From contig CANRPC010000010.1 in assembly GCA_947632435.1 (NCBI GenBank), positions 643-64,642 of the forward strand: a DNA stretch of 64,000 nucleotides, given 5' to 3'. This DNA is from an uncultured Bacilli bacterium (GTDB lineage Bacteria > Bacillota_I > Bacilli_A > RFN20 > CAG-449). The notes beneath the pieces were generated by a model. That model made no database searches. It saw nothing but the letters and a program-made list of their open reading frames with translations, and was not told the origin of the DNA. Made by a program: the position numbers and the translations under genes. Positions 1 through 64,000 of this stretch are shown here, in pieces; within the stretch, counting starts at the first letter, position 1, and the number at the start of each line of letters is the position of its first letter.

Positions 1-2
1 AA

Positions 3-2066
3 TTTAAAAAACTTAGTTTAATAATAGATGATTTAAAAGAACAAAATTTAATTAGTAAAAATAATTATTTTAAATATTTATTTAATAATAAAAAATGCTT
101 TATTTATGGCTATTCAAAAAATGATGAAGAATTAAAATATTTTTTAGCTAAATTAAATATTAATTATCAGTATTTAGAGGATAAAATAGAACAAAATTTT
201 TCTCATACAATTATTAATTATGAAACTTTAGAAGATGAAGTTCGTGGATTATTTATAAAAATAATGACCTTAATTAAAAATGGAGTTAATTTGAATAATA
301 TTTATTTATATAAATTCCCAAGTGATTATAATTTTATTTTGAAAAAATACGCATATTATCATAATATTCCTATCGAATTTGAAGATGATATTATTTTATA
401 TGATGCTCCTTTATTTAAAAAATATTTAACATATTTGAATGATTTAGATTTTAAAGATGCTTTAGATAAACTTAAATTAGAGGTAAAAAAAGATCATTTT
501 GGTGTTATTAATGCGATAGTGAATAATTTGAATCAATTTTTATATTTAAAATTGGAAAAAGAAAAAGCAATTAACGCATTAATATATTTATCAAAAAAAA
601 CACTTTTAAAAAAAATAAAATATGAAGAATCTATAAAAATATGTAGTTTTTCTTCATTTATAAAAGATGATGATTATGTATTTATGCTTGGATTTTCTTT
701 AGGTGATTATCCAAATATTTATAAGGATATAGATTTTTTTACCGATAAAGAAAAAAGCATTTTGCATTTAAATAGTTCAAAATTGAAAACCCAAATCAAT
801 TATGAACAACTTGAAAAATTTATTCTTACAACAAAAAATTTAAGAATATCGTTTAAAGAAAAATATAATAATACAAGATATTTTAAATCTCTTTTAAAAG
901 ATAAATTAAATTTAAAAGAAGAAAAATATATTGATGAAAAAAATCGTTATTCAAAAAATTTATGTGAAATAGAAATTGCAAATTATATTGATGATTATTA
1001 TAAATATGGTACCTTAAATAAGTTCATGAAAACTTTTGATGAAAAAAATTTAAACTACAATTTATATGATCATCGATTTAAAGGTTTAAAACCATTTGAA
1101 TTACCAATGATTAATCTTTCATATTCCCAAATAAATAATTACAATACTTGCCCTTTCATGTATTTTGTTAAAAGATTTTTAAAATTAGATACTTCATCTG
1201 ATACTTTTGAGCTTAATGTAGGAAATCTATTTCATAAAATTCTTGAAGATTCTTTGACTAAAGAAATCTCTTTAAATGATTATGAAGAATTTATCAACGA
1301 AAAATTTAAAACTCCCAAGGATTTATTTTTCTTGTATCGATTATTGCCTCAAGTAGAAAAAGTGATTCAAAAAAATAAAAAATTTTTGCTTAACAGCGAT
1401 TATCAAAAGCAAATATCTGAAAAAGTATTAAAAATCGACATAGATAATGATTTAAGTATTAATGGTAAAATTGACAAAATTATGATTGATGAGAATAATA
1501 AAAGTCTAATCGTTGTTGATTATAAAACGGGTAATTTTGCTTTTAACATAAACAAAGTAAATTATGGAATAAATTTGCAACTTCCACTTTATTCACTCTT
1601 ATTAAAAGATTCTTTTAAAAATTATCATATCTCAGGGATATATATACAAAATATTTTGGTTAATGAAGAAAAAAATGATGATTATAACTATTTGCTAAAT
1701 GGTTTTAGTTTTGATGAAAAAAAACTTATTAATATTGATCGAAGTTTAGGCACATATTACCATAATAAAAAATGTTGTTCAGAATTTTTAAGTGGTATTA
1801 TTTTGAATAAAGATGGAACATTATCAAAATTAAGTCAACGAAAAATTTATGATGAAGAAAAATTTTCTAAACTTCTTTATTTGACTAAAGAACAAATAAA
1901 AAAAACAGCTTGGAATATTAAATCGTTAAAATTTGATATTAGACCAATAAAATTTAACTCTGAAAATTTGCCATGTGAAAATTGCAATTGCCTAGACATT
2001 TGCTTTAAAAAGGCTGAAGATGTTTTTTACGTTGATTTAAAAGAGGAAAAAAAAGATGAGATTTGA
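3..2066 (+). CDS. addB: AddB/RexB-like subunit of the AddAB helicase-nuclease (5'-truncated by the window edge)
   Basis: Frame is open from position 3. C-terminal PD-(D/E)xK nuclease (GKIDKI...VVDYKTG, QLPLY), Fe-S cysteines (TCPF ... CENCNCLDIC); overlaps addA. Confidence 0.85.
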   Translation, partial: FKKLSLIIDDLKEQNLISKNNYFKYLFNNKKCFIYGYSKNDEELKYFLAKLNINYQYLEDKIEQNFSHTIINYETLEDEVRGLFIKIMTLIKNGVNLNNIYLYKFPSDYNFILKKYAYYHNIPIEFEDDIILYDAPLFKKYLTYLNDLDFKDALDKLKLEVKKDHFGVINAIVNNLNQFLYLKLEKEKAINALIYLSKKTLLKKIKYEESIKICSFSSFIKDDDYVFMLGFSLGDYPNIYKDIDFFTDKEKSILHLNSSKLKTQINYEQLEKFILTTKNLRISFKEKYNNTRYFKSLLKDKLNLKEEKYIDEKNRYSKNLCEIEIANYIDDYYKYGTLNKFMKTFDEKNLNYNLYDHRFKGLKPFELPMINLSYSQINNYNTCPFMYFVKRFLKLDTSSDTFELNVGNLFHKILEDSLTKEISLNDYEEFINEKFKTPKDLFFLYRLLPQVEKVIQKNKKFLLNSDYQKQISEKVLKIDIDNDLSINGKIDKIMIDENNKSLIVVDYKTGNFAFNINKVNYGINLQLPLYSLLLKDSFKNYHISGIYIQNILVNEEKNDDYNYLLNGFSFDEKKLINIDRSLGTYYHNKKCCSEFLSGIILNKDGTLSKLSQRKIYDEEKFSKLLYLTKEQIKKTAWNIKSLKFDIRPIKFNSENLPCENCNCLDICFKKAEDVFYVDLKEEKKDEI

Positions 2067-5000
2067 AGATTATACTAAAGCTCAGCAAGAAGCCATTATC
2101 TCACATGGAAATAATATTTTAGTTTCTGCAGGGGCAGGAAGTGGTAAAACTCAAGTATTGACGGAAAGAGTTGTTTATTTTATCAAAAATAAAAACTACC
2201 AGTTAGAAAATTTTCTCATTTTGACTTTTACTAATCTTGCGGCCAAAGAAATGAAAGAAAGAATTCGTAAAAATTTAAGTTTAGAAAATTTAAAAGATGC
2301 GGAAAATGTTGATTTTGCTGATATTTGTACTTTTGATTCTTTTTCTTTAGCGCTTGTAAAAAAATATCATCTTTTATTAAATTTATCAGAAAATTTAAAT
2401 ATTGTTGATTCCAATATTATCGCGGTTAAAAAGAAAACTATTATTAACGAAATTTTTAATAGATTATATAAAGAAAAAGATAATGATTTTTTATCTTTAA
2501 TTAATAAATATTGTTTTAAAAAAGATGATGATATTCAAAATTTAATATTTGAAATATATGAAAAAGCATCAAAAGAATTAGATACTGAAAAATATTTAGA
2601 AAATTTTTTAGATAACTATTATAGCGATAAACATTTAGATTTTATTTGCGATTCTTTAGTAAAGCATATTATTCATCAAAAAAATATTTTATTAAAACTT
2701 AGTAATTGTTTACCAAATGAATATTATGACGAAAAAAGTCGTTTCACTTATCAAGAACAAATTCAAAAAACATTTGAATCCTTCTTTTTTGCTAAAGATT
2801 ATGATAATTTAATTGCTAATTTTCCTTTATCTATAAAAGAAATTAAAAAACCGAAAAATATTTCTATTTTAGATGCTCAATATATCTTACTATTTGAAGA
2901 TAGTTATAAATCTTTATTAAATTTGCTAAAAAAAATACCTCAAAATAAAGATGAATTATTTATTTATTGTAAAAACAATCAACTTGAAGCCAAAAAATTA
3001 ATTGAAATTACTTTAAATCTCCATGAATTAATTATGGCATATAAAAAAGAATATCAAGTTTTTGAATTTGATGATATTGCCAAATTTGCTCTTCAATTAG
3101 TGCAAAAAGATTCAGATATTCGTCAAGAACTAAAAGAAAAATATAAAATGATTATGATTGATGAATATCAGGACACTAGTTTATTGCAAGATACTTTTGT
3201 TTCCTTGATTTCTAATAATAATGTTTATATGGTTGGTGATATTAAACAATCCATTTATCGTTTTCGTAATGCTAGAAGCGATATATTTAAAGCTAAATAT
3301 GATGAATATAAAAATCATAATGGTGGAAGAGCTATTGATTTAAACACAAATTTTCGTTCACGTCGTGAAGTTTTACAAGATATTAATTATATTTTTCAAA
3401 ATATTATGCTTGATGAAATTGGAGGCGCAAATTACAAAAAAGATCACATGATAGAATATGGAAACAAAACATATCTTCAAGCAATTAAAGATGAAATTAA
3501 TTATCATGCTGATTTTTTGTTATATAATGATTTAAAAAGTAGTACAAATATAGAAATTGAAGCAAAATTAACCGCGAATGATATTATTAAAAAAATTAAT
3601 AATCATTATCAAGTTATGGAAAAAGGAACATTAAGAGATTGTCGCTTTTCTGATTTTGTAATTTTAATGGATCGTGGAACTAATTTTGAAACAATTGCCA
3701 AAATATTTAGTGATTATAAAATACCTTTATTTGTTGAAAATGACGAAAATATAGCAAAAAATGATATTCTTTTTATTTTAGCTAATTTATTAAGAATAAT
3801 AAAAGCTATATTTAATTTTGATTTTAATAACGATGAATTTAAAAAAGCTTTTGTATCTTTAGCCCGTTCCTTTATTTTTAATTATAGTGATGAAAAAATT
3901 TATCAAATTTGTCATAATGATTTATTTTTAGAAGATAAAATAATGCTTGATTTACAAAATATTATCAAGGAAAATAAGCATCTTCCAATCGCTGATCTAT
4001 TTATTTTAATAATATTTAAACTTGATATTTATCATCGCTTGATTACAATAGGTAATATTAAGAAAAATGAAAGTTATTTAGATTCCATTATTAATATGTT
4101 TTTGAATATGTCAAAATTAGATTATAATATTGAAGAATTTATCTCATATATTGAAAATGTTGAAAATTATGATTTAAAAATTACTTTATCAAGTGTTGCC
4201 ACTTCCTTAGATAGCGTGCGAATAATGAATATTCATAAATCTAAAGGTTTAGAATTTAATATTGTTTATTTTTTAGGTTTAGAAAAAAAATTTAATCGTC
4301 AAGAATTAAAAAATAGCTTTGGTTTATCGAAAAAATTTGGTCTTATTTTGAAAAAATTGGATTCAGATTATATTGATGTAATTAAATACCTTAATACTTT
4401 AGAGGAAGAAAAAGAAGATATATCTGAAAAAATACGTTTGTTTTATGTTATGTTAACTAGAACCAAAGAAAAAATGATTTTTCTTTATAATATAAATGGA
4501 CTTAATAATTACAATAAAGATTATTATTTAAATATATTTAAAAATAATTTATCAGATGAAAATAAAACTCTAAAATTATTTAATTATTTTTTGTATGATT
4601 TAAAATTTAATGCGTATGATTTTGATTATGCTTTAAAAGAAAAAAATATTAAATTACCATATAAAATAAAAGAAAAATTAGATTCTGAAATAGCAAAGCT
4701 ACCATATGATAAAATCAGTTATGATGAAACTATAGAAGATAGATTTAAAAATGAAACATCTTATAATCTTTCTTATCCTATTGAAGAAGAAGATTTATTA
4801 AAATGCAAATCCTTAAAAGATTTAATTTTTGACTTATATAAAAACAAAATGTTTAATAAAAGATTTCTTGATATTAATTTAGAAGCTCAAGAAAATTTGA
4901 TTTTTAATCAAAAGATAAATTTTGAAAATTTAAATTTACAACAAATTAACATTAATGTAAAAGAACAAGAAGTTTTAAGAGCTAGTAAAGAGTTGAGCAT

Positions 5001-5409
5001 TGATGCTAATCAAGAAAATTTAAATTTTGGTACTAAAATCCATTTAATGTTAGAAATTATGGATTTAAAAAAGCCTGATTATAGTATTATAGAAAATGAT
5101 TTTTATAAATTTGTAATTAAACGCTTTTTAAATTCCCCTATTATGAAAAACATACACAATGGTACTATTTATAAAGAATATGAATTCTTTGATGAAATAA
5201 ATAACTCTAATGGAATTATCGATTTAATGATAGTTTATAATGATTATATTGATATCATTGATTATAAAACTAAAAATATTAATGATGAAGCTTATGATAA
5301 GCAATTAAGTATATACGAAAAATACATTTCTTTAACTTTTCATAAAAAAGTTAATACTTATTTATATTCTTTGTTAAATGGAGAATATCGAAAAGGAGAT
5401 TTAAAATGA
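2056..5409 (+). CDS. addA: AddA/RexA UvrD-family helicase-nuclease
   Basis: Walker A AGAGSGKT, LTFTN, DEYQD, VGDIKQSIYRFR, HKSKGLEF, LTRTKE; C-terminal GIIDL..IIDYK nuclease. Confidence 0.93.
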   Translation: MRFEDYTKAQQEAIISHGNNILVSAGAGSGKTQVLTERVVYFIKNKNYQLENFLILTFTNLAAKEMKERIRKNLSLENLKDAENVDFADICTFDSFSLALVKKYHLLLNLSENLNIVDSNIIAVKKKTIINEIFNRLYKEKDNDFLSLINKYCFKKDDDIQNLIFEIYEKASKELDTEKYLENFLDNYYSDKHLDFICDSLVKHIIHQKNILLKLSNCLPNEYYDEKSRFTYQEQIQKTFESFFFAKDYDNLIANFPLSIKEIKKPKNISILDAQYILLFEDSYKSLLNLLKKIPQNKDELFIYCKNNQLEAKKLIEITLNLHELIMAYKKEYQVFEFDDIAKFALQLVQKDSDIRQELKEKYKMIMIDEYQDTSLLQDTFVSLISNNNVYMVGDIKQSIYRFRNARSDIFKAKYDEYKNHNGGRAIDLNTNFRSRREVLQDINYIFQNIMLDEIGGANYKKDHMIEYGNKTYLQAIKDEINYHADFLLYNDLKSSTNIEIEAKLTANDIIKKINNHYQVMEKGTLRDCRFSDFVILMDRGTNFETIAKIFSDYKIPLFVENDENIAKNDILFILANLLRIIKAIFNFDFNNDEFKKAFVSLARSFIFNYSDEKIYQICHNDLFLEDKIMLDLQNIIKENKHLPIADLFILIIFKLDIYHRLITIGNIKKNESYLDSIINMFLNMSKLDYNIEEFISYIENVENYDLKITLSSVATSLDSVRIMNIHKSKGLEFNIVYFLGLEKKFNRQELKNSFGLSKKFGLILKKLDSDYIDVIKYLNTLEEEKEDISEKIRLFYVMLTRTKEKMIFLYNINGLNNYNKDYYLNIFKNNLSDENKTLKLFNYFLYDLKFNAYDFDYALKEKNIKLPYKIKEKLDSEIAKLPYDKISYDETIEDRFKNETSYNLSYPIEEEDLLKCKSLKDLIFDLYKNKMFNKRFLDINLEAQENLIFNQKINFENLNLQQININVKEQEVLRASKELSIDANQENLNFGTKIHLMLEIMDLKKPDYSIIENDFYKFVIKRFLNSPIMKNIHNGTIYKEYEFFDEINNSNGIIDLMIVYNDYIDIIDYKTKNINDEAYDKQLSIYEKYISLTFHKKVNTYLYSLLNGEYRKGDLK

Positions 5410-6059
5410 TTACTAGTTTTAAAGAATTTATTGATCAAGAAAGTAAAAAAGAATATTACATTAATTTAAAAAAATTTGTTCAAGAAGAATATCAAAATTA
5501 TCGTTGCTATCCACCATATAAAAATATTTTTCATGCGCTTAGTATAACTCCATTATCTAAAGTAAAAGTTGTAATTTTAGGACAAGATCCTTATCATGAA
5601 GAAAATCAAGCACATGGTTTAGCCTTCAGCGTTCTTTGTGATAAATTACCTCCATCATTAATAAATATTTACAAAGAAATGTCAGATGATTTGAAACAAG
5701 AAGTTCATCAAAATGGTGATTTAACTTATTTAGCTTTGCAGGGAGTTTTACTTTTAAATACTTCTTTAACTGTTAGAGAGCATCTTGCTAATTCTCATTC
5801 TAATAAAGGATGGGAAATTTTTACCGACAATTGTCTCAAACTTTTGAATGAACAAAATAGACCAATTGTTTATATATTATGGGGAAGAAATGCTATATCC
5901 AAAAAAAGATTTCTTAATAATCCTATGCATTTAGTATTAACATCTAGTCATCCTTCTCCTCTTTCTGCTTATAATGGCTTTTTTGGGTCAAAACCTTTTT
6001 CAAAAACTAATAAATTTTTGAAAGAACATGGTGTAGAAGAAATTAAGTGGATTAAATAA
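5406..6059 (+). CDS. ung: Uracil-DNA glycosylase (family 1)
   Basis: GQDPYH, PPSL, GVLLLN, HPSPLS motifs; ATGA overlap with addA. Confidence 0.97.
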   Translation: MITSFKEFIDQESKKEYYINLKKFVQEEYQNYRCYPPYKNIFHALSITPLSKVKVVILGQDPYHEENQAHGLAFSVLCDKLPPSLINIYKEMSDDLKQEVHQNGDLTYLALQGVLLLNTSLTVREHLANSHSNKGWEIFTDNCLKLLNEQNRPIVYILWGRNAISKKRFLNNPMHLVLTSSHPSPLSAYNGFFGSKPFSKTNKFLKEHGVEEIKWIK

Positions 6060-6104
6060 AATATTGCAATTAAAAAAAATTTGATGCATTATTAATTTGT
6101 ATTT

Positions 6105-6180
6105 GCCCCTGTAGTTCAATGGATAGAGCATTGGTCTTCGGAACCAAGTGTTGCACGTTCGAGTCGTGTCAGGGGTGCCA
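6105..6180 (+). tRNA. tRNA-Arg, anticodon UCG
   Basis: Acceptor GCCCCTG/CAGGGGT, D arm GTTC/GAGC with A20, anticodon stem TTGGT/ACCAA with loop CT-TCG-GA, T arm GCACG-TTCGAGT-CGTGT, encoded CCA. Confidence 0.96.
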
Positions 6181-6214
6181 AAAAAAAGCCTAAGAATTAA
6201 AAAGGGCTTTTTTT
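6181..6214 (+). terminator. Probable intrinsic terminator after the tRNA
   Basis: AAAAAAAGCC...GGCTTTTTTT inverted repeat with T tract. Confidence 0.55.
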
Positions 6215-6236
6215 ATTATTAAGTAAAGGAGATTAT

Positions 6237-7103
6237 ATGAAAGGTTTTTTAGTAGTTAATAGCTTTATGAATAATAAAAAATTTCAAGAGCAATATTTAT
6301 TATTACAAAATGCTGCAAAAAAATTTAACTTCGATTTAGAAATAAAAACAGGAATTTCTTTACTTTGTGACATTGAAAATAATTTTTCTAATATTAAAAT
6401 TCCAGATTTTATTTTATTTTGGGATAAAGATATTTATTTAGCTAAGCGTTTAGAAGAACTTAAAATTCCTTTTTTTAATTCTTCAAAGGCAATAGAAATT
6501 TGTGATAATAAAATCTTAACTTATTTATGTTTAAAAAACAAAGTAAAAATACCTAAGACAATAATCGCCCCTAAAACATTTGAAGGAATTAATTATTCAG
6601 ATTTATCTTTTCTTGATAAAGCAATTGAAATATTAAAATTACCATTTATTATTAAAGAAGCATATGGTTCTTTTGGTCAACAAGTTTATCTTGTAAATAA
6701 TAAAGAAGAAGCTAAAAAAGTAATTTCAAAAATTGGATATAAAGATTTTTTAATGCAAGAATTTATTAAATCAAGTTATGGAAAAGACTTACGGATAAAT
6801 GTTGTCGGGGGCAAAGTAATTTCTTCAATGCTTAGATATAATGAAAATGATTTTCGCTCGAACATTTCTAATGGAGGAAAATCTTTAAATTATCAAATAA
6901 ATGAAAAGCAAAAAGAAATTGCTATTAAAACATGTGATATTATTGGATTAGATTATGCTGGTGTTGATATTTTATTTGGCGAAAATGATGAACCAATTGT
7001 CTGCGAAGTAAATTCCAATCCTCACTTTAAAAGCAGTTTTTTAGCAACAGGAATTGATATGAGTTTAAAAATTATGGAGTATATTAAAAATAAATTATGT
7101 TAG
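6237..7103 (+). CDS. RimK-like ATP-grasp ligase
   Basis: DNKI, IIKEAYGSFGQQV, QEFI, DLRI, FRSN..GG, GVD, EVNSNP; SD AAGGAG. Confidence 0.9.
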   Translation: MKGFLVVNSFMNNKKFQEQYLLLQNAAKKFNFDLEIKTGISLLCDIENNFSNIKIPDFILFWDKDIYLAKRLEELKIPFFNSSKAIEICDNKILTYLCLKNKVKIPKTIIAPKTFEGINYSDLSFLDKAIEILKLPFIIKEAYGSFGQQVYLVNNKEEAKKVISKIGYKDFLMQEFIKSSYGKDLRINVVGGKVISSMLRYNENDFRSNISNGGKSLNYQINEKQKEIAIKTCDIIGLDYAGVDILFGENDEPIVCEVNSNPHFKSSFLATGIDMSLKIMEYIKNKLC

Positions 7104-7927
7104 GTTTTTTAATATATGAAGATTCAAGTGCAAAATATAATAAATTTTTTGTTGATGAATTAATTAAAAATGCTAAAAATGAAGGGATTGATTTAATTTT
7201 AAAATGCGATATAGATTCCTTATTTAAATTAAAGGAAAATGAACTTCCAGATTTTGCAATTATTAGAGTTATAAATCCTAAACTTAATGCCTTTTTTGAA
7301 ACTCAAAATATTCCATGTTTTAATAATTATAAAACTTCGTTAATCGCTAATGATAAATATAAAACATATCAATTAGCAAAAAAATTGAATATAAAAGTTA
7401 TGGATACATTATTATTTGATAATAAGTGTTTAAATGATGATTACCCTTTTATTTTAAAAAGTGTAGATGGTCATGGAGGAAAAGAAGTATTTTTTATAAA
7501 TAATCAAGAAAATTTAAAAAATGCTTTATTAAAATTAAATCATAAAAAATGTATTAAACAAAAAATTGCTTCATCATTAGGATTAGATATGCGCATTTAT
7601 GTTTTAAATCAAAAAATTCTTGCAGCAATATTAAGAGAATCTAAAACAGATTTTCGAAGTAATTTTTCTTTAGGTGGAGAAGTAAAATTAGTTACTATAA
7701 ATAAAGAACAAGAAGAAGTTGTCAAAAAAATTTGTCAAAATTTAGATCCTGCTTTTATTGGAATTGATTTTATTAGGCATCATGGAAAATGGATACTTAA
7801 TGAAATCGAGGATGTAGTTGGTTCAAGAATGCTTTACAAATGCACCAAAATTGATGTTGCTCTTATATATATAAAATATATAAAAAACAAATTACAATCT
7901 TTAAATATCGAAAAAAAAGGTAAATAA
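7097..7927 (+). CDS. Second RimK-like ATP-grasp protein
   Basis: NDKY, LKSVDGHGG, DMRI, FRSNFSLGG, GIDF, NEIED; overlaps the upstream paralogue. Confidence 0.85.
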   Translation: MLGFLIYEDSSAKYNKFFVDELIKNAKNEGIDLILKCDIDSLFKLKENELPDFAIIRVINPKLNAFFETQNIPCFNNYKTSLIANDKYKTYQLAKKLNIKVMDTLLFDNKCLNDDYPFILKSVDGHGGKEVFFINNQENLKNALLKLNHKKCIKQKIASSLGLDMRIYVLNQKILAAILRESKTDFRSNFSLGGEVKLVTINKEQEEVVKKICQNLDPAFIGIDFIRHHGKWILNEIEDVVGSRMLYKCTKIDVALIYIKYIKNKLQSLNIEKKGK

Positions 7928-7963
7928 TAATATTGATAATTAATAAAAGGAGAAATTATAAAT

Positions 7964-8941
7964 ATGTGTACAGCCGTTTCCTATAAAACTAAAGATTTCT
8001 ATTTTGGAAGAAATCTTGATTATGAATTTTCATATCATGAAGAAGTTGTAATTACACCAAGGAATTTTATTTTAAAATTTAAAAAGTTAAAAACTATAAA
8101 AGAGCATTTTGCTTTTTTAGGTATGGCATATGTTGTTGATAATTATCCTTTATATTACGATGGATGTAATGAAAAAGGCTTAGCAATCGCAGGATTAAAT
8201 TTTGTCGGTAATGCTTGTTATCATAATGTGAAAAAAGATAAGAAAAATATTGCTCAATATGAATTTATTCCTTTAATTTTAGCTACTTGTTCCTCGGTTA
8301 AAGAGGCTATAAATCTCATTAAAGAATTAAATATTTTAAAAACACCATTTTCTAAATCTTTACCAGTAGCAAAACTTCATTATTTAATTAGTGATAAACA
8401 TCAATCTATAACCGTTGAACCAAGAGAGGATGGTATTAAAATTTATGATAATCCTGTCGGGGTATTAACGAATAACCCACCTTTTGATGTGCAATTATTC
8501 GCATTAAATAATTATTTAAATGTTTCAAATGAAGATCCATTAAAAAATAAATTTTTAAAAACTTATGATATAAACATTTATAGTCGTGGTATGGGAGGCA
8601 TTGGTTTACCTGGAGATTTATCTTCGCAATCTCGTTTTGTCAAAGCAAGTTTTGTGAAAATGAATGCCATTTCAAAGGATGATGAAATTTCATCTGTTAA
8701 TCAATTTTTTCACATATTGCATTCTGTTGAGCAACAAAGAGGCGTTACTAAATTAGAAGAAAATAAATATGAAATAACTATTTATTCATCATGTATGAAT
8801 CCTAAAAAAGGTTTATATTATTATACCACTTATAACAATCATCAAATCAATGTTATAAATATGTTTAAAACTGATTTAAATTCAGATACATTATTTATTT
8901 ATCCTTTAAATGACCAAGAAAAAATTAATTTTCAAAATTAA
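7964..8941 (+). CDS. bsh: Choloylglycine hydrolase / bile salt hydrolase (Ntn hydrolase)
   Basis: N-terminal nucleophile Cys2 (MCTA), GRNLD, NEKGL, TNNP, SRGMG..GLPGD.SS.SRF. Confidence 0.92.
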   Translation: MCTAVSYKTKDFYFGRNLDYEFSYHEEVVITPRNFILKFKKLKTIKEHFAFLGMAYVVDNYPLYYDGCNEKGLAIAGLNFVGNACYHNVKKDKKNIAQYEFIPLILATCSSVKEAINLIKELNILKTPFSKSLPVAKLHYLISDKHQSITVEPREDGIKIYDNPVGVLTNNPPFDVQLFALNNYLNVSNEDPLKNKFLKTYDINIYSRGMGGIGLPGDLSSQSRFVKASFVKMNAISKDDEISSVNQFFHILHSVEQQRGVTKLEENKYEITIYSSCMNPKKGLYYYTTYNNHQINVINMFKTDLNSDTLFIYPLNDQEKINFQN

Positions 8942-10440
8942 TGATGAAAAAATATCTTTGCATTGATTTAAAATCTTTTTATGCTTCTGTTGAATGTGCC
9001 GAAAGAGGATTAGATCCTTTAACAACTAATCTTGTAGTTGCTGATTCATCAAGAACTGATAAGACAATTTGTTTAGCTATAACACCTTCTTTAAAAAAAT
9101 ATGGTTTAGGTGGCAGAGCTAGACTTTTTGAAGTAGTTCAAAAAATTAAAGAAGTAAATAATCAAAGAAGAAAAGTAGCTAAAAATTATCGATTTATAAA
9201 AAAATCAAACAATATTTTAGAAATTGAAAATGATCCAAATGTTGAAATAGATTTTATAATTGCAACACCTCGTATGGCACATTATATTGAAATAAGTTCT
9301 AAAATCTATAATATTTATTTAAAATATATAGCTCCTGAAGATATTCATGTCTATTCTATTGATGAAGTTTTTATTGATGCGACTAAATATTTAAAAACAT
9401 ATGGATTATCCGCGCATGAATTAACTTTGAAAATGATAAAAGAAGTTTTAAAAGAAACTAATATTACCGCGACGGCAGGTATAGGAACTAATTTATACCT
9501 TGCTAAAATCGCTATGGATATCGTAGCAAAAAAAATTCCTGCTGATAAAGATGGTGTTCGAATCGCGGAATTAGATGAAATGAGTTATCGTAAAAAATTA
9601 TGGGAACATCGACCTTTACAAGATTTTTGGAGAGTTGGAAAAGGTTATGCTTCAAAATTAGAAGCATATGGAATTTATACTATGGGTGATATTGCTTTAC
9701 AATCAATTAAAGATGAAGATTTATTATATCAATTATTTGGTGTTAATGCTGAACTTTTAATTGATCATGCTTGGGGTTTTGAACCATGTACAATTAAAGA
9801 TATTAAAAATTATAAGCCAGAAAATAGATCTTTAGGTAGTGGTCAAGTTTTACCTGAACCATATGATTATTGTAAAGGACAACTTATTGTAAAAGAAATG
9901 GCTGATGCATTAGCTTTAGATTTATGTGAAAAAGAATTAGTAACAAATCAATTAGTGCTTACCATTTATTATGATGTTGAAAATTTAACAAATAAAAATT
10001 CATCTCAATATATCAAAGAAACTAAATTAGATTACATAGGAAGAAAAATGCCTAAGCCTGCACATGGAACGATTTCTTTAAATCGCTTTACTTCTTCATC
10101 AAAAACTTTACGCGAAAAAATTATGTTGCTATATGATCAAATAATCAATAAGCATCTTTTAATTAGAAAAGTTAATATTACGGCGATAAATATTTTTTTG
10201 AAAAATGATGTTAAAAATTTTACAAAATTTACTCAATTAAGTTTGTTTGATAATAATGAATTACAAGAAGATGAAATAAAAAAAGAAAATAGAAATGAAG
10301 AATTAGATAATAAAGAACAAAAAGCTCTTATTGCTATTAAAAAGAAATTTGGAAAAAATGCAATTATTAAAGGTATGAATCTTGAAGAAGGGGCTACCAT
10401 GACAAAAAGAAATAAGCAAATTGGAGGTCATAAAGCATAA
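8941..10440 (+). CDS. Y-family (UmuC/Pol V-like) translesion DNA polymerase
   Basis: CIDLKSFYASVE, YSIDE, GIGTNLYLAK, WRVG, C-terminal QLSLF clamp motif and GGHKA end. Confidence 0.92.
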   Translation: MMKKYLCIDLKSFYASVECAERGLDPLTTNLVVADSSRTDKTICLAITPSLKKYGLGGRARLFEVVQKIKEVNNQRRKVAKNYRFIKKSNNILEIENDPNVEIDFIIATPRMAHYIEISSKIYNIYLKYIAPEDIHVYSIDEVFIDATKYLKTYGLSAHELTLKMIKEVLKETNITATAGIGTNLYLAKIAMDIVAKKIPADKDGVRIAELDEMSYRKKLWEHRPLQDFWRVGKGYASKLEAYGIYTMGDIALQSIKDEDLLYQLFGVNAELLIDHAWGFEPCTIKDIKNYKPENRSLGSGQVLPEPYDYCKGQLIVKEMADALALDLCEKELVTNQLVLTIYYDVENLTNKNSSQYIKETKLDYIGRKMPKPAHGTISLNRFTSSSKTLREKIMLLYDQIINKHLLIRKVNITAINIFLKNDVKNFTKFTQLSLFDNNELQEDEIKKENRNEELDNKEQKALIAIKKKFGKNAIIKGMNLEEGATMTKRNKQIGGHKA

Positions 10441-10871
10441 TGTCTAAATATGATGAAATAATAAATTTACCTCATCACGTTTCATTAAATCATAAGCAGA
10501 TGAATTTATATAATCGGGCAGCTCAATTTGCTCCCTTTGCAGCATTAAAAGGTTATAATGAAGCTATAAAAGAAACCTCAAGAGAAACTTATAAAAAAAT
10601 TGAAATTTCTGAAGAAGAAAAAGAATTAATTGACATGAAATTAAACTATTTAAAAACCACAAATTCTAAAGAAGAAATATTTGTTATTTATTATTTTAAA
10701 GATTTAAAAAAAGCTGGAGGAATTTATAAAACTTATCTTGGTATAATTCATTCAATAGATGAAATTAACAAAATTATAATTTTTGAAGATAATACAAAAA
10801 TAAAAATTGATGATATTAAAAATATTACCAGTAAAACGTTAGATTATATATTTAATCAATATAATATCTAA
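10440..10871 (+). CDS. YolD-like partner of the Y-family polymerase
   Basis: RAAQFAPFAAL motif; translationally coupled (TAATG) to the polymerase. Confidence 0.82.
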   Translation: MSKYDEIINLPHHVSLNHKQMNLYNRAAQFAPFAALKGYNEAIKETSRETYKKIEISEEEKELIDMKLNYLKTTNSKEEIFVIYYFKDLKKAGGIYKTYLGIIHSIDEINKIIIFEDNTKIKIDDIKNITSKTLDYIFNQYNI

Positions 10872-10881
10872 AGCTACTTTA

Positions 10882-11862
10882 TTAATTTTGATATTTAATT
10901 TGTTCTTCTTTGTTAATTTTATATTCTTGCATTAAATTGCCTTCTAAATTTACATGAAACAAATTAATCGCACTTATTTGATGATTATTATATGAAGAAT
11001 AATAATAAATACCTTTTGAAGCATTGTAGCAAGAATTATATAAAGTGGCCATACATTCTTGTTCATTGATTCTTACACATCCTTTAGGTTCATTGACCGT
11101 TTCTAAGATGTGAAAGAATTGACTGATATTTTCTTTTTCATTGTCGCTAAATAAAGAATTATATTTAACAAAAGCCGCGCGGATAAATCTTGATTGCGAA
11201 GAATAATCACCAGGGAGACCAAAAGCACCCAAACCATAACTATATTCTTTAATAGGTAAATCTTTTAAAAAGCTATTTTTTGGTGGTAAAGGTGATAGTT
11301 GAAAATAATTATTAAGTTGAAATAATTGAATATTAAAGGGAGGATTATTTGTTAAAATACCAACAGGATTATCGTAAATATTTATTCCTTCTTTCATAGC
11401 TTCAATAGTAACACTTTTATCAGAATCCGCTAAAAGCCAATGCAATTGACTAACATCAACATTTTCACTAAATTTGATATTTGTAATATTTACTTTTTTC
11501 ATTAATTCTAATGCTTCAACAACATTTTTGCATCTGCTTAAAATATAAGGGATTAATTCAAATGTTGCTACATTTTCGGTATTTTTAATTTCGATATTAT
11601 ATTTTGCATTTCCTACAAAATTTAATGCTGCTATAGCTAATCCTTTTTCATTACAAGCATCAAAAAATAAAGGATAATTATCAATTATCGAACACATACC
11701 ATACATGGCATAATGTCTTTTGATGTCCTTAGTATTTTTATCTTTAAAACTGAAGGAAAAGTTTCTAGGTATAACAACAATTTTTTCATGAAAACTATGG
11801 GAAAAATCTAAAGTTCTGCCAAAATAAAAATCTTTCGCTTTATAAGTTAACGCTGTACACAT
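10882..11862 (-). CDS. Second choloylglycine hydrolase family protein (BSH/penicillin V acylase-like)
   Basis: MCTA, GRTLD, NEKGL, TNNPPF, GLPGDYSSQSRF; clear paralogue of 7964..8941. Confidence 0.9.
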   Translation of the reverse strand: MCTALTYKAKDFYFGRTLDFSHSFHEKIVVIPRNFSFSFKDKNTKDIKRHYAMYGMCSIIDNYPLFFDACNEKGLAIAALNFVGNAKYNIEIKNTENVATFELIPYILSRCKNVVEALELMKKVNITNIKFSENVDVSQLHWLLADSDKSVTIEAMKEGINIYDNPVGILTNNPPFNIQLFQLNNYFQLSPLPPKNSFLKDLPIKEYSYGLGAFGLPGDYSSQSRFIRAAFVKYNSLFSDNEKENISQFFHILETVNEPKGCVRINEQECMATLYNSCYNASKGIYYYSSYNNHQISAINLFHVNLEGNLMQEYKINKEEQIKYQN

Positions 11863-11932
11863 ATTTCAATATATGCTTCATAAAAAAAATATTGCTAAAA
11901 AATTTTAAATTTCTGTTTTATATAAAAACATA

Positions 11933-11961
11933 TTGATTTTATATTTGTATATATTTATAAT
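11933..11961 (+). promoter_or_regulatory. Sigma-A promoter of the pot operon
   Basis: TTGATT-17 nt-TATAAT. Confidence 0.65.
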
Positions 11962-11984
11962 GCTTTCGTAAAAGTTAAAACAAA

Positions 11985-12001
11985 TTTTAGTATTACTAAA
12001 A
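11985..12001. promoter_or_regulatory. Candidate operator palindrome
   Basis: TTTTAGTA-T-TACTAAAA between the -10 element and the SD of the XRE regulator. Confidence 0.5.
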
Positions 12002-12016
12002 AAATGAGGTGATTTT

Positions 12017-12550
12017 ATGGATATAGGTGCAAGATTAAAAATGTTAAGGAAGAAAAATGGATTAACACTTTCAGAATTAGCATCAAGATGCGAGTTAACA
12101 ACAGGTTTTTTATCGCAAATCGAAAATAATATTTCTTCACCTTCAATTGTTACCCTTGAAGATATTATCTTAGCATTAGGTACAACTTTAAAAGAATTTT
12201 TTAATGATTCTGAAGAAAAGAAAATAATATTTCAAAAAGATGATTTTTTTGAACATGAAACAAATGATTATATTATTAAATGGGTTGTGCCAGATGCTCA
12301 AAAAAGAGCAATTGAGCCTATTGTAATTACTATTAAACCACATGGCAAATCACAAATTATTCAACCTCATGATGGAGAAGAATTTGGTTATGTCTTAAAA
12401 GGTAAAGCCACTCTTATTTATGGTAAAGAAGAGAAAATTATTAAAAATGGTCAAACATTTTATCTTGAAGGTGATAAAACACATTATATAGAGAATAAAG
12501 GTGAGGATTTGGTTACTATTTTATGGATATCAACTCCTCCATCATTTTAA
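12017..12550 (+). CDS. XRE-family HTH + cupin transcriptional regulator (PuuR-like, pot-associated)
   Basis: [20 protein letters not shown]...LSQIEN HTH; H.GEEF cupin motif; directly upstream of potA. Confidence 0.9.
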
Positions 12551-12561
12551 GGAGAATTAAT

Positions 12562-13701
12562 ATGTCAGAAACTAATGAAATTCAAGAAAGAAAAGCTATT
12601 ATCCAAATAAGTGACTTAACTAAAGAATACGATGGTCAAATTGTCTTAAAAGGTATTGATTTGACAATATATGAAAATGAATTTGTAACATTTCTTGGAC
12701 CTTCTGGATGTGGTAAAACAACTACTTTAAGAATTATTGGAGGCTTTGAAGAACCAACAAGTGGCTCTGTTATTTTTGATGGTAAAGATATGCATAATGT
12801 GCCTTGCTATGAAAGAGCAACAAATACAGTATTTCAACGTTATGCTTTATTTCCACATTTAAATGTTTTTGATAACGTTGCTTTTGGTCTTAAAATACAA
12901 AATTCGAAAAACAAAGGTATTAAAGGTTTTATTAAACAAAAGATTAGAAAAAAAGATTTGAAAATCTTTACAAAATCAGAAATTGAACAAGAAGTAAAAA
13001 GAGTTTTACATTTAGTTGGTCTAGATGGCTTTGAAAAAAGATCAATCGCTAAAATGAGTGGTGGTCAACAACAGCGTGTTGCAATTGCAAGAGCTTTAAT
13101 AAATAAGCCACGCGTTTTATTACTTGATGAACCTTTAAGTGCATTAGATTTAAAGTTACGTCAAGAAATGCAATATGAATTAAAAGAAATGCAAAGAAGA
13201 ACAGGTATAACTTTTATTTTTGTTACTCATGATCAAGAAGAAGCTTTGACAATGTCAGATAAAATTGTGGTTATGAATAAAGGTGAAATCCAACAAGTAG
13301 GAACTCCTGAAGAAATATATAATGAACCAATAAATAAGTTTGTTGCCCAATTTATTGGTGAATCAAATATTATTGAAGGTAAAATGCTTAAAGATTATCT
13401 TGTTGAATTTGATGGCAAAAAATATGAATGTGTCGATCGTGGATTTTCGGAAAATGAAATTGTTGATGTTGTAATTCGACCAGAAGATATCGATATAGTG
13501 GAAAAAGGTAAAGGTTATATAAGTGGTGTTGTAGATTCAATCATTTTTAAAGGGGTACATTTTGAAATAGATGTAAAAACAAAAGATAGAATTTACACGA
13601 TTCATACTACTGATTATCATAAAGAAGGAACTGAAGTAGATCTTATTTTTACACCAGAAGATTTACATATTATGGAGAAATGGACTTATGTCGACATTTA
13701 A
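12562..13701 (+). CDS. potA: Spermidine/putrescine ABC transporter ATPase
   Basis: [32 protein letters not shown] tail. Start moved to ATG 12562 after SD AAGGAG. Confidence 0.93.
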
Positions 13702-14572
13702 AAAATCTTTAAAAAGACACGTTAAATTAAAATTTCATAAACCCGATGTTGTTAAATCTTTAGCGTTACCTACTTTACTAGTCATTTTAGTTTTAATTGT
13801 TTTACCAATGCTTTTGCTATTAGGATATAGTTTTATTAATAAAGAAGGTATAGCTTTTAAACTTACATTTAATAATTACGTTGTTGCTTTTGCAACATCT
13901 TATTATTGGGATTCTTTATTTGTTTCATTTAAATATGCTTTGATTGCAACATTAATATGCCTTTTAATAGGATATCCTTTTGCATATTTTTTAAGTAAAG
14001 TTCATCCACGTTATCAAGGGATTATTTTATTATTAATTAATGCACCAATGTGGGTTAATATGACATTGAGAGTTTTTGGCTTAAAAGCATTACTTGGAAA
14101 TGGGGGAATTATTCAACAATTTCTCGTAGAGAATTTTCATTTTGATGTTTATAATAATGGTGTTGCTTTAGTAATTGGTTTAGTCTATATTTATTTACCA
14201 TTTATGATAATACCTATTTATACTACATTAATTAAAATTGATCCTGCACATATTGAAGCAGGATATGATTTAGGTGCAAATCCTTTTAAAGTCTTTCAAA
14301 AAATTACTTTTCCATTGTCATTCTCTGGAGTTTTAAGTGGAATTACAATGGTATTTTTACCAACGGCAACGGCAATTGTCGCTCCACATTATTTATATAA
14401 TTGGTCTTCTGGTGGTCAATTTATAGGGCAAATTATCGAAGCAAAAGTAAATAAAGGTTATTATGGAGAAGGCAGCGCAATTTCCATTTTTCTTGCAATT
14501 TTAATAACTATTATGTCATTAACAGCAAATAAATTTGATAGATATGCTACTTTGAGTGAAGGAGAAGAATAA
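13688..14572 (+). CDS. potB: Polyamine ABC permease
   Basis: Multi-TM; [26 protein letters not shown] loop. Confidence 0.9.
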
Positions 14573-15378
14573 TGAAAGTTTCTAAGACCACTAAACGCTT
14601 CCGTATTATCTTTTTAAGCGTGATAATATTATTTCTTTATATTCCTCTTTTTTACATTGTTATTTTTTCTTTTAATAAATCTAGTTCATTATTGAAAATG
14701 TCAGGTTTTTCTTTTAAATGGTACTCTCAAATGTTTGATAATGATCAATTGATGGATGCCATTTGGAATACTATTTCTTGTGCTATAATAGCAACAGTAG
14801 TATCCACCATAATTGGTACATTAGGTGCAATTGGTTTATCAAAATATAAAAAAAATAGCCGAAATATTTTATTAGCGGCGACAAATTTTCCCGTATTAAA
14901 TCCCGATATTGTTACTGCTATTGGTTTATTATTAGTATTCTTACTTTTCAATATTAAAGGTGGCTATTTTACAATGATTTTAGCTCATATTAGTTTCTGT
15001 ACACCATTTGTAATAATAACAATATATCCAAAATTAAAAACGTTAGATTCAAATACTTTAGAAGCTGCTATGGATTTAGGTGCAAAACCATTAAATGCAG
15101 TCGTAAGAGTTTTGATTCCTCAATTAAAGTCAGCAATTTTTGCCGCGGCAAGTATGGCATTTACGATGTCCTTTGATGATTTTGTAATTACTTATTTTGT
15201 TACAGGTGCCTCTATTAATAATATTTCAACTTATTTATATACAGTTGTATTAAGAAAAACTAAAGATTTAACAGTAAATGCATTTTCCACAATATTAATT
15301 ATTTTCATTGTAATTATAGTTATAATTAGATTTATAATTGATCAACAAAAATATAAATCTAAAAAAATTAAAAATTAA
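14572..15378 (+). CDS. potC: Polyamine ABC permease
   Basis: FLYIP..FSFN, EAAMDLGA, SFDDFVIT. Confidence 0.9.
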   Translation: MKVSKTTKRFRIIFLSVIILFLYIPLFYIVIFSFNKSSSLLKMSGFSFKWYSQMFDNDQLMDAIWNTISCAIIATVVSTIIGTLGAIGLSKYKKNSRNILLAATNFPVLNPDIVTAIGLLLVFLLFNIKGGYFTMILAHISFCTPFVIITIYPKLKTLDSNTLEAAMDLGAKPLNAVVRVLIPQLKSAIFAAASMAFTMSFDDFVITYFVTGASINNISTYLYTVVLRKTKDLTVNAFSTILIIFIVIIVIIRFIIDQQKYKSKKIKN

Positions 15379-15605
15379 ATTATTTTTAATAGATTTTATT
15401 AGGAAGCTTTTGCTTTCTTTTTTTGAATTTACTTTGTCATTTAACTTAAAAAATTTTTTTAATGATGTTTTTCTTGATTTTTATTTTCTACATAATTATA
15501 ATTTTTCACATAAATTTTGTATTTTAACTTTACTATTAAATTATTCATCATGAAAATTTGATAAAAAATTTAAGATTTACATAATTTATATAAATGGGGG
15601 AAATT

Positions 15606-18578
15606 ATGAAAAAAAGATTATTTGTTCTTGGTGTTGCTTCCTTATTAGCATTAATGGGATGTAATAATAGTAAAAATAGTTCTACAAATTCTTCTTTTGA
15701 ATCAGTTTCTGTTACGGATTCATCTTCATTATCTGAGGAAGAAAGTTTTACTATTAAAATTGAAACATCAAATTTTGCTATATTACATTGTGATCATACT
15801 GAAGCTAAATTTGGTGAACAAGTTGTTTTAACTTATGAACTAGAAGAAAATTGTGTTTTATTATCAGTAAAAATGAATGATACAGAATTAAAAGAAGATA
15901 GTGAACATCGTTTTGTCTTTGAAATGCCTAAAGAAAACGTAGTTATAACTTATGAAGCTAAATTAACTCATGAAGTGGAATTTGTTTCTTCACATGCAAG
16001 TGCATCTTTAAAAGGTGATAAAACTCGTTTTTATGAAGGTGAAACAGTATTATTTTCGGTAGATAAAGTTGATGAAGATTATACTTTTGATCGTTTTGAA
16101 ATTAAAGATTTAAAAAATAATGTCATTAGTTATACTCATGTTGAAGATTTAGTTTATTCTTTTGAAATGCCTGATGATAAAGTTACAATTACTGCTATCG
16201 CGGAATTGACAAAATATGATATTACTTTACCTTCTTCATTACCTCAAGGAATTGAGTTTATGCTTGTTAATAATAAAGTTTTACCAGAAGAAATGGTTTC
16301 TCTTTATGTTAAAAATGATGTTAAAGAAGAAAAACGTATTGTTTCCGTTTCAAAAGATGGTACACCTTTAGAAGGCAAAGCTACAAATGAAAAAAATGTT
16401 ACCCTATATACATTTGAAATGCCTAAAAATGCTGTTGTAATAACTGCAGAAATTATCGATGTTTATGTTGTTTCATTAAAAGAAGAACTTCAAGATATTT
16501 TAGCTTTAGAGGGTAATTTAATCGCTGCAGAAGGTGAACAAGTTGAATTTACTCCAGTATTTTATAAAGATAATTACTGGGCTAAAAAATTTAAAGCAGT
16601 AGAACAAGATGTTGAAGTTGTTCCATCTAGTAAACAAGGATATTTTACTTTTACAATGCCAAATCATGCCGTAACTATTGATGCTGAAATTGGAAAAATT
16701 GGACATGCCGTAATATTTGATAAAGAATCAAGTTACTATAGCATTGAACTTAAAGATGATACCACTGATGGTATTTATAAAGAAGGAGATGAAGTAAAAG
16801 TAAAAGTCACTCCAAAAAATATAAATGATACTAAAATAACAGGATTAAAAGTAAATGATTCATTATTTGAAGAACTTGATGATGAAGGTTATTATACTTT
16901 TACAATGTTAGATGAAAATGTTACTCTTGATCCAGTTTTAGAATTTAATTATAAAGAAATCGTGGTAGATCAATTTGAAGGATTTACATTTACTGTAACC
17001 ACCTTTAAAGATGATCAAGAAGTTACATGGGAAAATAATGTATTATCTAATCAAGACATTACTATTAATGTTTCTCAATTAGATTTAGAAACAAGTGCTT
17101 ATACTTTATTAGGCTTTAGAGTTTATTATGGAGAAGATGAGAATAACACTAGTGTAAGTAGTACAAAATTAACATCTAATGATGATAAATATACTTATAA
17201 AGTTCAAGAGGATCACTATTATCGTTTTGAACCAATTGTTGTTAAGAAATCTTATTCAACAGAAGAAATCGTTGGTGAATATGAAGCAGGATATAGACCT
17301 TATTGGGAAAAGAATTATCCATTTACATTTTCTGAAACAGGTTCAATAAATTGTTCTGACATGGGTGCTAGTATAAGTAATAAAACTGTTTATGTTGATC
17401 CTCAAAATGAAAATCATTATACATTTGATGGTGGATCTTCATATATAGGACAAATATTCTATAATGGCAATGGCACTATGTTGGTGGTTAATTCCGATAC
17501 AAGAGGAAATACATATTTATTAACTAAAGGTCATGGCAATATTGATATTGATCAATCATTTAGTTATTATTCTTTAATCCCTGAAAGTACAACTATCATT
17601 AGTAAACAATTTATTAATATGGTAACAACTGATGGAACAAATGTAACTGCTTTATATGATTATGTATTAAATAAAGTTTACTTTAATCCAACAATGGAAG
17701 TTATTTCTGGAACTGATGGAAAAACTTTAAATGATGAAGTTTTAATTAAAGATAATCAAGATAATGTTTTAGCGTTATTTAAAATTACAAAAATTAGTTC
17801 TAAAGGTGATGGTTATCAACATGCTGCAGTAGAAGAAAGTCTTGATTCATATGCTGGCAATTATACGCCATTTGCTGAAGAAGATGGAACTGATAATTTA
17901 CTTGTTACAGGTTATGGCAAAGTAAAAATTGGTGAAAATACATATTCTTATACTCTTGAAGATAATATTCTTTGTGTAGAAATTGAAGGAGTTACAAAGT
18001 ATTATGTTTTAAATAAAGAAGATTTTACATATAAAAAATCTTTAGGACCAACAGATAGTTATGAAGGAACATATTCATTAGATGGCCAAGATGTAGTTTT
18101 AGATGGCTATGGGAATGCGACTAAAGGCGAAGAAACATTTACTTATGAAATAAAAAATGATAAGTATTTGGTTTTGACAAGTTCCACAAGTGAAATAACT
18201 TATTATTTAATTGATAAAGATAGTTTTACTTTAACGCAAATTGAAGAACTTTTAAATCCATATGTTGATAAAACTTATGAAGCAGCCTTTGATTTTAACT
18301 CACTTAAATGTAAAGCAATAATAACTTTTACTTCAGAAACAGAATGTGATTTTAAATATACAAAAGAAGATGGTGGTTATCCAACTGTTCATTCTTGTAA
18401 AGGAACTTATGAAATTAAAGATGGTGGAATAGTTACTATTAATATTACAAAAGTTACTGGTGCAAAACTAAGTTTTGATCTTCAAGATAATGGACAAGGT
18501 GCATTAATTATGCTTCAAGAAGAAGTTATTGGAAATGGTTATAGTATTCCAGTAAATGCTAAATTTGAAGTTAAATAA
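15606..18578 (+). CDS. Large acidic surface lipoprotein with tandem beta-sandwich (InlB-B/Flg_new_2-like) repeats
   Basis: Lipobox LMGC, Ser-rich linker, at least five F(E/T)M(P/L)..V.(I/L) repeats, then Y.G.Y...GYG beta modules. Start at ATG 15606. Confidence 0.75.
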   Translation: MKKRLFVLGVASLLALMGCNNSKNSSTNSSFESVSVTDSSSLSEEESFTIKIETSNFAILHCDHTEAKFGEQVVLTYELEENCVLLSVKMNDTELKEDSEHRFVFEMPKENVVITYEAKLTHEVEFVSSHASASLKGDKTRFYEGETVLFSVDKVDEDYTFDRFEIKDLKNNVISYTHVEDLVYSFEMPDDKVTITAIAELTKYDITLPSSLPQGIEFMLVNNKVLPEEMVSLYVKNDVKEEKRIVSVSKDGTPLEGKATNEKNVTLYTFEMPKNAVVITAEIIDVYVVSLKEELQDILALEGNLIAAEGEQVEFTPVFYKDNYWAKKFKAVEQDVEVVPSSKQGYFTFTMPNHAVTIDAEIGKIGHAVIFDKESSYYSIELKDDTTDGIYKEGDEVKVKVTPKNINDTKITGLKVNDSLFEELDDEGYYTFTMLDENVTLDPVLEFNYKEIVVDQFEGFTFTVTTFKDDQEVTWENNVLSNQDITINVSQLDLETSAYTLLGFRVYYGEDENNTSVSSTKLTSNDDKYTYKVQEDHYYRFEPIVVKKSYSTEEIVGEYEAGYRPYWEKNYPFTFSETGSINCSDMGASISNKTVYVDPQNENHYTFDGGSSYIGQIFYNGNGTMLVVNSDTRGNTYLLTKGHGNIDIDQSFSYYSLIPESTTIISKQFINMVTTDGTNVTALYDYVLNKVYFNPTMEVISGTDGKTLNDEVLIKDNQDNVLALFKITKISSKGDGYQHAAVEESLDSYAGNYTPFAEEDGTDNLLVTGYGKVKIGENTYSYTLEDNILCVEIEGVTKYYVLNKEDFTYKKSLGPTDSYEGTYSLDGQDVVLDGYGNATKGEETFTYEIKNDKYLVLTSSTSEITYYLIDKDSFTLTQIEELLNPYVDKTYEAAFDFNSLKCKAIITFTSETECDFKYTKEDGGYPTVHSCKGTYEIKDGGIVTINITKVTGAKLSFDLQDNGQGALIMLQEEVIGNGYSIPVNAKFEVK
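18009..18032 (+). repeat. 24-bp exact repeat shared by the two surface-protein paralogues (second copy 20547..20570)
   Basis: TTAAATAAAGAAGATTTTACATAT at both positions. Confidence 0.85.
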
Positions 18579-18596
18579 AAGGAGATATATTGTTAT

Positions 18597-21173
18597 ATGA
18601 AAAGAAAAATATTATTAACCACGACAGTTTTAACTTTAACTTGCTTAATGGGGTGGAATCAATTATCTCACATAAAAGAAACAGATGATCAAAAAGTAAA
18701 TCTTTTGGATAATCAACAAAAAGGTTTAATTTTACCTCAAATTGAGGGTGTAAATATTGTTAGTGATAAATTAGAACCAATGGCTAATGAATTAGTTAAA
18801 TTAACAATTTCACCTAAAGATCCATTGTCAAAAAGAATTAATGAAGTTAGGGTAAATAATAAGATTATTAAAGGACAAAAATCTTTAGAAGATGATACTA
18901 TTTCTTATGAATTTAAGATGCCAGATAATGATGTGGCTATTGTCGATGTATTCGCTGTTGATTTGCATAAAATTTTAATTGATGAAAGTGTTAAAGATAG
19001 CTTAAGCATTTATGGTGTTGAAAATAATGTTGCTGCAGAAAATGAGGTTGTGGAATTTAGACCAGTTAGTTATGCAGGATATTATTTTAAACAAGTTGAA
19101 GCTATTGATGATGATGTTGAAATTACTCCAGTTGAAGGAAAAAGCAATTGGTATAAATTTACAATGCCTTCTCATGATGTTACTTTAACTTCTGTAGTTG
19201 GAAAAAATATATATCAACTAAGTTTTGCAGATAATTTTGTTGTCGAAGGTGAAACAAAAGAAGTAATTTGGAATTTAGATACTGAAAGTGAAGTTAAAGA
19301 TGGTAAGTATTATGAATATGGCAAAGAATTATCATTTAAAATTGACAGTGTTTCAAATAAATATAAAATTGGAAATACTTATTTAGATGATACATTACTT
19401 ACTTTAAATGAAGAAGATGGAAAATATCATTTCACAATGCCTTCTTACGATGCAAAAATTAATTTTACTTATGATTTATGGTATCGTAACTTAACATTAA
19501 ATGATTTATCAGATAATCTTTCATTCAGTTTAAAAACTTTAGTGGATGATGAAGAAAAAGATGTAACAGATAACAATTTAGTTGCAGGCAATGAAGTTAG
19601 AATCTATGTTACAAATGATGTTGCTAATCCTCATTTTTTACCAACATTTGCTTTTAAAGGTAAAAATAGTGATGATGAAGAATTTAAAAATATTAATGTT
19701 TCAGTAACGGAACCAAGTTTAGATAAAGACTATTATTCTTTCATTGTTCCAACTTATGATGAAATAGATTTAACTCTTCAAGATAGATATGGAGTTATTG
19801 AAGAAGATGCTATATATGGTGAGTATGAAGGTGGATATAATTTAAATAGTTCAAGTAATGCTTCTGCAAGTGTTACAAGCAATTTTAAATTCAGATCTTC
19901 TAGTTATTCATCTTATGAAGATAAAGGTTTGATAGAATTTGTAAATCAAGGTGATTATTCTTCTTTAAAAACAAGTACAAATCAAATTTTCTATGATGGA
20001 GTTGATACTTTATTTACATTTGATTTAAATGCGCCTCAATTAGCTAATATAAAATTATTTTCTAAAGGACATAATAATTTTAGTTCTAGTAACTCTTTTG
20101 CTTATTATGTATCAAGTGAAACTAATACAAATAATGTTAGTAAATTGTTTATACATGCAGAATTTTCTGATCAAACTGTTAAAGAACTTTACTTTGATTT
20201 TGAAACATTAACAATATATTGGGATGCAAACTATAGTTTAGTAAGTGGAACAAATGGTAGTACAGTTGGAGATGTTTTAGAAATAACTACGGAAGATAAT
20301 ACTTTATTATCAGTATTTGAAATTGAAACTAAAGGCTCTTCATATTCAGGTTCTGCACATAAAGTTAAAAGTTATGTTATTGATGAATATCGAGGTACTT
20401 ATTTACCAAGTGAAGGAGAAAGCGAAACTGACAATTTATTTATCAATGGATATGGTGAATTAACAATTGGTGAAAATAAATATTCATACACATTAGAGGA
20501 TAATCTTTTAATTACTTTTGTTAATGATGAAACAAGATATTATTTATTAAATAAAGAAGATTTTACATATTCAAGAAGTGATGATCAACTTTCAGGTACT
20601 TATCAGTTTAATAGTGATGAAGGAAATAAAACTTTAATATTAGATGGTAAAGGTAATGCCACACTTGATGAAGTTCAAGGAACTTATATTAGATTAGCAA
20701 AAGATAAAATAGCGTTAAAAGTTGAAAATCAAACTTACTATGTTAAACTTGATACTTCACTAAATACTTTTGAATTTAAAATTATTGATCAGTTATATGA
20801 ATGGGTTGAAAGTTCAACTGAATATACATTTGATAATGAAAATGGTGTTTTAAAATCTAATAATTATCACCAAAATAGTTCTTCTGCTGAAATTGGTATA
20901 CGTGCTTTAGAAAACGTTACGATATCTTTTACTTATAATGTATCTTCAGAAGGTTCTTATACAATTTATGATTATTTAACTATAAAACGTAATGATGAAG
21001 TAATTTTAACTAAACTTGGTGGAAAACAAGGCACAGGAGATGTCGATTATTCTATTGAACTTCAAGCAGGTGATACTTTAACATTTATCTATTCTAAAGA
21101 TAGCTCTGGTGATGGTGGAGATGATTGTGCATTAATTAAAAACTTGAAGATTTATGGAATTAGCATCCTTTAA
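18597..21173 (+). CDS. Large surface/secreted protein, paralogue of the upstream lipoprotein, with a different C-terminal jelly-roll-like domain
   Basis: N-terminal hydrophobic signal; FxMP repeats; shared GEYE.GY and IGEN.YSYTLEDN..Y.LNKEDFTY blocks; C-terminal SSE..YDYL..YSKDSS..GDD domain. Confidence 0.72.
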   Translation: MKRKILLTTTVLTLTCLMGWNQLSHIKETDDQKVNLLDNQQKGLILPQIEGVNIVSDKLEPMANELVKLTISPKDPLSKRINEVRVNNKIIKGQKSLEDDTISYEFKMPDNDVAIVDVFAVDLHKILIDESVKDSLSIYGVENNVAAENEVVEFRPVSYAGYYFKQVEAIDDDVEITPVEGKSNWYKFTMPSHDVTLTSVVGKNIYQLSFADNFVVEGETKEVIWNLDTESEVKDGKYYEYGKELSFKIDSVSNKYKIGNTYLDDTLLTLNEEDGKYHFTMPSYDAKINFTYDLWYRNLTLNDLSDNLSFSLKTLVDDEEKDVTDNNLVAGNEVRIYVTNDVANPHFLPTFAFKGKNSDDEEFKNINVSVTEPSLDKDYYSFIVPTYDEIDLTLQDRYGVIEEDAIYGEYEGGYNLNSSSNASASVTSNFKFRSSSYSSYEDKGLIEFVNQGDYSSLKTSTNQIFYDGVDTLFTFDLNAPQLANIKLFSKGHNNFSSSNSFAYYVSSETNTNNVSKLFIHAEFSDQTVKELYFDFETLTIYWDANYSLVSGTNGSTVGDVLEITTEDNTLLSVFEIETKGSSYSGSAHKVKSYVIDEYRGTYLPSEGESETDNLFINGYGELTIGENKYSYTLEDNLLITFVNDETRYYLLNKEDFTYSRSDDQLSGTYQFNSDEGNKTLILDGKGNATLDEVQGTYIRLAKDKIALKVENQTYYVKLDTSLNTFEFKIIDQLYEWVESSTEYTFDNENGVLKSNNYHQNSSSAEIGIRALENVTISFTYNVSSEGSYTIYDYLTIKRNDEVILTKLGGKQGTGDVDYSIELQAGDTLTFIYSKDSSGDGGDDCALIKNLKIYGISIL

Positions 21174-21194
21174 AAAATAATAAAAAAAACAAAA

Positions 21195-21236
21195 AAAGGG
21201 TATTACAATTTAATAAAGTAATATCCTTTATTTTTT
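21195..21236 (+). terminator. Intrinsic terminator after the surface-protein pair
   Basis: AAAGGGTATTAC...GTAATATCCTTT stem followed by a T tract. Confidence 0.7.
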
Positions 21237-21306
21237 GCTTAAAAAATCGATTTATTACTTAAAATAATTTTTAGCAAAAGTAAAATCAAATTTTTTAAAA
21301 TTATTC

Positions 21307-21335
21307 TTGCATATACATATTAATTTTATTATTAT
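21307..21335 (+). promoter_or_regulatory. Probable own sigma-A promoter of potD
   Basis: TTGCAT-17 nt-TATTAT upstream of SD GGGAGG. Confidence 0.5.
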
Positions 21336-21370
21336 TTTATCGTGATTTTCATAAGGGAGGTTTAAATAAA

Positions 21371-22507
21371 ATGAAAAGAAAAATTTTATTTGTTGCTACT
21401 TTAGCATTATCGACATTTGCTATGCAGATGAGTTTAACTTCATGTTCTTCAAAAACTACGTTAAAAGTTTTTAACTGGGGAGAATATATCCAAATGGATT
21501 TATTAAAGCAATTTGAAAAAGAATATGATTGTAAAGTAAAATACTCTACTTTTAATTCTAATGAAGATGCTTTAATTCAAATGGAAAACAATTCATTTGA
21601 TGTTGTTGTTCCAAGTGATTATGCTATTGAAGAACTTGCTTCTAAAAATATGATTCAAGAACTTGATTGGAATAAAATATATCAAGAATATGCAAAAAGC
21701 GAAGAATTAACTTTAGAAGTTACTGATCCTTTAGCTGCTATGAAAGAGCAATATACTGATTTTGTAAATAAAATTACCACTGACTTAAAAAATGATACTA
21801 ATTCATTTGACTTTTTTAAATATGCAGCACCTTATTTTTCAGGAAATGTAGGAATAGTTTATGATGCAGATAAAATTTCTGCCGAAGAAATAGCACAAGA
21901 TGGTTGGAATATTGTTCGTAATGGCTCATATAAAGTTGCCTATTATGATTCTTCACGTGATGGTTTTATGCCACCTTTAAAAGAATTAGGAAAATCAATG
22001 AATACTACTTCAAAAAGTGATATCGATGAAGCTGTAAATTGGTTAAAAGAACAAAAACAATCTGTAGGTAAAAATTTATCTTATGTAACTGATGAAGTAT
22101 TAGATGGTGTTATAAATGGTGTCTATGATATTGCATTAGTTTATTCTGGTGATGCTTGTTATATGATGAGTGAATCAAATCGTAATCTTGATTTTTATGT
22201 ACCAACAAACGGCACAAATGTCTGGGTTGATGGGATGGTAATTCCAACTAGTTCAAAACAAGTTGATTTAGCTTATAAATTTATTGCTTTTATGACTAGA
22301 TCTAATTCTTCTTATCAAAATGCTTTAGAAGTTTGTTATACTCCTACAACAAAAAAGGCTTTAGATTTATTTTTAAATGATGATGACTTTAAAGATTATC
22401 AATCTTATTATTCATATGAAATTCAACCACTTGATGAAATATATCGTTATAACTCATCAATTAAAAAATATATGGATGATAAATGGCAAGATGTCATGAA
22501 TGCTTAA
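21371..22507 (+). CDS. potD: Spermidine/putrescine-binding lipoprotein
   Basis: LTSC lipobox, FNWGEYI, PSDY, YSGDA, NVWVDGMVIP. Confidence 0.92.
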   Translation: MKRKILFVATLALSTFAMQMSLTSCSSKTTLKVFNWGEYIQMDLLKQFEKEYDCKVKYSTFNSNEDALIQMENNSFDVVVPSDYAIEELASKNMIQELDWNKIYQEYAKSEELTLEVTDPLAAMKEQYTDFVNKITTDLKNDTNSFDFFKYAAPYFSGNVGIVYDADKISAEEIAQDGWNIVRNGSYKVAYYDSSRDGFMPPLKELGKSMNTTSKSDIDEAVNWLKEQKQSVGKNLSYVTDEVLDGVINGVYDIALVYSGDACYMMSESNRNLDFYVPTNGTNVWVDGMVIPTSSKQVDLAYKFIAFMTRSNSSYQNALEVCYTPTTKKALDLFLNDDDFKDYQSYYSYEIQPLDEIYRYNSSIKKYMDDKWQDVMNA

Positions 22508-22530
22508 ATATTAAATAATAAATTAATTTG

Positions 22531-22567
22531 AGAGGTGCAATTAAATTTTATTTACACCTCTTTTTTT
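22531..22567 (+). terminator. Intrinsic terminator after potD
   Basis: AGAGGTG...CACCTCT followed by a T run. Confidence 0.7.
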
Positions 22568-22710
22568 ATATTCACATATTTTGATTTTTTAAATATAATT
22601 GATTAGAGAATTATAGATATTTAGTTTATGATTTTAAAGGTTAATTTTCCTATATTATTTAATGTATTTTGTTCCAAAAAGGAGTAAAATTAAATTAATG
22701 GTGAATTAAA

Positions 22711-23550
22711 ATGAAAATGGTAGAGAATCAAAAATTTAATAGCGAAAGAGATTTATTTCAAAGCCGTGAAATTGAAGTTAAAAATTGTGAATTTTATGAT
22801 GGTGAATCACCATTAAAAGAATCATTAAATATAAAAGTTATTTCTTCTAAATTCGCTTGGAAATATCCGATTTGGTATAGCAATAATGTAGAAGTAAATA
22901 ATTGCCTTTTTTTAGAAACTGCTCGTTCAGGAATTTGGTATACTAATAATTTAAATTTTTTTGATAATGATTTAAGAGCACCAAAATATTTTCGCCGTTG
23001 TAATAATATTAAAATTACAAATTGTAAAATGTTTAATGCTCTTGAAACATTATGGAATTCACAAAATATTTTTATAAAAGATTGTGAAGTTAAAGGAGAT
23101 TATTTTGGTTTTAATTCTTCTTTTGCTACGATAGAAAATCTTCATCTTGAGGGTAATTATTTTTTTGATGGAGGAAAAAATATTAAAGTATATAATTCAC
23201 GTTTAATTTCAAAAGATGCATTTTGGAATTGTGAAAATGTGTACGTAAAAGATTCTTATATTGATGGAGAATATCTTGGTTGGAATTCCAAAAATGTTAC
23301 ATTTGAAAATTGCACTATTACTTCTTTACAAGGATTATGCTATATGCAAAATGTCAAATTAATAAATTGCAAATTAATCAATACTACTTTGGCATTTGAA
23401 TATTCCTCTGTCGATGCAGAAATTATTAATGTCATCGATAGCGTTTTTAATCCTTTATCAGGAAAAATTATTGCAAAAGGTATTAATGAACTTACTCTTG
23501 ATGAAACAAAAATTGATCCTTCAAAAACAGAAATAATTATAAAGGGATGA
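22711..23550 (+). CDS. DUF3737-family right-handed beta-helix protein
   Basis: GESPLKE, WKYPIW, SKDAFW, GEYLGW, QGLCY, LAFEYS; regular beta-helix repeats. Confidence 0.85.
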   Translation: MKMVENQKFNSERDLFQSREIEVKNCEFYDGESPLKESLNIKVISSKFAWKYPIWYSNNVEVNNCLFLETARSGIWYTNNLNFFDNDLRAPKYFRRCNNIKITNCKMFNALETLWNSQNIFIKDCEVKGDYFGFNSSFATIENLHLEGNYFFDGGKNIKVYNSRLISKDAFWNCENVYVKDSYIDGEYLGWNSKNVTFENCTITSLQGLCYMQNVKLINCKLINTTLAFEYSSVDAEIINVIDSVFNPLSGKIIAKGINELTLDETKIDPSKTEIIIKG

Positions 23551-24719
23551 TTAAAATGAAATATGATTTTGATAAAGAAACTAATCGCTTAAATAAAGAC
23601 TCATTAAAATGGAATGTCAAAGAAAATGAACTTCCAATGTGGGTAGCGGATATGGATTTTGAAACTGCTCCATTTATTAAAGAAGACTTAGCTAAAAGAG
23701 TTGAAGAAGGTATTTTTGGTTATAATGAAGTCAGTGATAATTGGTATGAAGCATATATAAATTTTTGGCAAAAAAGGCATCATTTTAGCATAAAAAAAGA
23801 ATGGATGATGTTTTGTTTAGGTGTTGTTCCTGCAATTTCATCAATTGTTAGAAGAGTAACATCAATTGGTGACTTTGTTGTTTTATTAACACCTACTTAT
23901 AATATATTTTTTAATTCGATAATTAATAATGGTAGACATCCTTTAGAATCAAAATTAACTTATAAAAATCATAAATACTCTATTGATTTTGCCGATTTAG
24001 AAAATAAATTAAAGGATCCTTTAACAACGTTATTTATTCTTTGTAATCCACATAATCCAATTGGTAAAATATGGGATAAAAAAACATTAAAAAAGATTGG
24101 TGATCTTTGTTATAAATATAATGTTTTAGTTCTATCTGATGAAATTCATTGTGATTTAGTTGATCCAAATAAAGAATATATTCCTTTTGCATCTATATCG
24201 AAAATTAATCAAAAAATTTCTTTGACTTGTATTTCTGTTTCCAAAGCCTTTAATTTAGCAGGTATTCAAACTGCTGCTATAATTGTTCCTGATAAATTTC
24301 TTTTTAATAAAGTTAATAGAGCCATCAATAGCGATGAAATAGCGGAACCTAATTCTTTTGCTCAAGTTGCTGTTATATCTGCATTGACAAAAGGTGAAGA
24401 TTATCTTGATCAATTAAGAAATTATATTTTTGAAAATAAAAAGTTTGTGCGCGAACAATTAAAACATTTTCATGGAATAAAAGTAATTGATTCAGATGCT
24501 ACTTATTTGTTATGGATTGATATTTCTGCTTTAAAAACTAATGCAAATGATTTATGCACTTTTATTAGAGAAAAAACAGGATTATATTTATCAAATGGTG
24601 AACAATTTAAAGGAAATGGAAAATATTTCATTAGAATGAATGTTGCCACTCAAAGATATCGTGTTGTAGATGGAATAAAACGATTTAAAAATGCCATTGA
24701 GGAATTTATTAATCTCTAA
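23547..24719 (+). CDS. MalY/PatB family PLP enzyme (cystathionine beta-lyase-like)
   Basis: PMWVADMDF, LCNPHNP, SDEIH, SKAFNLAG (PLP lysine). Confidence 0.92.
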   Translation: MIKMKYDFDKETNRLNKDSLKWNVKENELPMWVADMDFETAPFIKEDLAKRVEEGIFGYNEVSDNWYEAYINFWQKRHHFSIKKEWMMFCLGVVPAISSIVRRVTSIGDFVVLLTPTYNIFFNSIINNGRHPLESKLTYKNHKYSIDFADLENKLKDPLTTLFILCNPHNPIGKIWDKKTLKKIGDLCYKYNVLVLSDEIHCDLVDPNKEYIPFASISKINQKISLTCISVSKAFNLAGIQTAAIIVPDKFLFNKVNRAINSDEIAEPNSFAQVAVISALTKGEDYLDQLRNYIFENKKFVREQLKHFHGIKVIDSDATYLLWIDISALKTNANDLCTFIREKTGLYLSNGEQFKGNGKYFIRMNVATQRYRVVDGIKRFKNAIEEFINL

Positions 24720-26430
24720 ATTGGTATTGATATAATCTAGCGTAAATACCATTTAATTTTATTAAGGAATCGTGAGTTCCTTTTTCTTTTATTTCTCCAT
24801 CGTTAATAACTATAATTTCATCTGCTTTTTTAACAGTTGATAATCTATGCGCTACAACAATCGTAGTTCTTCCTTGACATAAATTTTCTAATGCTTGTTG
24901 AATTTGCATTTCCGTAACATTATCTAATGCAGATGTTGCTTCATCAAGAATTAAAATTTCAGGATTTTTTAAAAAAGCTCTAGCAATAGAAATACGTTGT
25001 TTTTGACCACCTGATAATTTTACCCCTCTTTCACCAACATATGTATCATATGTAAATTCAAGGCTCATAATAAATTCATGTATATTTGCTTTTTTTGCAG
25101 CTTCAATAATTTCTTCTTCAGTTGCATTAGGCTTTCCATAAGCAATATTTTCTTTAACTGTACCAGCAAATAAAAATACATCTTGAGCAACTATACCAAT
25201 GTGCTCTCTTAAAGATGAAAATGTAAATTTTTTAATATCAATTCCATCGATTGTTATTATTCCATCATTAATTTCATAAAAGCGTGGTAATAAATGACAA
25301 ATTGTTGTTTTACCTCCACCAGTAGGACCAACTAAAGCAATAGTAGATCCTTTTTTAATTTTTAAAGAAAAATTTTTAAGCACTAAAGGTAGATTTTTTT
25401 TATAATTAAAATTAATATTTTTATATTCTATCTCCTCATTAAAATTTTTTAATATTAAAGGATTTTTATCTTCCTTTTCCTCTTCTTCATGCATTATTTC
25501 TACAAAACGTTCAAAGCCAGTCATACCTGATTGTATTTGTTCAAAAATATTAATAAATGTTCTTATAGGATTTATAAGAGTAGCGATATATAGAATATAC
25601 GCGGTCAATTCACCAATATCGATAATTTCAAAATAAAAGAATAATCCACCAGAAAAAATAGCTACAAGATAAAGAAAATCTGTAAAAAAATTCATTCCTG
25701 AATTAAATATTCCCATTTGTTTATAAGCCTTTGCTCTTGCATCTTGAAATGCTAAATTTGAATTTTTAAATTTATTTTTTTCATATTCAAGTGCGTTATA
25801 TGCTTTTAAAACTCTAATTCCCGCGACAGATGATTCTACTTGAGAATTAATTTCTCCAGTTTTAATACGCATTTCTTTAAATGCTTGTTTTTGTTTTTTT
25901 CTTCTATAAATTGCAAATGATACAATCAAAGGCACAATACATAAAATAATTAAAGCTAAATATATGTTAATTGTGCATAACATTATAAATGCTCCGATAA
26001 AAGTAATAATAGATAAAAATAAATCTTCGGGTCCATGATGGGCAAGTTCTGATATATCCATTAAGTCATTGATAATTCTTGACATTATTGTGCCAGTTTT
26101 ATTGTTATCATAGTAATTAAAAGGTAGTTTTTCTAATTTTTCAAACATTGTTTGGCGCATATCACCTTGAATTCTTACACCTACAATATGACCATAATAT
26201 TGAATAAAATAATTTAAAAATAGTTTAACTACATAAATGAAAAAAAGAACAATACACCAAATAATTATAAGATTTAAGGCTTTATTTGGAACATAAATAT
26301 TAATAATGTTTTTTACAATATTAGGATAGAATAAATTACAAAGTGCGACAATTAATGCACATATAATATCCGCGATAAATAATTTTTTATGCGGTTTGTA
26401 AAAAGAAAAAAAATATTGTAAATTTCTCAT
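24709..26430 (-). CDS. ABC exporter, fused TMD-NBD (MsbA/YwjA-like)
   Basis: Six-TM N-terminus, ELAHHGPE, GPTGGGKT, LSGGQKQR, DEATSALD. Start ATG 26430 after SD GGTG. Confidence 0.9.
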   Translation of the reverse strand: MRNLQYFFSFYKPHKKLFIADIICALIVALCNLFYPNIVKNIINIYVPNKALNLIIIWCIVLFFIYVVKLFLNYFIQYYGHIVGVRIQGDMRQTMFEKLEKLPFNYYDNNKTGTIMSRIINDLMDISELAHHGPEDLFLSIITFIGAFIMLCTINIYLALIILCIVPLIVSFAIYRRKKQKQAFKEMRIKTGEINSQVESSVAGIRVLKAYNALEYEKNKFKNSNLAFQDARAKAYKQMGIFNSGMNFFTDFLYLVAIFSGGLFFYFEIIDIGELTAYILYIATLINPIRTFINIFEQIQSGMTGFERFVEIMHEEEEKEDKNPLILKNFNEEIEYKNINFNYKKNLPLVLKNFSLKIKKGSTIALVGPTGGGKTTICHLLPRFYEINDGIITIDGIDIKKFTFSSLREHIGIVAQDVFLFAGTVKENIAYGKPNATEEEIIEAAKKANIHEFIMSLEFTYDTYVGERGVKLSGGQKQRISIARAFLKNPEILILDEATSALDNVTEMQIQQALENLCQGRTTIVVAHRLSTVKKADEIIVINDGEIKEKGTHDSLIKLNGIYARLYQYQFRD

Positions 26431-26450
26431 AATTATCACCTAAATATCTT

Positions 26451-26609
26451 TTATTTTACTTCAGAAATATTGTTATTTCAAATAAAGATAACTCGATTAC
26501 TAAAGAAATTAATCTTCAAAAATCAAATGAAAAAGAAAAAGCTATTATTAATGTTTTGAATGGAATAATGCAAGAATTAAAATAAAAATTGTATCAAAAT
26601 TTGTATCAA
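26451..26609 (+). mobile_element. Possible remnant of an integrative element (startless ORF tail plus arm-type repeats)
   Basis: Startless frame ending ...SNEKEKAIINVLNGIMQELK* at 26585, then TTGTATCAA direct repeats (26589, 26601), about 70 bp from the 3' end of a tRNA. Confidence 0.4.
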
Positions 26610-26647
26610 TAAGGTCTAAAAATCGCAAAAACGCAAAAAAACCATAA

Positions 26648-26672
26648 AAAAATGCCATTTTTTTGGCATTTT
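26648..26672 (-). terminator. Terminator after tRNA-Arg(UCU)
   Basis: AAAATGCC-ATTTTTTT-GGCATTTT inverted repeat. Confidence 0.65.
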
Positions 26673-26680
26673 GAAAACAA

Positions 26681-26757
<77 letters not shown>

Positions 26758-27013
26758 AAATGCAATTTTTATAATAACACAACGAAAAATTTAGTCAAGC
26801 AAATTTATTTTATTTTTTAACGTTTTCTTTGTTGAAGTTAATCAATTTAAAATCTTTAAAATTATATTGGATGAAAATTTTATTGTTTTTTCTTATTTTA
26901 TTAAACCTTTTCTTTCTTTATTTAATAAAAATGTTTAAATTAACTATTTATTTTTTTAAATAGAATTGTTAAATTACATTTGTAGAGATTAAATATTTTA
27001 GAAAGGAATGTTT

Positions 27014-28627
27014 ATGAAAAAAGCAAAATTATTTTTACCTTTACTATCATTATCTTTATTTGCATGTGCCACGAATAATTCAAGTTTATCAAGTGAAACA
27101 ACAAGTAAAGAAACTGATACAAATTCTGTTCAAAATACATCAGAAAAAAAAGATTTAAAACCTACAACTTTATTTATGGTTGGTGATTCTACAGTCGCTT
27201 CTTTTGATGATAATTATTATTACCCACGTTATGGATATGGAACTCAAATGGCAAATTATTTGGATTCAACTGTAACCGTTAATAATTTGGCACTTTCTGG
27301 TCGTTCTTCAAAATCATATATTGTTGAAGCCAATTATCAAACTTTAGTTAATAGCATTAAATCAGGCGATTATTTAATGATAGGATTTGGTCATAATGAC
27401 GAAAAAAATGATGATGAACTACGTTTTACAAATCCAACAGGAGACAAAGAAGATACTACATCTTTTAAATATTATCTTTATGAATATTATATTAAACTTG
27501 CTCAAGATAAAGGAGCAACTCCAATATTATGTACACCAATTGTTAGAGCAAGTACAAGTAATAGTTATACTGGTTCTGATGGACATATTACTTCAGATGG
27601 TGATTATGCAAGTTGTATAAGAAGTTTAGGTGAAGAATTAGGTGTTACAGTTATTGATTTAACAACTTTAACAAAAAATTTATATACAGAAATTGGCTTT
27701 GATGAAGCAATTTATTACCATGCTTGGACAACATCTTCTAGTGCATCAGTTGATAAAACACATTTAAATATTTATGGTGCTAAAAATACGGCTTATATGA
27801 TTTGCAATGCATTAAAAGAAACATCAAATAATCTAAAAAATTATGTTTTAGATGATATAGTTGCACCTACTAAGGAAAAAGATTTAGTGGTAAATCCTAA
27901 TTACAAAGAATCAACATATACTGCTTTTGATCCTAATACATATCAAGCTAACCCACATTTTGCAAATTTCATTTCTGAAGGATGGTATGGTACTGCATTT
28001 GGTGATACTGGAGGAAGCCCAGTTTCTGATTCTAATGGATTTGTCGCAGAAGAAACTCAAGAAGGTATATTTAAAGTTGGTCAAGAAGGAACAGCATCTC
28101 CAAAAGGTAAAATTACATCTTCAAGTGATGGTTTAGCAATGATATTTAAACAAGTTTCTGTTACGAAAAATTTTGAATTAAGTGCTAAAATAAAAGTTCT
28201 TACTCAAGCTGGTGTTAAACAAGCAGGATTTGGTTTGATGTTAAGAGATGATATTTATGTTAATCAAGCCACGCAAAATGCTGCCATTGTATCAAATTAT
28301 TTAGCTTCAGGTATTTATAATAATAGTGATACAACATCTTCTGTTTTATTTAGACGTGAAAATGCTAAATTAGCTAATGAAGGTAATGCTATTAATTCGA
28401 TTTATGCTGTTGATGATGAAGCAACAGCTAAAATAACACGTTTAGGACAAGCTGTTACATTAGAATTTACATACAAAGATCAAACATATACTAAAACATA
28501 TTATGATTTTGATTTAATGGCAATTGATCAAGATTATATGTATGTTGGCATGTTTGCAACTCGTGGAACGACAATTGAATGTAGTGAAGTAACATTTAAC
28601 ATTACTTCAGATGCTCAAGGTGCATAA
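27014..28627 (+). CDS. Lipoprotein SGNH/GDSL esterase (rhamnogalacturonan/pectin acetylesterase, CE12-like) with a C-terminal beta-sandwich domain
   Basis: LFAC lipobox; blocks GDST, SGRSS, GFGHND, DKTH; C-terminal AGFGLMLRDD...YVGMFATR domain. Confidence 0.85.
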   Translation: MKKAKLFLPLLSLSLFACATNNSSLSSETTSKETDTNSVQNTSEKKDLKPTTLFMVGDSTVASFDDNYYYPRYGYGTQMANYLDSTVTVNNLALSGRSSKSYIVEANYQTLVNSIKSGDYLMIGFGHNDEKNDDELRFTNPTGDKEDTTSFKYYLYEYYIKLAQDKGATPILCTPIVRASTSNSYTGSDGHITSDGDYASCIRSLGEELGVTVIDLTTLTKNLYTEIGFDEAIYYHAWTTSSSASVDKTHLNIYGAKNTAYMICNALKETSNNLKNYVLDDIVAPTKEKDLVVNPNYKESTYTAFDPNTYQANPHFANFISEGWYGTAFGDTGGSPVSDSNGFVAEETQEGIFKVGQEGTASPKGKITSSSDGLAMIFKQVSVTKNFELSAKIKVLTQAGVKQAGFGLMLRDDIYVNQATQNAAIVSNYLASGIYNNSDTTSSVLFRRENAKLANEGNAINSIYAVDDEATAKITRLGQAVTLEFTYKDQTYTKTYYDFDLMAIDQDYMYVGMFATRGTTIECSEVTFNITSDAQGA

Positions 28628-28635
28628 TTAAAATT

Positions 28636-28678
28636 AAAAGCTATTGTTAACATTAATTAGTTAATGGTAGCTTTTTTA
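28636..28678 (+). terminator. Intrinsic terminator
   Basis: AAAAGCTATTGTTAAC...GTTAATGGTAGCTTTTT. Confidence 0.7.
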
Positions 28679-28767
28679 TTAAAAAATTTTTTTAAAATAT
28701 AATTCTTGCATTTTGTAATATATTAAACTAAAATTTTATTTATTATTTATAAGGAGAGGGAAATTTA

Positions 28768-30171
28768 ATGAAAAGGAATCGTATTGTATCCTTAATAACC
28801 TTGCTTTCTCTTGGTATTGTTGGTTGTACAAGTAATAGTTCGTCTAGTTCTATAAAAAGTACTAGTAATCAACAAACTTCTGAAACAACATCTAAAGATA
28901 CTTCAGAAGCAACATCAGAAAGCACATCTATGACTCAAACAACAAGTGAAGTTAGTTCTAATAGTGAAGCTAGTTCTAGTAGTGAAGTAAGTTCTAGCAA
29001 AGAAGATAATAAACTTAAACAACAAATTTTGGATGAATTAAAAGGTAATGTTGCTTTTAAAGGTGAACTTTATAAAAAAACTACAAATGGCAATACTTTA
29101 TTAAGTAATGCAGAACTTATTTATGGTAATGATAAAGTTTATTTTTCAAATGGTAATTCCGTTGGTGAAACAATTTATAAAAATAATGATGATGCTATGA
29201 AATATGCATTATCTTTAAAAAATCAAGTAAGTGAATCAAAAGTTGGTCAATGGACTGACTATGCTAATGTCTTTGATTCTCTTCAAATTAGTGATTTTGA
29301 AAAAGTAGCAGATAATAAATTTGCACTTTCAAAAGAAAAATTTCAAGATGTTATCATGCTTTTGTCATTTTTTAAAGATGTTAAGTCTGAATTACAAGCT
29401 GTAGAAATATATACAAAAGAAGATGCATTTGAAAAAATGGAAATTACTTTAAAAGAAGTAAGTGAAACAGAATCAACATATGTTCCATTTGCTACATGGC
29501 AAAAAGAAACTTATAAAGAAGTTAAAAATAAACCTGTTCCTTATGAAGAAAAACAAGAACATCAAACCTTACAGGACGCTTTGACAATGTTAAAAACAGC
29601 TTCTTATAAAGCTAGTTATAAAGTAGAGGAATCTGGACAAGAAGAAAATTTCACTTTTACCTATGTTGAAAATGCTGTTGATTATTCTCAAAGTAATCGT
29701 GGCGAAGGCATTGCAAAAGTTGAAGATAAATATTTTTTCTATACTCGTTTATTAGATGAAATTACAAGAAGAGATGAAGCAACTGAAGAAGATTTCTTAG
29801 CTACTAGACCAAGTTTTGAAGGTGAATTTTCTTTTGCTTTATTTGAAGATAAAGGTAATGGAAAATATGAAACATATGATGATTATGCAGATGGAAAATT
29901 AATTGCTAAACAATTAGCGCCTTATTTTGTTACTGAAGGAAAAGTTAAAGAACTTGCTTCATACGCGGTTGATTTATCTATTAGTTTAAGTTCTTCATTA
30001 GTTCAAGAGATTTCCTTTAATTTTACTAAAGATGATGGAACTAAAGGAAATGTAGTAATAACTTATTCCGACATTAATTCTGCGACATTAGATTTTGATT
30101 TAAGTATTCTTTCTACTTTAGTAGATGGTGGTCAAGGCTCTTGGGGCGATGGACCTCAAGAAGATTTTTAA
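28768..30171 (+). CDS. Uncharacterised lipoprotein
   Basis: IVGC lipobox, ~60-aa Ser/Thr/Glu tether, two beta-rich modules; SD GGAGAGGG. Confidence 0.75.
   Translation: MKRNRIVSLITLLSLGIVGCTSNSSSSSIKSTSNQQTSETTSKDTSEATSESTSMTQTTSEVSSNSEASSSSEVSSSKEDNKLKQQILDELKGNVAFKGELYKKTTNGNTLLSNAELIYGNDKVYFSNGNSVGETIYKNNDDAMKYALSLKNQVSESKVGQWTDYANVFDSLQISDFEKVADNKFALSKEKFQDVIMLLSFFKDVKSELQAVEIYTKEDAFEKMEITLKEVSETESTYVPFATWQKETYKEVKNKPVPYEEKQEHQTLQDALTMLKTASYKASYKVEESGQEENFTFTYVENAVDYSQSNRGEGIAKVEDKYFFYTRLLDEITRRDEATEEDFLATRPSFEGEFSFALFEDKGNGKYETYDDYADGKLIAKQLAPYFVTEGKVKELASYAVDLSISLSSSLVQEISFNFTKDDGTKGNVVITYSDINSATLDFDLSILSTLVDGGQGSWGDGPQEDF
28945..28998 (+). repeat. Three tandem 18-bp units in the lipoprotein tether
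   Basis: AGTGAAGTTAGTTCTAAT / AGTGAAGCTAGTTCTAGT / AGTGAAGTAAGTTCTAGC (SEVSSN-SEASSS-SEVSSS). Confidence 0.85.
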
Positions 30172-30181
30172 AGCGAGGTAA

Positions 30182-33130
30182 ATGAATATGAAAAAGAAAT
30201 ATGGTTTATTCATATGTGGTTCACTCCTTTTAACATTAGGATCATATCTTACTTATAATTCTATAAAAAAACCAAATGAATTTTTTGAAAAAGGTCAATC
30301 AGGATTTCAAGAAAATGGACCTAAATTAATTCTTGGTAATGGTGAAGATTTAGGAGAAAGTGAAAATGTTTCTCCAACAATAAAAGTTCAAGTTAGTGAT
30401 GTTAATGAAAGTAATCAACGTTCAATACGTTTTATCGCGGCAATATCAACATTAAATGTAAATGCTTCTTTTAAAAGAACAATGTATGATAAAACTACAT
30501 CCTCTGTTACTAAAGAAGAAGAAACATTTAAAGTTACAACAGCTTATTCTTATCTTCAAGATGGAGAAGAAATTCTATATCCAAATGAATATGGTGAACA
30601 ATATCATTATTTTATAACATATACGATGAACAATATTCCAGAAGAAAATTGGTTAGATGTTTTAAATGTAACAGTCAAAGTCGATTCTCTTTCTAAAAAT
30701 ATTAAAGCAAATGTTGCAGGTAGTTTAATTTCAAATCTTAGTTTGAACCAAAATTTAACTTATGAAGCACTTAGTGATGGAACTTATGAAGTAAAACCAG
30801 CTAGTACAAGTATTACTTCAGCACATATTTCAAGTTATTATGGAGAAATGCAAGAACCAAATGTTGCAAGTTCTTTTGGTAAAGTAAGTTCAATTGCAAG
30901 TCGTGCTTTTGATGGCTGTAGTTCATTAGTTGATTTAGTTATACCTGATACACTTGAAAAATTTGGAAATCAAGCTTTTAGAAATTGCTCTAGCCTTGTA
31001 GAATTAACATTACCTACATCATTGAAAAATGGTGGCGATGATTTGTGTTATTATGGATTAACATCTTTAAAAACAATTTATTATAACGCCGCGGAAATGA
31101 CTGGTAGTTTTACTGATGGTATTGAAGCAGAAATTGATGATATTTATTTTTCTAAGAGTGTTAAAAAAATTCCAAGTGGATTTTTCCGTGATAATTTTAA
31201 AGTTAAAAACATGCATTATGAAGGTAGTAAAGAGGAATGGGCTGATGTAGATAAAGGCTCAACAAATTATTGCTTTGATGATGGTATTGTTATTTGTCAA
31301 GATACTTTGGAAGTCACTATTAATTTCCATTTTGAAGGATATTCTTTAACTGTAGATGAAACTCAATATGAAGATTTATATACTTTAAAAGCATACGAAG
31401 GTGAAAAAATTAATATTCCTCAGTTAGATAATACTTTAGATAAGTTTTTTTCTGGTTGGTATAGTACAGAAACATTTGATGAAGATAGTAAATTAACTAG
31501 TAAACAACTTACTTTAGATGGATCAAGCCAAGAACTAAATTACTATGCTAAATTTGAGGAAATGAATACTAATGGTCTAACAGTTGAAAGTGCACTAAGT
31601 TTAACGCCTGGAATGACAAGTGAAGTTATTCATTTAACAAATGAATCTCCATGTGCATACTTTATTTATACACCTCAAGAAACTGATTATTATTACTTTA
31701 AAGATATTTATAAAGAGTCAACATTTGATAGTAAAGTTTTTTTACAAGATGTTACTGATTATATGAGTGAAGGTAAAATTACTACTAGTCAATATAATGC
31801 AATTTCTTCTGATGTTAAAGATAAAATTTATAATGATGATGGTAATGGTAATAGCAAATGTGGATTAGGTTATTTATTAGAAAAAGATCATACTTATATT
31901 TATAGAATACAAAAATATAATTTATCTGGTAATATTGAAGGTGATGTAAAAGTAAATTTCTTTACTCAAGATGGTGATAGAGAAGAAGAAGCTGAAGTCA
32001 TTAATTATTTAGAGGAAAAAGATTCCGCGATTCATGCTCCAGGAACTTCTAGATATTATTCATTTACACCTAGTGAAAATAAAGTTGCACGTGTTGAAGT
32101 AACTTCAACTTTAGCTATATCTAGTTGCAAAATTAGTATTTCCAAAGATGGTTCAGAAATAAAGAGTATAACATATTCATCTACATCATCTCATATTGAT
32201 ATGGAATTTGAAGCAAATCAAACTTATCTTATTTCTGTTGCTAATACAAGTTCATTTAGTGTTGGGGCTATTACTACAGATGGTAAAGGTGAATTTAAAA
32301 TATCAATTGGTGAAGTTCCAGCTGGTGAAACTCCAGAAAATGGAATACCATTTTATGATGATGAAGAACATTTAGGACAAGACATTCAAGTTGATTGGGC
32401 AAAAGGTTCAACAATACAATATTACACGTCTAGTTATGGTAATGATAAAGTAACTTTCTCAGATGTATATTATTCATTTAAACCAACAAAAAATGTAAGT
32501 TATAGATTTGAAACAACAGGTATTTCAACTAGTAGTAGTAAATTTATGGTACAAATTACTCAAGGTGTTTCAACTATTGCCTCTACAGGTTCACTTTATA
32601 AAAGAAGTTCTTCATATGGTTCTTCATCTAATGATTATTATATAAGTCCTGCGTATAACGATATTTCAAAAATTATAAATTTTGAAGCTGATAAAGAATA
32701 TGTTATTCGTTTCTTAGGTCAAGTTAATGGTTCTGTTTGTACTCAAAATGTAACATTTAAATTTACGGAATTAGAATCTACATCTTCTTTAGAATCACCT
32801 CATGAATTAATAGGTGATGGATATAAAACAACATCTACTTCTGAAATTGTAAATTTCCAAGAAACTGGAATAAATGGATATGGCGTTACAGAATATTTCA
32901 AAATTACAATAGCAAATTTAGATTGTAATTATATTGACTTAAGAAGTGATGCTGATATTGAAATTTATTCTTTAGAAACTTCTTCTCCTGTTAGTATTTT
33001 TAGTGGCAGAACTTCAAATGGTACTTTGACTGGTGATTTTAAATTGGAAGTTGGTAAAACTTATATTATCGCTATTAAAAATTATTCAGCAGATGAAGGA
33101 ATTCGTATTCGCTTTAAAAATAGCCAATAA
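30182..33130 (+). CDS. N-terminally anchored mosaic surface protein (BspA-type LRR, InlB B-repeat, repeated beta-sandwiches)
   Basis: IASRAFDGCSSL..IPDTL...AFRNCSSL LRR_5 units; FSGWY...YYAKF B-repeat; repeated Y(F/Y).(Y/F)(T/K)P modules. Confidence 0.72.
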   Translation: MNMKKKYGLFICGSLLLTLGSYLTYNSIKKPNEFFEKGQSGFQENGPKLILGNGEDLGESENVSPTIKVQVSDVNESNQRSIRFIAAISTLNVNASFKRTMYDKTTSSVTKEEETFKVTTAYSYLQDGEEILYPNEYGEQYHYFITYTMNNIPEENWLDVLNVTVKVDSLSKNIKANVAGSLISNLSLNQNLTYEALSDGTYEVKPASTSITSAHISSYYGEMQEPNVASSFGKVSSIASRAFDGCSSLVDLVIPDTLEKFGNQAFRNCSSLVELTLPTSLKNGGDDLCYYGLTSLKTIYYNAAEMTGSFTDGIEAEIDDIYFSKSVKKIPSGFFRDNFKVKNMHYEGSKEEWADVDKGSTNYCFDDGIVICQDTLEVTINFHFEGYSLTVDETQYEDLYTLKAYEGEKINIPQLDNTLDKFFSGWYSTETFDEDSKLTSKQLTLDGSSQELNYYAKFEEMNTNGLTVESALSLTPGMTSEVIHLTNESPCAYFIYTPQETDYYYFKDIYKESTFDSKVFLQDVTDYMSEGKITTSQYNAISSDVKDKIYNDDGNGNSKCGLGYLLEKDHTYIYRIQKYNLSGNIEGDVKVNFFTQDGDREEEAEVINYLEEKDSAIHAPGTSRYYSFTPSENKVARVEVTSTLAISSCKISISKDGSEIKSITYSSTSSHIDMEFEANQTYLISVANTSSFSVGAITTDGKGEFKISIGEVPAGETPENGIPFYDDEEHLGQDIQVDWAKGSTIQYYTSSYGNDKVTFSDVYYSFKPTKNVSYRFETTGISTSSSKFMVQITQGVSTIASTGSLYKRSSSYGSSSNDYYISPAYNDISKIINFEADKEYVIRFLGQVNGSVCTQNVTFKFTELESTSSLESPHELIGDGYKTTSTSEIVNFQETGINGYGVTEYFKITIANLDCNYIDLRSDADIEIYSLETSSPVSIFSGRTSNGTLTGDFKLEVGKTYIIAIKNYSADEGIRIRFKNSQ

Positions 33131-33145
33131 TTAAAAAATATTAAT

Positions 33146-33186
33146 AAAAAAATCCTGCTTTAATTTAATATGGCAGGATTTTTTTT
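33146..33186. terminator. Bidirectional intrinsic terminator
   Basis: AAAAAAATCCTGC...GCAGGATTTTTTT between convergent genes. Confidence 0.8.
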
Positions 33187-33199
33187 AAATTAAATTTTA

Positions 33200-33715
33200 T
33201 TATTTTCTTTTAAATTTATCTTTTAAATTATTTTTTAATATCGTTCTTGCTTCTTCTAAAGAGCCATGAGTTATTGATGATTTATTAATAATATGATATT
33301 GCATTTTTGATATATATAAATAAAAATAATTATTGTCTTCGATTACTCCATATAAATCAGTATATTTTGCTTTAACAATGGTTTGAAAAAGATTACCTTT
33401 TGCTTGAGTAATTGTTAAATATTCATCATCTAAGGTATATATTTCTATAGCCTCATATATCGCATTTTTATAATTCTTTTTATAAAAATAATTACAAACT
33501 AAAAAACAAAGTGGTGCAAATAACACTGCTAATACAATTAATATAATTCCTGAAATGATATCTTGATCAAAGGTTTTATTTAAAATGCTATTGAAACCTA
33601 AAATTAAAAATGTTAGAGAAAAAATAATAATTATTACTCCTGATAAAATTCTTAAGGGAAATTTAGCAAATACATAGTTTTTATTATTATTTAATTTTGC
33701 TTTAAATTCAACCAT
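33200..33715 (-). CDS. YcxB-like membrane protein
   Basis: Two TM helices, then a domain with EDNNYFYLY...IINK pattern. Confidence 0.65.
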   Translation of the reverse strand: MVEFKAKLNNNKNYVFAKFPLRILSGVIIIIFSLTFLILGFNSILNKTFDQDIISGIILIVLAVLFAPLCFLVCNYFYKKNYKNAIYEAIEIYTLDDEYLTITQAKGNLFQTIVKAKYTDLYGVIEDNNYFYLYISKMQYHIINKSSITHGSLEEARTILKNNLKDKFKRK

Positions 33716-33836
33716 AATATATCTCCTTAAAATATAAATATTTTTGACAAAATTATTTTAACATAAAATAAATAATAATTAATAAAAAAAGAGAAACTTA
33801 CTTAATATTAGTTTATTTCTCTTTTCACGTAATTAT

Positions 33837-34295
33837 TTATTTTTTATTAAAATTCCCTTTATATAAATAATATTTATTTCCTGCTTTTATAACATCTACT
33901 TCTTCTAAATCATTTTTTAAATAAATTTTCATGCCATCTTTAATATAAGCTTGATTATCAAAATTAATACAAATTTTAATTTCCTCTAATTTATAAATAT
34001 AATAAGGAGTTTTATTTTTATCTAGTACTACACTATATAAATCTAAATTATGTTTACCATAAATTACTAGTACTAAATTATTCATTTCTCCATATACAGT
34101 TTGAGAAAGTAAAGCATCTTTTTTATAGATAACAAATTCATCATGATTTTTTTTGTAAATGTTTTCAATTTTAATATCCATTAGGGATTCATTTAAATTC
34201 TTTTTTGTTTTTTTCCAAAATTTTTGAATTGCGTTGTCTTTTTTTTGACCTTTTTGATCAACTATTTCAACATCAACAACTTCTTTTTCTTGCAT
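33837..34295 (-). CDS. Hypothetical protein
   Basis: 152-aa ORF with SD GAGG; no recognisable motif. Confidence 0.6.
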   Translation of the reverse strand: MQEKEVVDVEIVDQKGQKKDNAIQKFWKKTKKNLNESLMDIKIENIYKKNHDEFVIYKKDALLSQTVYGEMNNLVLVIYGKHNLDLYSVVLDKNKTPYYIYKLEEIKICINFDNQAYIKDGMKIYLKNDLEEVDVIKAGNKYYLYKGNFNKK

Positions 34296-34333
34296 AATAA
34301 AACCTCATTTATTTATATGTAAGAAAATATAAA

Positions 34334-36064
34334 CTATGCTTCAATTGCTCCAATATCGACATTATTTTTAACTCTTTGATTTAAATTAAAATCATAATTT
34401 CCTAATGAAGAATCACTTTCACCTTTGTTAATTACATATGGTGAATCACTTATAAAATTATTATCAACAGTAAATTCTTGATAAATCATTTGACAATTAA
34501 ATAGTGAATTAAAAGCATTAACACCTATTTGTTCCTTATTAAACATTGCAAAATTAACATCGCTTTCATTTACATTTAATTGATAAATTAAATTATTTGT
34601 AAATTTTAAATTCTTAGTATAATTTTCATTAAAATCTGTAGCAATAAATGAACCACTTGTTTTTTTAAGAATTAAATTATTTTTTAATTCAATATTATCT
34701 ACTTTAGCAAAAATTACTTCTGCATATTTAGTTTCTAATGAATTATCAATAAAAGTGTTATTTAAAATTAAAGTATCTTTTACTACACCCGTTGCATTTT
34801 CTTCATATCCGCCTATTCTTAAAGCAGTTACTCGATTATCATGGCATAAATTGCTTCTAACAATAATATTTTTTACAGGGTAATTATCTTGTCTTTCTTC
34901 ACTTCCGATTTCAATTCCATATTGACAATCAACAACTTCATTATATTGTAAAAGGATATCTCTTGCTCCATCTACATATAAACCTGCACAATCTGCATAA
35001 CTACAATCACTGTGATAAATATAATTTTTTGCGGCTAAGCAATAACGAGGTTGATCTAATTCTTTTGTTGAACAATAACCAGCATTTCCGTAAAAATCAA
35101 TTCCAATGTTTGTGTTATTTTCTACACGATTTTCTAAAACATAAATATATTCACAATTTCCACTTACTGAGATATTTTCTGACCAACCATTAATGTTGTC
35201 ATGGCAATAATTATTGATTAAAGCAACATTATTTATCGCTTTTGATTGCTCACCAAAAAGCAAAATTGCATTTGCTCCAGCATTTGTATCTTTTTCAGGA
35301 TTAGTTGAAGTTGTTTCAATATGATGAACTTCACAATTTCTAATAATTATATGATTTTGATTGTTGCCCCAAAAAGCAATACCACAGGCACTATTTCCTT
35401 TAATATCTTTAATTTCGATATTTTCTAAAATGAAATAGCAAGAATTTCCATCAACTTGAAATCCGTATGATTCTTTACCTCTTGAAGAATTTGTAATTAT
35501 TACTTTTTCATCTTTATAAGGACGAATTGAAACATAAGCATCTTCTCTTCCTTGACAATTGATAAAATATCCATCGCCATTTTTGCGATCATAAGTTCCA
35601 CCTTTTAAATATAAAGTCATTCCTGGTTTTAAATTATCAAATGCTTCTTGTAATTCATAAGGAGAATTAAAAGAACCATCACCATTTCCATCAGGTGAAG
35701 CATAAATAACATTATTTGTTACTTCTTTTGAACTATCATATTCACCTAATGTTTTGACTTTATTTACAAAATTAGTATCTTGTATTGTTGCTCCATCAAA
35801 ATAAGCATTCATTTTTGTTTCATAAGGTGTATTAATTCCTTCAAAAGAAGATTGAAAACTACTAGAAGAAGAATTTTCACTTGAACTTGTTTGATTTAAG
35901 GTTGAAGTTTCATTTGTAGTTTGGCTATTAATACTTTCTTGTTGTTCACTTGTAGAATATGATGTTTCTTGCGATTCTTTATCTTTTAAAGAAGAAGAAG
36001 CATTTTGTGAACAAGAAAATAAGACACATAATAATGCTAAAGATGTTAATTTTAATTTTTTCAT
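34334..36064 (-). CDS. Lipoprotein with right-handed parallel beta-helix (pectate-lyase-like fold)
   Basis: LFSC lipobox, Ser/Thr tether, YASPDG.GDGS..SP, LKGGTY, Asn-ladder repeats, C-terminal DIGAIE. Start ATG 36064. Confidence 0.8.
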   Translation of the reverse strand: MKKLKLTSLALLCVLFSCSQNASSSLKDKESQETSYSTSEQQESINSQTTNETSTLNQTSSSENSSSSSFQSSFEGINTPYETKMNAYFDGATIQDTNFVNKVKTLGEYDSSKEVTNNVIYASPDGNGDGSFNSPYELQEAFDNLKPGMTLYLKGGTYDRKNGDGYFINCQGREDAYVSIRPYKDEKVIITNSSRGKESYGFQVDGNSCYFILENIEIKDIKGNSACGIAFWGNNQNHIIIRNCEVHHIETTSTNPEKDTNAGANAILLFGEQSKAINNVALINNYCHDNINGWSENISVSGNCEYIYVLENRVENNTNIGIDFYGNAGYCSTKELDQPRYCLAAKNYIYHSDCSYADCAGLYVDGARDILLQYNEVVDCQYGIEIGSEERQDNYPVKNIIVRSNLCHDNRVTALRIGGYEENATGVVKDTLILNNTFIDNSLETKYAEVIFAKVDNIELKNNLILKKTSGSFIATDFNENYTKNLKFTNNLIYQLNVNESDVNFAMFNKEQIGVNAFNSLFNCQMIYQEFTVDNNFISDSPYVINKGESDSSLGNYDFNLNQRVKNNVDIGAIEA

Positions 36065-36174
36065 AATAATAATCTCCAATAAACAAATCTATAGTAACAA
36101 ATTTGTTTGTTTTTATATATGTATATTAGCATAAATAAGATTTAAAAATCATATGTATTAATGAGGAAATAGAA

Positions 36175-36753
36175 ATGAATACGTATGAAGAAATAAAAAA
36201 TAAAATTGAAGGCAAGAAAAAAACACATAAGATCTTAAGAATTATAGAGGTATTTTTTATTATTCTTATCTTTGTTTTATCTTTTATGATTTATGCTGAT
36301 AAAGATGAAGATGGAAAATTTTTTAAAAAATATTTTAACATTGATATTTCTTTTAAAGATTTTAATGATAAAGTTGGTTTATTTATGTCTAATATGTTAG
36401 CCAATTTTAATATTTTTATTAAAGATGAACCTTCAATAAAAGAAGTTGATGCATCGATATATTATCAAAAATTAGGGAATAATTATTTTGCATATGAAAG
36501 TCAAGAAATCCCTATGCTTTTTTATGGTAAAATTCTTTCAGTTGAAGAATCTTTAAATTCCTATAATGTGAATGTCTATTATAAAAACGGAATTAATGCT
36601 TGTTATTATGAAGTTATAAATTCCCATGTAAAAAAAGGTGATTTATTAAATAAAGGTGATTCTTTAGGAACATATGAAGAAAAATTTAAAGCAATATTTG
36701 CTAAAGATAATAAAATTATAAGTTATGAGGAAGTTTTACTTGCCAAAGATTAG
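36175..36753 (+). CDS. Single-pass membrane protein with degenerate M23/LytM-like domain (SpoIVFA-like)
   Basis: One TM; C-terminal G....Y......VKKGDLLNKGDSLG pattern without Zn ligands; overlaps an M50 protease gene. Confidence 0.55.
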   Translation: MNTYEEIKNKIEGKKKTHKILRIIEVFFIILIFVLSFMIYADKDEDGKFFKKYFNIDISFKDFNDKVGLFMSNMLANFNIFIKDEPSIKEVDASIYYQKLGNNYFAYESQEIPMLFYGKILSVEESLNSYNVNVYYKNGINACYYEVINSHVKKGDLLNKGDSLGTYEEKFKAIFAKDNKIISYEEVLLAKD

Positions 36754-37504
36754 AGTTTTATTTTCAAGTGTAGTTTTTATTGCATTAGGATTATTTTTTA
36801 ATGCATTTAATTATATTTTTATTTTTTATCTTTTAGCTTTAATTCATGAATTATGTCATATATTATTTGCCCTTATTTTCCATGTTAAAGTTAACGAAAT
36901 ATCATTTCATGCTTTAGGTTTTTCAGCAGAGTTAAAAGATGTTGAATTTTTACCATTAGCAAAACAATTAATTATTTTCTTAGCAGGTCCTTTATCCTTT
37001 ATTCCTTCATATTTAATTATTAATTATTTATACAAAATTGATTTTTTGTCTATATATAGTTATAAGGTTGCTTTAAATGATAATATTTCTCTTTTAATTT
37101 TTAATCTATTACCATTTTACCCTCTTGATGGAGGAAGAATTTTTGAAGCAGTTTTATTAAAATTTTTAGATGCCTTTAAAACTAAAGTAATTCGTAGTAT
37201 TGTTTCATGTATTGTATCAGTATTTTTACTTATTTCTTGTTTAAAAGAATATCAATATTTATTATTCTTTTTCATATTATTTAATGCTTTAACAAGCATA
37301 TTTTTCTTCAAAAAAGAATATCATAATTATTTATTAAATCGTGTTGGGAAAATTTCAAATTACCCTATTAGAAATACTAATTATCCTAAAATTTATCATT
37401 TTTATTACAATTATTATCAATTTAAAGATAAAATCATTTCTGAAGAAGATTATTTAATTGTTAGTGAAATAGATCTTATGCGAAAAAAAATTAAAAAAAG
37501 TTAA
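36725..37504 (+). CDS. M50 site-2 intramembrane metalloprotease (SpoIVFB-like)
   Basis: HELCH (HExxH), LAGP, FNLLPFYPLDGGR. Confidence 0.85.
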   Translation: MRKFYLPKIRVLFSSVVFIALGLFFNAFNYIFIFYLLALIHELCHILFALIFHVKVNEISFHALGFSAELKDVEFLPLAKQLIIFLAGPLSFIPSYLIINYLYKIDFLSIYSYKVALNDNISLLIFNLLPFYPLDGGRIFEAVLLKFLDAFKTKVIRSIVSCIVSVFLLISCLKEYQYLLFFFILFNALTSIFFFKKEYHNYLLNRVGKISNYPIRNTNYPKIYHFYYNYYQFKDKIISEEDYLIVSEIDLMRKKIKKS

Positions 37505-37560
37505 TAATCTTTTAATGAATGTTAATTTGTGGTATTTTTTATAAATGTAGGAGCAAAATA

Positions 37561-39375
37561 ATGAAAAAATATCAGCAAAAAAACATTCGAAATTTTTCTA
37601 TTATTGCCCATATAGATCATGGTAAATCGACACTTGCAGATCGCATTTTAGAACTTACTGGAGCAATTTCTAAACGTGAAATGAAAGAGCAAATACTAGA
37701 TAGTATGGATTTAGAAAGAGAAAGAGGTATTACTATTAAATTAAATGCTGTTTCTTTATCTTACCATGCTAAAGATGGACAAGAATATTTATTTAATTTA
37801 ATTGACACTCCAGGACATGTTGATTTTACATATGAAGTATCGCGTTCTTTAGCTGCTTGTGAAGGGGCAATACTTGTTGTGGATGCTACTCAAGGAGTAG
37901 AGGCTCAAACACTTGCCAATGTCTATTTAGCTTTTGATAATGATTTAGAGATAATTCCCGTGATAAATAAGGTTGATTTACCAAGTGCTGATATAGAAAG
38001 AACAAAAAAAGAAATTGAAGAAACAATCGGACTAGATTGCTCTAATGTTATAAATGTGTCGGCAAAAACTGGATTAAATGTTGAAGAAATCTTAGAAGCT
38101 ATAGTAAAAAAGATTCCTGCTCCTAAAGGAAAAAATGAAAATCCTTTAAAAGCTTTAATTTTTGATTCATTTTATGATTCATATCGTGGAGTTGTTGCCC
38201 AAATATCAATTAAAGAAGGTTGTTTAAAAGTTGGTGAACATATTATATTTATGTCCAATGGTCTAGAATTTGAAGTAACAGAACTTGGAATACGTACACC
38301 AAAAGAAGAAAAAGTTGATATTCTTAATGCTGGTGAAGTTGGATATGTTGCGGCTCAAATAAAAGCGATTGAAGATGTTCGTCCAGGGGATACAATTACT
38401 AAAAAAGAAAATAAAGCTGATGTTCCTCTTCCTGGATATCGAAAAATGAATCCTATGGTCTACTGCGGACTTTATCCTTGTGATTCGAAAAAATATTTAG
38501 ATTTAAAAGATGCTCTTGAAAAATTGTCTTTAAATGATGCTTCATTGACTTATGAACCTGAAACTTCACAAGCTCTTGGCTTTGGGTTTCGTGTTGGTTT
38601 TTTAGGCTTATTACATATGGATGTTATTCAAGAAAGACTTGAAAGAGAATATAATATCGATTTAATTTTGACCGCGCCTAGTGTTATTTATAAAATTTAT
38701 TTGACCGATGGCTCTATTATAGAACTTGATAATCCATCTAATATGCCTGATGTAACAAAAATTCAAGAAATTCAAGAACCATATGTTAGAGCAAGTATAA
38801 TGACTCCTAAAGAATATTTAGGTTCATTAATGAATCTATGTCAAGATAGAAGAGGAATTTATATTGATTTACAATATATTGATGATTCAAGAATGACAGT
38901 TATTTATGATTTACCACTTTCTGAAGTTATTTATAATTTTTTTGATAAATTAAAATCTTATTCTAAAGGATACGCTTCTTTAGATTATGAATTAAATGAT
39001 TATCGACCTTCCAAACTTGTAAAAATGGATATACTTTTAAATGGTAATCCTATTGATGCATTATCAAGCATAGTTTATAAAGATTTTGCTTATAGTCGAG
39101 GCAGTGTTATTGTAAAAAAATTAAAAGATATTATTCCTCGTCAACAATTTGAAATCCCTGTTCAAGCTGCGATAAATAATAAAATAATTGCACGTAGTGA
39201 CATAAAAGCAGTAAGAAAAGATGTTTTAGCAAAATGTTATGGTGGGGATATTTCACGTAAGAAAAAACTTTTAGAAAAACAAAAAGAAGGAAAAAAACGT
39301 ATGAAATCTATTGGAACTGTAGAAGTTCCTCAAGATGCATTTATGGCAATTCTTTCCGTTGATGAAGATGAATAA
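37561..39375 (+). CDS. lepA: Elongation factor 4
   Basis: [41 protein letters not shown]. Start ATG 37561 after GGAG. Confidence 0.98.
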
Positions 39376-39402
39376 AAAATAGCATTTTTGCTATTTTTTT
39401 TT
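39374..39402 (+). terminator. Terminator after lepA
   Basis: AAAAAATAGC-ATTTTT-GCTATTTTTT. Confidence 0.65.
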
Positions 39403-39440
39403 CTAAATTTTCTTAAATTTAAAATATTTGTCATATTTTG

Positions 39441-39503
39441 TTAGTAAAAAATTAGTAATTATTTAGTTAGCAACTAGACAAAAAAATGTAACTAAATTAA
39501 AAT
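39441..39503 (+). promoter_or_regulatory. Sigma-A promoter preceded by phased TTAGTWA repeats
   Basis: TAGACA (39475)-17 nt-TAAAAT (39498); TTAGTWA at 39441, 39452, 39463. Confidence 0.55.
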
Positions 39504-39521
39504 ATTTTTTGAGGTGGAAAA

Positions 39522-40907
39522 ATGGAAAGAGACTTTGCTTATCGCTTTACTAATGAAGTATATGCGACTAAAGAAGTTGTAAAAAAAACATTGAATATTA
39601 ATTCAATAGATCATATTTGGGATACTATCCTAGCGTATCGTAAACTTTACAATAAAGTTTTAGATTTATTTTCTAATGATAAAAAACCATTTACTGTTTG
39701 TCTTTGTGAAGGTATATTAAAACGTTATATTGATCTAGAGAAAAAAATTATGGATATAACAGTTTTAAATGCTCAATATCAAAATAATCAAATTTTAAAT
39801 AGTAAAACAATTTTACGCATTATTACCCAAATTTACGACTTTAAAGATGTAAGTGATACCATTATAAATGGAATTGTTGAAAATACAATTGCTCAAATTC
39901 CATATCATTACCAAATTTTTAATAAATATTATTCTTGTTTAAAAGATATTGAAATTTGTTATGCCTCTTTATTAAACGAGAATACGATTAAAAGATTATT
40001 CTCTATATTGATGCATGGTGAGATTAATAAAATCGATGAAATAAATAAATTATATAGAGTTACAGAATTAGAATCAAATTTTGATCCGTATGAAAATTTT
40101 CGCCATTATGAAGGTTCACCAACAAAAAATATTCCATATCTTATGGAAATTTTATTTGATGATATTAATGAGAATAAACTTGTATCCTTAATTGAAGGAG
40201 GGGTTTTGTTATTTTATATTTTATATTTTAAACCTTTTGAAATATATAATGAAGAAATGGCAATATTATTAACTAAGTACTATTTAAAAAATCATAATGA
40301 GAATCTTGTTTATTTACCTCTTGAAGAATTGATATTAGATTTAAATTCTGATGAGATGAAAAAAGTTTTTTTAGAATGTGAAAAAAGTTTAGACTTAACT
40401 TATTTTATCGATATGTTTTTTACAAAACTTGATAAATTTTTACAAGAACAACAAAAAAATCTTAAGCATCAACAAGAACTAGAAATGCAAAATGAAATTC
40501 TTGTAGAAGATGATATAAATAATCTTGATAATACTTCACAAACATTTTTAGATGATAACAACCTAGTTAATCAAGATACAAAAGTTGAAATGTCAAGATT
40601 TGAAGGTGTGACTTTTGAAAGAAAAGTATCTATGCCTATTATTCCTAAAGGACTTGATGAAAAAGATGCATCTTTAGTGGCTGAAAACCTTATTGAAATT
40701 TGTCCTACTTTAAAAAAAGGACAAGCTGAATTTTATGCACGTCATTGTACAATTGGCAAATATTACACTATTCAGCAATATAAAATAGCAAATAAAGTTG
40801 CTTATGAAACCGCGCGTACATCTATGGATAATCTTGCGGATTTAGGCTTTTATAAAAAAGAAAAAATCCGTAATAAATTTGTTTACACGCCTATTATTAG
40901 ATCTTAA
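39522..40907 (+). CDS. Fic-fold protein with degenerate active site and C-terminal winged HTH
   Basis: YR flap, then LYFKPFEIYNEEMA where HPFxDGNGR is expected; C-terminal YTIQQY...YETARTSMDNLADLGF HTH. Confidence 0.7.
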   Translation: MERDFAYRFTNEVYATKEVVKKTLNINSIDHIWDTILAYRKLYNKVLDLFSNDKKPFTVCLCEGILKRYIDLEKKIMDITVLNAQYQNNQILNSKTILRIITQIYDFKDVSDTIINGIVENTIAQIPYHYQIFNKYYSCLKDIEICYASLLNENTIKRLFSILMHGEINKIDEINKLYRVTELESNFDPYENFRHYEGSPTKNIPYLMEILFDDINENKLVSLIEGGVLLFYILYFKPFEIYNEEMAILLTKYYLKNHNENLVYLPLEELILDLNSDEMKKVFLECEKSLDLTYFIDMFFTKLDKFLQEQQKNLKHQQELEMQNEILVEDDINNLDNTSQTFLDDNNLVNQDTKVEMSRFEGVTFERKVSMPIIPKGLDEKDASLVAENLIEICPTLKKGQAEFYARHCTIGKYYTIQQYKIANKVAYETARTSMDNLADLGFYKKEKIRNKFVYTPIIRS

Positions 40908-40925
40908 ACTTTAATGTGATGGAGG

Positions 40926-41138
40926 ATGAATTTTATGTCAATGGAAATTATTTATATAATTATTATTGTCTTAATTATTGGAGCGGTTGTATTTTTATTA
41001 AGAAAATTTATTCCAGGTTTAAAAGATGAAGAAGAAAAGGATGAAGCAAGACAAGTTGAAGAAGAAGTAAATCGTATGATTGTTAATCCTGAACCAGAAA
41101 AAGAAAATAAAGAAGAAGATGAGGACGAAAAAGAATAA
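40926..41138 (+). CDS. Small single-pass membrane protein with acidic tail
   Basis: SD GGAGG, N-terminal TM, Glu-rich C-terminus. Confidence 0.7.
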   Translation: MNFMSMEIIYIIIIVLIIGAVVFLLRKFIPGLKDEEEKDEARQVEEEVNRMIVNPEPEKENKEEDEDEKE

Positions 41139-42216
41139 GGGATTATATATACATATTCCCTTTTGTGATGAAATTTGCCCTTATTGTGGTTTTTCTCATA
41201 TTTTATCTTCTTGTAATAAACAAAATTTATATATTAATAGACTTAAAGAAGATATTTTAAAATACCAAAATCAATTTTTTTCATCTATATATATTGGAGG
41301 TGGAACACCATCTTCTTTAAATTACAAGCAACTTGAAGAACTTTTAAAATCTCTTCAAGTTTTTATACATAAAAATATTTCGTTTTCATTTGAAGCTAAT
41401 CCCCAATCACTTGATTTAGAAAAAATAAAATTGTTAGCAAAATATAATGTTAATCGTATCTCTATTGGCGTACAAACTTTTCAAAAACCTTTGCAGAAGA
41501 AATTAATGCGGTTTGCAACTTATTCGCAAATTAAAAATATTATTGAACAACTACATCAATTTGGAATAAATGATATTAATCTTGATTTGATGTATGGGAT
41601 AAATGGTGAGAATTTAACGCAATTAGAAAATGATTTAAAATTATTTACTTCTTTAGATATTAAACATATATCTTGTTATTGTTTACAAGTAGAAGAACAC
41701 ACAATATTTTATAATCAAAAAATAGAAGAAATGAATCAAGATGATGCTGCGGATGAGTATCAATTAATTTGTGAATATTTAAAGAAAAAAGGCTTTATAC
41801 ATTACGAAATTAGTAACTTTGCTAAAAAGGGCTATGAAAGCAAACATAATTTATTATATTGGCATAATGATGAATATGTTGGTTTAGGTATTTCAAGTGC
41901 TGGTTATGAAAATAATATACGTTACGTTAATGAAAATTCATTAACACATTATTTAAATAGTGAATCAAAAAAAGAAGAAGAAATATTGTCCATATTAGAT
42001 ATAGAAAAATATTATATAATTTTAAATCTCAGATTGGCTAAAGGTATAAATTTTTTAGATTTTAAAAAGAAATTTCATAAAGATTTTTTAAAAACATATG
42101 AAAAACAAATTGAAGCACTAAAAAAATACGATTATTTAAAAATAAATAAAAATAATTTATATGTTAAAGAAAAATATTTTTTTATATTGAATACTATCTT
42201 GTTATACTTTTTTTAA
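41119..42216 (+). CDS. hemW: Radical SAM heme chaperone HemW (HemN-like)
   Basis: YIHIPFCDEICPYC, GGGTPS, YEISNF, HNLLYW; near lepA as usual in Bacillota. Start probably ATG 41119. Confidence 0.9.
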   Translation: MRTKKNKGLYIHIPFCDEICPYCGFSHILSSCNKQNLYINRLKEDILKYQNQFFSSIYIGGGTPSSLNYKQLEELLKSLQVFIHKNISFSFEANPQSLDLEKIKLLAKYNVNRISIGVQTFQKPLQKKLMRFATYSQIKNIIEQLHQFGINDINLDLMYGINGENLTQLENDLKLFTSLDIKHISCYCLQVEEHTIFYNQKIEEMNQDDAADEYQLICEYLKKKGFIHYEISNFAKKGYESKHNLLYWHNDEYVGLGISSAGYENNIRYVNENSLTHYLNSESKKEEEILSILDIEKYYIILNLRLAKGINFLDFKKKFHKDFLKTYEKQIEALKKYDYLKINKNNLYVKEKYFFILNTILLYFF

Positions 42217-43121
42217 AATTTAAATTTAATTTTAATTTCCTTAATAATATCTTGATATTCTAAATCATTTAAAAAATGAATTAATTTATTTCGTTTGTTA
42301 TTAAATGGATATTCATAAAAACGATTATATATTTCAGGATGTGGATTATTCCAAAAATCATAGCCATCAATAATATGATTTTCAAAAAAACAATTTAAAA
42401 TTATTGTCTTACCAAAACTTCTCCAAGGACGAGAGATATAAACATTGTTTACTGACTCATTTTTCTTTTTAAAAGTACAATTTAATACGTAAAAGCCATC
42501 ATTTTGGAATAAACTATGACTTGGTGCAAAAACATAACCTGAATCTGAAGAAATTAAAGTGCAATTTTCAAAAAGTGAAGATCCCGAACCAAAAATAAAA
42601 TCAATAGCGCCTTCAATTTCACAATTTATAAATTTAGAATAAACATTTCCTTCAATAAATAATTCTTCTTTTGATAAAAAATTGAAGTAACGAATTTTTA
42701 AATCATCAGGAAGTGGTCCAAGAAATAATGTATCTTGGTAAGAAGTAAAATAACAATTCTTTGCTTTAAAATTATTTCCTAAAACCTCTAATGCAATGGC
42801 TTGATGATATTTTTTTTCATTAGCTAAATTCATTATGGAAATATTTTCTAAAGAACAATTATTTCCTTTAACAATCATTGTCGCGGTTCTAAAAGTATTA
42901 TAATCTCTTTTGTCTTCGTGTATTTTTAAACTATAATCATCAAATGCTATAATAACATTTTCTTTTGATTCACCAATTATTTTAATATTATCTTTTTTTA
43001 TTATGATTTTTTCTTTATAAAATCCATTTTTAATAAAAATTTCACCATTTTTACTTACTAAATCTAATGCTTTAGCTAAACTATCTATATCAGTATTTTT
43101 TTCTACAACAACTTTTTGCAT
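42213..43121 (-). CDS. Pectin methylesterase (CE8), no signal peptide
   Basis: G.YKE, TFRTAT, QAIAL, YQDTL, IDFIFG, SRPW. Confidence 0.9.
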   Translation of the reverse strand: MQKVVVEKNTDIDSLAKALDLVSKNGEIFIKNGFYKEKIIIKKDNIKIIGESKENVIIAFDDYSLKIHEDKRDYNTFRTATMIVKGNNCSLENISIMNLANEKKYHQAIALEVLGNNFKAKNCYFTSYQDTLFLGPLPDDLKIRYFNFLSKEELFIEGNVYSKFINCEIEGAIDFIFGSGSSLFENCTLISSDSGYVFAPSHSLFQNDGFYVLNCTFKKKNESVNNVYISRPWRSFGKTIILNCFFENHIIDGYDFWNNPHPEIYNRFYEYPFNNKRNKLIHFLNDLEYQDIIKEIKIKFKF

Positions 43122-43244
43122 AATTAACACCTTTATATATTTTGCCTTTTTTTGAAGTAAAAAACAACTTTTGATTTAACCAAGAATTATATTTATATAA
43201 TTTAACTTATTTAAATCCAAGTTCATATTTCCGTAATTTCTATA

Positions 43245-43298
43245 TTGACAAAAGGTGGTTGTCACTTTAAAATTATTATGTAAGTGAAAGCGCTTAAT
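43245..43298 (+). promoter_or_regulatory. Pectin operon promoter with inverted repeat and cre/LacI-type operator
   Basis: TTGACA-17 nt-TAAAAT; TGACAA-N7-TTGTCA (43246..43264); TGAAAGCGCTTAAT (43285..43298). Confidence 0.7.
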
Positions 43299-43313
43299 CT
43301 CGAGGTAATTAAA

Positions 43314-44090
43314 TTGTCTAAAGATACTTTTAAAATGATAGACCTAGCCATTTTCTCAATTATAGCTATGATTTTAGAAGTAGTAATTTATTACTCCTCA
43401 CAAGCATTTAAAATGGAAATGCCTGTGTTTGTATCTTTTACAATTGTTTTGTCTTTGATTGCCATTTTTCGTTGGGGCATTGCAGGGACAATTGTTTGTA
43501 TAGTTGGAGGACTTACTTCAGCTTTTGTACAAAATATTTCCTCTGGAGCACAATTTAATCTTTTTTTGATTTATGGTGTTGGCAATGCTTTTGTTGCGAT
43601 TGCTTATTTATTACTGATAAAAGATGGAAGAAAAAGAATATCTTCTAACACTGGCTTTTTATTTATTTATGAATTGGTCGGATATATATCAGTGATAAGT
43701 GGTCGATCATTACTTGGTGTATTGCTTTATAGAGGTTCATTTACTGATTATCTTCTTGCATTTATTGGACCAGAATGTCTTGGTGTATTATTAGGTACAA
43801 TTGTTCTAATAATTGCCAATAAACCAAATGGTATTCTTGTTGAAATGAATGAATACATTGTTAAGGTTCATGAAGAAATGAAAGAAGACAAGTTACATTT
43901 AAGAGCAATTAAAGATAGTGACCGCTACGATGTATCAGATGTAACAAAAAAAGACATGATTAATGATGCTTCTTTATTAGATGGAGGTAATCTTAATCAA
44001 AATCAGCTTGACGAATTACAAATAATGCTTGATGAATCGTTAAGTGAAACTAAGGGGGAGGACTTGTTAAACGATGGAAAAAAAGATTGA
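43314..44090 (+). CDS. Uncharacterised multi-pass membrane protein with acidic cytoplasmic tail
   Basis: About 5-6 TM segments. Probable TTG start at 43314 after SD GAGGT; overlaps the next gene. Confidence 0.7.
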   Translation: MSKDTFKMIDLAIFSIIAMILEVVIYYSSQAFKMEMPVFVSFTIVLSLIAIFRWGIAGTIVCIVGGLTSAFVQNISSGAQFNLFLIYGVGNAFVAIAYLLLIKDGRKRISSNTGFLFIYELVGYISVISGRSLLGVLLYRGSFTDYLLAFIGPECLGVLLGTIVLIIANKPNGILVEMNEYIVKVHEEMKEDKLHLRAIKDSDRYDVSDVTKKDMINDASLLDGGNLNQNQLDELQIMLDESLSETKGEDLLNDGKKD

Positions 44091-45096
44091 TGAAAGAGTC
44101 GTTGATGAAATCGAACGAAACCATTGGAAGACCGTAGGAAAAAGAATTTTAAAGGATTGGCGTGTATACGTCATGGCAATTCCATTAATTTTCTTCTTCA
44201 TTTGTTGGCGATATTTACCTATGTCAGGTTTATTGATTGCTTTCAAAAGTTATGATGGTAAAGATGTTATTGGATCTCCTTGGAATGGATTTGCTGGTTT
44301 TAAAGAGTTGATGACTGGAAGTTATGCAACAACGGAAAATTCATTCTGGAAAGCGTTCAGAAACACATTTACATTAAGTTTCTATAGTATGATTTTCGGC
44401 TTTCCAATGCCAATTATTTTAGCACTATTATTTAGTGAAATTAAAAATGAAACATATAGAAGTGTGCTTCAAGTTTTATCATATTTACCTAAATTTGTTT
44501 CCTTAGTTGTTATTACTACATTAGTTAATTTAATGTGTAGTAATGGTAGTGAAACAATGCATACAAGTGGTGGTCCAATTACGGTATTGCTTGAAACAAT
44601 TCATATGATACCAAAGGGCACTAAATTGATGTATCAATCTGAATATTTTAGACCAATTTATCAAATTTCAGGAATTTGGGAAACTGCTGGTTATGGTTCT
44701 ATTGTTTATTTCGCTGCGATTTTGAGCATTTCGCCAACATCTTATGAAGCTGCAAGAATGGACGGTGCATCTAAATGGGCACAAATTAAATATGTTACTT
44801 TCCCTGGTATTGCTTCAACATTGACAATTATGTTAATTCTTGAAATCGGACATTTATTAACTGTTGGTTATGAAAAAGTTATGTTATTGTATTCACAAGA
44901 AACATATGAAACTGCAGATGTTATCTCAACATTTGTTATGCGTACTGGCGGTGTAGGAGATACAGGTTCAAATACTGGTACAATTGGTAAAACAATTGCT
45001 TCGGCTGCTGATTTATTTAATTCCTTGATAGCTATGTTATTAGTTATTGGTTCAAATACTATTGCTAGACGTGTTTCGTCTACATCATTATATTAA
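44074..45096 (+). CDS. Carbohydrate ABC permease (LplB/YteP type)
   Basis: YLPM.G..IAFK, GFPMPIILALL, W...GYGSIVY, YEAARMDGA. Confidence 0.92.
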   Translation: MEKKIDERVVDEIERNHWKTVGKRILKDWRVYVMAIPLIFFFICWRYLPMSGLLIAFKSYDGKDVIGSPWNGFAGFKELMTGSYATTENSFWKAFRNTFTLSFYSMIFGFPMPIILALLFSEIKNETYRSVLQVLSYLPKFVSLVVITTLVNLMCSNGSETMHTSGGPITVLLETIHMIPKGTKLMYQSEYFRPIYQISGIWETAGYGSIVYFAAILSISPTSYEAARMDGASKWAQIKYVTFPGIASTLTIMLILEIGHLLTVGYEKVMLLYSQETYETADVISTFVMRTGGVGDTGSNTGTIGKTIASAADLFNSLIAMLLVIGSNTIARRVSSTSLY

Positions 45097-45111
45097 AAAG
45101 GAGAATGAAAT

Positions 45112-46002
45112 ATGGGTGGTCGTTTAGATAGATCAGAGATAATTTTCAAAATTATTTCTTACACTTTATTAACTATATTCGCATTATTTTGTTTATATCC
45201 ATTTATTTATACCATTTCCGCGGCTATTTCATCACAGGATGCTGTAGATGCTGGTAAAGTTGTTATTTTTCCAATAGGATTACAATTCGATGCATTTAAA
45301 TATGTCTTTGAAGATAGAAGCTTCTGGTTAGCATATACATCTACTTTATTTGTTACTCTTTGGGGTACAGTTTGGTCAATGTTTATTTCGATTTTTGGTG
45401 GCTATGCACTTTCTAAAAAAAGAATACCATTTAATAAAGGTTTGAATTTCTTCTTAGTATTTACAATGTGGTTCTCAGCTGGTATGATTCCAACTTTAAT
45501 TAACTATCAACAAACAAGAGATATTTTCCAAAATATTGGTATTGTTGACCAAAAATGGGTTGTTGTTATCGCAATGGGACTTGCTGCTTATAATATTATC
45601 TTATTAAGAAATGCTTTCTCTGGCGTACCAAAAGAAATCGAAGAAGCAGCAACTGTTGATGGTGCAAATGAATTCCAAATTGCAACTAAAGTTTTTATAC
45701 CTATGTCTAAGGCTTCAATTGCAACAGTAGCATTGTTCTATGGTATCTCACGTTGGAATGGTTACTTCTGGGCAAAGCAAATCATGGTTGGTGAAGATCA
45801 AATACCACCATTACAAGTTTTTATCCGTAATACTTTAGATAAAGTTCTTGGTGGTGAAGAAACTCACTCTTATGATGGATTCTCGGTTAGTTCATTATTC
45901 TATGCAATGATTGTTTGCGCTGTTGTTCCAATTATTATTATTTATCCATTTATTCAAAAATATTTTGCTGCTGGTGTTAACCTCGGTGGCGTTAAAGAAT
46001 AA
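45112..46002 (+). CDS. Carbohydrate ABC permease (LplC/YtcP type)
   Basis: FSAGMIP, EEAATVDGA, RWNGYF, YPFIQKYF..G...GGVKE. Confidence 0.92.
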   Translation: MGGRLDRSEIIFKIISYTLLTIFALFCLYPFIYTISAAISSQDAVDAGKVVIFPIGLQFDAFKYVFEDRSFWLAYTSTLFVTLWGTVWSMFISIFGGYALSKKRIPFNKGLNFFLVFTMWFSAGMIPTLINYQQTRDIFQNIGIVDQKWVVVIAMGLAAYNIILLRNAFSGVPKEIEEAATVDGANEFQIATKVFIPMSKASIATVALFYGISRWNGYFWAKQIMVGEDQIPPLQVFIRNTLDKVLGGEETHSYDGFSVSSLFYAMIVCAVVPIIIIYPFIQKYFAAGVNLGGVKE

Positions 46003-46072
46003 TTTATTTGGTTATTTCTATTTATTTTAAATAGTTATAATAAATTTTGATTTTTATGAAAGGAGAAAAAAA

Positions 46073-48289
46073 ATGAAAAAAATCAATCTTATCAAAGTAT
46101 TAGCTTTTTCCAGTTTACTACTTGTTGGCTGTAATAGCACTACTACAACTTCATCTAAATCAAGTGGATCAAATGGTTCTGGTGATTTATGTTATGATTT
46201 TACTTATGAACCTGCTGATAGACCTGCAAATCCACAACATGCTGAAGGTGATTTAGTTCGTTATACAGAATCATGGAGATCTGTTAAAACAGAAGGATGG
46301 GGAATCACAAAAGCAGTGGAAAGAGATCCTAAAAAATTAGAAGCTGCTTTAAAATTATTTGATTACATGTATTCTGATGCTGGAAATGAATTAATGTCAT
46401 ATGGACCTTCTGAATATGGCTACCTTGCAATGGAAGGTGATGAAGTAAAAACTATTGATTATCAAGGTAAAAAGGTTCCAGAATTATCTCAAGGAACATT
46501 AGCTCAACTTGCTGATCCAAAATTAGGAAATAACAACTATACTAACTATTATCGTTATTTCGTTGGTGCTACATTACCTATTGGTTATGTTAAAGAGCAA
46601 GGTATGGAATATCAATGTACTCATGAAGGTGGTAAAGAAGGTTTAGCAAGAATTAATAAAAACATTGAAGTTGGTACTTTTGAACATCCATATGCTGGTG
46701 GAAATGCTGATTCAGAAAATGTTGATGTTTCTCCAATGGATCAAAGAACAACATTGAATTTATCTATTCTTTATCAACAAAACGATTCAGAACCAAAATT
46801 TACTCCAGCAGGTAAAATTGGTAACGATGGTTATTTAGATCCAAAAGGAAATAAATATTCTGTTGGTGACTGGAAACCTACATGGAAAGCACTTCAAGAA
46901 AGATTAAATCTTTCCTTTACTAATGCTACAGCAGGTAATAATGTCGATAATAACTATACTGCTTATAAAGCACAAGGATTTGGCAATATTGATATTATTA
47001 CAGGTAAAGCAAGTAGCTTTGCTGTTGATGGACCAACTAGCTTTGTTAATTTAATGTGCTATCTTGATAGAATGCCTAATTTCTTGAATTTCTTAGTTAA
47101 TCACCCAATCGTTTTAAAAACAGTTACTTCACTTGGTGATAACAACCAAGATGCTATTTATTATGCACCATATTTTGATGGATATGATGACATTGAACGT
47201 ATGACTCTTTTAAGAGAAGATTGGTTAGTTAAATTACTTGATGGAACAGATACTAATTTTGATACTGATACAACTTTAGAAACTCATTACACAGCAAAAA
47301 TTGCTAAAAAAGATTATACAGTTAAAGTTGCTGCATCATTAGATAATACAGAAACTAAAGAAATTAAGAAAAATCAATCTACAAAAAATATTATTGAAAT
47401 TCAAAATGCTCTTGAAGTTAAAAATGGTGAAACATTAACCAAAGCATTATTGCAATACATCAAAGATGTCTATGGTGAACAATACAAAAAACCATCTGAT
47501 TTATTTATGGGAGTAGATGCTGCTTATGATGCTGATGAATTTATTGCATTATTAAGATGTGTAAAAACAAATCCAGTATTATTAAGTGGTGATAAAACAA
47601 AAGAAATTATTCCATTCTATCCTCGTGCTGTTTCTAATGATCGTCTTTCTGATATCTTTAGATGGGGTGCTCATTTATGGGGTGTCCAAGGTGTTGAATC
47701 AAGAAGTGGATTCTTATTTATCGATAACGAAGATGAAAGAACCGTTAAAGATGCTCGTGGTCAATTAAGCACAGCTCAAATGCTTGACAATTTACATCAA
47801 ATTTATGATGAAGGCTTAATTTTGAAAAACTTTACTGATAAAACTGCAACAGGTGGTACATCAGGTAACTTTAATACTGATTTAGGTACTGCAAATAAAG
47901 GTTTTGCAACTTATGACTACTGTCAAACACAAACAGCTTTAAATACATATGGCTATGCAAATAATGAATTTAAATTAATTCCAGTTATTGGTGCATTTAC
48001 AAATTGGGGAAATAAATTACAATACGTATTAACACCAACAACGTTTAAATTAACATCAGAAACAAATGATAGTCTTACAACTGATTATGTTGATTTAAAT
48101 ACAATTACTGTTGAAAAAGGAAAAACAAATCTTTGGACAAAATATGTTATTGCTGGATTTGGTGGAACATATGAAGCTACACATGAAACATTATGTGCAA
48201 CTCCTGAAGAATATGTTGAGCTTATGAAACAATATAAAGTTCAAGATTTAGAACAAATTTATTCAAGTGCTTACCAAGTAATGTATTAA
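46073..48289 (+). CDS. Oligosaccharide-binding lipoprotein (family-1 SBP, LplA/YtcQ-like) with apparently rearranged block order
   Basis: LVGC lipobox; SBP motifs WKALQERLN, YLDRMPNF, LREDWL, IYDEGLI and GWGITK..ALKLFDYMYSDAG..LMSYG. Confidence 0.85.
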   Translation: MKKINLIKVLAFSSLLLVGCNSTTTTSSKSSGSNGSGDLCYDFTYEPADRPANPQHAEGDLVRYTESWRSVKTEGWGITKAVERDPKKLEAALKLFDYMYSDAGNELMSYGPSEYGYLAMEGDEVKTIDYQGKKVPELSQGTLAQLADPKLGNNNYTNYYRYFVGATLPIGYVKEQGMEYQCTHEGGKEGLARINKNIEVGTFEHPYAGGNADSENVDVSPMDQRTTLNLSILYQQNDSEPKFTPAGKIGNDGYLDPKGNKYSVGDWKPTWKALQERLNLSFTNATAGNNVDNNYTAYKAQGFGNIDIITGKASSFAVDGPTSFVNLMCYLDRMPNFLNFLVNHPIVLKTVTSLGDNNQDAIYYAPYFDGYDDIERMTLLREDWLVKLLDGTDTNFDTDTTLETHYTAKIAKKDYTVKVAASLDNTETKEIKKNQSTKNIIEIQNALEVKNGETLTKALLQYIKDVYGEQYKKPSDLFMGVDAAYDADEFIALLRCVKTNPVLLSGDKTKEIIPFYPRAVSNDRLSDIFRWGAHLWGVQGVESRSGFLFIDNEDERTVKDARGQLSTAQMLDNLHQIYDEGLILKNFTDKTATGGTSGNFNTDLGTANKGFATYDYCQTQTALNTYGYANNEFKLIPVIGAFTNWGNKLQYVLTPTTFKLTSETNDSLTTDYVDLNTITVEKGKTNLWTKYVIAGFGGTYEATHETLCATPEEYVELMKQYKVQDLEQIYSSAYQVMY

Positions 48290-48304
48290 AATTGATTTTA
48301 TTGA

Positions 48305-48339
48305 TTAGGGTTGGAGATATTCAACTTCTCCAACTCTAA
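48305..48339 (+). terminator. Intergenic hairpin after the SBP gene (stabiliser or partial terminator)
   Basis: TTAGGGTTGGAGA-N9-TCTCCAACTCTAA. Confidence 0.7.
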
Positions 48340-48361
48340 TTTCATTAAAAAGGAGGTATAT

Positions 48362-49192
48362 ATGTTAGAAGAAAATAAGTCAGTAAAAATGGCAAAAAGA
48401 ATTTCTAAATTTCAAAAGATTTTTGTAATTTTATTTATGTTATCTTTTGTTTTGCTATTTATTTATTGTTTAGGATTTGCAACGCCATTTATTGATGTAA
48501 AAAAAGTTAATTCAATTGCACCTGTTACTCAACTTGGCGAAGGCATGAAAGATGTACTAGTATCAAAATATTGTGTCGAAGGTGTTGATGCTAAAACTTG
48601 TGGCGGAGTATTTACAAATTCCAGTCATAATATTGTAAATTTAGCTTATTTTGTTAAATTTGCATCAGATGATGTTCAAAATTTAAATCATTTGTTATTT
48701 GGTTTATCAATTGGTGGAATTTTAATTTCTTTATTATTATTTGTATATCGTGCTCAAATAAGAAAAAGATATTATATAACTAATTATATTGCTGCAGGTA
48801 TATGTACAATTTATTCTCTTGTAACATGTATTGTTCTCTTTGTATTATTTGGAAATTATAATAATCAATTAAATAATGTTGAATATGATATTATTAATAA
48901 AGGTAATGCTGTGACAATTAATTTAAAAACAACATTTTCTAAAGCATCATTTGATTATATTTACGCTATTGGAAATGTAATTTTAATTATTATGTTAATT
49001 GCTGCGGCAGCTCTTGTATTTTTGCATATCATGAAATTTATTGCTTATAAAGATTTTGATAAGATATATAATTCTACGACATCTGAAAATGCTACAGCTT
49101 ATTCTTTAGATTATATTAAAGAAGAACAAAGCACTGCTAAAAATGTTTCTAGTGAAATAAAAGAAGAAGTTAAAAAGGAGGATGAACAATAA
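48362..49192 (+). CDS. Uncharacterised 4-TM membrane protein
   Basis: Four hydrophobic segments, extracellular loop with two Cys. Start ATG 48362 after AGGAGG. Confidence 0.75.
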   Translation: MLEENKSVKMAKRISKFQKIFVILFMLSFVLLFIYCLGFATPFIDVKKVNSIAPVTQLGEGMKDVLVSKYCVEGVDAKTCGGVFTNSSHNIVNLAYFVKFASDDVQNLNHLLFGLSIGGILISLLLFVYRAQIRKRYYITNYIAAGICTIYSLVTCIVLFVLFGNYNNQLNNVEYDIINKGNAVTINLKTTFSKASFDYIYAIGNVILIIMLIAAAALVFLHIMKFIAYKDFDKIYNSTTSENATAYSLDYIKEEQSTAKNVSSEIKEEVKKEDEQ

Positions 49193-49773
49193 TGGAAAAA
49201 GAAAAAGTTATTGATTCTGTAAATGAAGAAGAAACTGCTACAGAATTAAATTCTTCTACAGAAAATAATCAAAATTCTGAAGATAATAATGAACTTCCTA
49301 AACATACATTACTTCATCCAAATCCAGAAATTTTAAGATATTCAACAAATAAATTAAGTTTCTGGCTTGTTATATTAGCAATTATTTTAAATTGTTTAGC
49401 ATTTCTTGATTATTATGGAAAAAGAAATGTCAAACCAGATATGGTACTTGGTGTTGATGTTATTATTAATATTTTAGTTTTACTTGCTTGTTTTGTTACA
49501 GCAGAAGAAGTTAAAGCATATAGAAAACGTTTTGCTTATGTATCATTTCTTTTAGCAGTAGTTCAAATTGCTAGAATTTTCTTTATTCCATTAAGATATT
49601 ACAAAGTTTTAATGGAATACAATAGTTTTGTTTATATTGTTATGCTTTATGTTTTAGGCGCAGTATTTCTTACTCTTGCAGGATTAATTTGTATTTTCCG
49701 TTCAAATATTTTAGTTAACTATTTAAATAGCATTAAAGATGAACCTGCAGAATCTAAAGGTGAGGTAGAATAA
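49192..49773 (+). CDS. Uncharacterised 4-TM membrane protein
   Basis: Acidic N-terminal tail, four TM segments, TAATG coupling. Confidence 0.75.
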   Translation: MEKEKVIDSVNEEETATELNSSTENNQNSEDNNELPKHTLLHPNPEILRYSTNKLSFWLVILAIILNCLAFLDYYGKRNVKPDMVLGVDVIINILVLLACFVTAEEVKAYRKRFAYVSFLLAVVQIARIFFIPLRYYKVLMEYNSFVYIVMLYVLGAVFLTLAGLICIFRSNILVNYLNSIKDEPAESKGEVE

Positions 49774-49774
49774 A

Positions 49775-50872
49775 ATGGCACAAGTAAGATTAGATCACTT
49801 AAAAAAAATATATCCTGCAGAAAAAGGTACCGATGGTGGCAAAGGAGTTCTTGCTGTTGAAGATTTCAATATTGATATTGAAGATGGTGAGTTTATTGTT
49901 TTAGTTGGTCCATCTGGATGTGGTAAATCCACAACATTAAGAATGATTGCAGGTCTAGAAGAAATTTCAGAAGGACATGCATATGTTGATGGTAAAGAAG
50001 TAACAAATTTAGCCGCTAAAGATCGTGATATGGCAATGGTTTTCCAAAACTATGCTTTATATGCACATATGACAATTTATCAAAATATGGCTTTCTCTCT
50101 TGTATTACGTAAGGAGAAAAAAGAAGTTATCCATGAAAAAGTCATGTATGCAGCAAAAGTTTTGGATTTAGTTTCTCAATTAAATAAAAAACCAGCTGCT
50201 TTATCAGGTGGTCAAAGACAAAGAGTTGCTGTTGGTAGAGCAATTGTAAGAAATCCAAAGGTATTCTTATTTGATGAGCCTTTATCAAATCTTGATGCTA
50301 AATTAAGAAGTTCTATGCGTCGTGAATTAAAATTATTACATAGAAAATTACATTCTACAATTATCTATGTTACACATGACCAAATAGAAGCTTTAACTTT
50401 AGCAAATCGTATTGTTGTTATGTCAATGGGTAAAGTTCAACAAATTGATACCCCATTAAAAATTTATTCCGATCCAAATAATTTGTTTGTTGCAGGTTTT
50501 ATTGGTAATCCACCTATGAATTTTATTAAAGGATATGTTGATGAAAAAGGAATATTTATTAATGAAACTTGTCAATTTAAAATTCCAAATGAAAGTTTTG
50601 ATTTCTTAAAGCAAAAAAATTATTTGAATAAAGAATTAGTATTAGGCTTTAGACCTGAACATTGTATGGAAAACGGACATATTCCATGTCGCGTAGATTT
50701 ATTAGAACATTTAGGACAAGCTACATTAATTCATTGCTATCTAGGTGAAAATAAAATTATTGTTAAATTGCCTGGTTGGTTAGATTATGAACACGATTCA
50801 AATATTAATATTGATTTAAATAGTAAATTAATTTGTTTCTTCGATGGAATTACCGAAGATAGAATTAGATAG
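49775..50872 (+). CDS. MalK/MsmX-type sugar ABC ATPase 1
   Basis: GPSGCGKST, LSGGQRQR, DEPLSNLDA, VTHDQ, FVAGFIG.PPMN. Confidence 0.93.
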   Translation: MAQVRLDHLKKIYPAEKGTDGGKGVLAVEDFNIDIEDGEFIVLVGPSGCGKSTTLRMIAGLEEISEGHAYVDGKEVTNLAAKDRDMAMVFQNYALYAHMTIYQNMAFSLVLRKEKKEVIHEKVMYAAKVLDLVSQLNKKPAALSGGQRQRVAVGRAIVRNPKVFLFDEPLSNLDAKLRSSMRRELKLLHRKLHSTIIYVTHDQIEALTLANRIVVMSMGKVQQIDTPLKIYSDPNNLFVAGFIGNPPMNFIKGYVDEKGIFINETCQFKIPNESFDFLKQKNYLNKELVLGFRPEHCMENGHIPCRVDLLEHLGQATLIHCYLGENKIIVKLPGWLDYEHDSNINIDLNSKLICFFDGITEDRIR

Positions 50873-50880
50873 GAGGATGT

Positions 50881-51489
50881 ATGGATTTTAAAGGTTACGC
50901 AAGAAAAAAGGCAATTGCTTTAAAAAGAAATTTCTATACTATTCCATTTGTCTTTAATATAATTACTCTTGTCATATTTACATGTGCAATTTATGTACAT
51001 GCTCAAGTATGTCCTCGTGTGGATTATCAAGAAACAAATAAATTTATTTTACAACTTAATCACTTGAATGCTTTATTCTTATTTATTATTACTTTATTTT
51101 CTATTTTAGCAGTTGTTGCTTATATAAAATATATGGGAAGAATCAAGAATTATTTCATGTTATTTATCTATTATGTTCTTTCAATTTCTCAAATTATTCT
51201 TGAAGTATTCTTACTAATCGGTATTCAAAAAGATTACCAAGTGAAAAAAGTTGCCGATAATCCAAGCGCAGCATTATTACAAACTATATCATTAGAAAAA
51301 AATTCAATTTTCTTAATTTATTTACATTTCGTTTTTTTAGGAATTACATTAATTATTGTTAGCTTTGCACCTCTTATTCAAAAATTATTAAAATCTGTTA
51401 AATTTTCACATATTAGTGAAGATGGTTCTATAGAAGTAAATGCTACTGAAGAAACTATTAGTGAAACAGTTAATAGTGAAGAAAAATAA
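50881..51489 (+). CDS. Uncharacterised 4-TM membrane protein
   Basis: SD AGGAGG; four hydrophobic segments; acidic tail. Confidence 0.75.
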   Translation: MDFKGYARKKAIALKRNFYTIPFVFNIITLVIFTCAIYVHAQVCPRVDYQETNKFILQLNHLNALFLFIITLFSILAVVAYIKYMGRIKNYFMLFIYYVLSISQIILEVFLLIGIQKDYQVKKVADNPSAALLQTISLEKNSIFLIYLHFVFLGITLIIVSFAPLIQKLLKSVKFSHISEDGSIEVNATEETISETVNSEEK

Positions 51490-51491
51490 TA

Positions 51492-52031
51492 ATGAAAAAA
51501 GATAAAAAAACAAAAGAAACTATAGAAATGGATCCTTATGCAATTGATAAGTTGCATAAGGTTCCTTTTTGGCTTAAGGTGCTTTTTCTAAAATATTGGT
51601 TTTATGGAGCATTAAACTTTTATACTCTTATTGGAATATATGCTTCTGATACTAATTGGCAATGGAGAGCTATTTTTACTGGTTTAATTGGTGGTGCATT
51701 CCATGATGTTGTTATTAATAAAATTATTTTATTATGGGAAACAGATAAGCACGAAGGACAGCATTTTACAATGATGCTTTCTAAAAAATATATTTCATTT
51801 ATAGTGAATATAATTTATTTTGTGGTAGTAATGGTAATTTCTTATATTTTAATTAACTGGTTAGGATTTATTTTTAATGAAAAATTAAAAGTTAATTTTG
51901 TTCCAGGACAAGAGCCATTTTCTTTTGCATTAATAATATTAATTGTTGATGGCATATTTTTAATTATTAAGTATATAATTAAACGTATTATTAATTTAAT
52001 TAAAAGTAAAAAAAATGCTAGCGATAACTAG
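51492..52031 (+). CDS. Uncharacterised membrane protein
   Basis: About four hydrophobic segments; closely coupled to the upstream gene. Confidence 0.72.
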   Translation: MKKDKKTKETIEMDPYAIDKLHKVPFWLKVLFLKYWFYGALNFYTLIGIYASDTNWQWRAIFTGLIGGAFHDVVINKIILLWETDKHEGQHFTMMLSKKYISFIVNIIYFVVVMVISYILINWLGFIFNEKLKVNFVPGQEPFSFALIILIVDGIFLIIKYIIKRIINLIKSKKNASDN

Positions 52032-52102
52032 AAATTTGTGCTTTGAATACTATAAATAAATTTATAAAATAACTATAATATTTATGAACAAGGAGGTTTA
52101 TT

Positions 52103-53191
52103 ATGGCTGAATTAAAATTAGTCAATATTGATAAAATTTATGATAATGGCTTTGAAGCAGTTCATAAATTTAATCTTGATATTAAAAATAATGAATTTAT
52201 TATTTTTGTTGGTCCATCTGGATGTGGTAAATCAACAACTTTAAGAATGATTGCTGGACTTGAAGAAATTACCAAAGGTGAATTATATATTGATGGTAAA
52301 TTAGTTAATAATTTGTCACCTAATGAAAGAGGCATTGCGATGGTTTTCCAAAGTTATGCTTTGTATCCTACAATGACTGTTTATGATAATTTGGCATTTG
52401 GATTGCGATTAAAAGGTTTTGATGAAGATGAAATTGAAGAAAGAGTTAATGAAGTTTCTAAAATTTTAGGTCTTGAAAAATATCTTCAAAGAAAACCAAA
52501 AAATTTATCTGGTGGACAAAGACAAAGAGTGGCACTTGGTAGATCCTTAATTCGCCATACGAAAGTCTTCTTAATGGATGAACCTTTATCAAATTTGGAT
52601 GCAATTCAAAGAGTTAATATGCGTTCTGAAATTATTAAAATTCATCGTCGTGTTGGAGCAACAACTATTTATGTTACCCATGACCAAGTTGAAGCAATGA
52701 CAATGGCAGATAGAATTGTTGTTATGAAAGATGGTTATATTCAACAAGTTGGTACACCAAAAGAATTATATTTTAAGCCATATAATTTATTCGTTGCAGG
52801 ATTTATTGGTGATCCTCCTATGAATTTCTTTAATGGCAAAATAGATGGTGAAAATTTTGTAACTGAGGATGGATATGTATTTAAACTTTCAGGATATGAT
52901 AAAGAGCATTTAAGTCGTATTGCTGAACATGAACATGTTGTTATGGGCTTTAGACCAGAAGATTGTTCTACTGAATTTCTTTCAGTTCCTGCGATAAAAG
53001 AAAATATGATTGTGGAAATCAATGAAATGCTTGGTGATACTTTAAATATATATGGTGATATTGGTTGCAATAAGATGGTTGTTCGTACTAACCCATTTAC
53101 AAAATTTGAGTTAGATAAAGAATTCCATTTTGAAGTTGCCTACGAACATTTACATTTCTTTGATAAAGATACAACAAATAGAATTTATTAA
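52103..53191 (+). CDS. MalK/MsmX-type sugar ABC ATPase 2
   Basis: GPSGCGKST, LSGGQRQR, DEPLSNLDA, VTHDQVEAMTMADR. Confidence 0.93.
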   Translation: MAELKLVNIDKIYDNGFEAVHKFNLDIKNNEFIIFVGPSGCGKSTTLRMIAGLEEITKGELYIDGKLVNNLSPNERGIAMVFQSYALYPTMTVYDNLAFGLRLKGFDEDEIEERVNEVSKILGLEKYLQRKPKNLSGGQRQRVALGRSLIRHTKVFLMDEPLSNLDAIQRVNMRSEIIKIHRRVGATTIYVTHDQVEAMTMADRIVVMKDGYIQQVGTPKELYFKPYNLFVAGFIGDPPMNFFNGKIDGENFVTEDGYVFKLSGYDKEHLSRIAEHEHVVMGFRPEDCSTEFLSVPAIKENMIVEINEMLGDTLNIYGDIGCNKMVVRTNPFTKFELDKEFHFEVAYEHLHFFDKDTTNRIY

Positions 53192-53201
53192 TTTTTTATT
53201 C

Positions 53202-53237
53202 ACTCATATACTCTTTTATTGATTAGAGTATATGAGT
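53202..53237 (+). terminator. Hairpin between transporter and catabolic genes
   Basis: ACTCATATACTCT-N10-AGAGTATATGAGT, followed by T-rich sequence. Confidence 0.7.
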
Positions 53238-53261
53238 TTCTTATTTTTTAGGAGGAAAAAT

Positions 53262-54803
53262 ATGTTTGAATTTATTTTTGTTTCGCCTACTTCACTAACT
53301 ATTGAATTAATTAATAAAGATATTTATTACACGAAAAAAGAATATGATGTTTATCTTGATGATAAATTATTAAAAAAAGGTGTAAAAACAAATGTTGTTT
53401 CTTTATATGATTTGATTCCAAATAGAGAGTATAAAGTAAGAATAGATGATTGCGAAAAAAAAGTCCGTACAAAAAATGTAAGCTGCATTTTTGATATTAT
53501 GGATTTTGGTGTTCATAAAAATGGAACCGATGATGACACAAAAGCTATTAATCAAGCCATTATGATGACTCCTGAAAATGGTTTACTTGTTTTTCCTGAA
53601 GGAGTTTATAGAATTACATCTTTATTTTTGAAATCAAATATTTTTATTGAACTAAAAAAAGGTGCAATATTATTAGCTTCCGAAAATGTGGATGATTATC
53701 CTATATTTACTGGTGAATTACCTAGATATGATATTGATGATAATGTTCAATTAGGACAATGGGAAGGAAGTCCGTTCCCTAATAAAGCTTCTATTATTGC
53801 AGGTTATTGGTTAAATAATGTTTATTTATATGGCGAAGGCACTATTGATGGCAATGCACAAAATAGTACATGGTGGATTAATCATAAAACTCATCCATGG
53901 GGACGTCCAAGATTATTATTTTTAGATGGTTGTAATGATGTTCAAATTCAAGGTTTATCTTTTCAAAATACTCCTTGTTGGACACTTCATCCTTTCTTTT
54001 CAAAAAAAATTGGATTTTATGATATTAGAGTAACAAATCCCAAAGATTCACCTAATACAGATGGAATGGATCCTGAATCTTGTGATGATGTAAAAATTAT
54101 TGGTGTTATTTTCTCTGTTGGCGATGATTGTATTGCTATTAAATCTGGAAAAATGTATATGGGAATGAAATATAAAACACCAAGTTCTAATTTTATCATC
54201 CGCAATTGTTTAATGAAAGATGGTCATGGTGCTATAGTTTTAGGATCAGAGATGTCTGGTGGAATAAATAATTTGCAAGTGGAAAGATGTATTTTCCAAA
54301 ATACTGATCGCGGATTAAGAATTAAAACCCGTAGGGGAAGAGGAAAATATGCCATTATAGATGGTGTTGAATTTAAAGATATAATTATGGATGGAGTATT
54401 AACACCACTTGTCATTAATATGTTTTATTTTTGTGATCCTGATGGAAAAACAGAATATGTTTATTCTAAAGAAAAATTGCCAGTCGATGATAGAACTCCA
54501 TATTTAGGTAAATTTACTTTTAAAAATATTGTGGCGACAAATGTTGAATGGGCTGCAGGATATTTTTACGGTTTACCAGAAAGACCAATTGAAGAAATAA
54601 ATATTGAAAATTGTACCTTTGAATATAAATTAGATGCTACTGAAGGATGCCCTGCAATGATGTCATTTGCAGAAAAAGTTTCTAAACGTGGTTTTTCTTT
54701 AAATTATGTTAATAAAGTTTCATTAAAAAATGTAAAACTATTTGGTAATGTCGGCGAAAGAGTTATAATAAATAATGTAGAAAGCATTACTGATGATGAA
54801 TAA
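53262..54803 (+). CDS. GH28 polygalacturonase, no signal peptide
   Basis: All four GH28 motifs: NTD, GDD, GHG, RIK. Start ATG 53262 after GGAGG. Confidence 0.93.
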   Translation: MFEFIFVSPTSLTIELINKDIYYTKKEYDVYLDDKLLKKGVKTNVVSLYDLIPNREYKVRIDDCEKKVRTKNVSCIFDIMDFGVHKNGTDDDTKAINQAIMMTPENGLLVFPEGVYRITSLFLKSNIFIELKKGAILLASENVDDYPIFTGELPRYDIDDNVQLGQWEGSPFPNKASIIAGYWLNNVYLYGEGTIDGNAQNSTWWINHKTHPWGRPRLLFLDGCNDVQIQGLSFQNTPCWTLHPFFSKKIGFYDIRVTNPKDSPNTDGMDPESCDDVKIIGVIFSVGDDCIAIKSGKMYMGMKYKTPSSNFIIRNCLMKDGHGAIVLGSEMSGGINNLQVERCIFQNTDRGLRIKTRRGRGKYAIIDGVEFKDIIMDGVLTPLVINMFYFCDPDGKTEYVYSKEKLPVDDRTPYLGKFTFKNIVATNVEWAAGYFYGLPERPIEEINIENCTFEYKLDATEGCPAMMSFAEKVSKRGFSLNYVNKVSLKNVKLFGNVGERVIINNVESITDDE

Positions 54804-55395
54804 TTTGAATCTATATATCAAGTTAAATAAAGAATTGAGTCATAGAAAAGCAGAATTTGTTTTTAAATCAATTATAGGTAATTCTTTTCAATTAAATTGG
54901 GGTGATGATGAGATATTTGGGAGTTTAGTACTAGAACATCCAACTACTCAATTTGTTAATTTAAAGTTAAATTATGATGCTTTATGTTCTGATTTAATGG
55001 ATGATGTTACTATCGTCATTGTTCCAAGATTTGAAGATACATTAGAAAAAATTGTTCGTGAAAAATGTCAACCTGGACTTTATCCTATTGTAAAAATTCT
55101 TCCTCAACTTTTAAATGAAGATGAAGAATTGTTTGAAAAATTAAGTGAATTTAAAAATAAGGTTAATGAAGATATTCTTGAAACGGTAAAAGTTTATTTA
55201 GAGTTAAATATGTCTGTGAATATGGTTGCTAGGCTTGTCTATACACACCGTAATACGGTAAATTACCGAATTACAAGATTTATTGAAATGACAGGGATAG
55301 ATATACGTTCATCATTAAACGGTTATTATGTTTATATGCTTATATCCTGGAAGAATCCAGTTTATAATAAAATTAAAGAGGAGGAAAATTTATGA
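54793..55395 (+). CDS. PucR/CdaR-type C-terminal HTH regulator
   Basis: ETVKVYLE.N.SV...AR..YTHRNTVNYRI.R..E.TG.D. Confidence 0.85.
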   Translation: MMNNLNLYIKLNKELSHRKAEFVFKSIIGNSFQLNWGDDEIFGSLVLEHPTTQFVNLKLNYDALCSDLMDDVTIVIVPRFEDTLEKIVREKCQPGLYPIVKILPQLLNEDEELFEKLSEFKNKVNEDILETVKVYLELNMSVNMVARLVYTHRNTVNYRITRFIEMTGIDIRSSLNGYYVYMLISWKNPVYNKIKEEENL

Positions 55396-56003
55396 CTATT
55401 CTAGAAAAAATTCAAGAAGTCAAATTAGTACCAGTTGTTGTACTAAACAAAGTAGAAGATACTTTACCAACAATTAAAGCTTTGCATGATGGCGATGTTC
55501 CAGTTGCAGAAATTTGTTTTAGAACACCTTGTGCAGCTGAATGCATTAAAAAAGCATGTGAAGCATATCCTAATGATTTAATTGGTGCTGGTACTGTAAT
55601 TAACGCTAAACAATGTGAAGAAGCTATTGCTTGTGGCGCAAAATTTATTGTATCACCTGGTTTATCAAGATCAGTATACGAAGTTTGTAAAAAACATAAT
55701 GTTCCATATTTACCAGGTATTGTCACACCTACTGAAATTATGGAAGCATTAGAATTAGGTTTAACAACATTGAAATTCTTCCCTGCAGGAGTATTTGGAG
55801 GACTTAAAGCAATTAAAGCTTTAGGTGCAGCATTCCCATCTGTTAAATTCATGCCTACTGGTGGAGTTAATAATGAAAATTTAAAAGAATTTGTTGAATG
55901 TGATAAAATTCTTGCATGTGGCGGTTCTTGGTTAGTAAAAAAAGATCCTGCAGAAACTGTAAAAGTTTGCTTAGAAGCTAGAAAGATTATTAAAGGAGAA
56001 TAA
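55392..56003 (+). CDS. eda: KDPG/KHG aldolase
   Basis: EICFRT, GAGTV, FIVSPG, LKFFPA, PTGGV. Confidence 0.95.
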   Translation: MTILEKIQEVKLVPVVVLNKVEDTLPTIKALHDGDVPVAEICFRTPCAAECIKKACEAYPNDLIGAGTVINAKQCEEAIACGAKFIVSPGLSRSVYEVCKKHNVPYLPGIVTPTEIMEALELGLTTLKFFPAGVFGGLKAIKALGAAFPSVKFMPTGGVNNENLKEFVECDKILACGGSWLVKKDPAETVKVCLEARKIIKGE

Positions 56004-56006
56004 AAA

Positions 56007-57032
56007 ATGGCAAAAGTAGTTACAATGGGCGAAATAATGCTTCGCTTATCAACACCTGGAAATAAAAGATTTGTACAATCTGATGTATTTGATGTAGTTT
56101 ATGGCGGTGGTGAAGCTAATGTTGCAGTCAGCTGCGCTAATTATGGACACGATGCATATTTTGTATCAAAATTACCTACTCATGAAATTGGTCAATCAGC
56201 AGTAAATGCTTTAAGAAAATATGGAGTTCATACAGATTATATTGCTCGTGGTGGCGATAGAGTTGGTATTTATTATCTTGAAACAGGTGCTTCAATGCGC
56301 CCTTCAAAAGTAATTTATGATCGTGCACATTCTGCAATTGCTGAAGCAGATGTTAAAGATTTTGATTTTGATAAAATTATGGAAGGTGCTTCTTGGTTCC
56401 ACTGGTCAGGAATTACACCTGCAATTTCTGATAAAGCAGCAGAACTTGTTAAATTAGCTTGTCAAGCTGCAAAACGTCATGGAGTTACAGTATCTTGTGA
56501 TTTAAATTTCCGTAAAAAATTATGGACATCAGAAAAAGCAATTTCTATTATGCGTCCATTAATGGAATATGTAGATGTTTGTATTGGTAATGAAGAAGAT
56601 GCTGAATTATGTTTAGGCTTTAAACCAGAAGCTAATGTTGAAGCTGGTGAAACAGGTGCTGAAGGTTATAAAGGCATTTTTAAACAAATGGCTAAAGAAT
56701 TTAATTTTAAATATGTAATTTCTACATTGCGTGAATCATTTTCCGCAACACATAATGGTTGGAAAGCATTAATTTATAACGGAAAAGAATTCTATGAATC
56801 AAAACGTTATGATATTAATCCAATTATTGATCGTGTTGGTGGAGGAGATTCCTTCTCTGGTGGAATTATTCATGGATTATTAACTTATCCTAATGATCAA
56901 GGAAAAGCATTAGAGTTTGCAGTTGCAGCATCAGCTTTAAAGCATACAATTAATGGTGATTTCAATTTAGTATCAACTTCAGAAGTTGAATCACTTGCTG
57001 GTGGCAATGCAAATGGACGTGTACAACGTTAA
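56007..57032 (+). CDS. kdgK: 2-keto-3-deoxygluconate kinase (PfkB family)
   Basis: GEIMLRL, GGGEANVA, HWSGITPA, DLNFRKKLW, DRVGGGDSF; follows eda. Confidence 0.92.
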   Translation: MAKVVTMGEIMLRLSTPGNKRFVQSDVFDVVYGGGEANVAVSCANYGHDAYFVSKLPTHEIGQSAVNALRKYGVHTDYIARGGDRVGIYYLETGASMRPSKVIYDRAHSAIAEADVKDFDFDKIMEGASWFHWSGITPAISDKAAELVKLACQAAKRHGVTVSCDLNFRKKLWTSEKAISIMRPLMEYVDVCIGNEEDAELCLGFKPEANVEAGETGAEGYKGIFKQMAKEFNFKYVISTLRESFSATHNGWKALIYNGKEFYESKRYDINPIIDRVGGGDSFSGGIIHGLLTYPNDQGKALEFAVAASALKHTINGDFNLVSTSEVESLAGGNANGRVQR

Positions 57033-57143
57033 TTAAATAACTTAAAATTAATTTTAAAGCAGGAGAATTAATTTATCTTCTGCTTTTTATTTTTTGATAA
57101 AAGATACTTGATTATGCTAAAATAATAATTAATGGAGAAAGTT

Positions 57144-57308
57144 ATGCGATTTAAAGAAATAAAACCAATTGAAAGACCAGAAGATGAAAAAAAATTTTCT
57201 TTAAAAAATCCAGAAGATAGAGCAATCATTATTTCATTAGCAATTGTTATCACTATTGTAATTATAATTATTGTTCTTCTTGTTCTTTTTGGTGGATTTT
57301 TCAATTAA
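57144..57308 (+). CDS. Small (54 aa) C-terminally anchored membrane protein, absent from the ORF track
   Basis: SD GGAG 6 nt before ATG; MRFKEIKPIERPEDEKKFSLKNPEDRAIIISLAIVITIVIIIIVLLVLFGGFFN; same strand as its neighbours. Confidence 0.65.
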   Translation: MRFKEIKPIERPEDEKKFSLKNPEDRAIIISLAIVITIVIIIIVLLVLFGGFFN

Positions 57309-57322
57309 CTTAGGAGGTAATT

Positions 57323-58297
57323 ATGGATTATCAAAAAATATTAGAAAAAATAGAAGAATATTCAAAAATTATTGTTTTTCGACATGAAATGCCTGATTTT
57401 GATGCACTTGGATCACAATTTGGTTTATTTACTTGGCTTAAAGATAATTTTAAAAATAAAGATATTTATATAACGGGTTCAGATCATGTTACGTTTACTC
57501 CTAATTTATATCCGCATATTGAAATTTTAAATGATAGTTACTTTGATGATGATTTTTTAGCAATTGTTTTAGATACTGGTAATACAAAACGTATTGATGA
57601 TAAACGTTATTCAAGAGCTACAGAAATTATTAAAATCGATCATCATCCAAATCTTGAGCCATATGGAACAATTAATTATGTTGTTGATGATGCTTCTTCA
57701 TGTGGTGAAATAGTCGCAGACTTTATTTTCTATTTTTCAAACAAATATAAAATAAGTAAAGAATGCGCTAAATATTTGTATTCCGCTATTGTGGGTGATA
57801 CAGGACGTTTTTTATATGCCTCAACTAGTGCTTCTACTTTAGAAATTGGTGCAAAATTAATTAAGATTGGCTTTAATCCTTCTTTAGATGTTTATTTAAA
57901 AATGTATCAAAAAACTTATCATGATTTAGAAATAATGAAACATGTTTTGAATTCATGTGTATTTTTAGATAATGGAATTGCTTATTACATATTGATGGAT
58001 GAAGATTTGAAAAAGTTAAATATTCCTGTAGAAAGAGGAAAAGAAAATTTATCATTAATGTCTAATTTAGAAGATATAGAAGTTTGGATGTCAATTACTG
58101 AAAATAAAATTAAGGGTGAATTTAAAGTATCTATTCGCTCTAAACGCATTCCAATTAATGATATTGCTAATAATTATCAAGGTGGAGGTCATGATCTTGC
58201 AAGTGGAGCTACATTAGTTACAATTGATGAATTAGATAATTTAATTAATGATTTAGCAAAACGAATTGCAGAATATAAAAACAAATATTTATCTTAA
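57323..58297 (+). CDS. nrnA: DHH/DHHA1 nano-RNase / pAp phosphatase
   Basis: H..PD.DA.GS, IDHH, GDTGRF, SIRS, GGGH..ASG. Confidence 0.9.
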   Translation: MDYQKILEKIEEYSKIIVFRHEMPDFDALGSQFGLFTWLKDNFKNKDIYITGSDHVTFTPNLYPHIEILNDSYFDDDFLAIVLDTGNTKRIDDKRYSRATEIIKIDHHPNLEPYGTINYVVDDASSCGEIVADFIFYFSNKYKISKECAKYLYSAIVGDTGRFLYASTSASTLEIGAKLIKIGFNPSLDVYLKMYQKTYHDLEIMKHVLNSCVFLDNGIAYYILMDEDLKKLNIPVERGKENLSLMSNLEDIEVWMSITENKIKGEFKVSIRSKRIPINDIANNYQGGGHDLASGATLVTIDELDNLINDLAKRIAEYKNKYLS

Positions 58298-58373
58298 AAC
58301 GTTGATTAATCAACAATAAATATGTATATTATCTCTAGATTAAATTTTTATTAATTTATGAAGGAGATTTTTT

Positions 58374-59081
58374 ATGTGTAAAAATTTAATAACTCAATTG
58401 ATTTATAGAGTTATATTATGTCTTGTTTCAGCTTTTGCTTGTTTATTATCACTTGGTATATTTTATATTGGCGAAGATAAAGCAATTAATTTTTCATTTA
58501 ATTTTCTAAAATATTATACAAACATCAGTAATTATTTTGTTTTAATTGTTTCTTTAATTGTTTTAATTGACACTATTAAGCGTGTAAGAAATGGAGAAAA
58601 AGAAGGATATAATCGCAAATTAAGAACCTTTAAATTTATGACTGTAATTATGATTTTAGTTACTTTTTTAGTAGTAATTTTTTTATTAAATTCACCTTTA
58701 AAGGTTTCCTATTGGTTAAATGTTGGAAATATGTCTTATCATTTTTTAGCGCCCTTATTATTTATTCTTGATTATATATTTTTTGATGAAAAAAGAACAA
58801 TTAGTGTTTTTGCACCTCTTTATAGTTTGATTATTCCATTAATATATGTTATTTATATTTTTATTTTAGGAAAGGTTATTCCAAATTTTGAATATCCATA
58901 TTTTTTTCTTAATGTAAATAAAATAGGTTATATTGGAGTTTTAGGATGGGTTGGTATTCTGTTATTAATTTTTATAGTTTTAGGGTATTTACTTTGGTTT
59001 TATAATAGAGTTTATAAAATTGATGGGAAATGGAAATTAGATTTTAAGAAAAATATGTACAAATTAGAAAAAAATAAATAA
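58374..59081 (+). CDS. Pr6Pr-family membrane protein
   Basis: YYTNISN, H...P, YPYFFLN; six TM segments. Confidence 0.75.
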   Translation: MCKNLITQLIYRVILCLVSAFACLLSLGIFYIGEDKAINFSFNFLKYYTNISNYFVLIVSLIVLIDTIKRVRNGEKEGYNRKLRTFKFMTVIMILVTFLVVIFLLNSPLKVSYWLNVGNMSYHFLAPLLFILDYIFFDEKRTISVFAPLYSLIIPLIYVIYIFILGKVIPNFEYPYFFLNVNKIGYIGVLGWVGILLLIFIVLGYLLWFYNRVYKIDGKWKLDFKKNMYKLEKNK

Positions 59082-59131
59082 ATTTTTAGCTACTTTTTAA
59101 TAAATATGATTTTATGCCCATATAATTTTAT

Positions 59132-59497
59132 ATGACAGAAACAGAAATTAAAGAGCAAATTGGTCGTTATAAAAATCAAATTATCGCAATTATTTTTGTA
59201 ATTTTAGCGTTGCTTATATCAATTTATGTATTAAATATATTAATTAGAATTGCTAAATATGGTGATAGAAATAATGAATATAAAGATGTGATAAAAAAAA
59301 GCCAAATTGCTTCACTTATAATTTTAATTACTACTTTATATTTTGCATATGTAGCGTATGATACTTATAAAAAAAGTGAAACTAAGGCAAATTTTAATTT
59401 CTTAGTCGCAGTTATTTTTGTAACAATCGCAGCATTTATAAGATTTATTACAATCACAAATAATGGAGATGTAACAGGTGCTGAAGATGTTATTTAG
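59132..59497 (+). CDS. Small 3-TM membrane protein, probably leaderless
   Basis: Three hydrophobic segments; no SD; CATATAAT 5 nt before ATG. Confidence 0.65.
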   Translation: MTETEIKEQIGRYKNQIIAIIFVILALLISIYVLNILIRIAKYGDRNNEYKDVIKKSQIASLIILITTLYFAYVAYDTYKKSETKANFNFLVAVIFVTIAAFIRFITITNNGDVTGAEDVI

Positions 59498-60017
59498 AAA
59501 TGTATTTTTGATAAATTTCTTCTGTAACTTCTTTTAGAGATTTATTTTCATTATTAATGAAAAAATCAACACCATTTTTAGATTCATTATTAAAATTTAT
59601 ACGATCAAATAAAATTCTATTTTTAATGGTTTCTTCACTATCACCACGACTTTTCATACGTTCAATGCGTTTATTTTCATCTGCCATAATATAAAAAATT
59701 ACAATATCTTTATCATGTAAATTTAAAAAATTATTTTTTCCATTGGTGTCAACAATTAAAACTTTATCATTTTTAATTTCTTCTTTACTTGTTCCATAAT
59801 AATTACCATTGTAAATTGTGGTTTCTACAAAGTAATTTTGATTTTTTAATTTAATAAATTCTTCTACAGTTACAAAATGATAATCGACATCATTAATTTC
59901 ATTTTGTCTTTTTTTTCTTGTTGTGTGAGTAATGACCTTTTGAATATTATATAAATTTTTTAATTCTTTAGCAATTTCTGTTTTTCCAACTGCACTTGGT
60001 CCAATTAAAAGTATCAT
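59490..60017 (-). CDS. gmk: Guanylate kinase (compact form)
   Basis: GPSAVGKT, THTTR..R..E...VDYHF, YNGNYYGT, RMKSRGD. Confidence 0.85.
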   Translation of the reverse strand: MILLIGPSAVGKTEIAKELKNLYNIQKVITHTTRKKRQNEINDVDYHFVTVEEFIKLKNQNYFVETTIYNGNYYGTSKEEIKNDKVLIVDTNGKNNFLNLHDKDIVIFYIMADENKRIERMKSRGDSEETIKNRILFDRINFNNESKNGVDFFINNENKSLKEVTEEIYQKYISK

Positions 60018-60116
60018 TTTTTTTCCTCATTTCTTATAATAAAAAAAATAAAAAAAGTTTGCAAGAAATAATAAATTATTATTTTGCTTAATAAATTAAT
60101 TTATTATAATAAGAAT

Positions 60117-61289
60117 ATGAAAAAAGTCGCAATTATAGGTGCTGGTCCAAGTGGCCTCATGAGTATTTATTCTTTATTAGAAACCAAAGAAAAAATTGAA
60201 ATTTTCTTGTTTGATGAACAAGATGATATTGGAAAAAGAATTAAAATATCTGGAAATGGAAGATGTAATTTTTTTCATAATCCAATTGATTATAATCATT
60301 ATTCTTCACCAGAAAATGCAGAAAAATATTTTCATTTATTTTTAACTAAATGTAAAGAAATTTTTTCTAACTTAGGATTAATATATTATGAAGATAATGA
60401 AGGTAGAATGTATCCATTGTCAAATTCTAGTAAAACATTAATATATCTTTTTAAAATAATGTTAAAAAATAGCAATGTAAATGTTCATTTAAATACAAAA
60501 ATAAAAAGAATAACTCCTAATTTAAATAAAATTAATATCGAAACTAAAGATAATATTTATGCTTTTGATGCTGTAATTCTTGCTACTGGTGGTTTTTCTT
60601 ATTTATATAATAAAGATGAAAAAGTACAATTTTTAAAAGATAATAATATTGCTATTACAAAATTAACTCCTTCTTTAACTCCGATTAGAACTGAAAAATA
60701 TTTTAATAAAGCTTTAGAAGGAAAACGTTTTAAAGTTAAATTAAGTTTAACTTATTTTGATAAATTAATTTTTGAAGAAAATGGAGAAATTCTTTTAAAA
60801 AAAGATGGAATTTCTGGAATTGTAACTTTTAATTTAAGTGCTTTGCTTGCAAGAAAGCATTTAGATTCTTATGATAATTATTTAATTCATATAGATTTTG
60901 CATCTAATTATAGTTTTGATAAATTAAAAGATATTATTTATGATAAAAAATTTAGTATTGAAGATAACTTATCACGTTTATTTATTAAAGAATTAAAGGA
61001 TGAATTACTTTTGCATAAAGGGAAAAATATTTTATCTTTAATAAAAGACTTTACATTGAAAATTAAAGAACTTTATACATTCAAAGATTCTCAAGTAACA
61101 TCTGGAGGAATTGATATATCCTTAATCAATGAAGATTTTTCTTTAAAAAATAACCCATTAGTGTTTCCATGTGGTGAATTATTAGATATAGATGGAGATT
61201 CAGGTGGTTATAATATTGCTTTTTGTTTTGCTTCAGGATATCAAGTGGGAAAAAGTGTAATTGATAAATTAAAAAAAATAGATGAGTAG
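60117..61289 (+). CDS. HI0933/YtfP (BaiN-like) flavoprotein
   Basis: IIGAGPSG, ISGNGRCN, GRMYP, QVTSGG, GELLDIDG.SGGYN. Start probably ATG 60117. Confidence 0.9.
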   Translation: MKKVAIIGAGPSGLMSIYSLLETKEKIEIFLFDEQDDIGKRIKISGNGRCNFFHNPIDYNHYSSPENAEKYFHLFLTKCKEIFSNLGLIYYEDNEGRMYPLSNSSKTLIYLFKIMLKNSNVNVHLNTKIKRITPNLNKINIETKDNIYAFDAVILATGGFSYLYNKDEKVQFLKDNNIAITKLTPSLTPIRTEKYFNKALEGKRFKVKLSLTYFDKLIFEENGEILLKKDGISGIVTFNLSALLARKHLDSYDNYLIHIDFASNYSFDKLKDIIYDKKFSIEDNLSRLFIKELKDELLLHKGKNILSLIKDFTLKIKELYTFKDSQVTSGGIDISLINEDFSLKNNPLVFPCGELLDIDGDSGGYNIAFCFASGYQVGKSVIDKLKKIDE

Positions 61290-61301
61290 CTCACCTATTT
61301 T

Positions 61302-63128
61302 TTATTGATTTTCTTTTTTCATCCTTGCATCATATTTTTTTCGTTCAACAGTGTCAAGAATCTTTTTTCTTAAACGGAATGTTAAAGGAGTTACCTCGAC
61401 TAATTCATCGGTATTTATATAATCCAAACATTCTTCAAGAGACATTTTTCGAGGAGTTTTTAAAACTACTGTTGTATCTTTTGATGATGAACGCATGTTT
61501 GTTAAATTTTTTTCTTTAACAACAGTTACAGCAAGATCCATATCATATTTATTTTCACCAACAATCATTCCTTCATATACTTGAATTCCTGGACTTATAA
61601 ATAAGGTTCCTCTTTCTTCAACATGTTGAATTGCATATGGAGTTGCTTGACCAGTTTCTGTGGAAACTAAAACACCTAGAGAACGTTCACCAACATTCAT
61701 TTTTAATTTTTCACGATATTCTTTAAAAGTATGATTTATGATACCATACCCTTTTGTCATAGTTAAAAATGAGGTTGCAAAGCCTAATAAAGCTCGTGAA
61801 GGAACAACATAGTTAACGCGTACTTGATTTTGATTATATGTCATATGGATTAATTCACCGCCGCGTGAACCAAAAGTATCCATGATACTTCCTAAATAAT
61901 CTTCAGGACAATCAATTTGTACATCTTCAAAAGGTTCTTTAACAATTCCATCTTCTTCTTTTAAAATTACTTCTGGTTTTGAAACTTGTAATTCAAAACC
62001 TTCTCTTCTCATATTTTCTATTAAAATAGATAAGTGTAATTCACCTCTACCAGAGACGATAAATGATTCACTATTAGGAATTTTTTCAACACGTAAAGAA
62101 ACATCTCTTTGACATTCTTTGAATAATCTTTCTTCGATTTTCGAATAAGTTAATAATTTTCCATCTTGCCCTGCAAAAGGTGAAGAATTAACACCAAATG
62201 TCATTTGTAATGTTGGAGGATCAATTCTTAATTTTGGTAATGGAATGATATTATTAATATCACATAATGTTTCTCCAACTGATAAATCTTCTAAACCTGC
62301 TACTGCAACAATATTACCTGCAGTTGCTTCTTTAATTTCTACTTTTTTAAGGCCAAAAAAACCATATAATTTTTGTATTTTGAAATTTTTAATGCTTCCA
62401 TCTAAACGACAACATGCAACCATTTCGTTGACTTTAATTGTACCTGATTTTACTCTTCCAATACCAATTCTACCAACATAATCGTTGTAATCTAAAAGTG
62501 CTGGTTGAAATTGAAGCGGTTTATTTACATCAGTGTCTGGAGCAGGAATTTCTTTTATTATTGTTTCAAATATTGGGTCCATGCCTTGTTTTTGATCCTC
62601 AAGTTTATTGGAATATGAAGATGTTCCTTTTAAAGCAGAACAATATATTGTTTTAAATTCGAGTAAATCATCATCTGCGCCTAATTCCATAAATAATTCT
62701 AATACTTCATCGACAACGCGATTAACATCAGCATTTGGTCTATCAACTTTATTAACAACAACAACAGGTTTAACGTGTGCCTCTAATGCTTTTTTTAAAA
62801 CAAAACGTGTCTGAGGCATTGTTCCTTCAAAAGCATCGACAACAAGCAAAACCCCATCAACCATATTCATAATTCTTTCAACTTCGCCACCAAAATCAGC
62901 ATGACCTGGAGTATCTAAAATATTAATTCTTGTATCTTTATAATTTATTGATGTCGGTTTAGCCAGAATAGTAATTCCTCTTTCACGCTCAATATCATCA
63001 CTATCCATAACTCTATCAAGAATTTCTTCATTTTCACGAAATGTTCCAGAATATTTAAGTAATTGATTTACAAGTGTTGTTTTACCATGATCAACATGTG
63101 CAATAATGGCAATATTTCTTATATCCAT
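61302..63128 (-). CDS. typA: Translational GTPase TypA/BipA
   Basis: IAIIAHVDHGKTTLV, GHADFGGEVER, GRGELHL, YEGMIVG, LTNMRSS. Confidence 0.98.
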   Translation of the reverse strand: MDIRNIAIIAHVDHGKTTLVNQLLKYSGTFRENEEILDRVMDSDDIERERGITILAKPTSINYKDTRINILDTPGHADFGGEVERIMNMVDGVLLVVDAFEGTMPQTRFVLKKALEAHVKPVVVVNKVDRPNADVNRVVDEVLELFMELGADDDLLEFKTIYCSALKGTSSYSNKLEDQKQGMDPIFETIIKEIPAPDTDVNKPLQFQPALLDYNDYVGRIGIGRVKSGTIKVNEMVACCRLDGSIKNFKIQKLYGFFGLKKVEIKEATAGNIVAVAGLEDLSVGETLCDINNIIPLPKLRIDPPTLQMTFGVNSSPFAGQDGKLLTYSKIEERLFKECQRDVSLRVEKIPNSESFIVSGRGELHLSILIENMRREGFELQVSKPEVILKEEDGIVKEPFEDVQIDCPEDYLGSIMDTFGSRGGELIHMTYNQNQVRVNYVVPSRALLGFATSFLTMTKGYGIINHTFKEYREKLKMNVGERSLGVLVSTETGQATPYAIQHVEERGTLFISPGIQVYEGMIVGENKYDMDLAVTVVKEKNLTNMRSSSKDTTVVLKTPRKMSLEECLDYINTDELVEVTPLTFRLRKKILDTVERKKYDARMKKENQ

Positions 63129-63201
63129 AAATATATAACCTCACAACCTTTTTAGTATAACACATAGTTATTTAATTTAAAGAAAATTTCTATTTTTTGT
63201 T

Positions 63202-63999
63202 TTAATCGATTTCTATAATATGAGGAATTATAAGAGGATTTTTTCCTGTTTCTTTACGTACATATTTATAAATTCTATCTTTTATACGCTCAATAATAAC
63301 ATTTTTATCTCCATAATAATCAGTTAAATAAACATCAACCTGTGCATTAAAAATCGATAATATTTGCTCAACAATATTTTCTGAATCTTTTAAGAAAATA
63401 AATCCACGCATTTGTACATCTGGACCTGCGATAACTTTTTTTTCTTTTTTAGAAACTGTTGAAGCAATGACAATAATCCCATCACAAGCCATTTTTTGTC
63501 TTTCTTCAATTATCTCATTTTCTAAAGATCCAATGCTATTACCATCGACCATCAGATCTCCAGAAGGAATAAGATTATTAAATTCTGTTTTGATATTTCC
63601 ATTTTCGATATTTAATGGCATACCATTATCAATAACAAATATGTTTGTATGTTTTAGACCTAATAAAGAATTTAAAGCTATTTTAGCATTTGCAAGTAAA
63701 GATATATAATCTCCTTTAACAGGTAAATAATATTTTGGTTTTAATAACGATAACATCATTTTTAAATCTTCTTCTTGTGCATGCATTGAAGCGATGTCTT
63801 TTCTTGTTAAATTAATTACTTCAGCACCAGTTTTATAAATATTATCAATTGCTTGAATTGATATTACTTCAGTTCCTGATACACTTGGTGAAGCAATAAC
63901 AAAAGTATCATTTTGATTAAATTCAATATTTCTACCATCATAAATACCTGTTGCTAATTGATTTAATGTATTGAATAAATCTTCACCTGCACCAGTTAC
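63202..63999 (-). CDS. rnj: Ribonuclease J, J2-like, C-terminal part (runs off the window)
   Basis: Frame is open to the window end; LKMMLSLLKPKY.LPV.G.Y, VDG..IG, GPDVQMRGF, TGKNPLIIP. Confidence 0.85.
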   Translation of the reverse strand, partial: VTGAGEDLFNTLNQLATGIYDGRNIEFNQNDTFVIASPSVSGTEVISIQAIDNIYKTGAEVINLTRKDIASMHAQEEDLKMMLSLLKPKYYLPVKGDYISLLANAKIALNSLLGLKHTNIFVIDNGMPLNIENGNIKTEFNNLIPSGDLMVDGNSIGSLENEIIEERQKMACDGIIVIASTVSKKEKKVIAGPDVQMRGFIFLKDSENIVEQILSIFNAQVDVYLTDYYGDKNVIIERIKDRIYKYVRKETGKNPLIIPHIIEID

Positions 64000-64000
64000 A

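Follow-up and report, generated by a model that had tools for sequence, protein, structure and literature searches.

The Motif at the Locus

The 64-kb stretch of DNA analysed here, called the window throughout, carries genes for AddA-like, DinB-like, PotC-like, MsbA-like and pectinesterase-like proteins, a bile-salt hydrolase, an ABC permease, LepA and TypA, and a single short G+C-rich word recurs within them. An earlier note on this DNA had listed 21 sites of the pentamer CCGCG/CGCGG. All 21 start coordinates carry CCGCG on one strand or the other, and the sites are as follows.

2421..2425, CGCGG half-site, ATC GCG G, AddA-like gene 2056-5409, + strand
3572..3576, CCGCG half-site, ACC GCG A, AddA-like gene 2056-5409, + strand
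9410..9414, CCGCG, TCC GCG C, DinB-like polymerase gene 8941-10440, + strand
9467..9471, CCGCG, ACC GCG A, DinB-like polymerase gene 8941-10440, + strand
9564..9568, CGCGG, ATC GCG G, DinB-like polymerase gene 8941-10440, + strand
11175..11182, CCGCGCGG, two overlapping half-sites, sense ATC CGC GCG GCT, bile-salt-hydrolase gene 10882-11862, - strand
15143..15148, CCGCGG full palindrome, GCC GCG GCA, PotC-like permease gene 14572-15378, + strand
16199..16203, CGCGG, ATC GCG G, gene 15594-18578, + strand
25600..25604, sense CCGCG, ACC GCG T, MsbA-like ABC transporter gene 24709-26439, - strand
25821..25825, sense CGCGG, GTC GCG G, MsbA-like ABC transporter gene 24709-26439, - strand
26370..26374, sense CGCGG, ATC GCG G, MsbA-like ABC transporter gene 24709-26439, - strand
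29964..29968, CGCGG, TAC GCG G, gene 28768-30171, + strand
30436..30440, CGCGG, ATC GCG G, gene 30182-33130, + strand
31089..31094, CCGCGG full palindrome, GCC GCG GAA, gene 30182-33130, + strand
32025..32029, CCGCG, TCC GCG A, gene 30182-33130, + strand
38672..38676, CCGCG, ACC GCG C, lepA 37519-39375, + strand
40810..40814, CCGCG, ACC GCG C, gene 39522-40907, + strand
42882..42886, sense CCGCG, ACC GCG A, pectinesterase-like gene 42213-43130, - strand
45218..45223, CCGCGG full palindrome, TCC GCG GCT, ABC permease gene 45112-46002, + strand
54309..54313, CGCGG, CGC GGA (Arg-Gly), a frame at the codon-shuffled null level
61861..61865, sense CGCGG, CGC GGC (Arg-Gly), typA 61302-63128, - strand, a frame at the codon-shuffled null level

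The 21 sites give 25 strand matches of CCGCG, with full palindromes at 15143, 31089 and 45218 and CCGCGCGG at 11175-11182, against 3.1 expected. In 100 dinucleotide-preserving shuffles the mean was 3.14 (sd 1.95, maximum 9), and none of the 100 reached 25. The matches are split 13 on the + strand and 12 on the - strand, in agreement with the absence of orientation bias that had been claimed. The same note counted about six other CGCG tetramers; few indeed exist, but the number is 8, the window holding 30 CGCG of which, by arithmetic, 22 lie inside the listed sites. Its description of most sites as NNC GCG codon pairs is borne out by 19 of the 21, the other two (54309 and 61861) being CGC GGN, Arg-Gly. 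The 54309 site is probably not part of the phenomenon, because its CGC GGA frame sits at the null level. The window is typical of the genome, with NNC GCG at 19 of 669 possible pairs compared with 520 of 17130 genome-wide.

A Palindrome in One Reading Frame

The earlier note had tied its reading to an excess that reaches beyond the window and outlasts codon shuffling, and both are the case. The whole assembly of 1.68 Mb contains 695 strand matches of CCGCG, 5.3 times the zero-order expectation, and CCGCG is the top 5-mer by maximal-order Markov observed/expected ratio (O/E, 1.89). Against 100 codon shuffles, each keeping every gene's protein and codon usage and based on our own crude ORF calls, CCGCG occurs 297 times in genes (null 41.8 +/- 6.0) and CGCGG 368 times (null 72.9 +/- 7.9). 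The pentamer, although over-represented as noted, is better described as the half-site of a palindromic hexamer, CCGCGG, with the core CGCG. The hexamer is found 163 times in genes, compared with 9.1 in the null, and 159 of these, against 5.8, lie in the frame NCC GCG G, while the remaining frames have an O/E of about 1. These 159 hexamers are spread over 136 separate genes and fill 17% of the usable sites (159/921). After a codon ending in CC, GCG takes 273 of 492 Ala codons, from a baseline of about 6%. The two wobble bases alone are chosen in NCC GCG G.

The genome G002, of the same genus, gives the clearest frame comparison. The frame NCC GCG G, in which positions 2 and 5 are silent, is filled at 131 of 265 sites (49%), against 0 of 131 where positions 1 and 4 are silent and 0 of 52 where positions 3 and 6 are. 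By this comparison the drive is limited to positions 2 and 5 of CCGCGG. This use of a single reading frame speaks against a binding or uptake sequence, one of the candidates put forward earlier.

Strongly enriched genomes do not offer more usable amino-acid contexts per codon, and the GC3 of a gene has no positive relation with the motif. Filled sites are scattered almost at random among the usable contexts, their spacing having a coefficient of variation (CV) of 1.37 compared with 1.16 +/- 0.10, and 25 gaps shorter than 1 kb where 23.5 are expected.

Symmetry, Expression and Non-Coding DNA

The 5' flank prefers C>G>T>A and the 3' flank G>C>A>T, each order being the reverse complement of the other. 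The full 4x4 flank matrix is symmetric in the same way (CCGCGC 0.088 vs GCGCGG 0.099; CCGCGA 0.058 vs TCGCGG 0.040; CCGCGT 0.007 vs ACGCGG 0.006), and in G012, of genus g2, both sides move in step to a preference for S-CGCG-S. Across the genome, the wobble-pair coupling of a word correlates at r 0.35 with that of its reverse complement, compared with 0.07 for the reversed-only and 0.04 for the complemented-only form. The sense-strand forms are equally enriched (NCC GCG 273, NNC GCG G 324), without sense-strand bias. Together with the lower level in highly expressed genes, this symmetry sustains the earlier proposal of an agent that works on DNA to create or protect the motif, as does strict non-coding DNA, where 15 motif sites are found against 5.9 from base composition (2.5x, p 0.0013). 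The non-coding level is about half the coding level (15 vs 32.5 if coding-like, p 5e-4), and in G012 non-coding DNA holds 1 motif site vs 9.2.

Occupancy falls with expression. None of 23 usable sites in the ribosomal-protein operon is filled, and 8 of 112 are filled in the 70 genes whose codon usage comes closest to that of ribosomal proteins, compared with 24 of 81 in the lowest fifth. It is equal after Thr (56/262), Ala (61/296) and Ser (40/225) codons, which involve different tRNA types; a tRNA-Ala with the anticodon CGC is kept in this 26% G+C genome. Translational efficiency is not the cause. In acquired DNA, 0 of 16 sites are filled on the defence-island contig C17 and 0 of 9 in the prophage-like stretch of C1.

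A restriction to one frame is also to be expected from a codon-level cause, and counts against a DNA-level drive.

Distribution, Gain and Loss Among Relatives

The family survey covered 31 genomes, with 8 further genomes from 7 other families of the order; all are metagenome bins and may lack plasmids or islands. A strong CCGCGG excess is present in 4/4 genomes of genus g1, 3/3 of g2 and part of g4 and g5, and a comparable excess in 0 of the 8 genomes from outside the family. Occupancy in relatives ranges from 131/265 in G002 through 49/143 to 0/137. The motif is lineage-wide with exceptions, as in HIP1-type palindromes.

Rates of change were compared between G006 and G036, a pair from another genus of the family, in 207 orthologous genes at about 94% amino-acid identity. 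The motif was kept at 19 of 23 sites, against 3 of 14 for the C,G wobble state in control 4-fold pairs (p 4e-4). It was gained in one step at 4/11 sites vs 11/668 controls (p 5e-5), and in two steps at 3/101 vs 7/5293 (p 7e-4), so that gains are raised 20-fold or more, with other CGCG contexts intermediate. Protection from decay is by itself insufficient, because the motif is gained from one-step precursors at such a rate. Among changes that lead to the motif, A>C (5/30 vs 3.8%) and T>G (22/207 vs 3.4%) also seem more frequent, multiple hits being possible in both. Raised transversions are not expected from T:G-specific repair such as Vsr. Conservation of orthologous sites, suggested earlier as a check, is seen between these close relatives but is lost at 59% amino-acid identity, where occupancy in G000 and G002 is nearly independent (14/19 vs 41/76, p 0.19).

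The Search for an Enzyme

A search of 21 relatives, this genome included, gave no Vsr; of the 31 family genomes 1 has it, and DUF559 reached the cut-off in 2 of the 31. No Eco29kI-type (GIY-YIG) nuclease for CCGCGG turned up in the 21 genomes, with a positive result in the Deinococcus control. C5 methyltransferases occur in only 7 of 21 genomes and are absent from the strongly enriched G004, G006 and G012. The only C5 enzyme in this genome, like that of G002, adjoins a broken HpaII-type nuclease, and the avoidance of CCGG fits this HpaII-linked enzyme. The N6/N4 enzymes found are of DPPY or NPPY types or DpnII-like pairs; besides the HpaII-linked C5 enzyme, no SPPY-type or other enzyme for an adenine-free site was found in this 98% complete assembly. 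The conserved orphan methyltransferase that the earlier note had thought worth a search did not emerge, no methyltransferase family being common to all strongly enriched genomes. A methyltransferase of CCGCGG specificity was likewise not found; as the genomes are bins, a plasmid-borne enzyme is possible.

Comparison with Known Systems

HIP1, GCGATCGC, and alternate highly iterated palindromes (HIPs) are known from cyanobacteria (Elhai 2015, PMC4390886; Xu et al. 2018, PMC5861425). HIP1 is described as over-represented in each of the three frames and outside coding DNA as well (PMC5861425), and HIPs as accompanied by a methyltransferase of matching specificity (PMC4390886); a repair-driven origin has been proposed for them. 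Like HIP1, CCGCGG is a short G+C-rich palindrome, many-fold over-represented and mostly within genes. Both run through a lineage with gaps, are scarcer where expression is high, and outlast control words when close genomes are compared. CCGCGG differs in phylum (Bacilli), word and length (6 bp), in being essentially limited to one frame and weak in non-coding DNA, and in the lack of any matching methyltransferase found here.

Very-short-patch repair by Dcm/Vsr at CCWGG in E. coli pushes the second C from T to C. The likeness lies in one base, the second C, being driven on either strand and accumulating only where it is free to change. Here, however, there is almost no Vsr or DUF559 and no matching C5 methyltransferase, transversions seem favoured, and the effect is far stronger. 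DNA uptake sequences (DUS, USS) and Chi sites are also short words over-represented in genes through silent choices, but they are longer or strand-oriented, occupy several frames and occur between genes too, whereas CCGCGG has no strand bias (13 + / 12 -; 273 vs 324) and keeps to one frame. Codon-pair bias shares the preference between adjoining codons; CCGCGG differs in its strand symmetry, in peaking where expression is weak, and in a size far above that of usual codon-pair effects.

The same hexamer is the target of DraI, Eco29kI and Cfr42I, and in Deinococcus radiodurans the methyltransferase M.DraR1 of the DraI system is described as producing C-m4C-GCGG (PMC6712171, PMC10855626). The base driven here is the second cytosine that M.DraR1 modifies, but neither an Eco29kI-family nuclease (0/21 genomes) nor a candidate m4C enzyme was found here. 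Restriction systems are generally expected to deplete, not enrich, their own sites.

Possible Origins of the Motif

Tentatively, we favour a HIP-like, DNA-level, strand-symmetric and base-directed drive that would write CCGCGG at silent positions; of the candidates named in the earlier note, a HIP1-like iterated motif comes closest, and m4C deamination resistance is not enough. The palindrome would be written into both silent positions of X(NNC)-Ala(GCG) pairs wherever the protein permits, by a bias on DNA that favours C at the first position of the CGCG core on both strands. Precursors that need one or two silent changes gain the motif far faster than control sites, and motifs already present disappear far more slowly; in the long run the set of filled sites turns over. 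The drive would be countered by codon selection where expression is high, and in recently acquired DNA it may have yet to act. We infer a sequence-specific, base-directed correction or conversion as the cause, an activity whose effect might be like that of very-short-patch repair, or of the methylation-directed kind of repair put forward for the HIPs of cyanobacteria. A more specific version appears doubtful: a sequence-specific correction system in the family, neither Vsr nor a classical methyltransferase, would rewrite any base to the first C of CGCG within CCGCGG, fill up to half of the permissible sites, and evolve in specificity between genera (CCGCGG; S-CGCG-S).

It is unlikely that selection instead maintains CCGCGG as a DNA site with a function of its own, the argument made for HIP1, its abundance being a selected site density. 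Such a site could be the mark of an orphan modification enzyme or act in recombination, transformation or chromosome organisation. Retention between close relatives (19/23 vs 3/14 controls), the seeming favour towards all kinds of change that lead to the motif, and its lineage-wide presence would suit this, and HIP1 has the same negative relation with expression (PMC5861425). Selection for presence should, however, use every silent-capable frame, which G002 does not (0/131 and 0/52 vs 131/265); nor do enriched genomes have more usable contexts, conservation of orthologous sites is gone at 59% identity, spacing is near-random (CV 1.37 vs 1.16 +/- 0.10), and the non-coding excess is weak. Somewhat less likely still is a codon-level cause, with NNC-GCG followed by G favoured in translation, for example via tRNA-Ala(CGC), and the palindrome coincidental. 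The single frame, the weaker non-coding signal and a dedicated tRNA kept at 26% G+C would fit, but the flanks are reverse-complement-symmetric and shift symmetrically in another genus, NCC GCG and NNC GCG G are equally enriched (273, 324), occupancy is lowest in highly expressed genes and independent of the tRNA reading the first codon, and non-coding DNA still holds 15 sites vs 5.9. The shift in odds is roughly 100-fold, and codon-pair effects are usually far below that.

The methyltransferase candidate of the earlier note, taken here as a resident enzyme that places m4C on the second C of CCGCGG and only shields it from deamination during A+T drift, is improbable. The driven base is exactly that C on each strand, the base whose N4 M.DraR1 is described as modifying (PMC6712171, PMC10855626), and motif loss is slowed; but protection could not raise gains more than 20-fold, no fitting enzyme besides the HpaII-linked C5 was found in the 98% complete assembly, and no methyltransferase family is common to the strongly enriched genomes. 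There is next to no chance that the excess follows as a side effect from composition, codon usage, amino-acid content or the repetition of a few genes, as 159 hexamers lie in 136 genes and no positive GC3 relation exists. The composition and codon-usage form of this idea is refuted by dinucleotide shuffles, Markov models and the codon-shuffled null (z about 40).

Significance

Hyper-abundant palindromes are known mainly from cyanobacteria, and their origin, by selection or biased repair, is still debated. CCGCGG adds an independent second case from small A+T-rich Bacilli of the gut, in which the usual enzymes were not found. The pressure falls on one identifiable base; within a single family its strength varies by species from none to half-saturation, and genera differ in its specificity. 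Close species pairs let rates of gain and loss be measured directly. If true, the correction system would be a tractable, methylase-independent model for the origin of HIP1-like palindromes. For these genomes, the drive distorts codon-pair statistics, the tetranucleotide signatures used in binning and GC3-based inferences, and supplies SacII sites by the hundred to a genome whose G+C content is about 26%.

The CCGCGG Palindrome and Its Reading Frame

The excess of CCGCG/CGCGG reported for the window in the earlier note is real, and its unit can now be stated more precisely: CCGCGG, an iterated palindrome of HIP-like character that is spelled solely through its silent positions 2 and 5. Each coordinate listed in that note is a CCGCG match on one strand or the other, and the window carries 25 strand matches vs 3.14 +/- 1.95 in dinucleotide-preserving shuffles, with 0/100 shuffles reaching 25. 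Across G000, the assembly that holds the window (1.68 Mb, 42 contigs, 26% G+C), strand matches total 695, a 5.3-fold ratio to the zero-order expectation, and no 5-mer is more over-represented than CCGCG/CGCGG when judged by a maximal-order Markov model (O/E 1.89).

Sites and genes in the window
15143, 31089 and 45218: full CCGCGG palindromes
11175-11182: overlapping site, CCGCGCGG
7964-8941 (+) and 10882-11862 (-): two paralogous bile-salt hydrolase genes, with a 143-aa ORF without family match and the next gene between them
8941-10440: DinB-like Y-family polymerase gene, with an N-terminal extension of about 100 residues
42213-57032: pectin/galacturonate-use cluster (pectinesterase-like and polygalacturonase genes, sugar ABC transporters, KDG kinase, KDPG aldolase)

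The genes of the window, including Gram-positive-type AddAB, RNase J1, bile-salt hydrolases and pectin-degradation genes, mark the host as a small-genomed member of the Bacilli, and the stretch is present in public gut metagenome runs, rabbit included. G/C homopolymer runs of seven number 46 in the whole assembly vs 2.2 by zero-order expectation (20-fold), and these may be phase-variable tracts.

For the codon-level null, ORFs of at least 100 aa were picked longest first (n=1375, covering 89% of G000; crude calls, adequate at 26% G+C), and synonymous codons were shuffled within each gene in 100 shuffles.

Counts within ORFs of G000, observed and under the codon-shuffled null
CCGCG: observed 297; null 41.8 +/- 6.0
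CGCGG: observed 368; null 72.9 +/- 7.9
CCGCGG: observed 163; null 9.1 +/- 2.9

The observed counts lie far above this null and the enrichment extends well beyond the window; therefore, neither of the two outcomes that the earlier note had named as contrary to its reading was obtained. The matches are also concentrated in NNC-GCG codon pairs, as had been claimed: 597 of the 665 within-ORF pentamer matches place the alanine codon GCG in frame after a C-ending codon, in the two sense-strand frames NCC GCG (273) and NNC GCG G (324). A C-ending codon precedes GCG in 27.9% of 1867 cases, vs 1.5-13% for other codons. The remaining frames stand at the null (NNC CGC G 15 vs 15.2; CGC GG 34 vs 38.0), and the listed sites at 54309 and 61861 fall into this chance-level CGC GG class. 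An apparent frame-0 CGCG excess in G012, a genome of genus g2, was rejected as a signal of its own, being largely CGC GCG, the same wobble event.

Enrichment rises with match length, from 4.2-fold for in-frame CGCG through 10- to 12.5-fold for the pentamers to 27-fold for CCGCGG, and the in-frame hexamer NCC GCG G occurs 159 times vs 5.8 under the codon-shuffled null. It fills 159/921 (17%) of the places in G000 where Ser, Pro, Thr or Ala is followed by Ala and a codon starting with G, and states one change away stay near baseline at those places: (T,G) 42, (C,A) 39, (A,G) 14 and (C,T) 18.

Immediately next to the hexamer in G000, C precedes in 2/138 and G follows in 9/208, a symmetric exclusion of CCCGCGG/CCGCGGG that is absent in G002, a relative of the same genus. 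At the same two wobble positions, G000 also shows an excess of a second word, CCACGA, which is not a palindrome (71/1700), and of its complement TCGTGG (82/2693); both are enriched in G002 and G012 too, and in G002 a broader pattern, CCNCG(A/C/G), is elevated.

Spread among Relatives

The reversed word GGCGCC served as control for the CCGCGG counts.

CCGCGG and GGCGCC counts
G000: CCGCGG 167; GGCGCC 12
Three same-genus relatives: CCGCGG 261 / 402 / 98; GGCGCC 16 / 9 / 5
Three genomes of genus g2: CCGCGG 278 / 319 / 279; GGCGCC 17 / 11 / 33

Among 31 genomes of the family, the motif is strong in the host's genus (g1), in g2 and in one subclade of genus g4 (G006, G036, G037, G038); it varies within g5, and g3 shows it weakly. 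A comparable CCGCGG excess is absent from all 8 genomes representing seven other families of the order, and the literature searched yielded no earlier report of a CCGCGG/CGCG excess or an iterated palindrome in Firmicutes, Bacilli or Mollicutes. The occupancy of NCx GCy G sites in relatives was counted on sampled stretches.

Sites carrying the motif / sites where silent choices permit it
G002: 131/265
G012: 49/143
G006: 17/130
G007: 8/121
G010: 5/93
G011: 0/137
G016: 0/65

In G002 the alternative frames are empty, with 0/131 where positions 1 and 4 are silent and 0/52 where positions 3 and 6 are. Usable amino-acid contexts have about equal density in enriched and unenriched genomes, so protein sequences have not been altered to make CCGCGG.

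DNA Level and Codon Level

A codon-level effect could lie behind the NNC-GCG excess, and the confinement to one frame speaks for it, as does the weaker strict non-coding signal, with 1/38 hexamer contexts filled. Over all strong contexts, 15 non-coding sites were found vs 32.5 expected if non-coding DNA behaved like genes (p 5e-4), but the same 15 exceed the 5.9 expected from base composition (p 0.0013); short genes missing from the annotation and RNA elements under constraint blur both comparisons. Against the codon-level reading, the flank preferences at the motif are reverse complements of each other, and in G012 the favoured flanks, S-CGCG-S, have shifted on both sides together. Occupancy is independent of the tRNA reading the first codon, and it reaches its minimum under the strongest translational selection, at 0/23 in the ribosomal-protein operon and 8/112 in the top 70 genes vs 24/81 in the lowest fifth. 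Additionally, wobble-pair coupling in general correlates with that of the reverse-complemented word, with no such correlation for words that are only reversed or only complemented, and the similar degree of enrichment of CCACGA and TCGTGG was counted for a DNA-level cause.

A first non-coding tally, taken outside ORFs of at least 100 aa, gave 31 pentamer matches and 4/65 filled hexamer contexts, with several of the matches in tRNAs, putative T-box leaders and contig ends. Several of the non-coding CCGCG matches (G000:C14:19532, C5:58163, C37:729) fall within a putative conserved T-box leader word, GGTGGTACCGCG, and further matches lie in tRNA T-arms; the T-box and T-arm matches have no relation to the coding-frame phenomenon. 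The assembly has 41 tRNA genes, including tRNA-Ala with anticodon CGC, and C34 tRNAs for Thr, Ser, Val, Glu, Gln, Lys, Leu and Gly despite its 26% G+C; no tRNA-Thr(UGU) was seen in it.

Within usable contexts, motif spacing is near random, and occupancy does not rise with GC3 or with gene length. Occupancy varies by contig (chi-square 57.8, 21 df), with 0/16 filled on the defence-island contig C17 and 0/9 in a prophage-like stretch of C1, as would follow if the pressure has yet to act on acquired DNA.

Other origins were rejected. A 6-bp insertion or footprint (X-Ala-X) disagrees with motif sites that align gap-free and with an amino-acid context conservation of 0.53 vs 0.56 elsewhere. General GC clustering or GC-biased conversion, and likewise duplex stability, are contradicted by the lack of a positive relation with gene GC3 and by the reversed word, which is not enriched.

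Gain, Loss and Long-Term Fate of Sites

Turnover was followed between G006 and G036 of genus g4, whose DNA is about 90% identical, in 207 aligned orthologous genes (70,556 codons). At 4-fold sites of this pair, wobble C is kept in 47% and wobble G in 45%.

Fate of wobble pairs, CCGCGG contexts vs control 4-fold pairs
(C,G) state retained: 19/23 vs 3/14, p 4e-4
One-step states to motif: 4/11 vs 11/668, p 5e-5
Two-step states to motif: 3/101 vs 7/5293, p 7e-4

Other CGCG contexts are intermediate (retained 38/62, one-step gain 22/213, two-step gain 24/548), and with G037 or G038 as outgroup, 8 gains and 2 losses were inferred. One of the candidates named in the earlier note was a methyltransferase target in which N4-methylcytosine resists deamination. 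The lowered loss is what such protection would give, but gain is raised as well, and simple protection from decay is therefore excluded. T>C ahead of conserved GCG occurs in 47/147 vs 6.9% elsewhere, A>C as a single step in 5/30 vs 3.8%, and T>G following NNC in 22/207 vs 3.4%; the force does not seem to be confined to transitions, in a comparison that multiple hits blur.

Sites are conserved in this close pair but not at distance: between G000 and G002 (median amino-acid identity 59%), occupancy of orthologous sites is nearly independent (14/19 vs 41/76, p 0.19). What is conserved is the pressure, not the individual sites. A LepA search for orthologous sites returned only distant Firmicutes of at most 74% identity, and orthologues were taken from the family genomes instead. 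Between window positions 25500-45400 and contigs from public runs, which represent very close strains, none of the about 40 differences listed falls on the 11 motif sites.

Search for an Agent

G000 has one C5 methyltransferase, with catalytic motifs close to M.HhaI, adjoining a C-protein gene and a truncated HpaII-type nuclease remnant (G000:C17:19264-23109, L001/L002). G002 has the same arrangement with the nuclease split into two ORFs. CCGG is strongly avoided in G000 (84 vs 607 expected) and avoided in G002 (9 vs 158 in one frame), which fits these systems. CCGG avoidance or the HpaII-type system was rejected as the cause of the motif, since G012 is enriched without CCGG avoidance or a C5 enzyme; C5 enzymes occur in 7/21 genomes and are missing in the strongly enriched G004, G006 and G012.

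G000 also encodes a double Dam-like DPPY methyltransferase, a prophage DPPY methyltransferase and an Eco57I/MmeI-like NPPY methyltransferase, its other (S/D/N)PP(Y/F) matches being rRNA, tRNA or protein methylases, or chance. A scan of G000 for SPPY/SPPF enzyme motifs returned a lipoprotein and ThiI only, and nothing came from the relatives' samples. PF01555 enzymes of about 260 aa across relatives are DpnII-like DPPY pairs, and G001 and G002 lack PF02384 enzymes. Three-gene loci of DpnII-like appearance (two DPPY methyltransferases and an ORF of about 290 aa) turn up sporadically across the order, often on small contigs (G001, G002, G008, G010, G014, G015, G017, G019); they presumably belong to the DpnII-like family, with GATC specificity. 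Vsr occurs in 1/31 family genomes, DUF559 at cut-off in 2/31, and an Eco29kI-type nuclease in 0/21.

MutS and MutS2 are present in all genomes (MutS in 31/31). A third gene with a MutS domain (about 590 aa) is limited to the enriched g4 subclade and G021, and its carriers probably share it by descent.

Loci of the third MutS-like gene
G006:C3:71539-72018
G036:C9:41031-41513
G037:C30:4024-4497
G038:C155
G021:C47

It was rejected as a common agent, as the enriched g1 and g2 have no copy. In the metagenome bins surveyed, from which a plasmid-borne gene could be missing, no known enzyme family therefore accounts for the trait.

Known Iterated Motifs and the Likeliest Mechanism

M.DraR1 of Deinococcus radiodurans places N4 methylation at the second C of CCGCGG, and its partner nuclease is of Eco29kI type (PMC6712171, PMC10855626). 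In Elhai 2015, HIPs are tied to matching methyltransferases and a methylation-dependent repair ratchet is proposed (PMC4390886). Xu et al. [quoted passage not shown] CCGCGG resembles HIP1 of cyanobacteria in being rarer in highly expressed genes; unlike HIP1, with its presence in all frames and non-coding DNA, the G000 motif keeps to one frame and is weak in non-coding DNA.

Selection for a functional CCGCGG site would offer another account; specific evidence counts against it, as against the codon-level effect and methyl-protection. A strand-symmetric pressure both creates and retains CCGCGG. Its likeliest mechanism, proposed tentatively and at somewhat less than even chance, is a sequence-specific, base-directed correction or conversion.

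Follow-up and report, generated by a model that had tools for sequence, protein, structure and literature searches.

The locus analysed here, in a window of 64,000 nucleotides of DNA from an uncultured Bacilli bacterium, raises the question of whether a solute-binding protein (SBP) of an ABC importer can carry its subdomains in a non-circularly permuted order and, if it can, whether the re-ordered chain still folds, and what the new connectivity does. A preliminary description had pointed to an open reading frame in which the sequence motifs of such proteins occur out of order; the reading frame and every motif that it named are present. Our preferred reading, to which we give a probability of about 85%, is that the product, P0001, is a permuted SBP for pectin or oligogalacturonides in which a 148-residue block has been relocated in one small clade.

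Out-of-order homology within P0001

The non-circular B-A-C permutation proposed in the preliminary description is borne out by phmmer, BLASTP and block HMMs. In a phmmer search against the PDB, the match of P0001 to AlgQ1 (E 1.1e-6) is split over three stretches: residues 314-397 correspond to AlgQ1 81-158, residues 488-642 to AlgQ1 158-297, and residues 63-197 to AlgQ1 303-414. Compared by BLASTP with P0008, a canonical relative, P0001 yields blocks A, B and C as the out-of-order HSPs that had been predicted: block A (query 224 to about 646 with subject 48 to about 472; 47% identity), block B (59-206 with 475-622; 66%, E 3e-63) and block C (651-737 with 636-720; 44%). The block A HSP was printed as 224-671 with 48-497, and its ends were set by the loss of homology together with the block HMMs; the latter place B at 60-206, A at 225-646 and C at 651-737, covering positions 2-145 of 148, 2-421 of 425 and 1-86 of 85-86 of the respective models, i.e. 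all three at full length. A profile of canonical relatives runs collinearly with AlgQ1 (E 5.5e-32; Smon0123, E 1.2e-18). The family norm is A-B-C, from which P0001 and nine relatives depart with B-A-C; distant homologues were not found to be collinear with P0001, and canonical homologues yield out-of-order HSPs instead. By homology, P0001 is an ABC SBP of the AlgQ1/AlgQ2/Smon0123 kind with a genuine non-circular permutation. Searches of P0001 against Pfam (SBP_bac_1 and SBP_bac_8 included) and NCBIfam gave no family at E <= 1, and the canonical relatives P0008 and P0030 were likewise without a family-model match.

Table 1. Parts of the P0001 gene and neighbouring genes, in window coordinates.
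Feature	Coordinates	Strand	Basis
Pectinesterase flanking the operon	42213..43130	-	Domain search
Two ABC permeases (BPD_transp_1) immediately preceding P0001	44074..46002	+	Domain search
Whole P0001 gene: 738-aa lipoprotein SBP, blocks B-A-C	46073..48289	+	ORF and motifs, phmmer, BLASTP, block HMMs
Signal peptide, aa 1-20, lipobox LLVGC	46073..46132	+	Translation read by eye
Tether from lipid anchor to block B, aa 21-58; variable, predicted disordered	46133..46246	+	pLDDT 28-68
Block B, aa 59-206: N2, loop-3 motif GYVKEQGMEYQ and first C2 helix (185-199)	46247..46690	+	Homology, HMM, AF2
New linker, aa 207-223, between the end of B and the first strand of N1	46691..46741	+	No DSSP element
Block A, aa 224-646: subdomains N1 and C1, family-specific insert at about aa 398-486	46742..48010	+	Homology, HMM
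New direct C1-C2 junction, aa 647-650 (NKLQ); canonical proteins hold block B there	48011..48022	+	BLASTP against P0008
Block C, aa 651-738: rest of subdomain C2	48023..48286	+	BLASTP, HMM, model alignment to AlgQ residue 490
MalK/MsmX-type ABC ATPase of the operon (ABC_tran and OB_MalK)	49775..50872	+	Domain search
Second MalK/MsmX-type ABC ATPase	52103..53191		Domain search
GH28 polygalacturonase, PucR-type HTH protein, KDPG aldolase, PfkB sugar kinase	53232..57032	+	Downstream pectin/uronate catabolism

The boundaries in Table 1 revise part of what was first proposed. That a late block had moved to the front is correct, but its start had been placed at aa 37, whereas the homologous block begins at about aa 59 (46247); in all canonical relatives this block follows block A. 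The hexamers that had been read as microhomologies at the junctions (CTGGTG at 46179 and 46695; GGAAAT at 46700 and 48008) do exist, but they are uninformative, because a shared 6-mer occurs in about 24% of 30-nt window pairs drawn at random from the gene, the first hexamer lies about 70 nt upstream of the true start of block B, and the event is older than the divergence to 58% identity. C20 is near-invariant across the family; aa 1-58 are 45-60% identical to those of the B-A-C relatives, mostly owing to the signal peptide; and the 17-aa linker is missing from canonical proteins. Two candidate remnants were considered and set aside: a second-lipobox relic in the linker, where the ‘HPxV’ residues continue canonical block B sequence, and a remnant of the canonical block A end ahead of block B, which was too weak by eye.

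Inheritance and genomic setting of the permuted order

P0001 belongs to an unnamed family of AlgQ-like lipoprotein SBPs of about 700-770 aa (314 representatives at E <= 1e-3 and 50% identity). A block-HMM census of 280 collected relatives found A-B-C in 173, A-B with block C undetected in 68, and B-A-C in 10, all of the latter with full-length ORFs; two more fragments of one B-A-C cluster agree with that order. The ten proteins, which form seven clusters at 90% identity and are 58-100% identical, come from separate Logan, NCBI and ENA contigs or assemblies. In a 71-row tree of block A they make up one clade (SH-aLRT 100) that is nested among canonical proteins, is sister to the canonical P0008-P0011 (support 95) and has a long stem branch (0.45); at 50% identity the order is confined to this clade. 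Identity of P0001 to its B-A-C relatives is 76-80% in block B, 60-70% in A, 46-64% in C and 18-41% in the linker, so that the relocated block is the best conserved part and the new linker the least. These sequence comparisons show that the permutation was inherited by a clade that has since diverged, and that its blocks remain under constraint.

In a scan of species-representative genomes, which gave 48 loci of at most 55% identity, all 46 classified loci are canonical (L055 and L062 are partial genes only); so are all 55 species-representative loci with both A and B and all nine other relatives that gave a match. None of the 33 loci in a scan of JGI metagenomes is B-A-C, and in one of them (L068, 63%) B adjoins C, as in canonical proteins. 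Two apparent permutants with block A at the C-terminus (P0188 and P0211) were rejected as truncated proteins with unrelated N-terminal repeats.

The preliminary description had left room for a recent rearrangement or a misassembly, in which pieces of a canonical gene were joined in the wrong order. The source genome is indeed a draft of 42 contigs, and junction 2 (46691-46741) is bridged by run X1 alone, possibly the sample from which the window itself comes. However, neither view accords with an order common to ten proteins down to 58% identity in independent assemblies; the junctions have no long repeats, only 6-mers; and contigs of other studies cross two of the three junctions with 0-3 mismatches: junction 1 is bridged by X5 (an RNA library) and X6 as well as by X1, and junction 3 by X5, with an RNA-library contig (47936-48137) spanning the NKLQ site. 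The contig comparison at the P0001 gene reported no joints or indels. An assembly artefact is, in our judgement, hardly credible.

The surroundings of the gene locate the event. Three genomes of the same genus (G001, G002 and G003) and one of the same order (G030) carry a canonical A-B-C SBP at the same operon position, with mem268, two permeases and the SBP in the order seen in the window; G001-G003 also have matches to the membrane ORFs downstream and to the ATPase, the G030 locus stopping at a contig end, and a pectinesterase match is absent at the G002 locus. The flanking permeases and ATPase are 54-65% identical to the relatives' copies, and the positional orthologues of the one genus, canonical against permuted SBP, are 35-52% identical by block. 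Gene order and block alignments thus show that the rearrangement happened in place, in an otherwise conserved operon. The neighbouring genes also agree with the pectin/galacturonide uptake cluster suggested at the outset: from gene context, P0001 is probably the lipid-anchored SBP of a putative importer for a pectin-derived or oligogalacturonide ligand, and its nearest solved relatives bind uronate oligosaccharides.

Predicted fold and hinge connectivity

AF2 modelling of the permuted chain gave a pLDDT of 86.0 and a pTM of 0.88, with 90-98 over aa 71-160 of block B, from an alignment that paired B with A in nine B-A-C rows only, held canonical rows as unpaired fragments and had eight homologue rows for block C. 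In a first model the pLDDT of block B was about 50, because only nine rows covered it. Residues 218-738 of the model align to AlgQ1/AlgQ2 3-490 over 362-365 residues (Z 18.9-19.2, VIA-align), and the predicted two-lobed alpha/beta fold has an rmsd of 2.8-2.9 to apo AlgQ2 (VIA-align) and a Foldseek E of 9e-8. About 125 AlgQ residues have no partner in the alignment, a number matching the length of the moved block; sequential structure aligners cannot overlay B and A on one canonical chain together, and the placement of block B beside N1 therefore draws on homology and AF2 confidence, which make it probable.

Excerpts of the relevant papers describe Smon0123 as ordered N1-C1-N2-C2, its hinge loops lying at 146-154, 319-324 and 414-415 (PMC5717064), and ascribe to AlgQ2 three linker loops, with Glu396 as the trigger residue (PMC9751261); in both accounts, as excerpted, loop 2 is given a role in domain closure and is called central to closing (PMC5717064, PMC9751261). 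AlgQ1 E396 aligns with P0001 E179, in the near-invariant motif KEQGMEYQ, and numbering offsets between AlgQ1 and Smon0123 put the N2-C2 boundary at approximately aa 182. By homology to AlgQ1, AlgQ2 and Smon0123, block B would thus consist of N2, hinge loop 3 and the first C2 helix, consistent with the earlier view of the moved block as the second N-lobe segment, and in P0001 it precedes N1-C1. The further suggestion that each lobe had become contiguous, with hinge crossovers removed, is right about the loss of the C1-N2 hinge loop, but loop 3 and the first C2 helix moved along with block B, so that the chain would still cross between the lobes three times.

We propose that the block left its place between C1 and C2 and came to lie directly after the signal peptide, changing the subdomain order from N1-C1-N2-C2 to N2-N1-C1-C2. 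The permuted chain would still form the usual two-lobed Venus flytrap, with N2 packing on N1 unchanged: loops 1 (N1-C1) and 3 (N2-C2) would be kept as covalent hinges; loop 2 (C1-N2) would be the severed one; the chain would return from the C lobe to N1 via the flexible 17-aa linker; and C1 would be joined straight to what remains of C2 by a four-residue turn. The membrane tether, formerly attached to the start of N1, would enter at the hinge, and ligand capture and handover to the permeases would work as they do in canonical SBPs. The simplest route may be that a copy of B was inserted after the signal peptide and the internal one was then lost; alternatively, a tandem duplication and fusion may have been trimmed by deletions. 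Neither a B-A-B-C nor a fused tandem intermediate was found among the 280 proteins.

Severing a loop regarded as central to closing would fit a protein that is a non-functional relic or has moved to a non-transport role, the transporter using another SBP, and both the long stem branch and a canonical paralogue on contig C3 of the same genome can be read in that way. That paralogue is just 31% identical to P0001, however, and P0001 is the sole SBP gene of an operon whose order relatives keep. Moreover, all ten B-A-C ORFs are full length, the relocated block is the most conserved part, the permuted chain has a high predicted pTM, and X5 metatranscriptome contigs cover 20 of 30 bins of the gene, an RNA-library contig being no proof of transcription. 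We consider a relic or a change of role very improbable.

A third reading retains function and adds selection: the new topology would have been favoured for changed opening and closing kinetics or for a changed orientation toward the permeases. The permutation has been kept through divergence to 58% identity, the long stem branch is compatible with compensatory change, the tether attaches immediately ahead of N2's hinge-side strand, and the severed loop is the one with a closure role in the literature. On the other hand, permutations can be neutral, a changed function has no measured support, and the order is limited to one clade at 50% identity. The family also holds two other independent permutations, B-C-A (P0117, which also starts with B and shares the A|B breakpoint) and C-tail-first, which speaks for a tolerant scaffold and not for a specific advantage. 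An adaptive re-wiring is a tentative idea that we think unlikely, and it is similarly doubtful that an SBP working with one of three hinges cut and its tether at the hinge was selected for altered opening, closing or docking.

Comparison with known binding proteins and permutations

Like AlgQ1, AlgQ2 and Smon0123, P0001 would be a large two-lobed oligosaccharide SBP that partners an ABC importer, and its model resembles them in fold (Z 17.4-19.2, 349-365 residues aligned); uronate-containing ligands are common ground as well, if gene context is a guide in the case of P0001. It differs from them in starting with N2, loop 3 and the first C2 helix, in a block A insert of about 90 aa that AlgQ lacks, and in being predicted to be lipid-anchored, whereas they are periplasmic. 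Canonical members of its own family (P0008 and the G001-G003 orthologues) share the three blocks, the operon position and the lipoprotein start, and differ in the order A-B-C; the nearest collected canonical proteins, P0008-P0011, are 44-66% identical to P0001 by block.

Engineered circularly permuted periplasmic binding proteins serve in biosensors. As in these and in P0117, the order of elements is changed in P0001 while the fold is presumably kept; but B-A-C is no rotation of A-B-C, so that P0001 is not a circular permutant and, unlike one, needs an internal A-C junction in addition to new termini. A ‘domain dislocation’ between type I and type II binding proteins was reportedly proposed in 1999. 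The HK97-like capsid fold of phage BPP-1 is, according to the excerpted account, a natural non-circular permutation (PMC3863775). Both resemble P0001 in that elements are re-ordered within a kept three-dimensional arrangement, but they concern other folds or much older events between superfamilies, whereas here both orders occur within one genus. In the literature searched, which left most subscription journals outside its scope, we found no description of a natural non-circular permutation of an SBP.

Most fold permutations have been deduced by comparing distant families; in the present case a single bacterial genus has both chain orders in genes that are positional orthologues, providing a natural test of what covalent hinge loops contribute to Venus-flytrap folding, closure and docking, a question that to our knowledge has otherwise been approached only with circular permutants engineered for biosensors. 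Should the adaptive reading be true, the clade, together with the B-C-A and C-tail-first permutants, would be a natural experiment on connectivity versus SBP dynamics. For annotation, the family has neither a Pfam nor an NCBIfam model, and collinear alignment tools will mis-handle its permuted members. The LplA/YtcQ-type (aldouronate) SBPs, the point of reference in the preliminary description, are large Firmicutes lipoproteins of sugar importers, as P0001 would be; a canonical family member, P0093, is listed by JGI as ‘putative aldouronate transport system substrate-binding protein’.

Out-of-order homology in P0001

P0001, the solute-binding protein (SBP) of the window's ABC transporter, starts with a lipoprotein-type signal peptide ending in LLVGC, as read by eye in the translation, and has no Pfam or NCBIfam match at E ≤ 1. 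Among PDB sequences it matches the alginate-binding protein AlgQ1 best (E 1.1e-6), and the alignment falls into three separate stretches in shuffled order; therefore, the motif list of the preliminary description and its claim that a late block comes first are correct. The out-of-order BLASTP segments that it expected against homologues were also seen: P0008, a relative with the canonical order A-B-C, gives three clean HSPs, corresponding to blocks A, B and C. The block A HSP was printed as Q224-671/S48-497, but beyond ~Q646 it pairs block C of the query with block B of P0008, which are non-homologous.

Coordinates of P0001, its matched stretches, associated genes and the relative P0117 (amino acids, or nucleotides where marked nt)
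Feature	Position	Counterpart or content	Identity to P0008 (BLASTP)	Identity to six B-A-C relatives
P0001 ORF	nt 46073..48289 (+)	738 aa
Block A	224-~646	P0008 48-~472	47%	60-70%
Block B	59-206	P0008 475-622	66%	76-80%
Block C	651-737	P0008 636-720	44%	46-64%
New linker	207-223			18-41%
PDB search, stretch 1	314-397	AlgQ1 chain 81-158
PDB search, stretch 2	488-642	AlgQ1 chain 158-297
PDB search, stretch 3	63-197	AlgQ1 chain 303-414
Block A insert	nt 47264..47530 (~398-486)	beta-hairpin 414-434, helices 440-467
ATPase genes	nt 49775..50872; 52103..53191	ABC_tran + OB_MalK
Small membrane ORFs	nt 48311..49773; 50881..52031	293, 193, 202, 179 aa
Paralogue, window's own genome	nt 84782..86305 (-), contig C3	703-aa open frame
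P0117, signal peptide
P0117, block B	56-189
P0117, block C	203-289
P0117, spacer		~60 aa
P0117, block A	354-764

Block order across the family and origin in place

A word-indexed search returned 283 relatives of P0001 at E ≤ 1e-3, mostly of 700-770 aa, and HMMER, run exhaustively over representatives at 50% identity, returned 314 at E ≤ 1e-3 (176 at E ≤ 1e-30), with P0001 as the sole representative of its near relatives. The block YTESWRSVKTEGW...KEQGMEYQ...HP is N-terminal only in P0001, P0002, P0005 and P0006 (4 of 32 aligned sequences); in the other 28 it lies between 'PV..A..W' and 'VPTTF'. Block HMMs made from canonical rows were scanned over 280 collected proteins, including cluster members and fragments: 173 read A-B-C; 68 read A-B, with a block C too diverged for detection; 10 are fragments with A only; 10 read B-A-C (P0001-P0007, P0121, P0122 and P0124); 15 read C-tail-A-B-C (P0021, P0028 and its cluster); one reads B-C-A (P0117); and three are other fragments, namely P0123 ('B') and P0125 ('A-C'), members of the P0007 cluster compatible with B-A-C, and P0233 ('B-C'), a canonical piece. 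Over A and B, the profile of the canonical family aligns collinearly with AlgQ1 (E 5.5e-32). By segment identity, the relocated block B is still the best-conserved part of P0001, and the new linker acts like a spacer.

Neither Pfam nor NCBIfam has a model for this family of 314 representatives (50% identity), and the annotation of most members is 'hypothetical protein'. P0145, P0164, P0186, P0209, P0256, P0261 and P0263 (973-1294 aa; outside the window) carry 300-560 extra N-terminal residues before a canonical A-B(-C) body; P0188 and P0211 start with repeats that look, by eye, like those that bind cell walls or surfaces. An insert of ~90 aa in block A, found family-wide and absent from AlgQ1/AlgQ2, explains much of the family's size beyond the ~490 aa of those proteins.

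In a block A tree of 71 rows (quick IQ-TREE search, SH-aLRT support only), the nine B-A-C rows form one clade (SH-aLRT 100) on a long stem (0.45), sister (SH-aLRT 95) to canonical P0008-P0011 and within the canonical family; the B-A-C order is thus derived, with a single origin. Matches occur in 10 of 41 related genomes, the window's own among them, and all nine others have block A upstream of block B. All 55 species-representative-genome loci with both A and B are canonical, and no B-A-C order was found among 33 JGI metagenome loci. The window's own genome also holds a canonical-order paralogue, 31% identical to P0001.

Regions from four genomes, three of the same genus and one (G030) of the same order, were compared by tblastn with the window's proteins. 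The matched genes keep the window order: pectinesterase (-), the ORF mem268, two permeases, SBP, two membrane ORFs, ATPase and more membrane ORFs; the pectinesterase match is absent in one same-genus genome (G002), and the G030 locus ends with its contig just past the SBP. The permeases and ATPase are 54-65% identical to those of the window, and the SBP is canonical in all four loci. Thus, by position the P0001 gene is orthologous to canonical genes, and its blocks were rearranged in place.

The alternative of a recent rearrangement or a misassembly, raised in the preliminary description, does not hold: the 10 B-A-C proteins form 7 clusters at 90% identity on separate Logan, NCBI and ENA contigs, near-identical sequence occurs in public runs of four studies, and junctions 1 and 3 are spanned by other runs. 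Among contigs of public runs placed on window 45900-48400, with no joints or indels reported there, those of X1, X5 and X6 span junction 1 (about 46180-46250) and X5 contig 47936-48137 spans junction 3 (48008-48026); junction 2 (46691-46741) is spanned by X1 contig 46361-47117 only, X1 possibly being the window's own sample, and the X5 contig starting at 46672 reaches only 19 nt into block B. X5 is a metatranscriptome library, and its coverage (20 of 30 bins) fits expression of the P0001 gene without proving it. The proposed junction hexamers do exist; they carry no information on mechanism, as ~24% of random 30-nt window pairs in the P0001 gene have a 6-mer in common, the first hexamer lies ~70 nt upstream of the block B start, and the event is older than extensive divergence. 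The rearrangement of P0001 is real and inherited: it is a non-circular permutation of an AlgQ-like SBP that arose in place.

Predicted structure and hinge connectivity

A first AF2 model of P0001 had a pLDDT of 80.3 and a pTM of 0.83, with block B at ~50 and 9 alignment rows over it. Translations from 44 loci, unaltered and covering B only or A only, were then added once their correct block placement had been checked; the second model had a pLDDT of 86.0 and a pTM of 0.88 (10-residue block means 90-98 for aa 71-160 and 75-92 for aa 161-200 of block B, 78-80 in the linker-holding stretch and 71-96 in block C). Structural relatives of the model by Foldseek and VIA-align are AlgQ2 and AlgQ1 (Z 18.9-19.2), Smon0123 (Z 17.4-17.9), Blon_2347 and FusA, and the closest fits are open forms (apo AlgQ2, rmsd 2.8-2.9; substrate-free Smon0123, 3.0-3.4). 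Model residues 218-738 extend over residues 3-490 of AlgQ, and only 362-365 residues pair; the ~125 unpaired AlgQ residues match the size of the block supplied by the P0001 N-terminus. Because both programs are sequential aligners, we infer the position of block B, which would be adjacent to N1.

PMC5717064 describes Smon0123 as N1-C1-N2-C2 (subdomains of the N and C lobes) with hinge loops Tyr146-Ser154, Arg319-Thr324 and Ala414-Ser415, and PMC9751261 describes three linker loops in AlgQ2, closure triggered by Glu396 and hydrogen bonds between loops 1 and 2. P0001 residue 68 pairs with Smon0123 chain index 304 (~residue 321), within loop 2, and AlgQ1 E396 pairs with P0001 E179 in the near-invariant KEQGMEYQ motif; with AlgQ1 and Smon0123 numbering related through structure-alignment ranges, the N2-C2 boundary would lie near P0001 residue 182. 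By this approximate mapping from homology, block B corresponds to N2 together with loop 3 and the first C2 helix (185-199). In P0001, loops 1 and 3 would remain covalent and loop 2 would be interrupted; the 17-aa linker would carry the chain from the C lobe back to the first N1 strand (226-231), 'NKLQ' would join C1 to the remainder of C2, and the hinge would become the new entry point of the lipid tether (aa 21-58). Thus, the earlier picture of two contiguous lobes without crossovers is only partly right: by homology loop 2 is probably cut, and loops 1 and 3 are predicted to stay. P0001 most likely has one hinge loop cut and still functions as a binding protein, and its rearrangement bears on protein evolution and SBP mechanics.

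Other rearrangements and gene context

P0117 (766 aa; Logan contig of 64769 bases, outside the window) is a true circular permutant, placed among canonical proteins elsewhere in the block A tree, in a clade distinct from the B-A-C group. Another type, also outside the window, is seen in P0021, P0028 and 13 members of the cluster (740-743 aa): the signal peptide is followed immediately by the final ~30 residues of block C (motif ...YDTAYQRMKE), which the C-terminus lacks; P0021 and P0028 form their own clade in that tree (SH-aLRT 100). With the B-A-C order, these make three independent rearrangements within one family, which suggests that its scaffold is tolerant of re-connection; it is possibly also prone to internal duplication. 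No B-A-B-C or tandem-fusion intermediate occurs among the 280 collected proteins. Engineered circular permutants of binding proteins are on record, PMC8694067 names circular permutation in general terms as one mode of variation of bilobed proteins, and PMC3863775 and PMC10085705 describe non-circular permutations in other folds. No description of a natural non-circular permutation of an SBP was found in the literature searched, which includes few subscription journals.

The operon comprises two permeases, P0001 and two MalK-type ATPases, flanked by a pectinesterase, a GH28 enzyme, a PucR-type HTH protein, a KDPG aldolase and a PfkB kinase; uronate oligosaccharides are the ligands of the nearest solved relatives of P0001. 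From gene context, its role is most likely the uptake of pectin-derived oligogalacturonides. The cluster has two ATPase genes of MalK/MsmX type and only one permease pair. Four small predicted membrane ORFs lie inside the transporter operon; Pfam gives no family for three of them, and the 179-aa ORF has only two weak matches under curated cut-offs. In the same-genus loci, the 202-aa ORF has a match in one and the other three ORFs in all three (24-39% identity).
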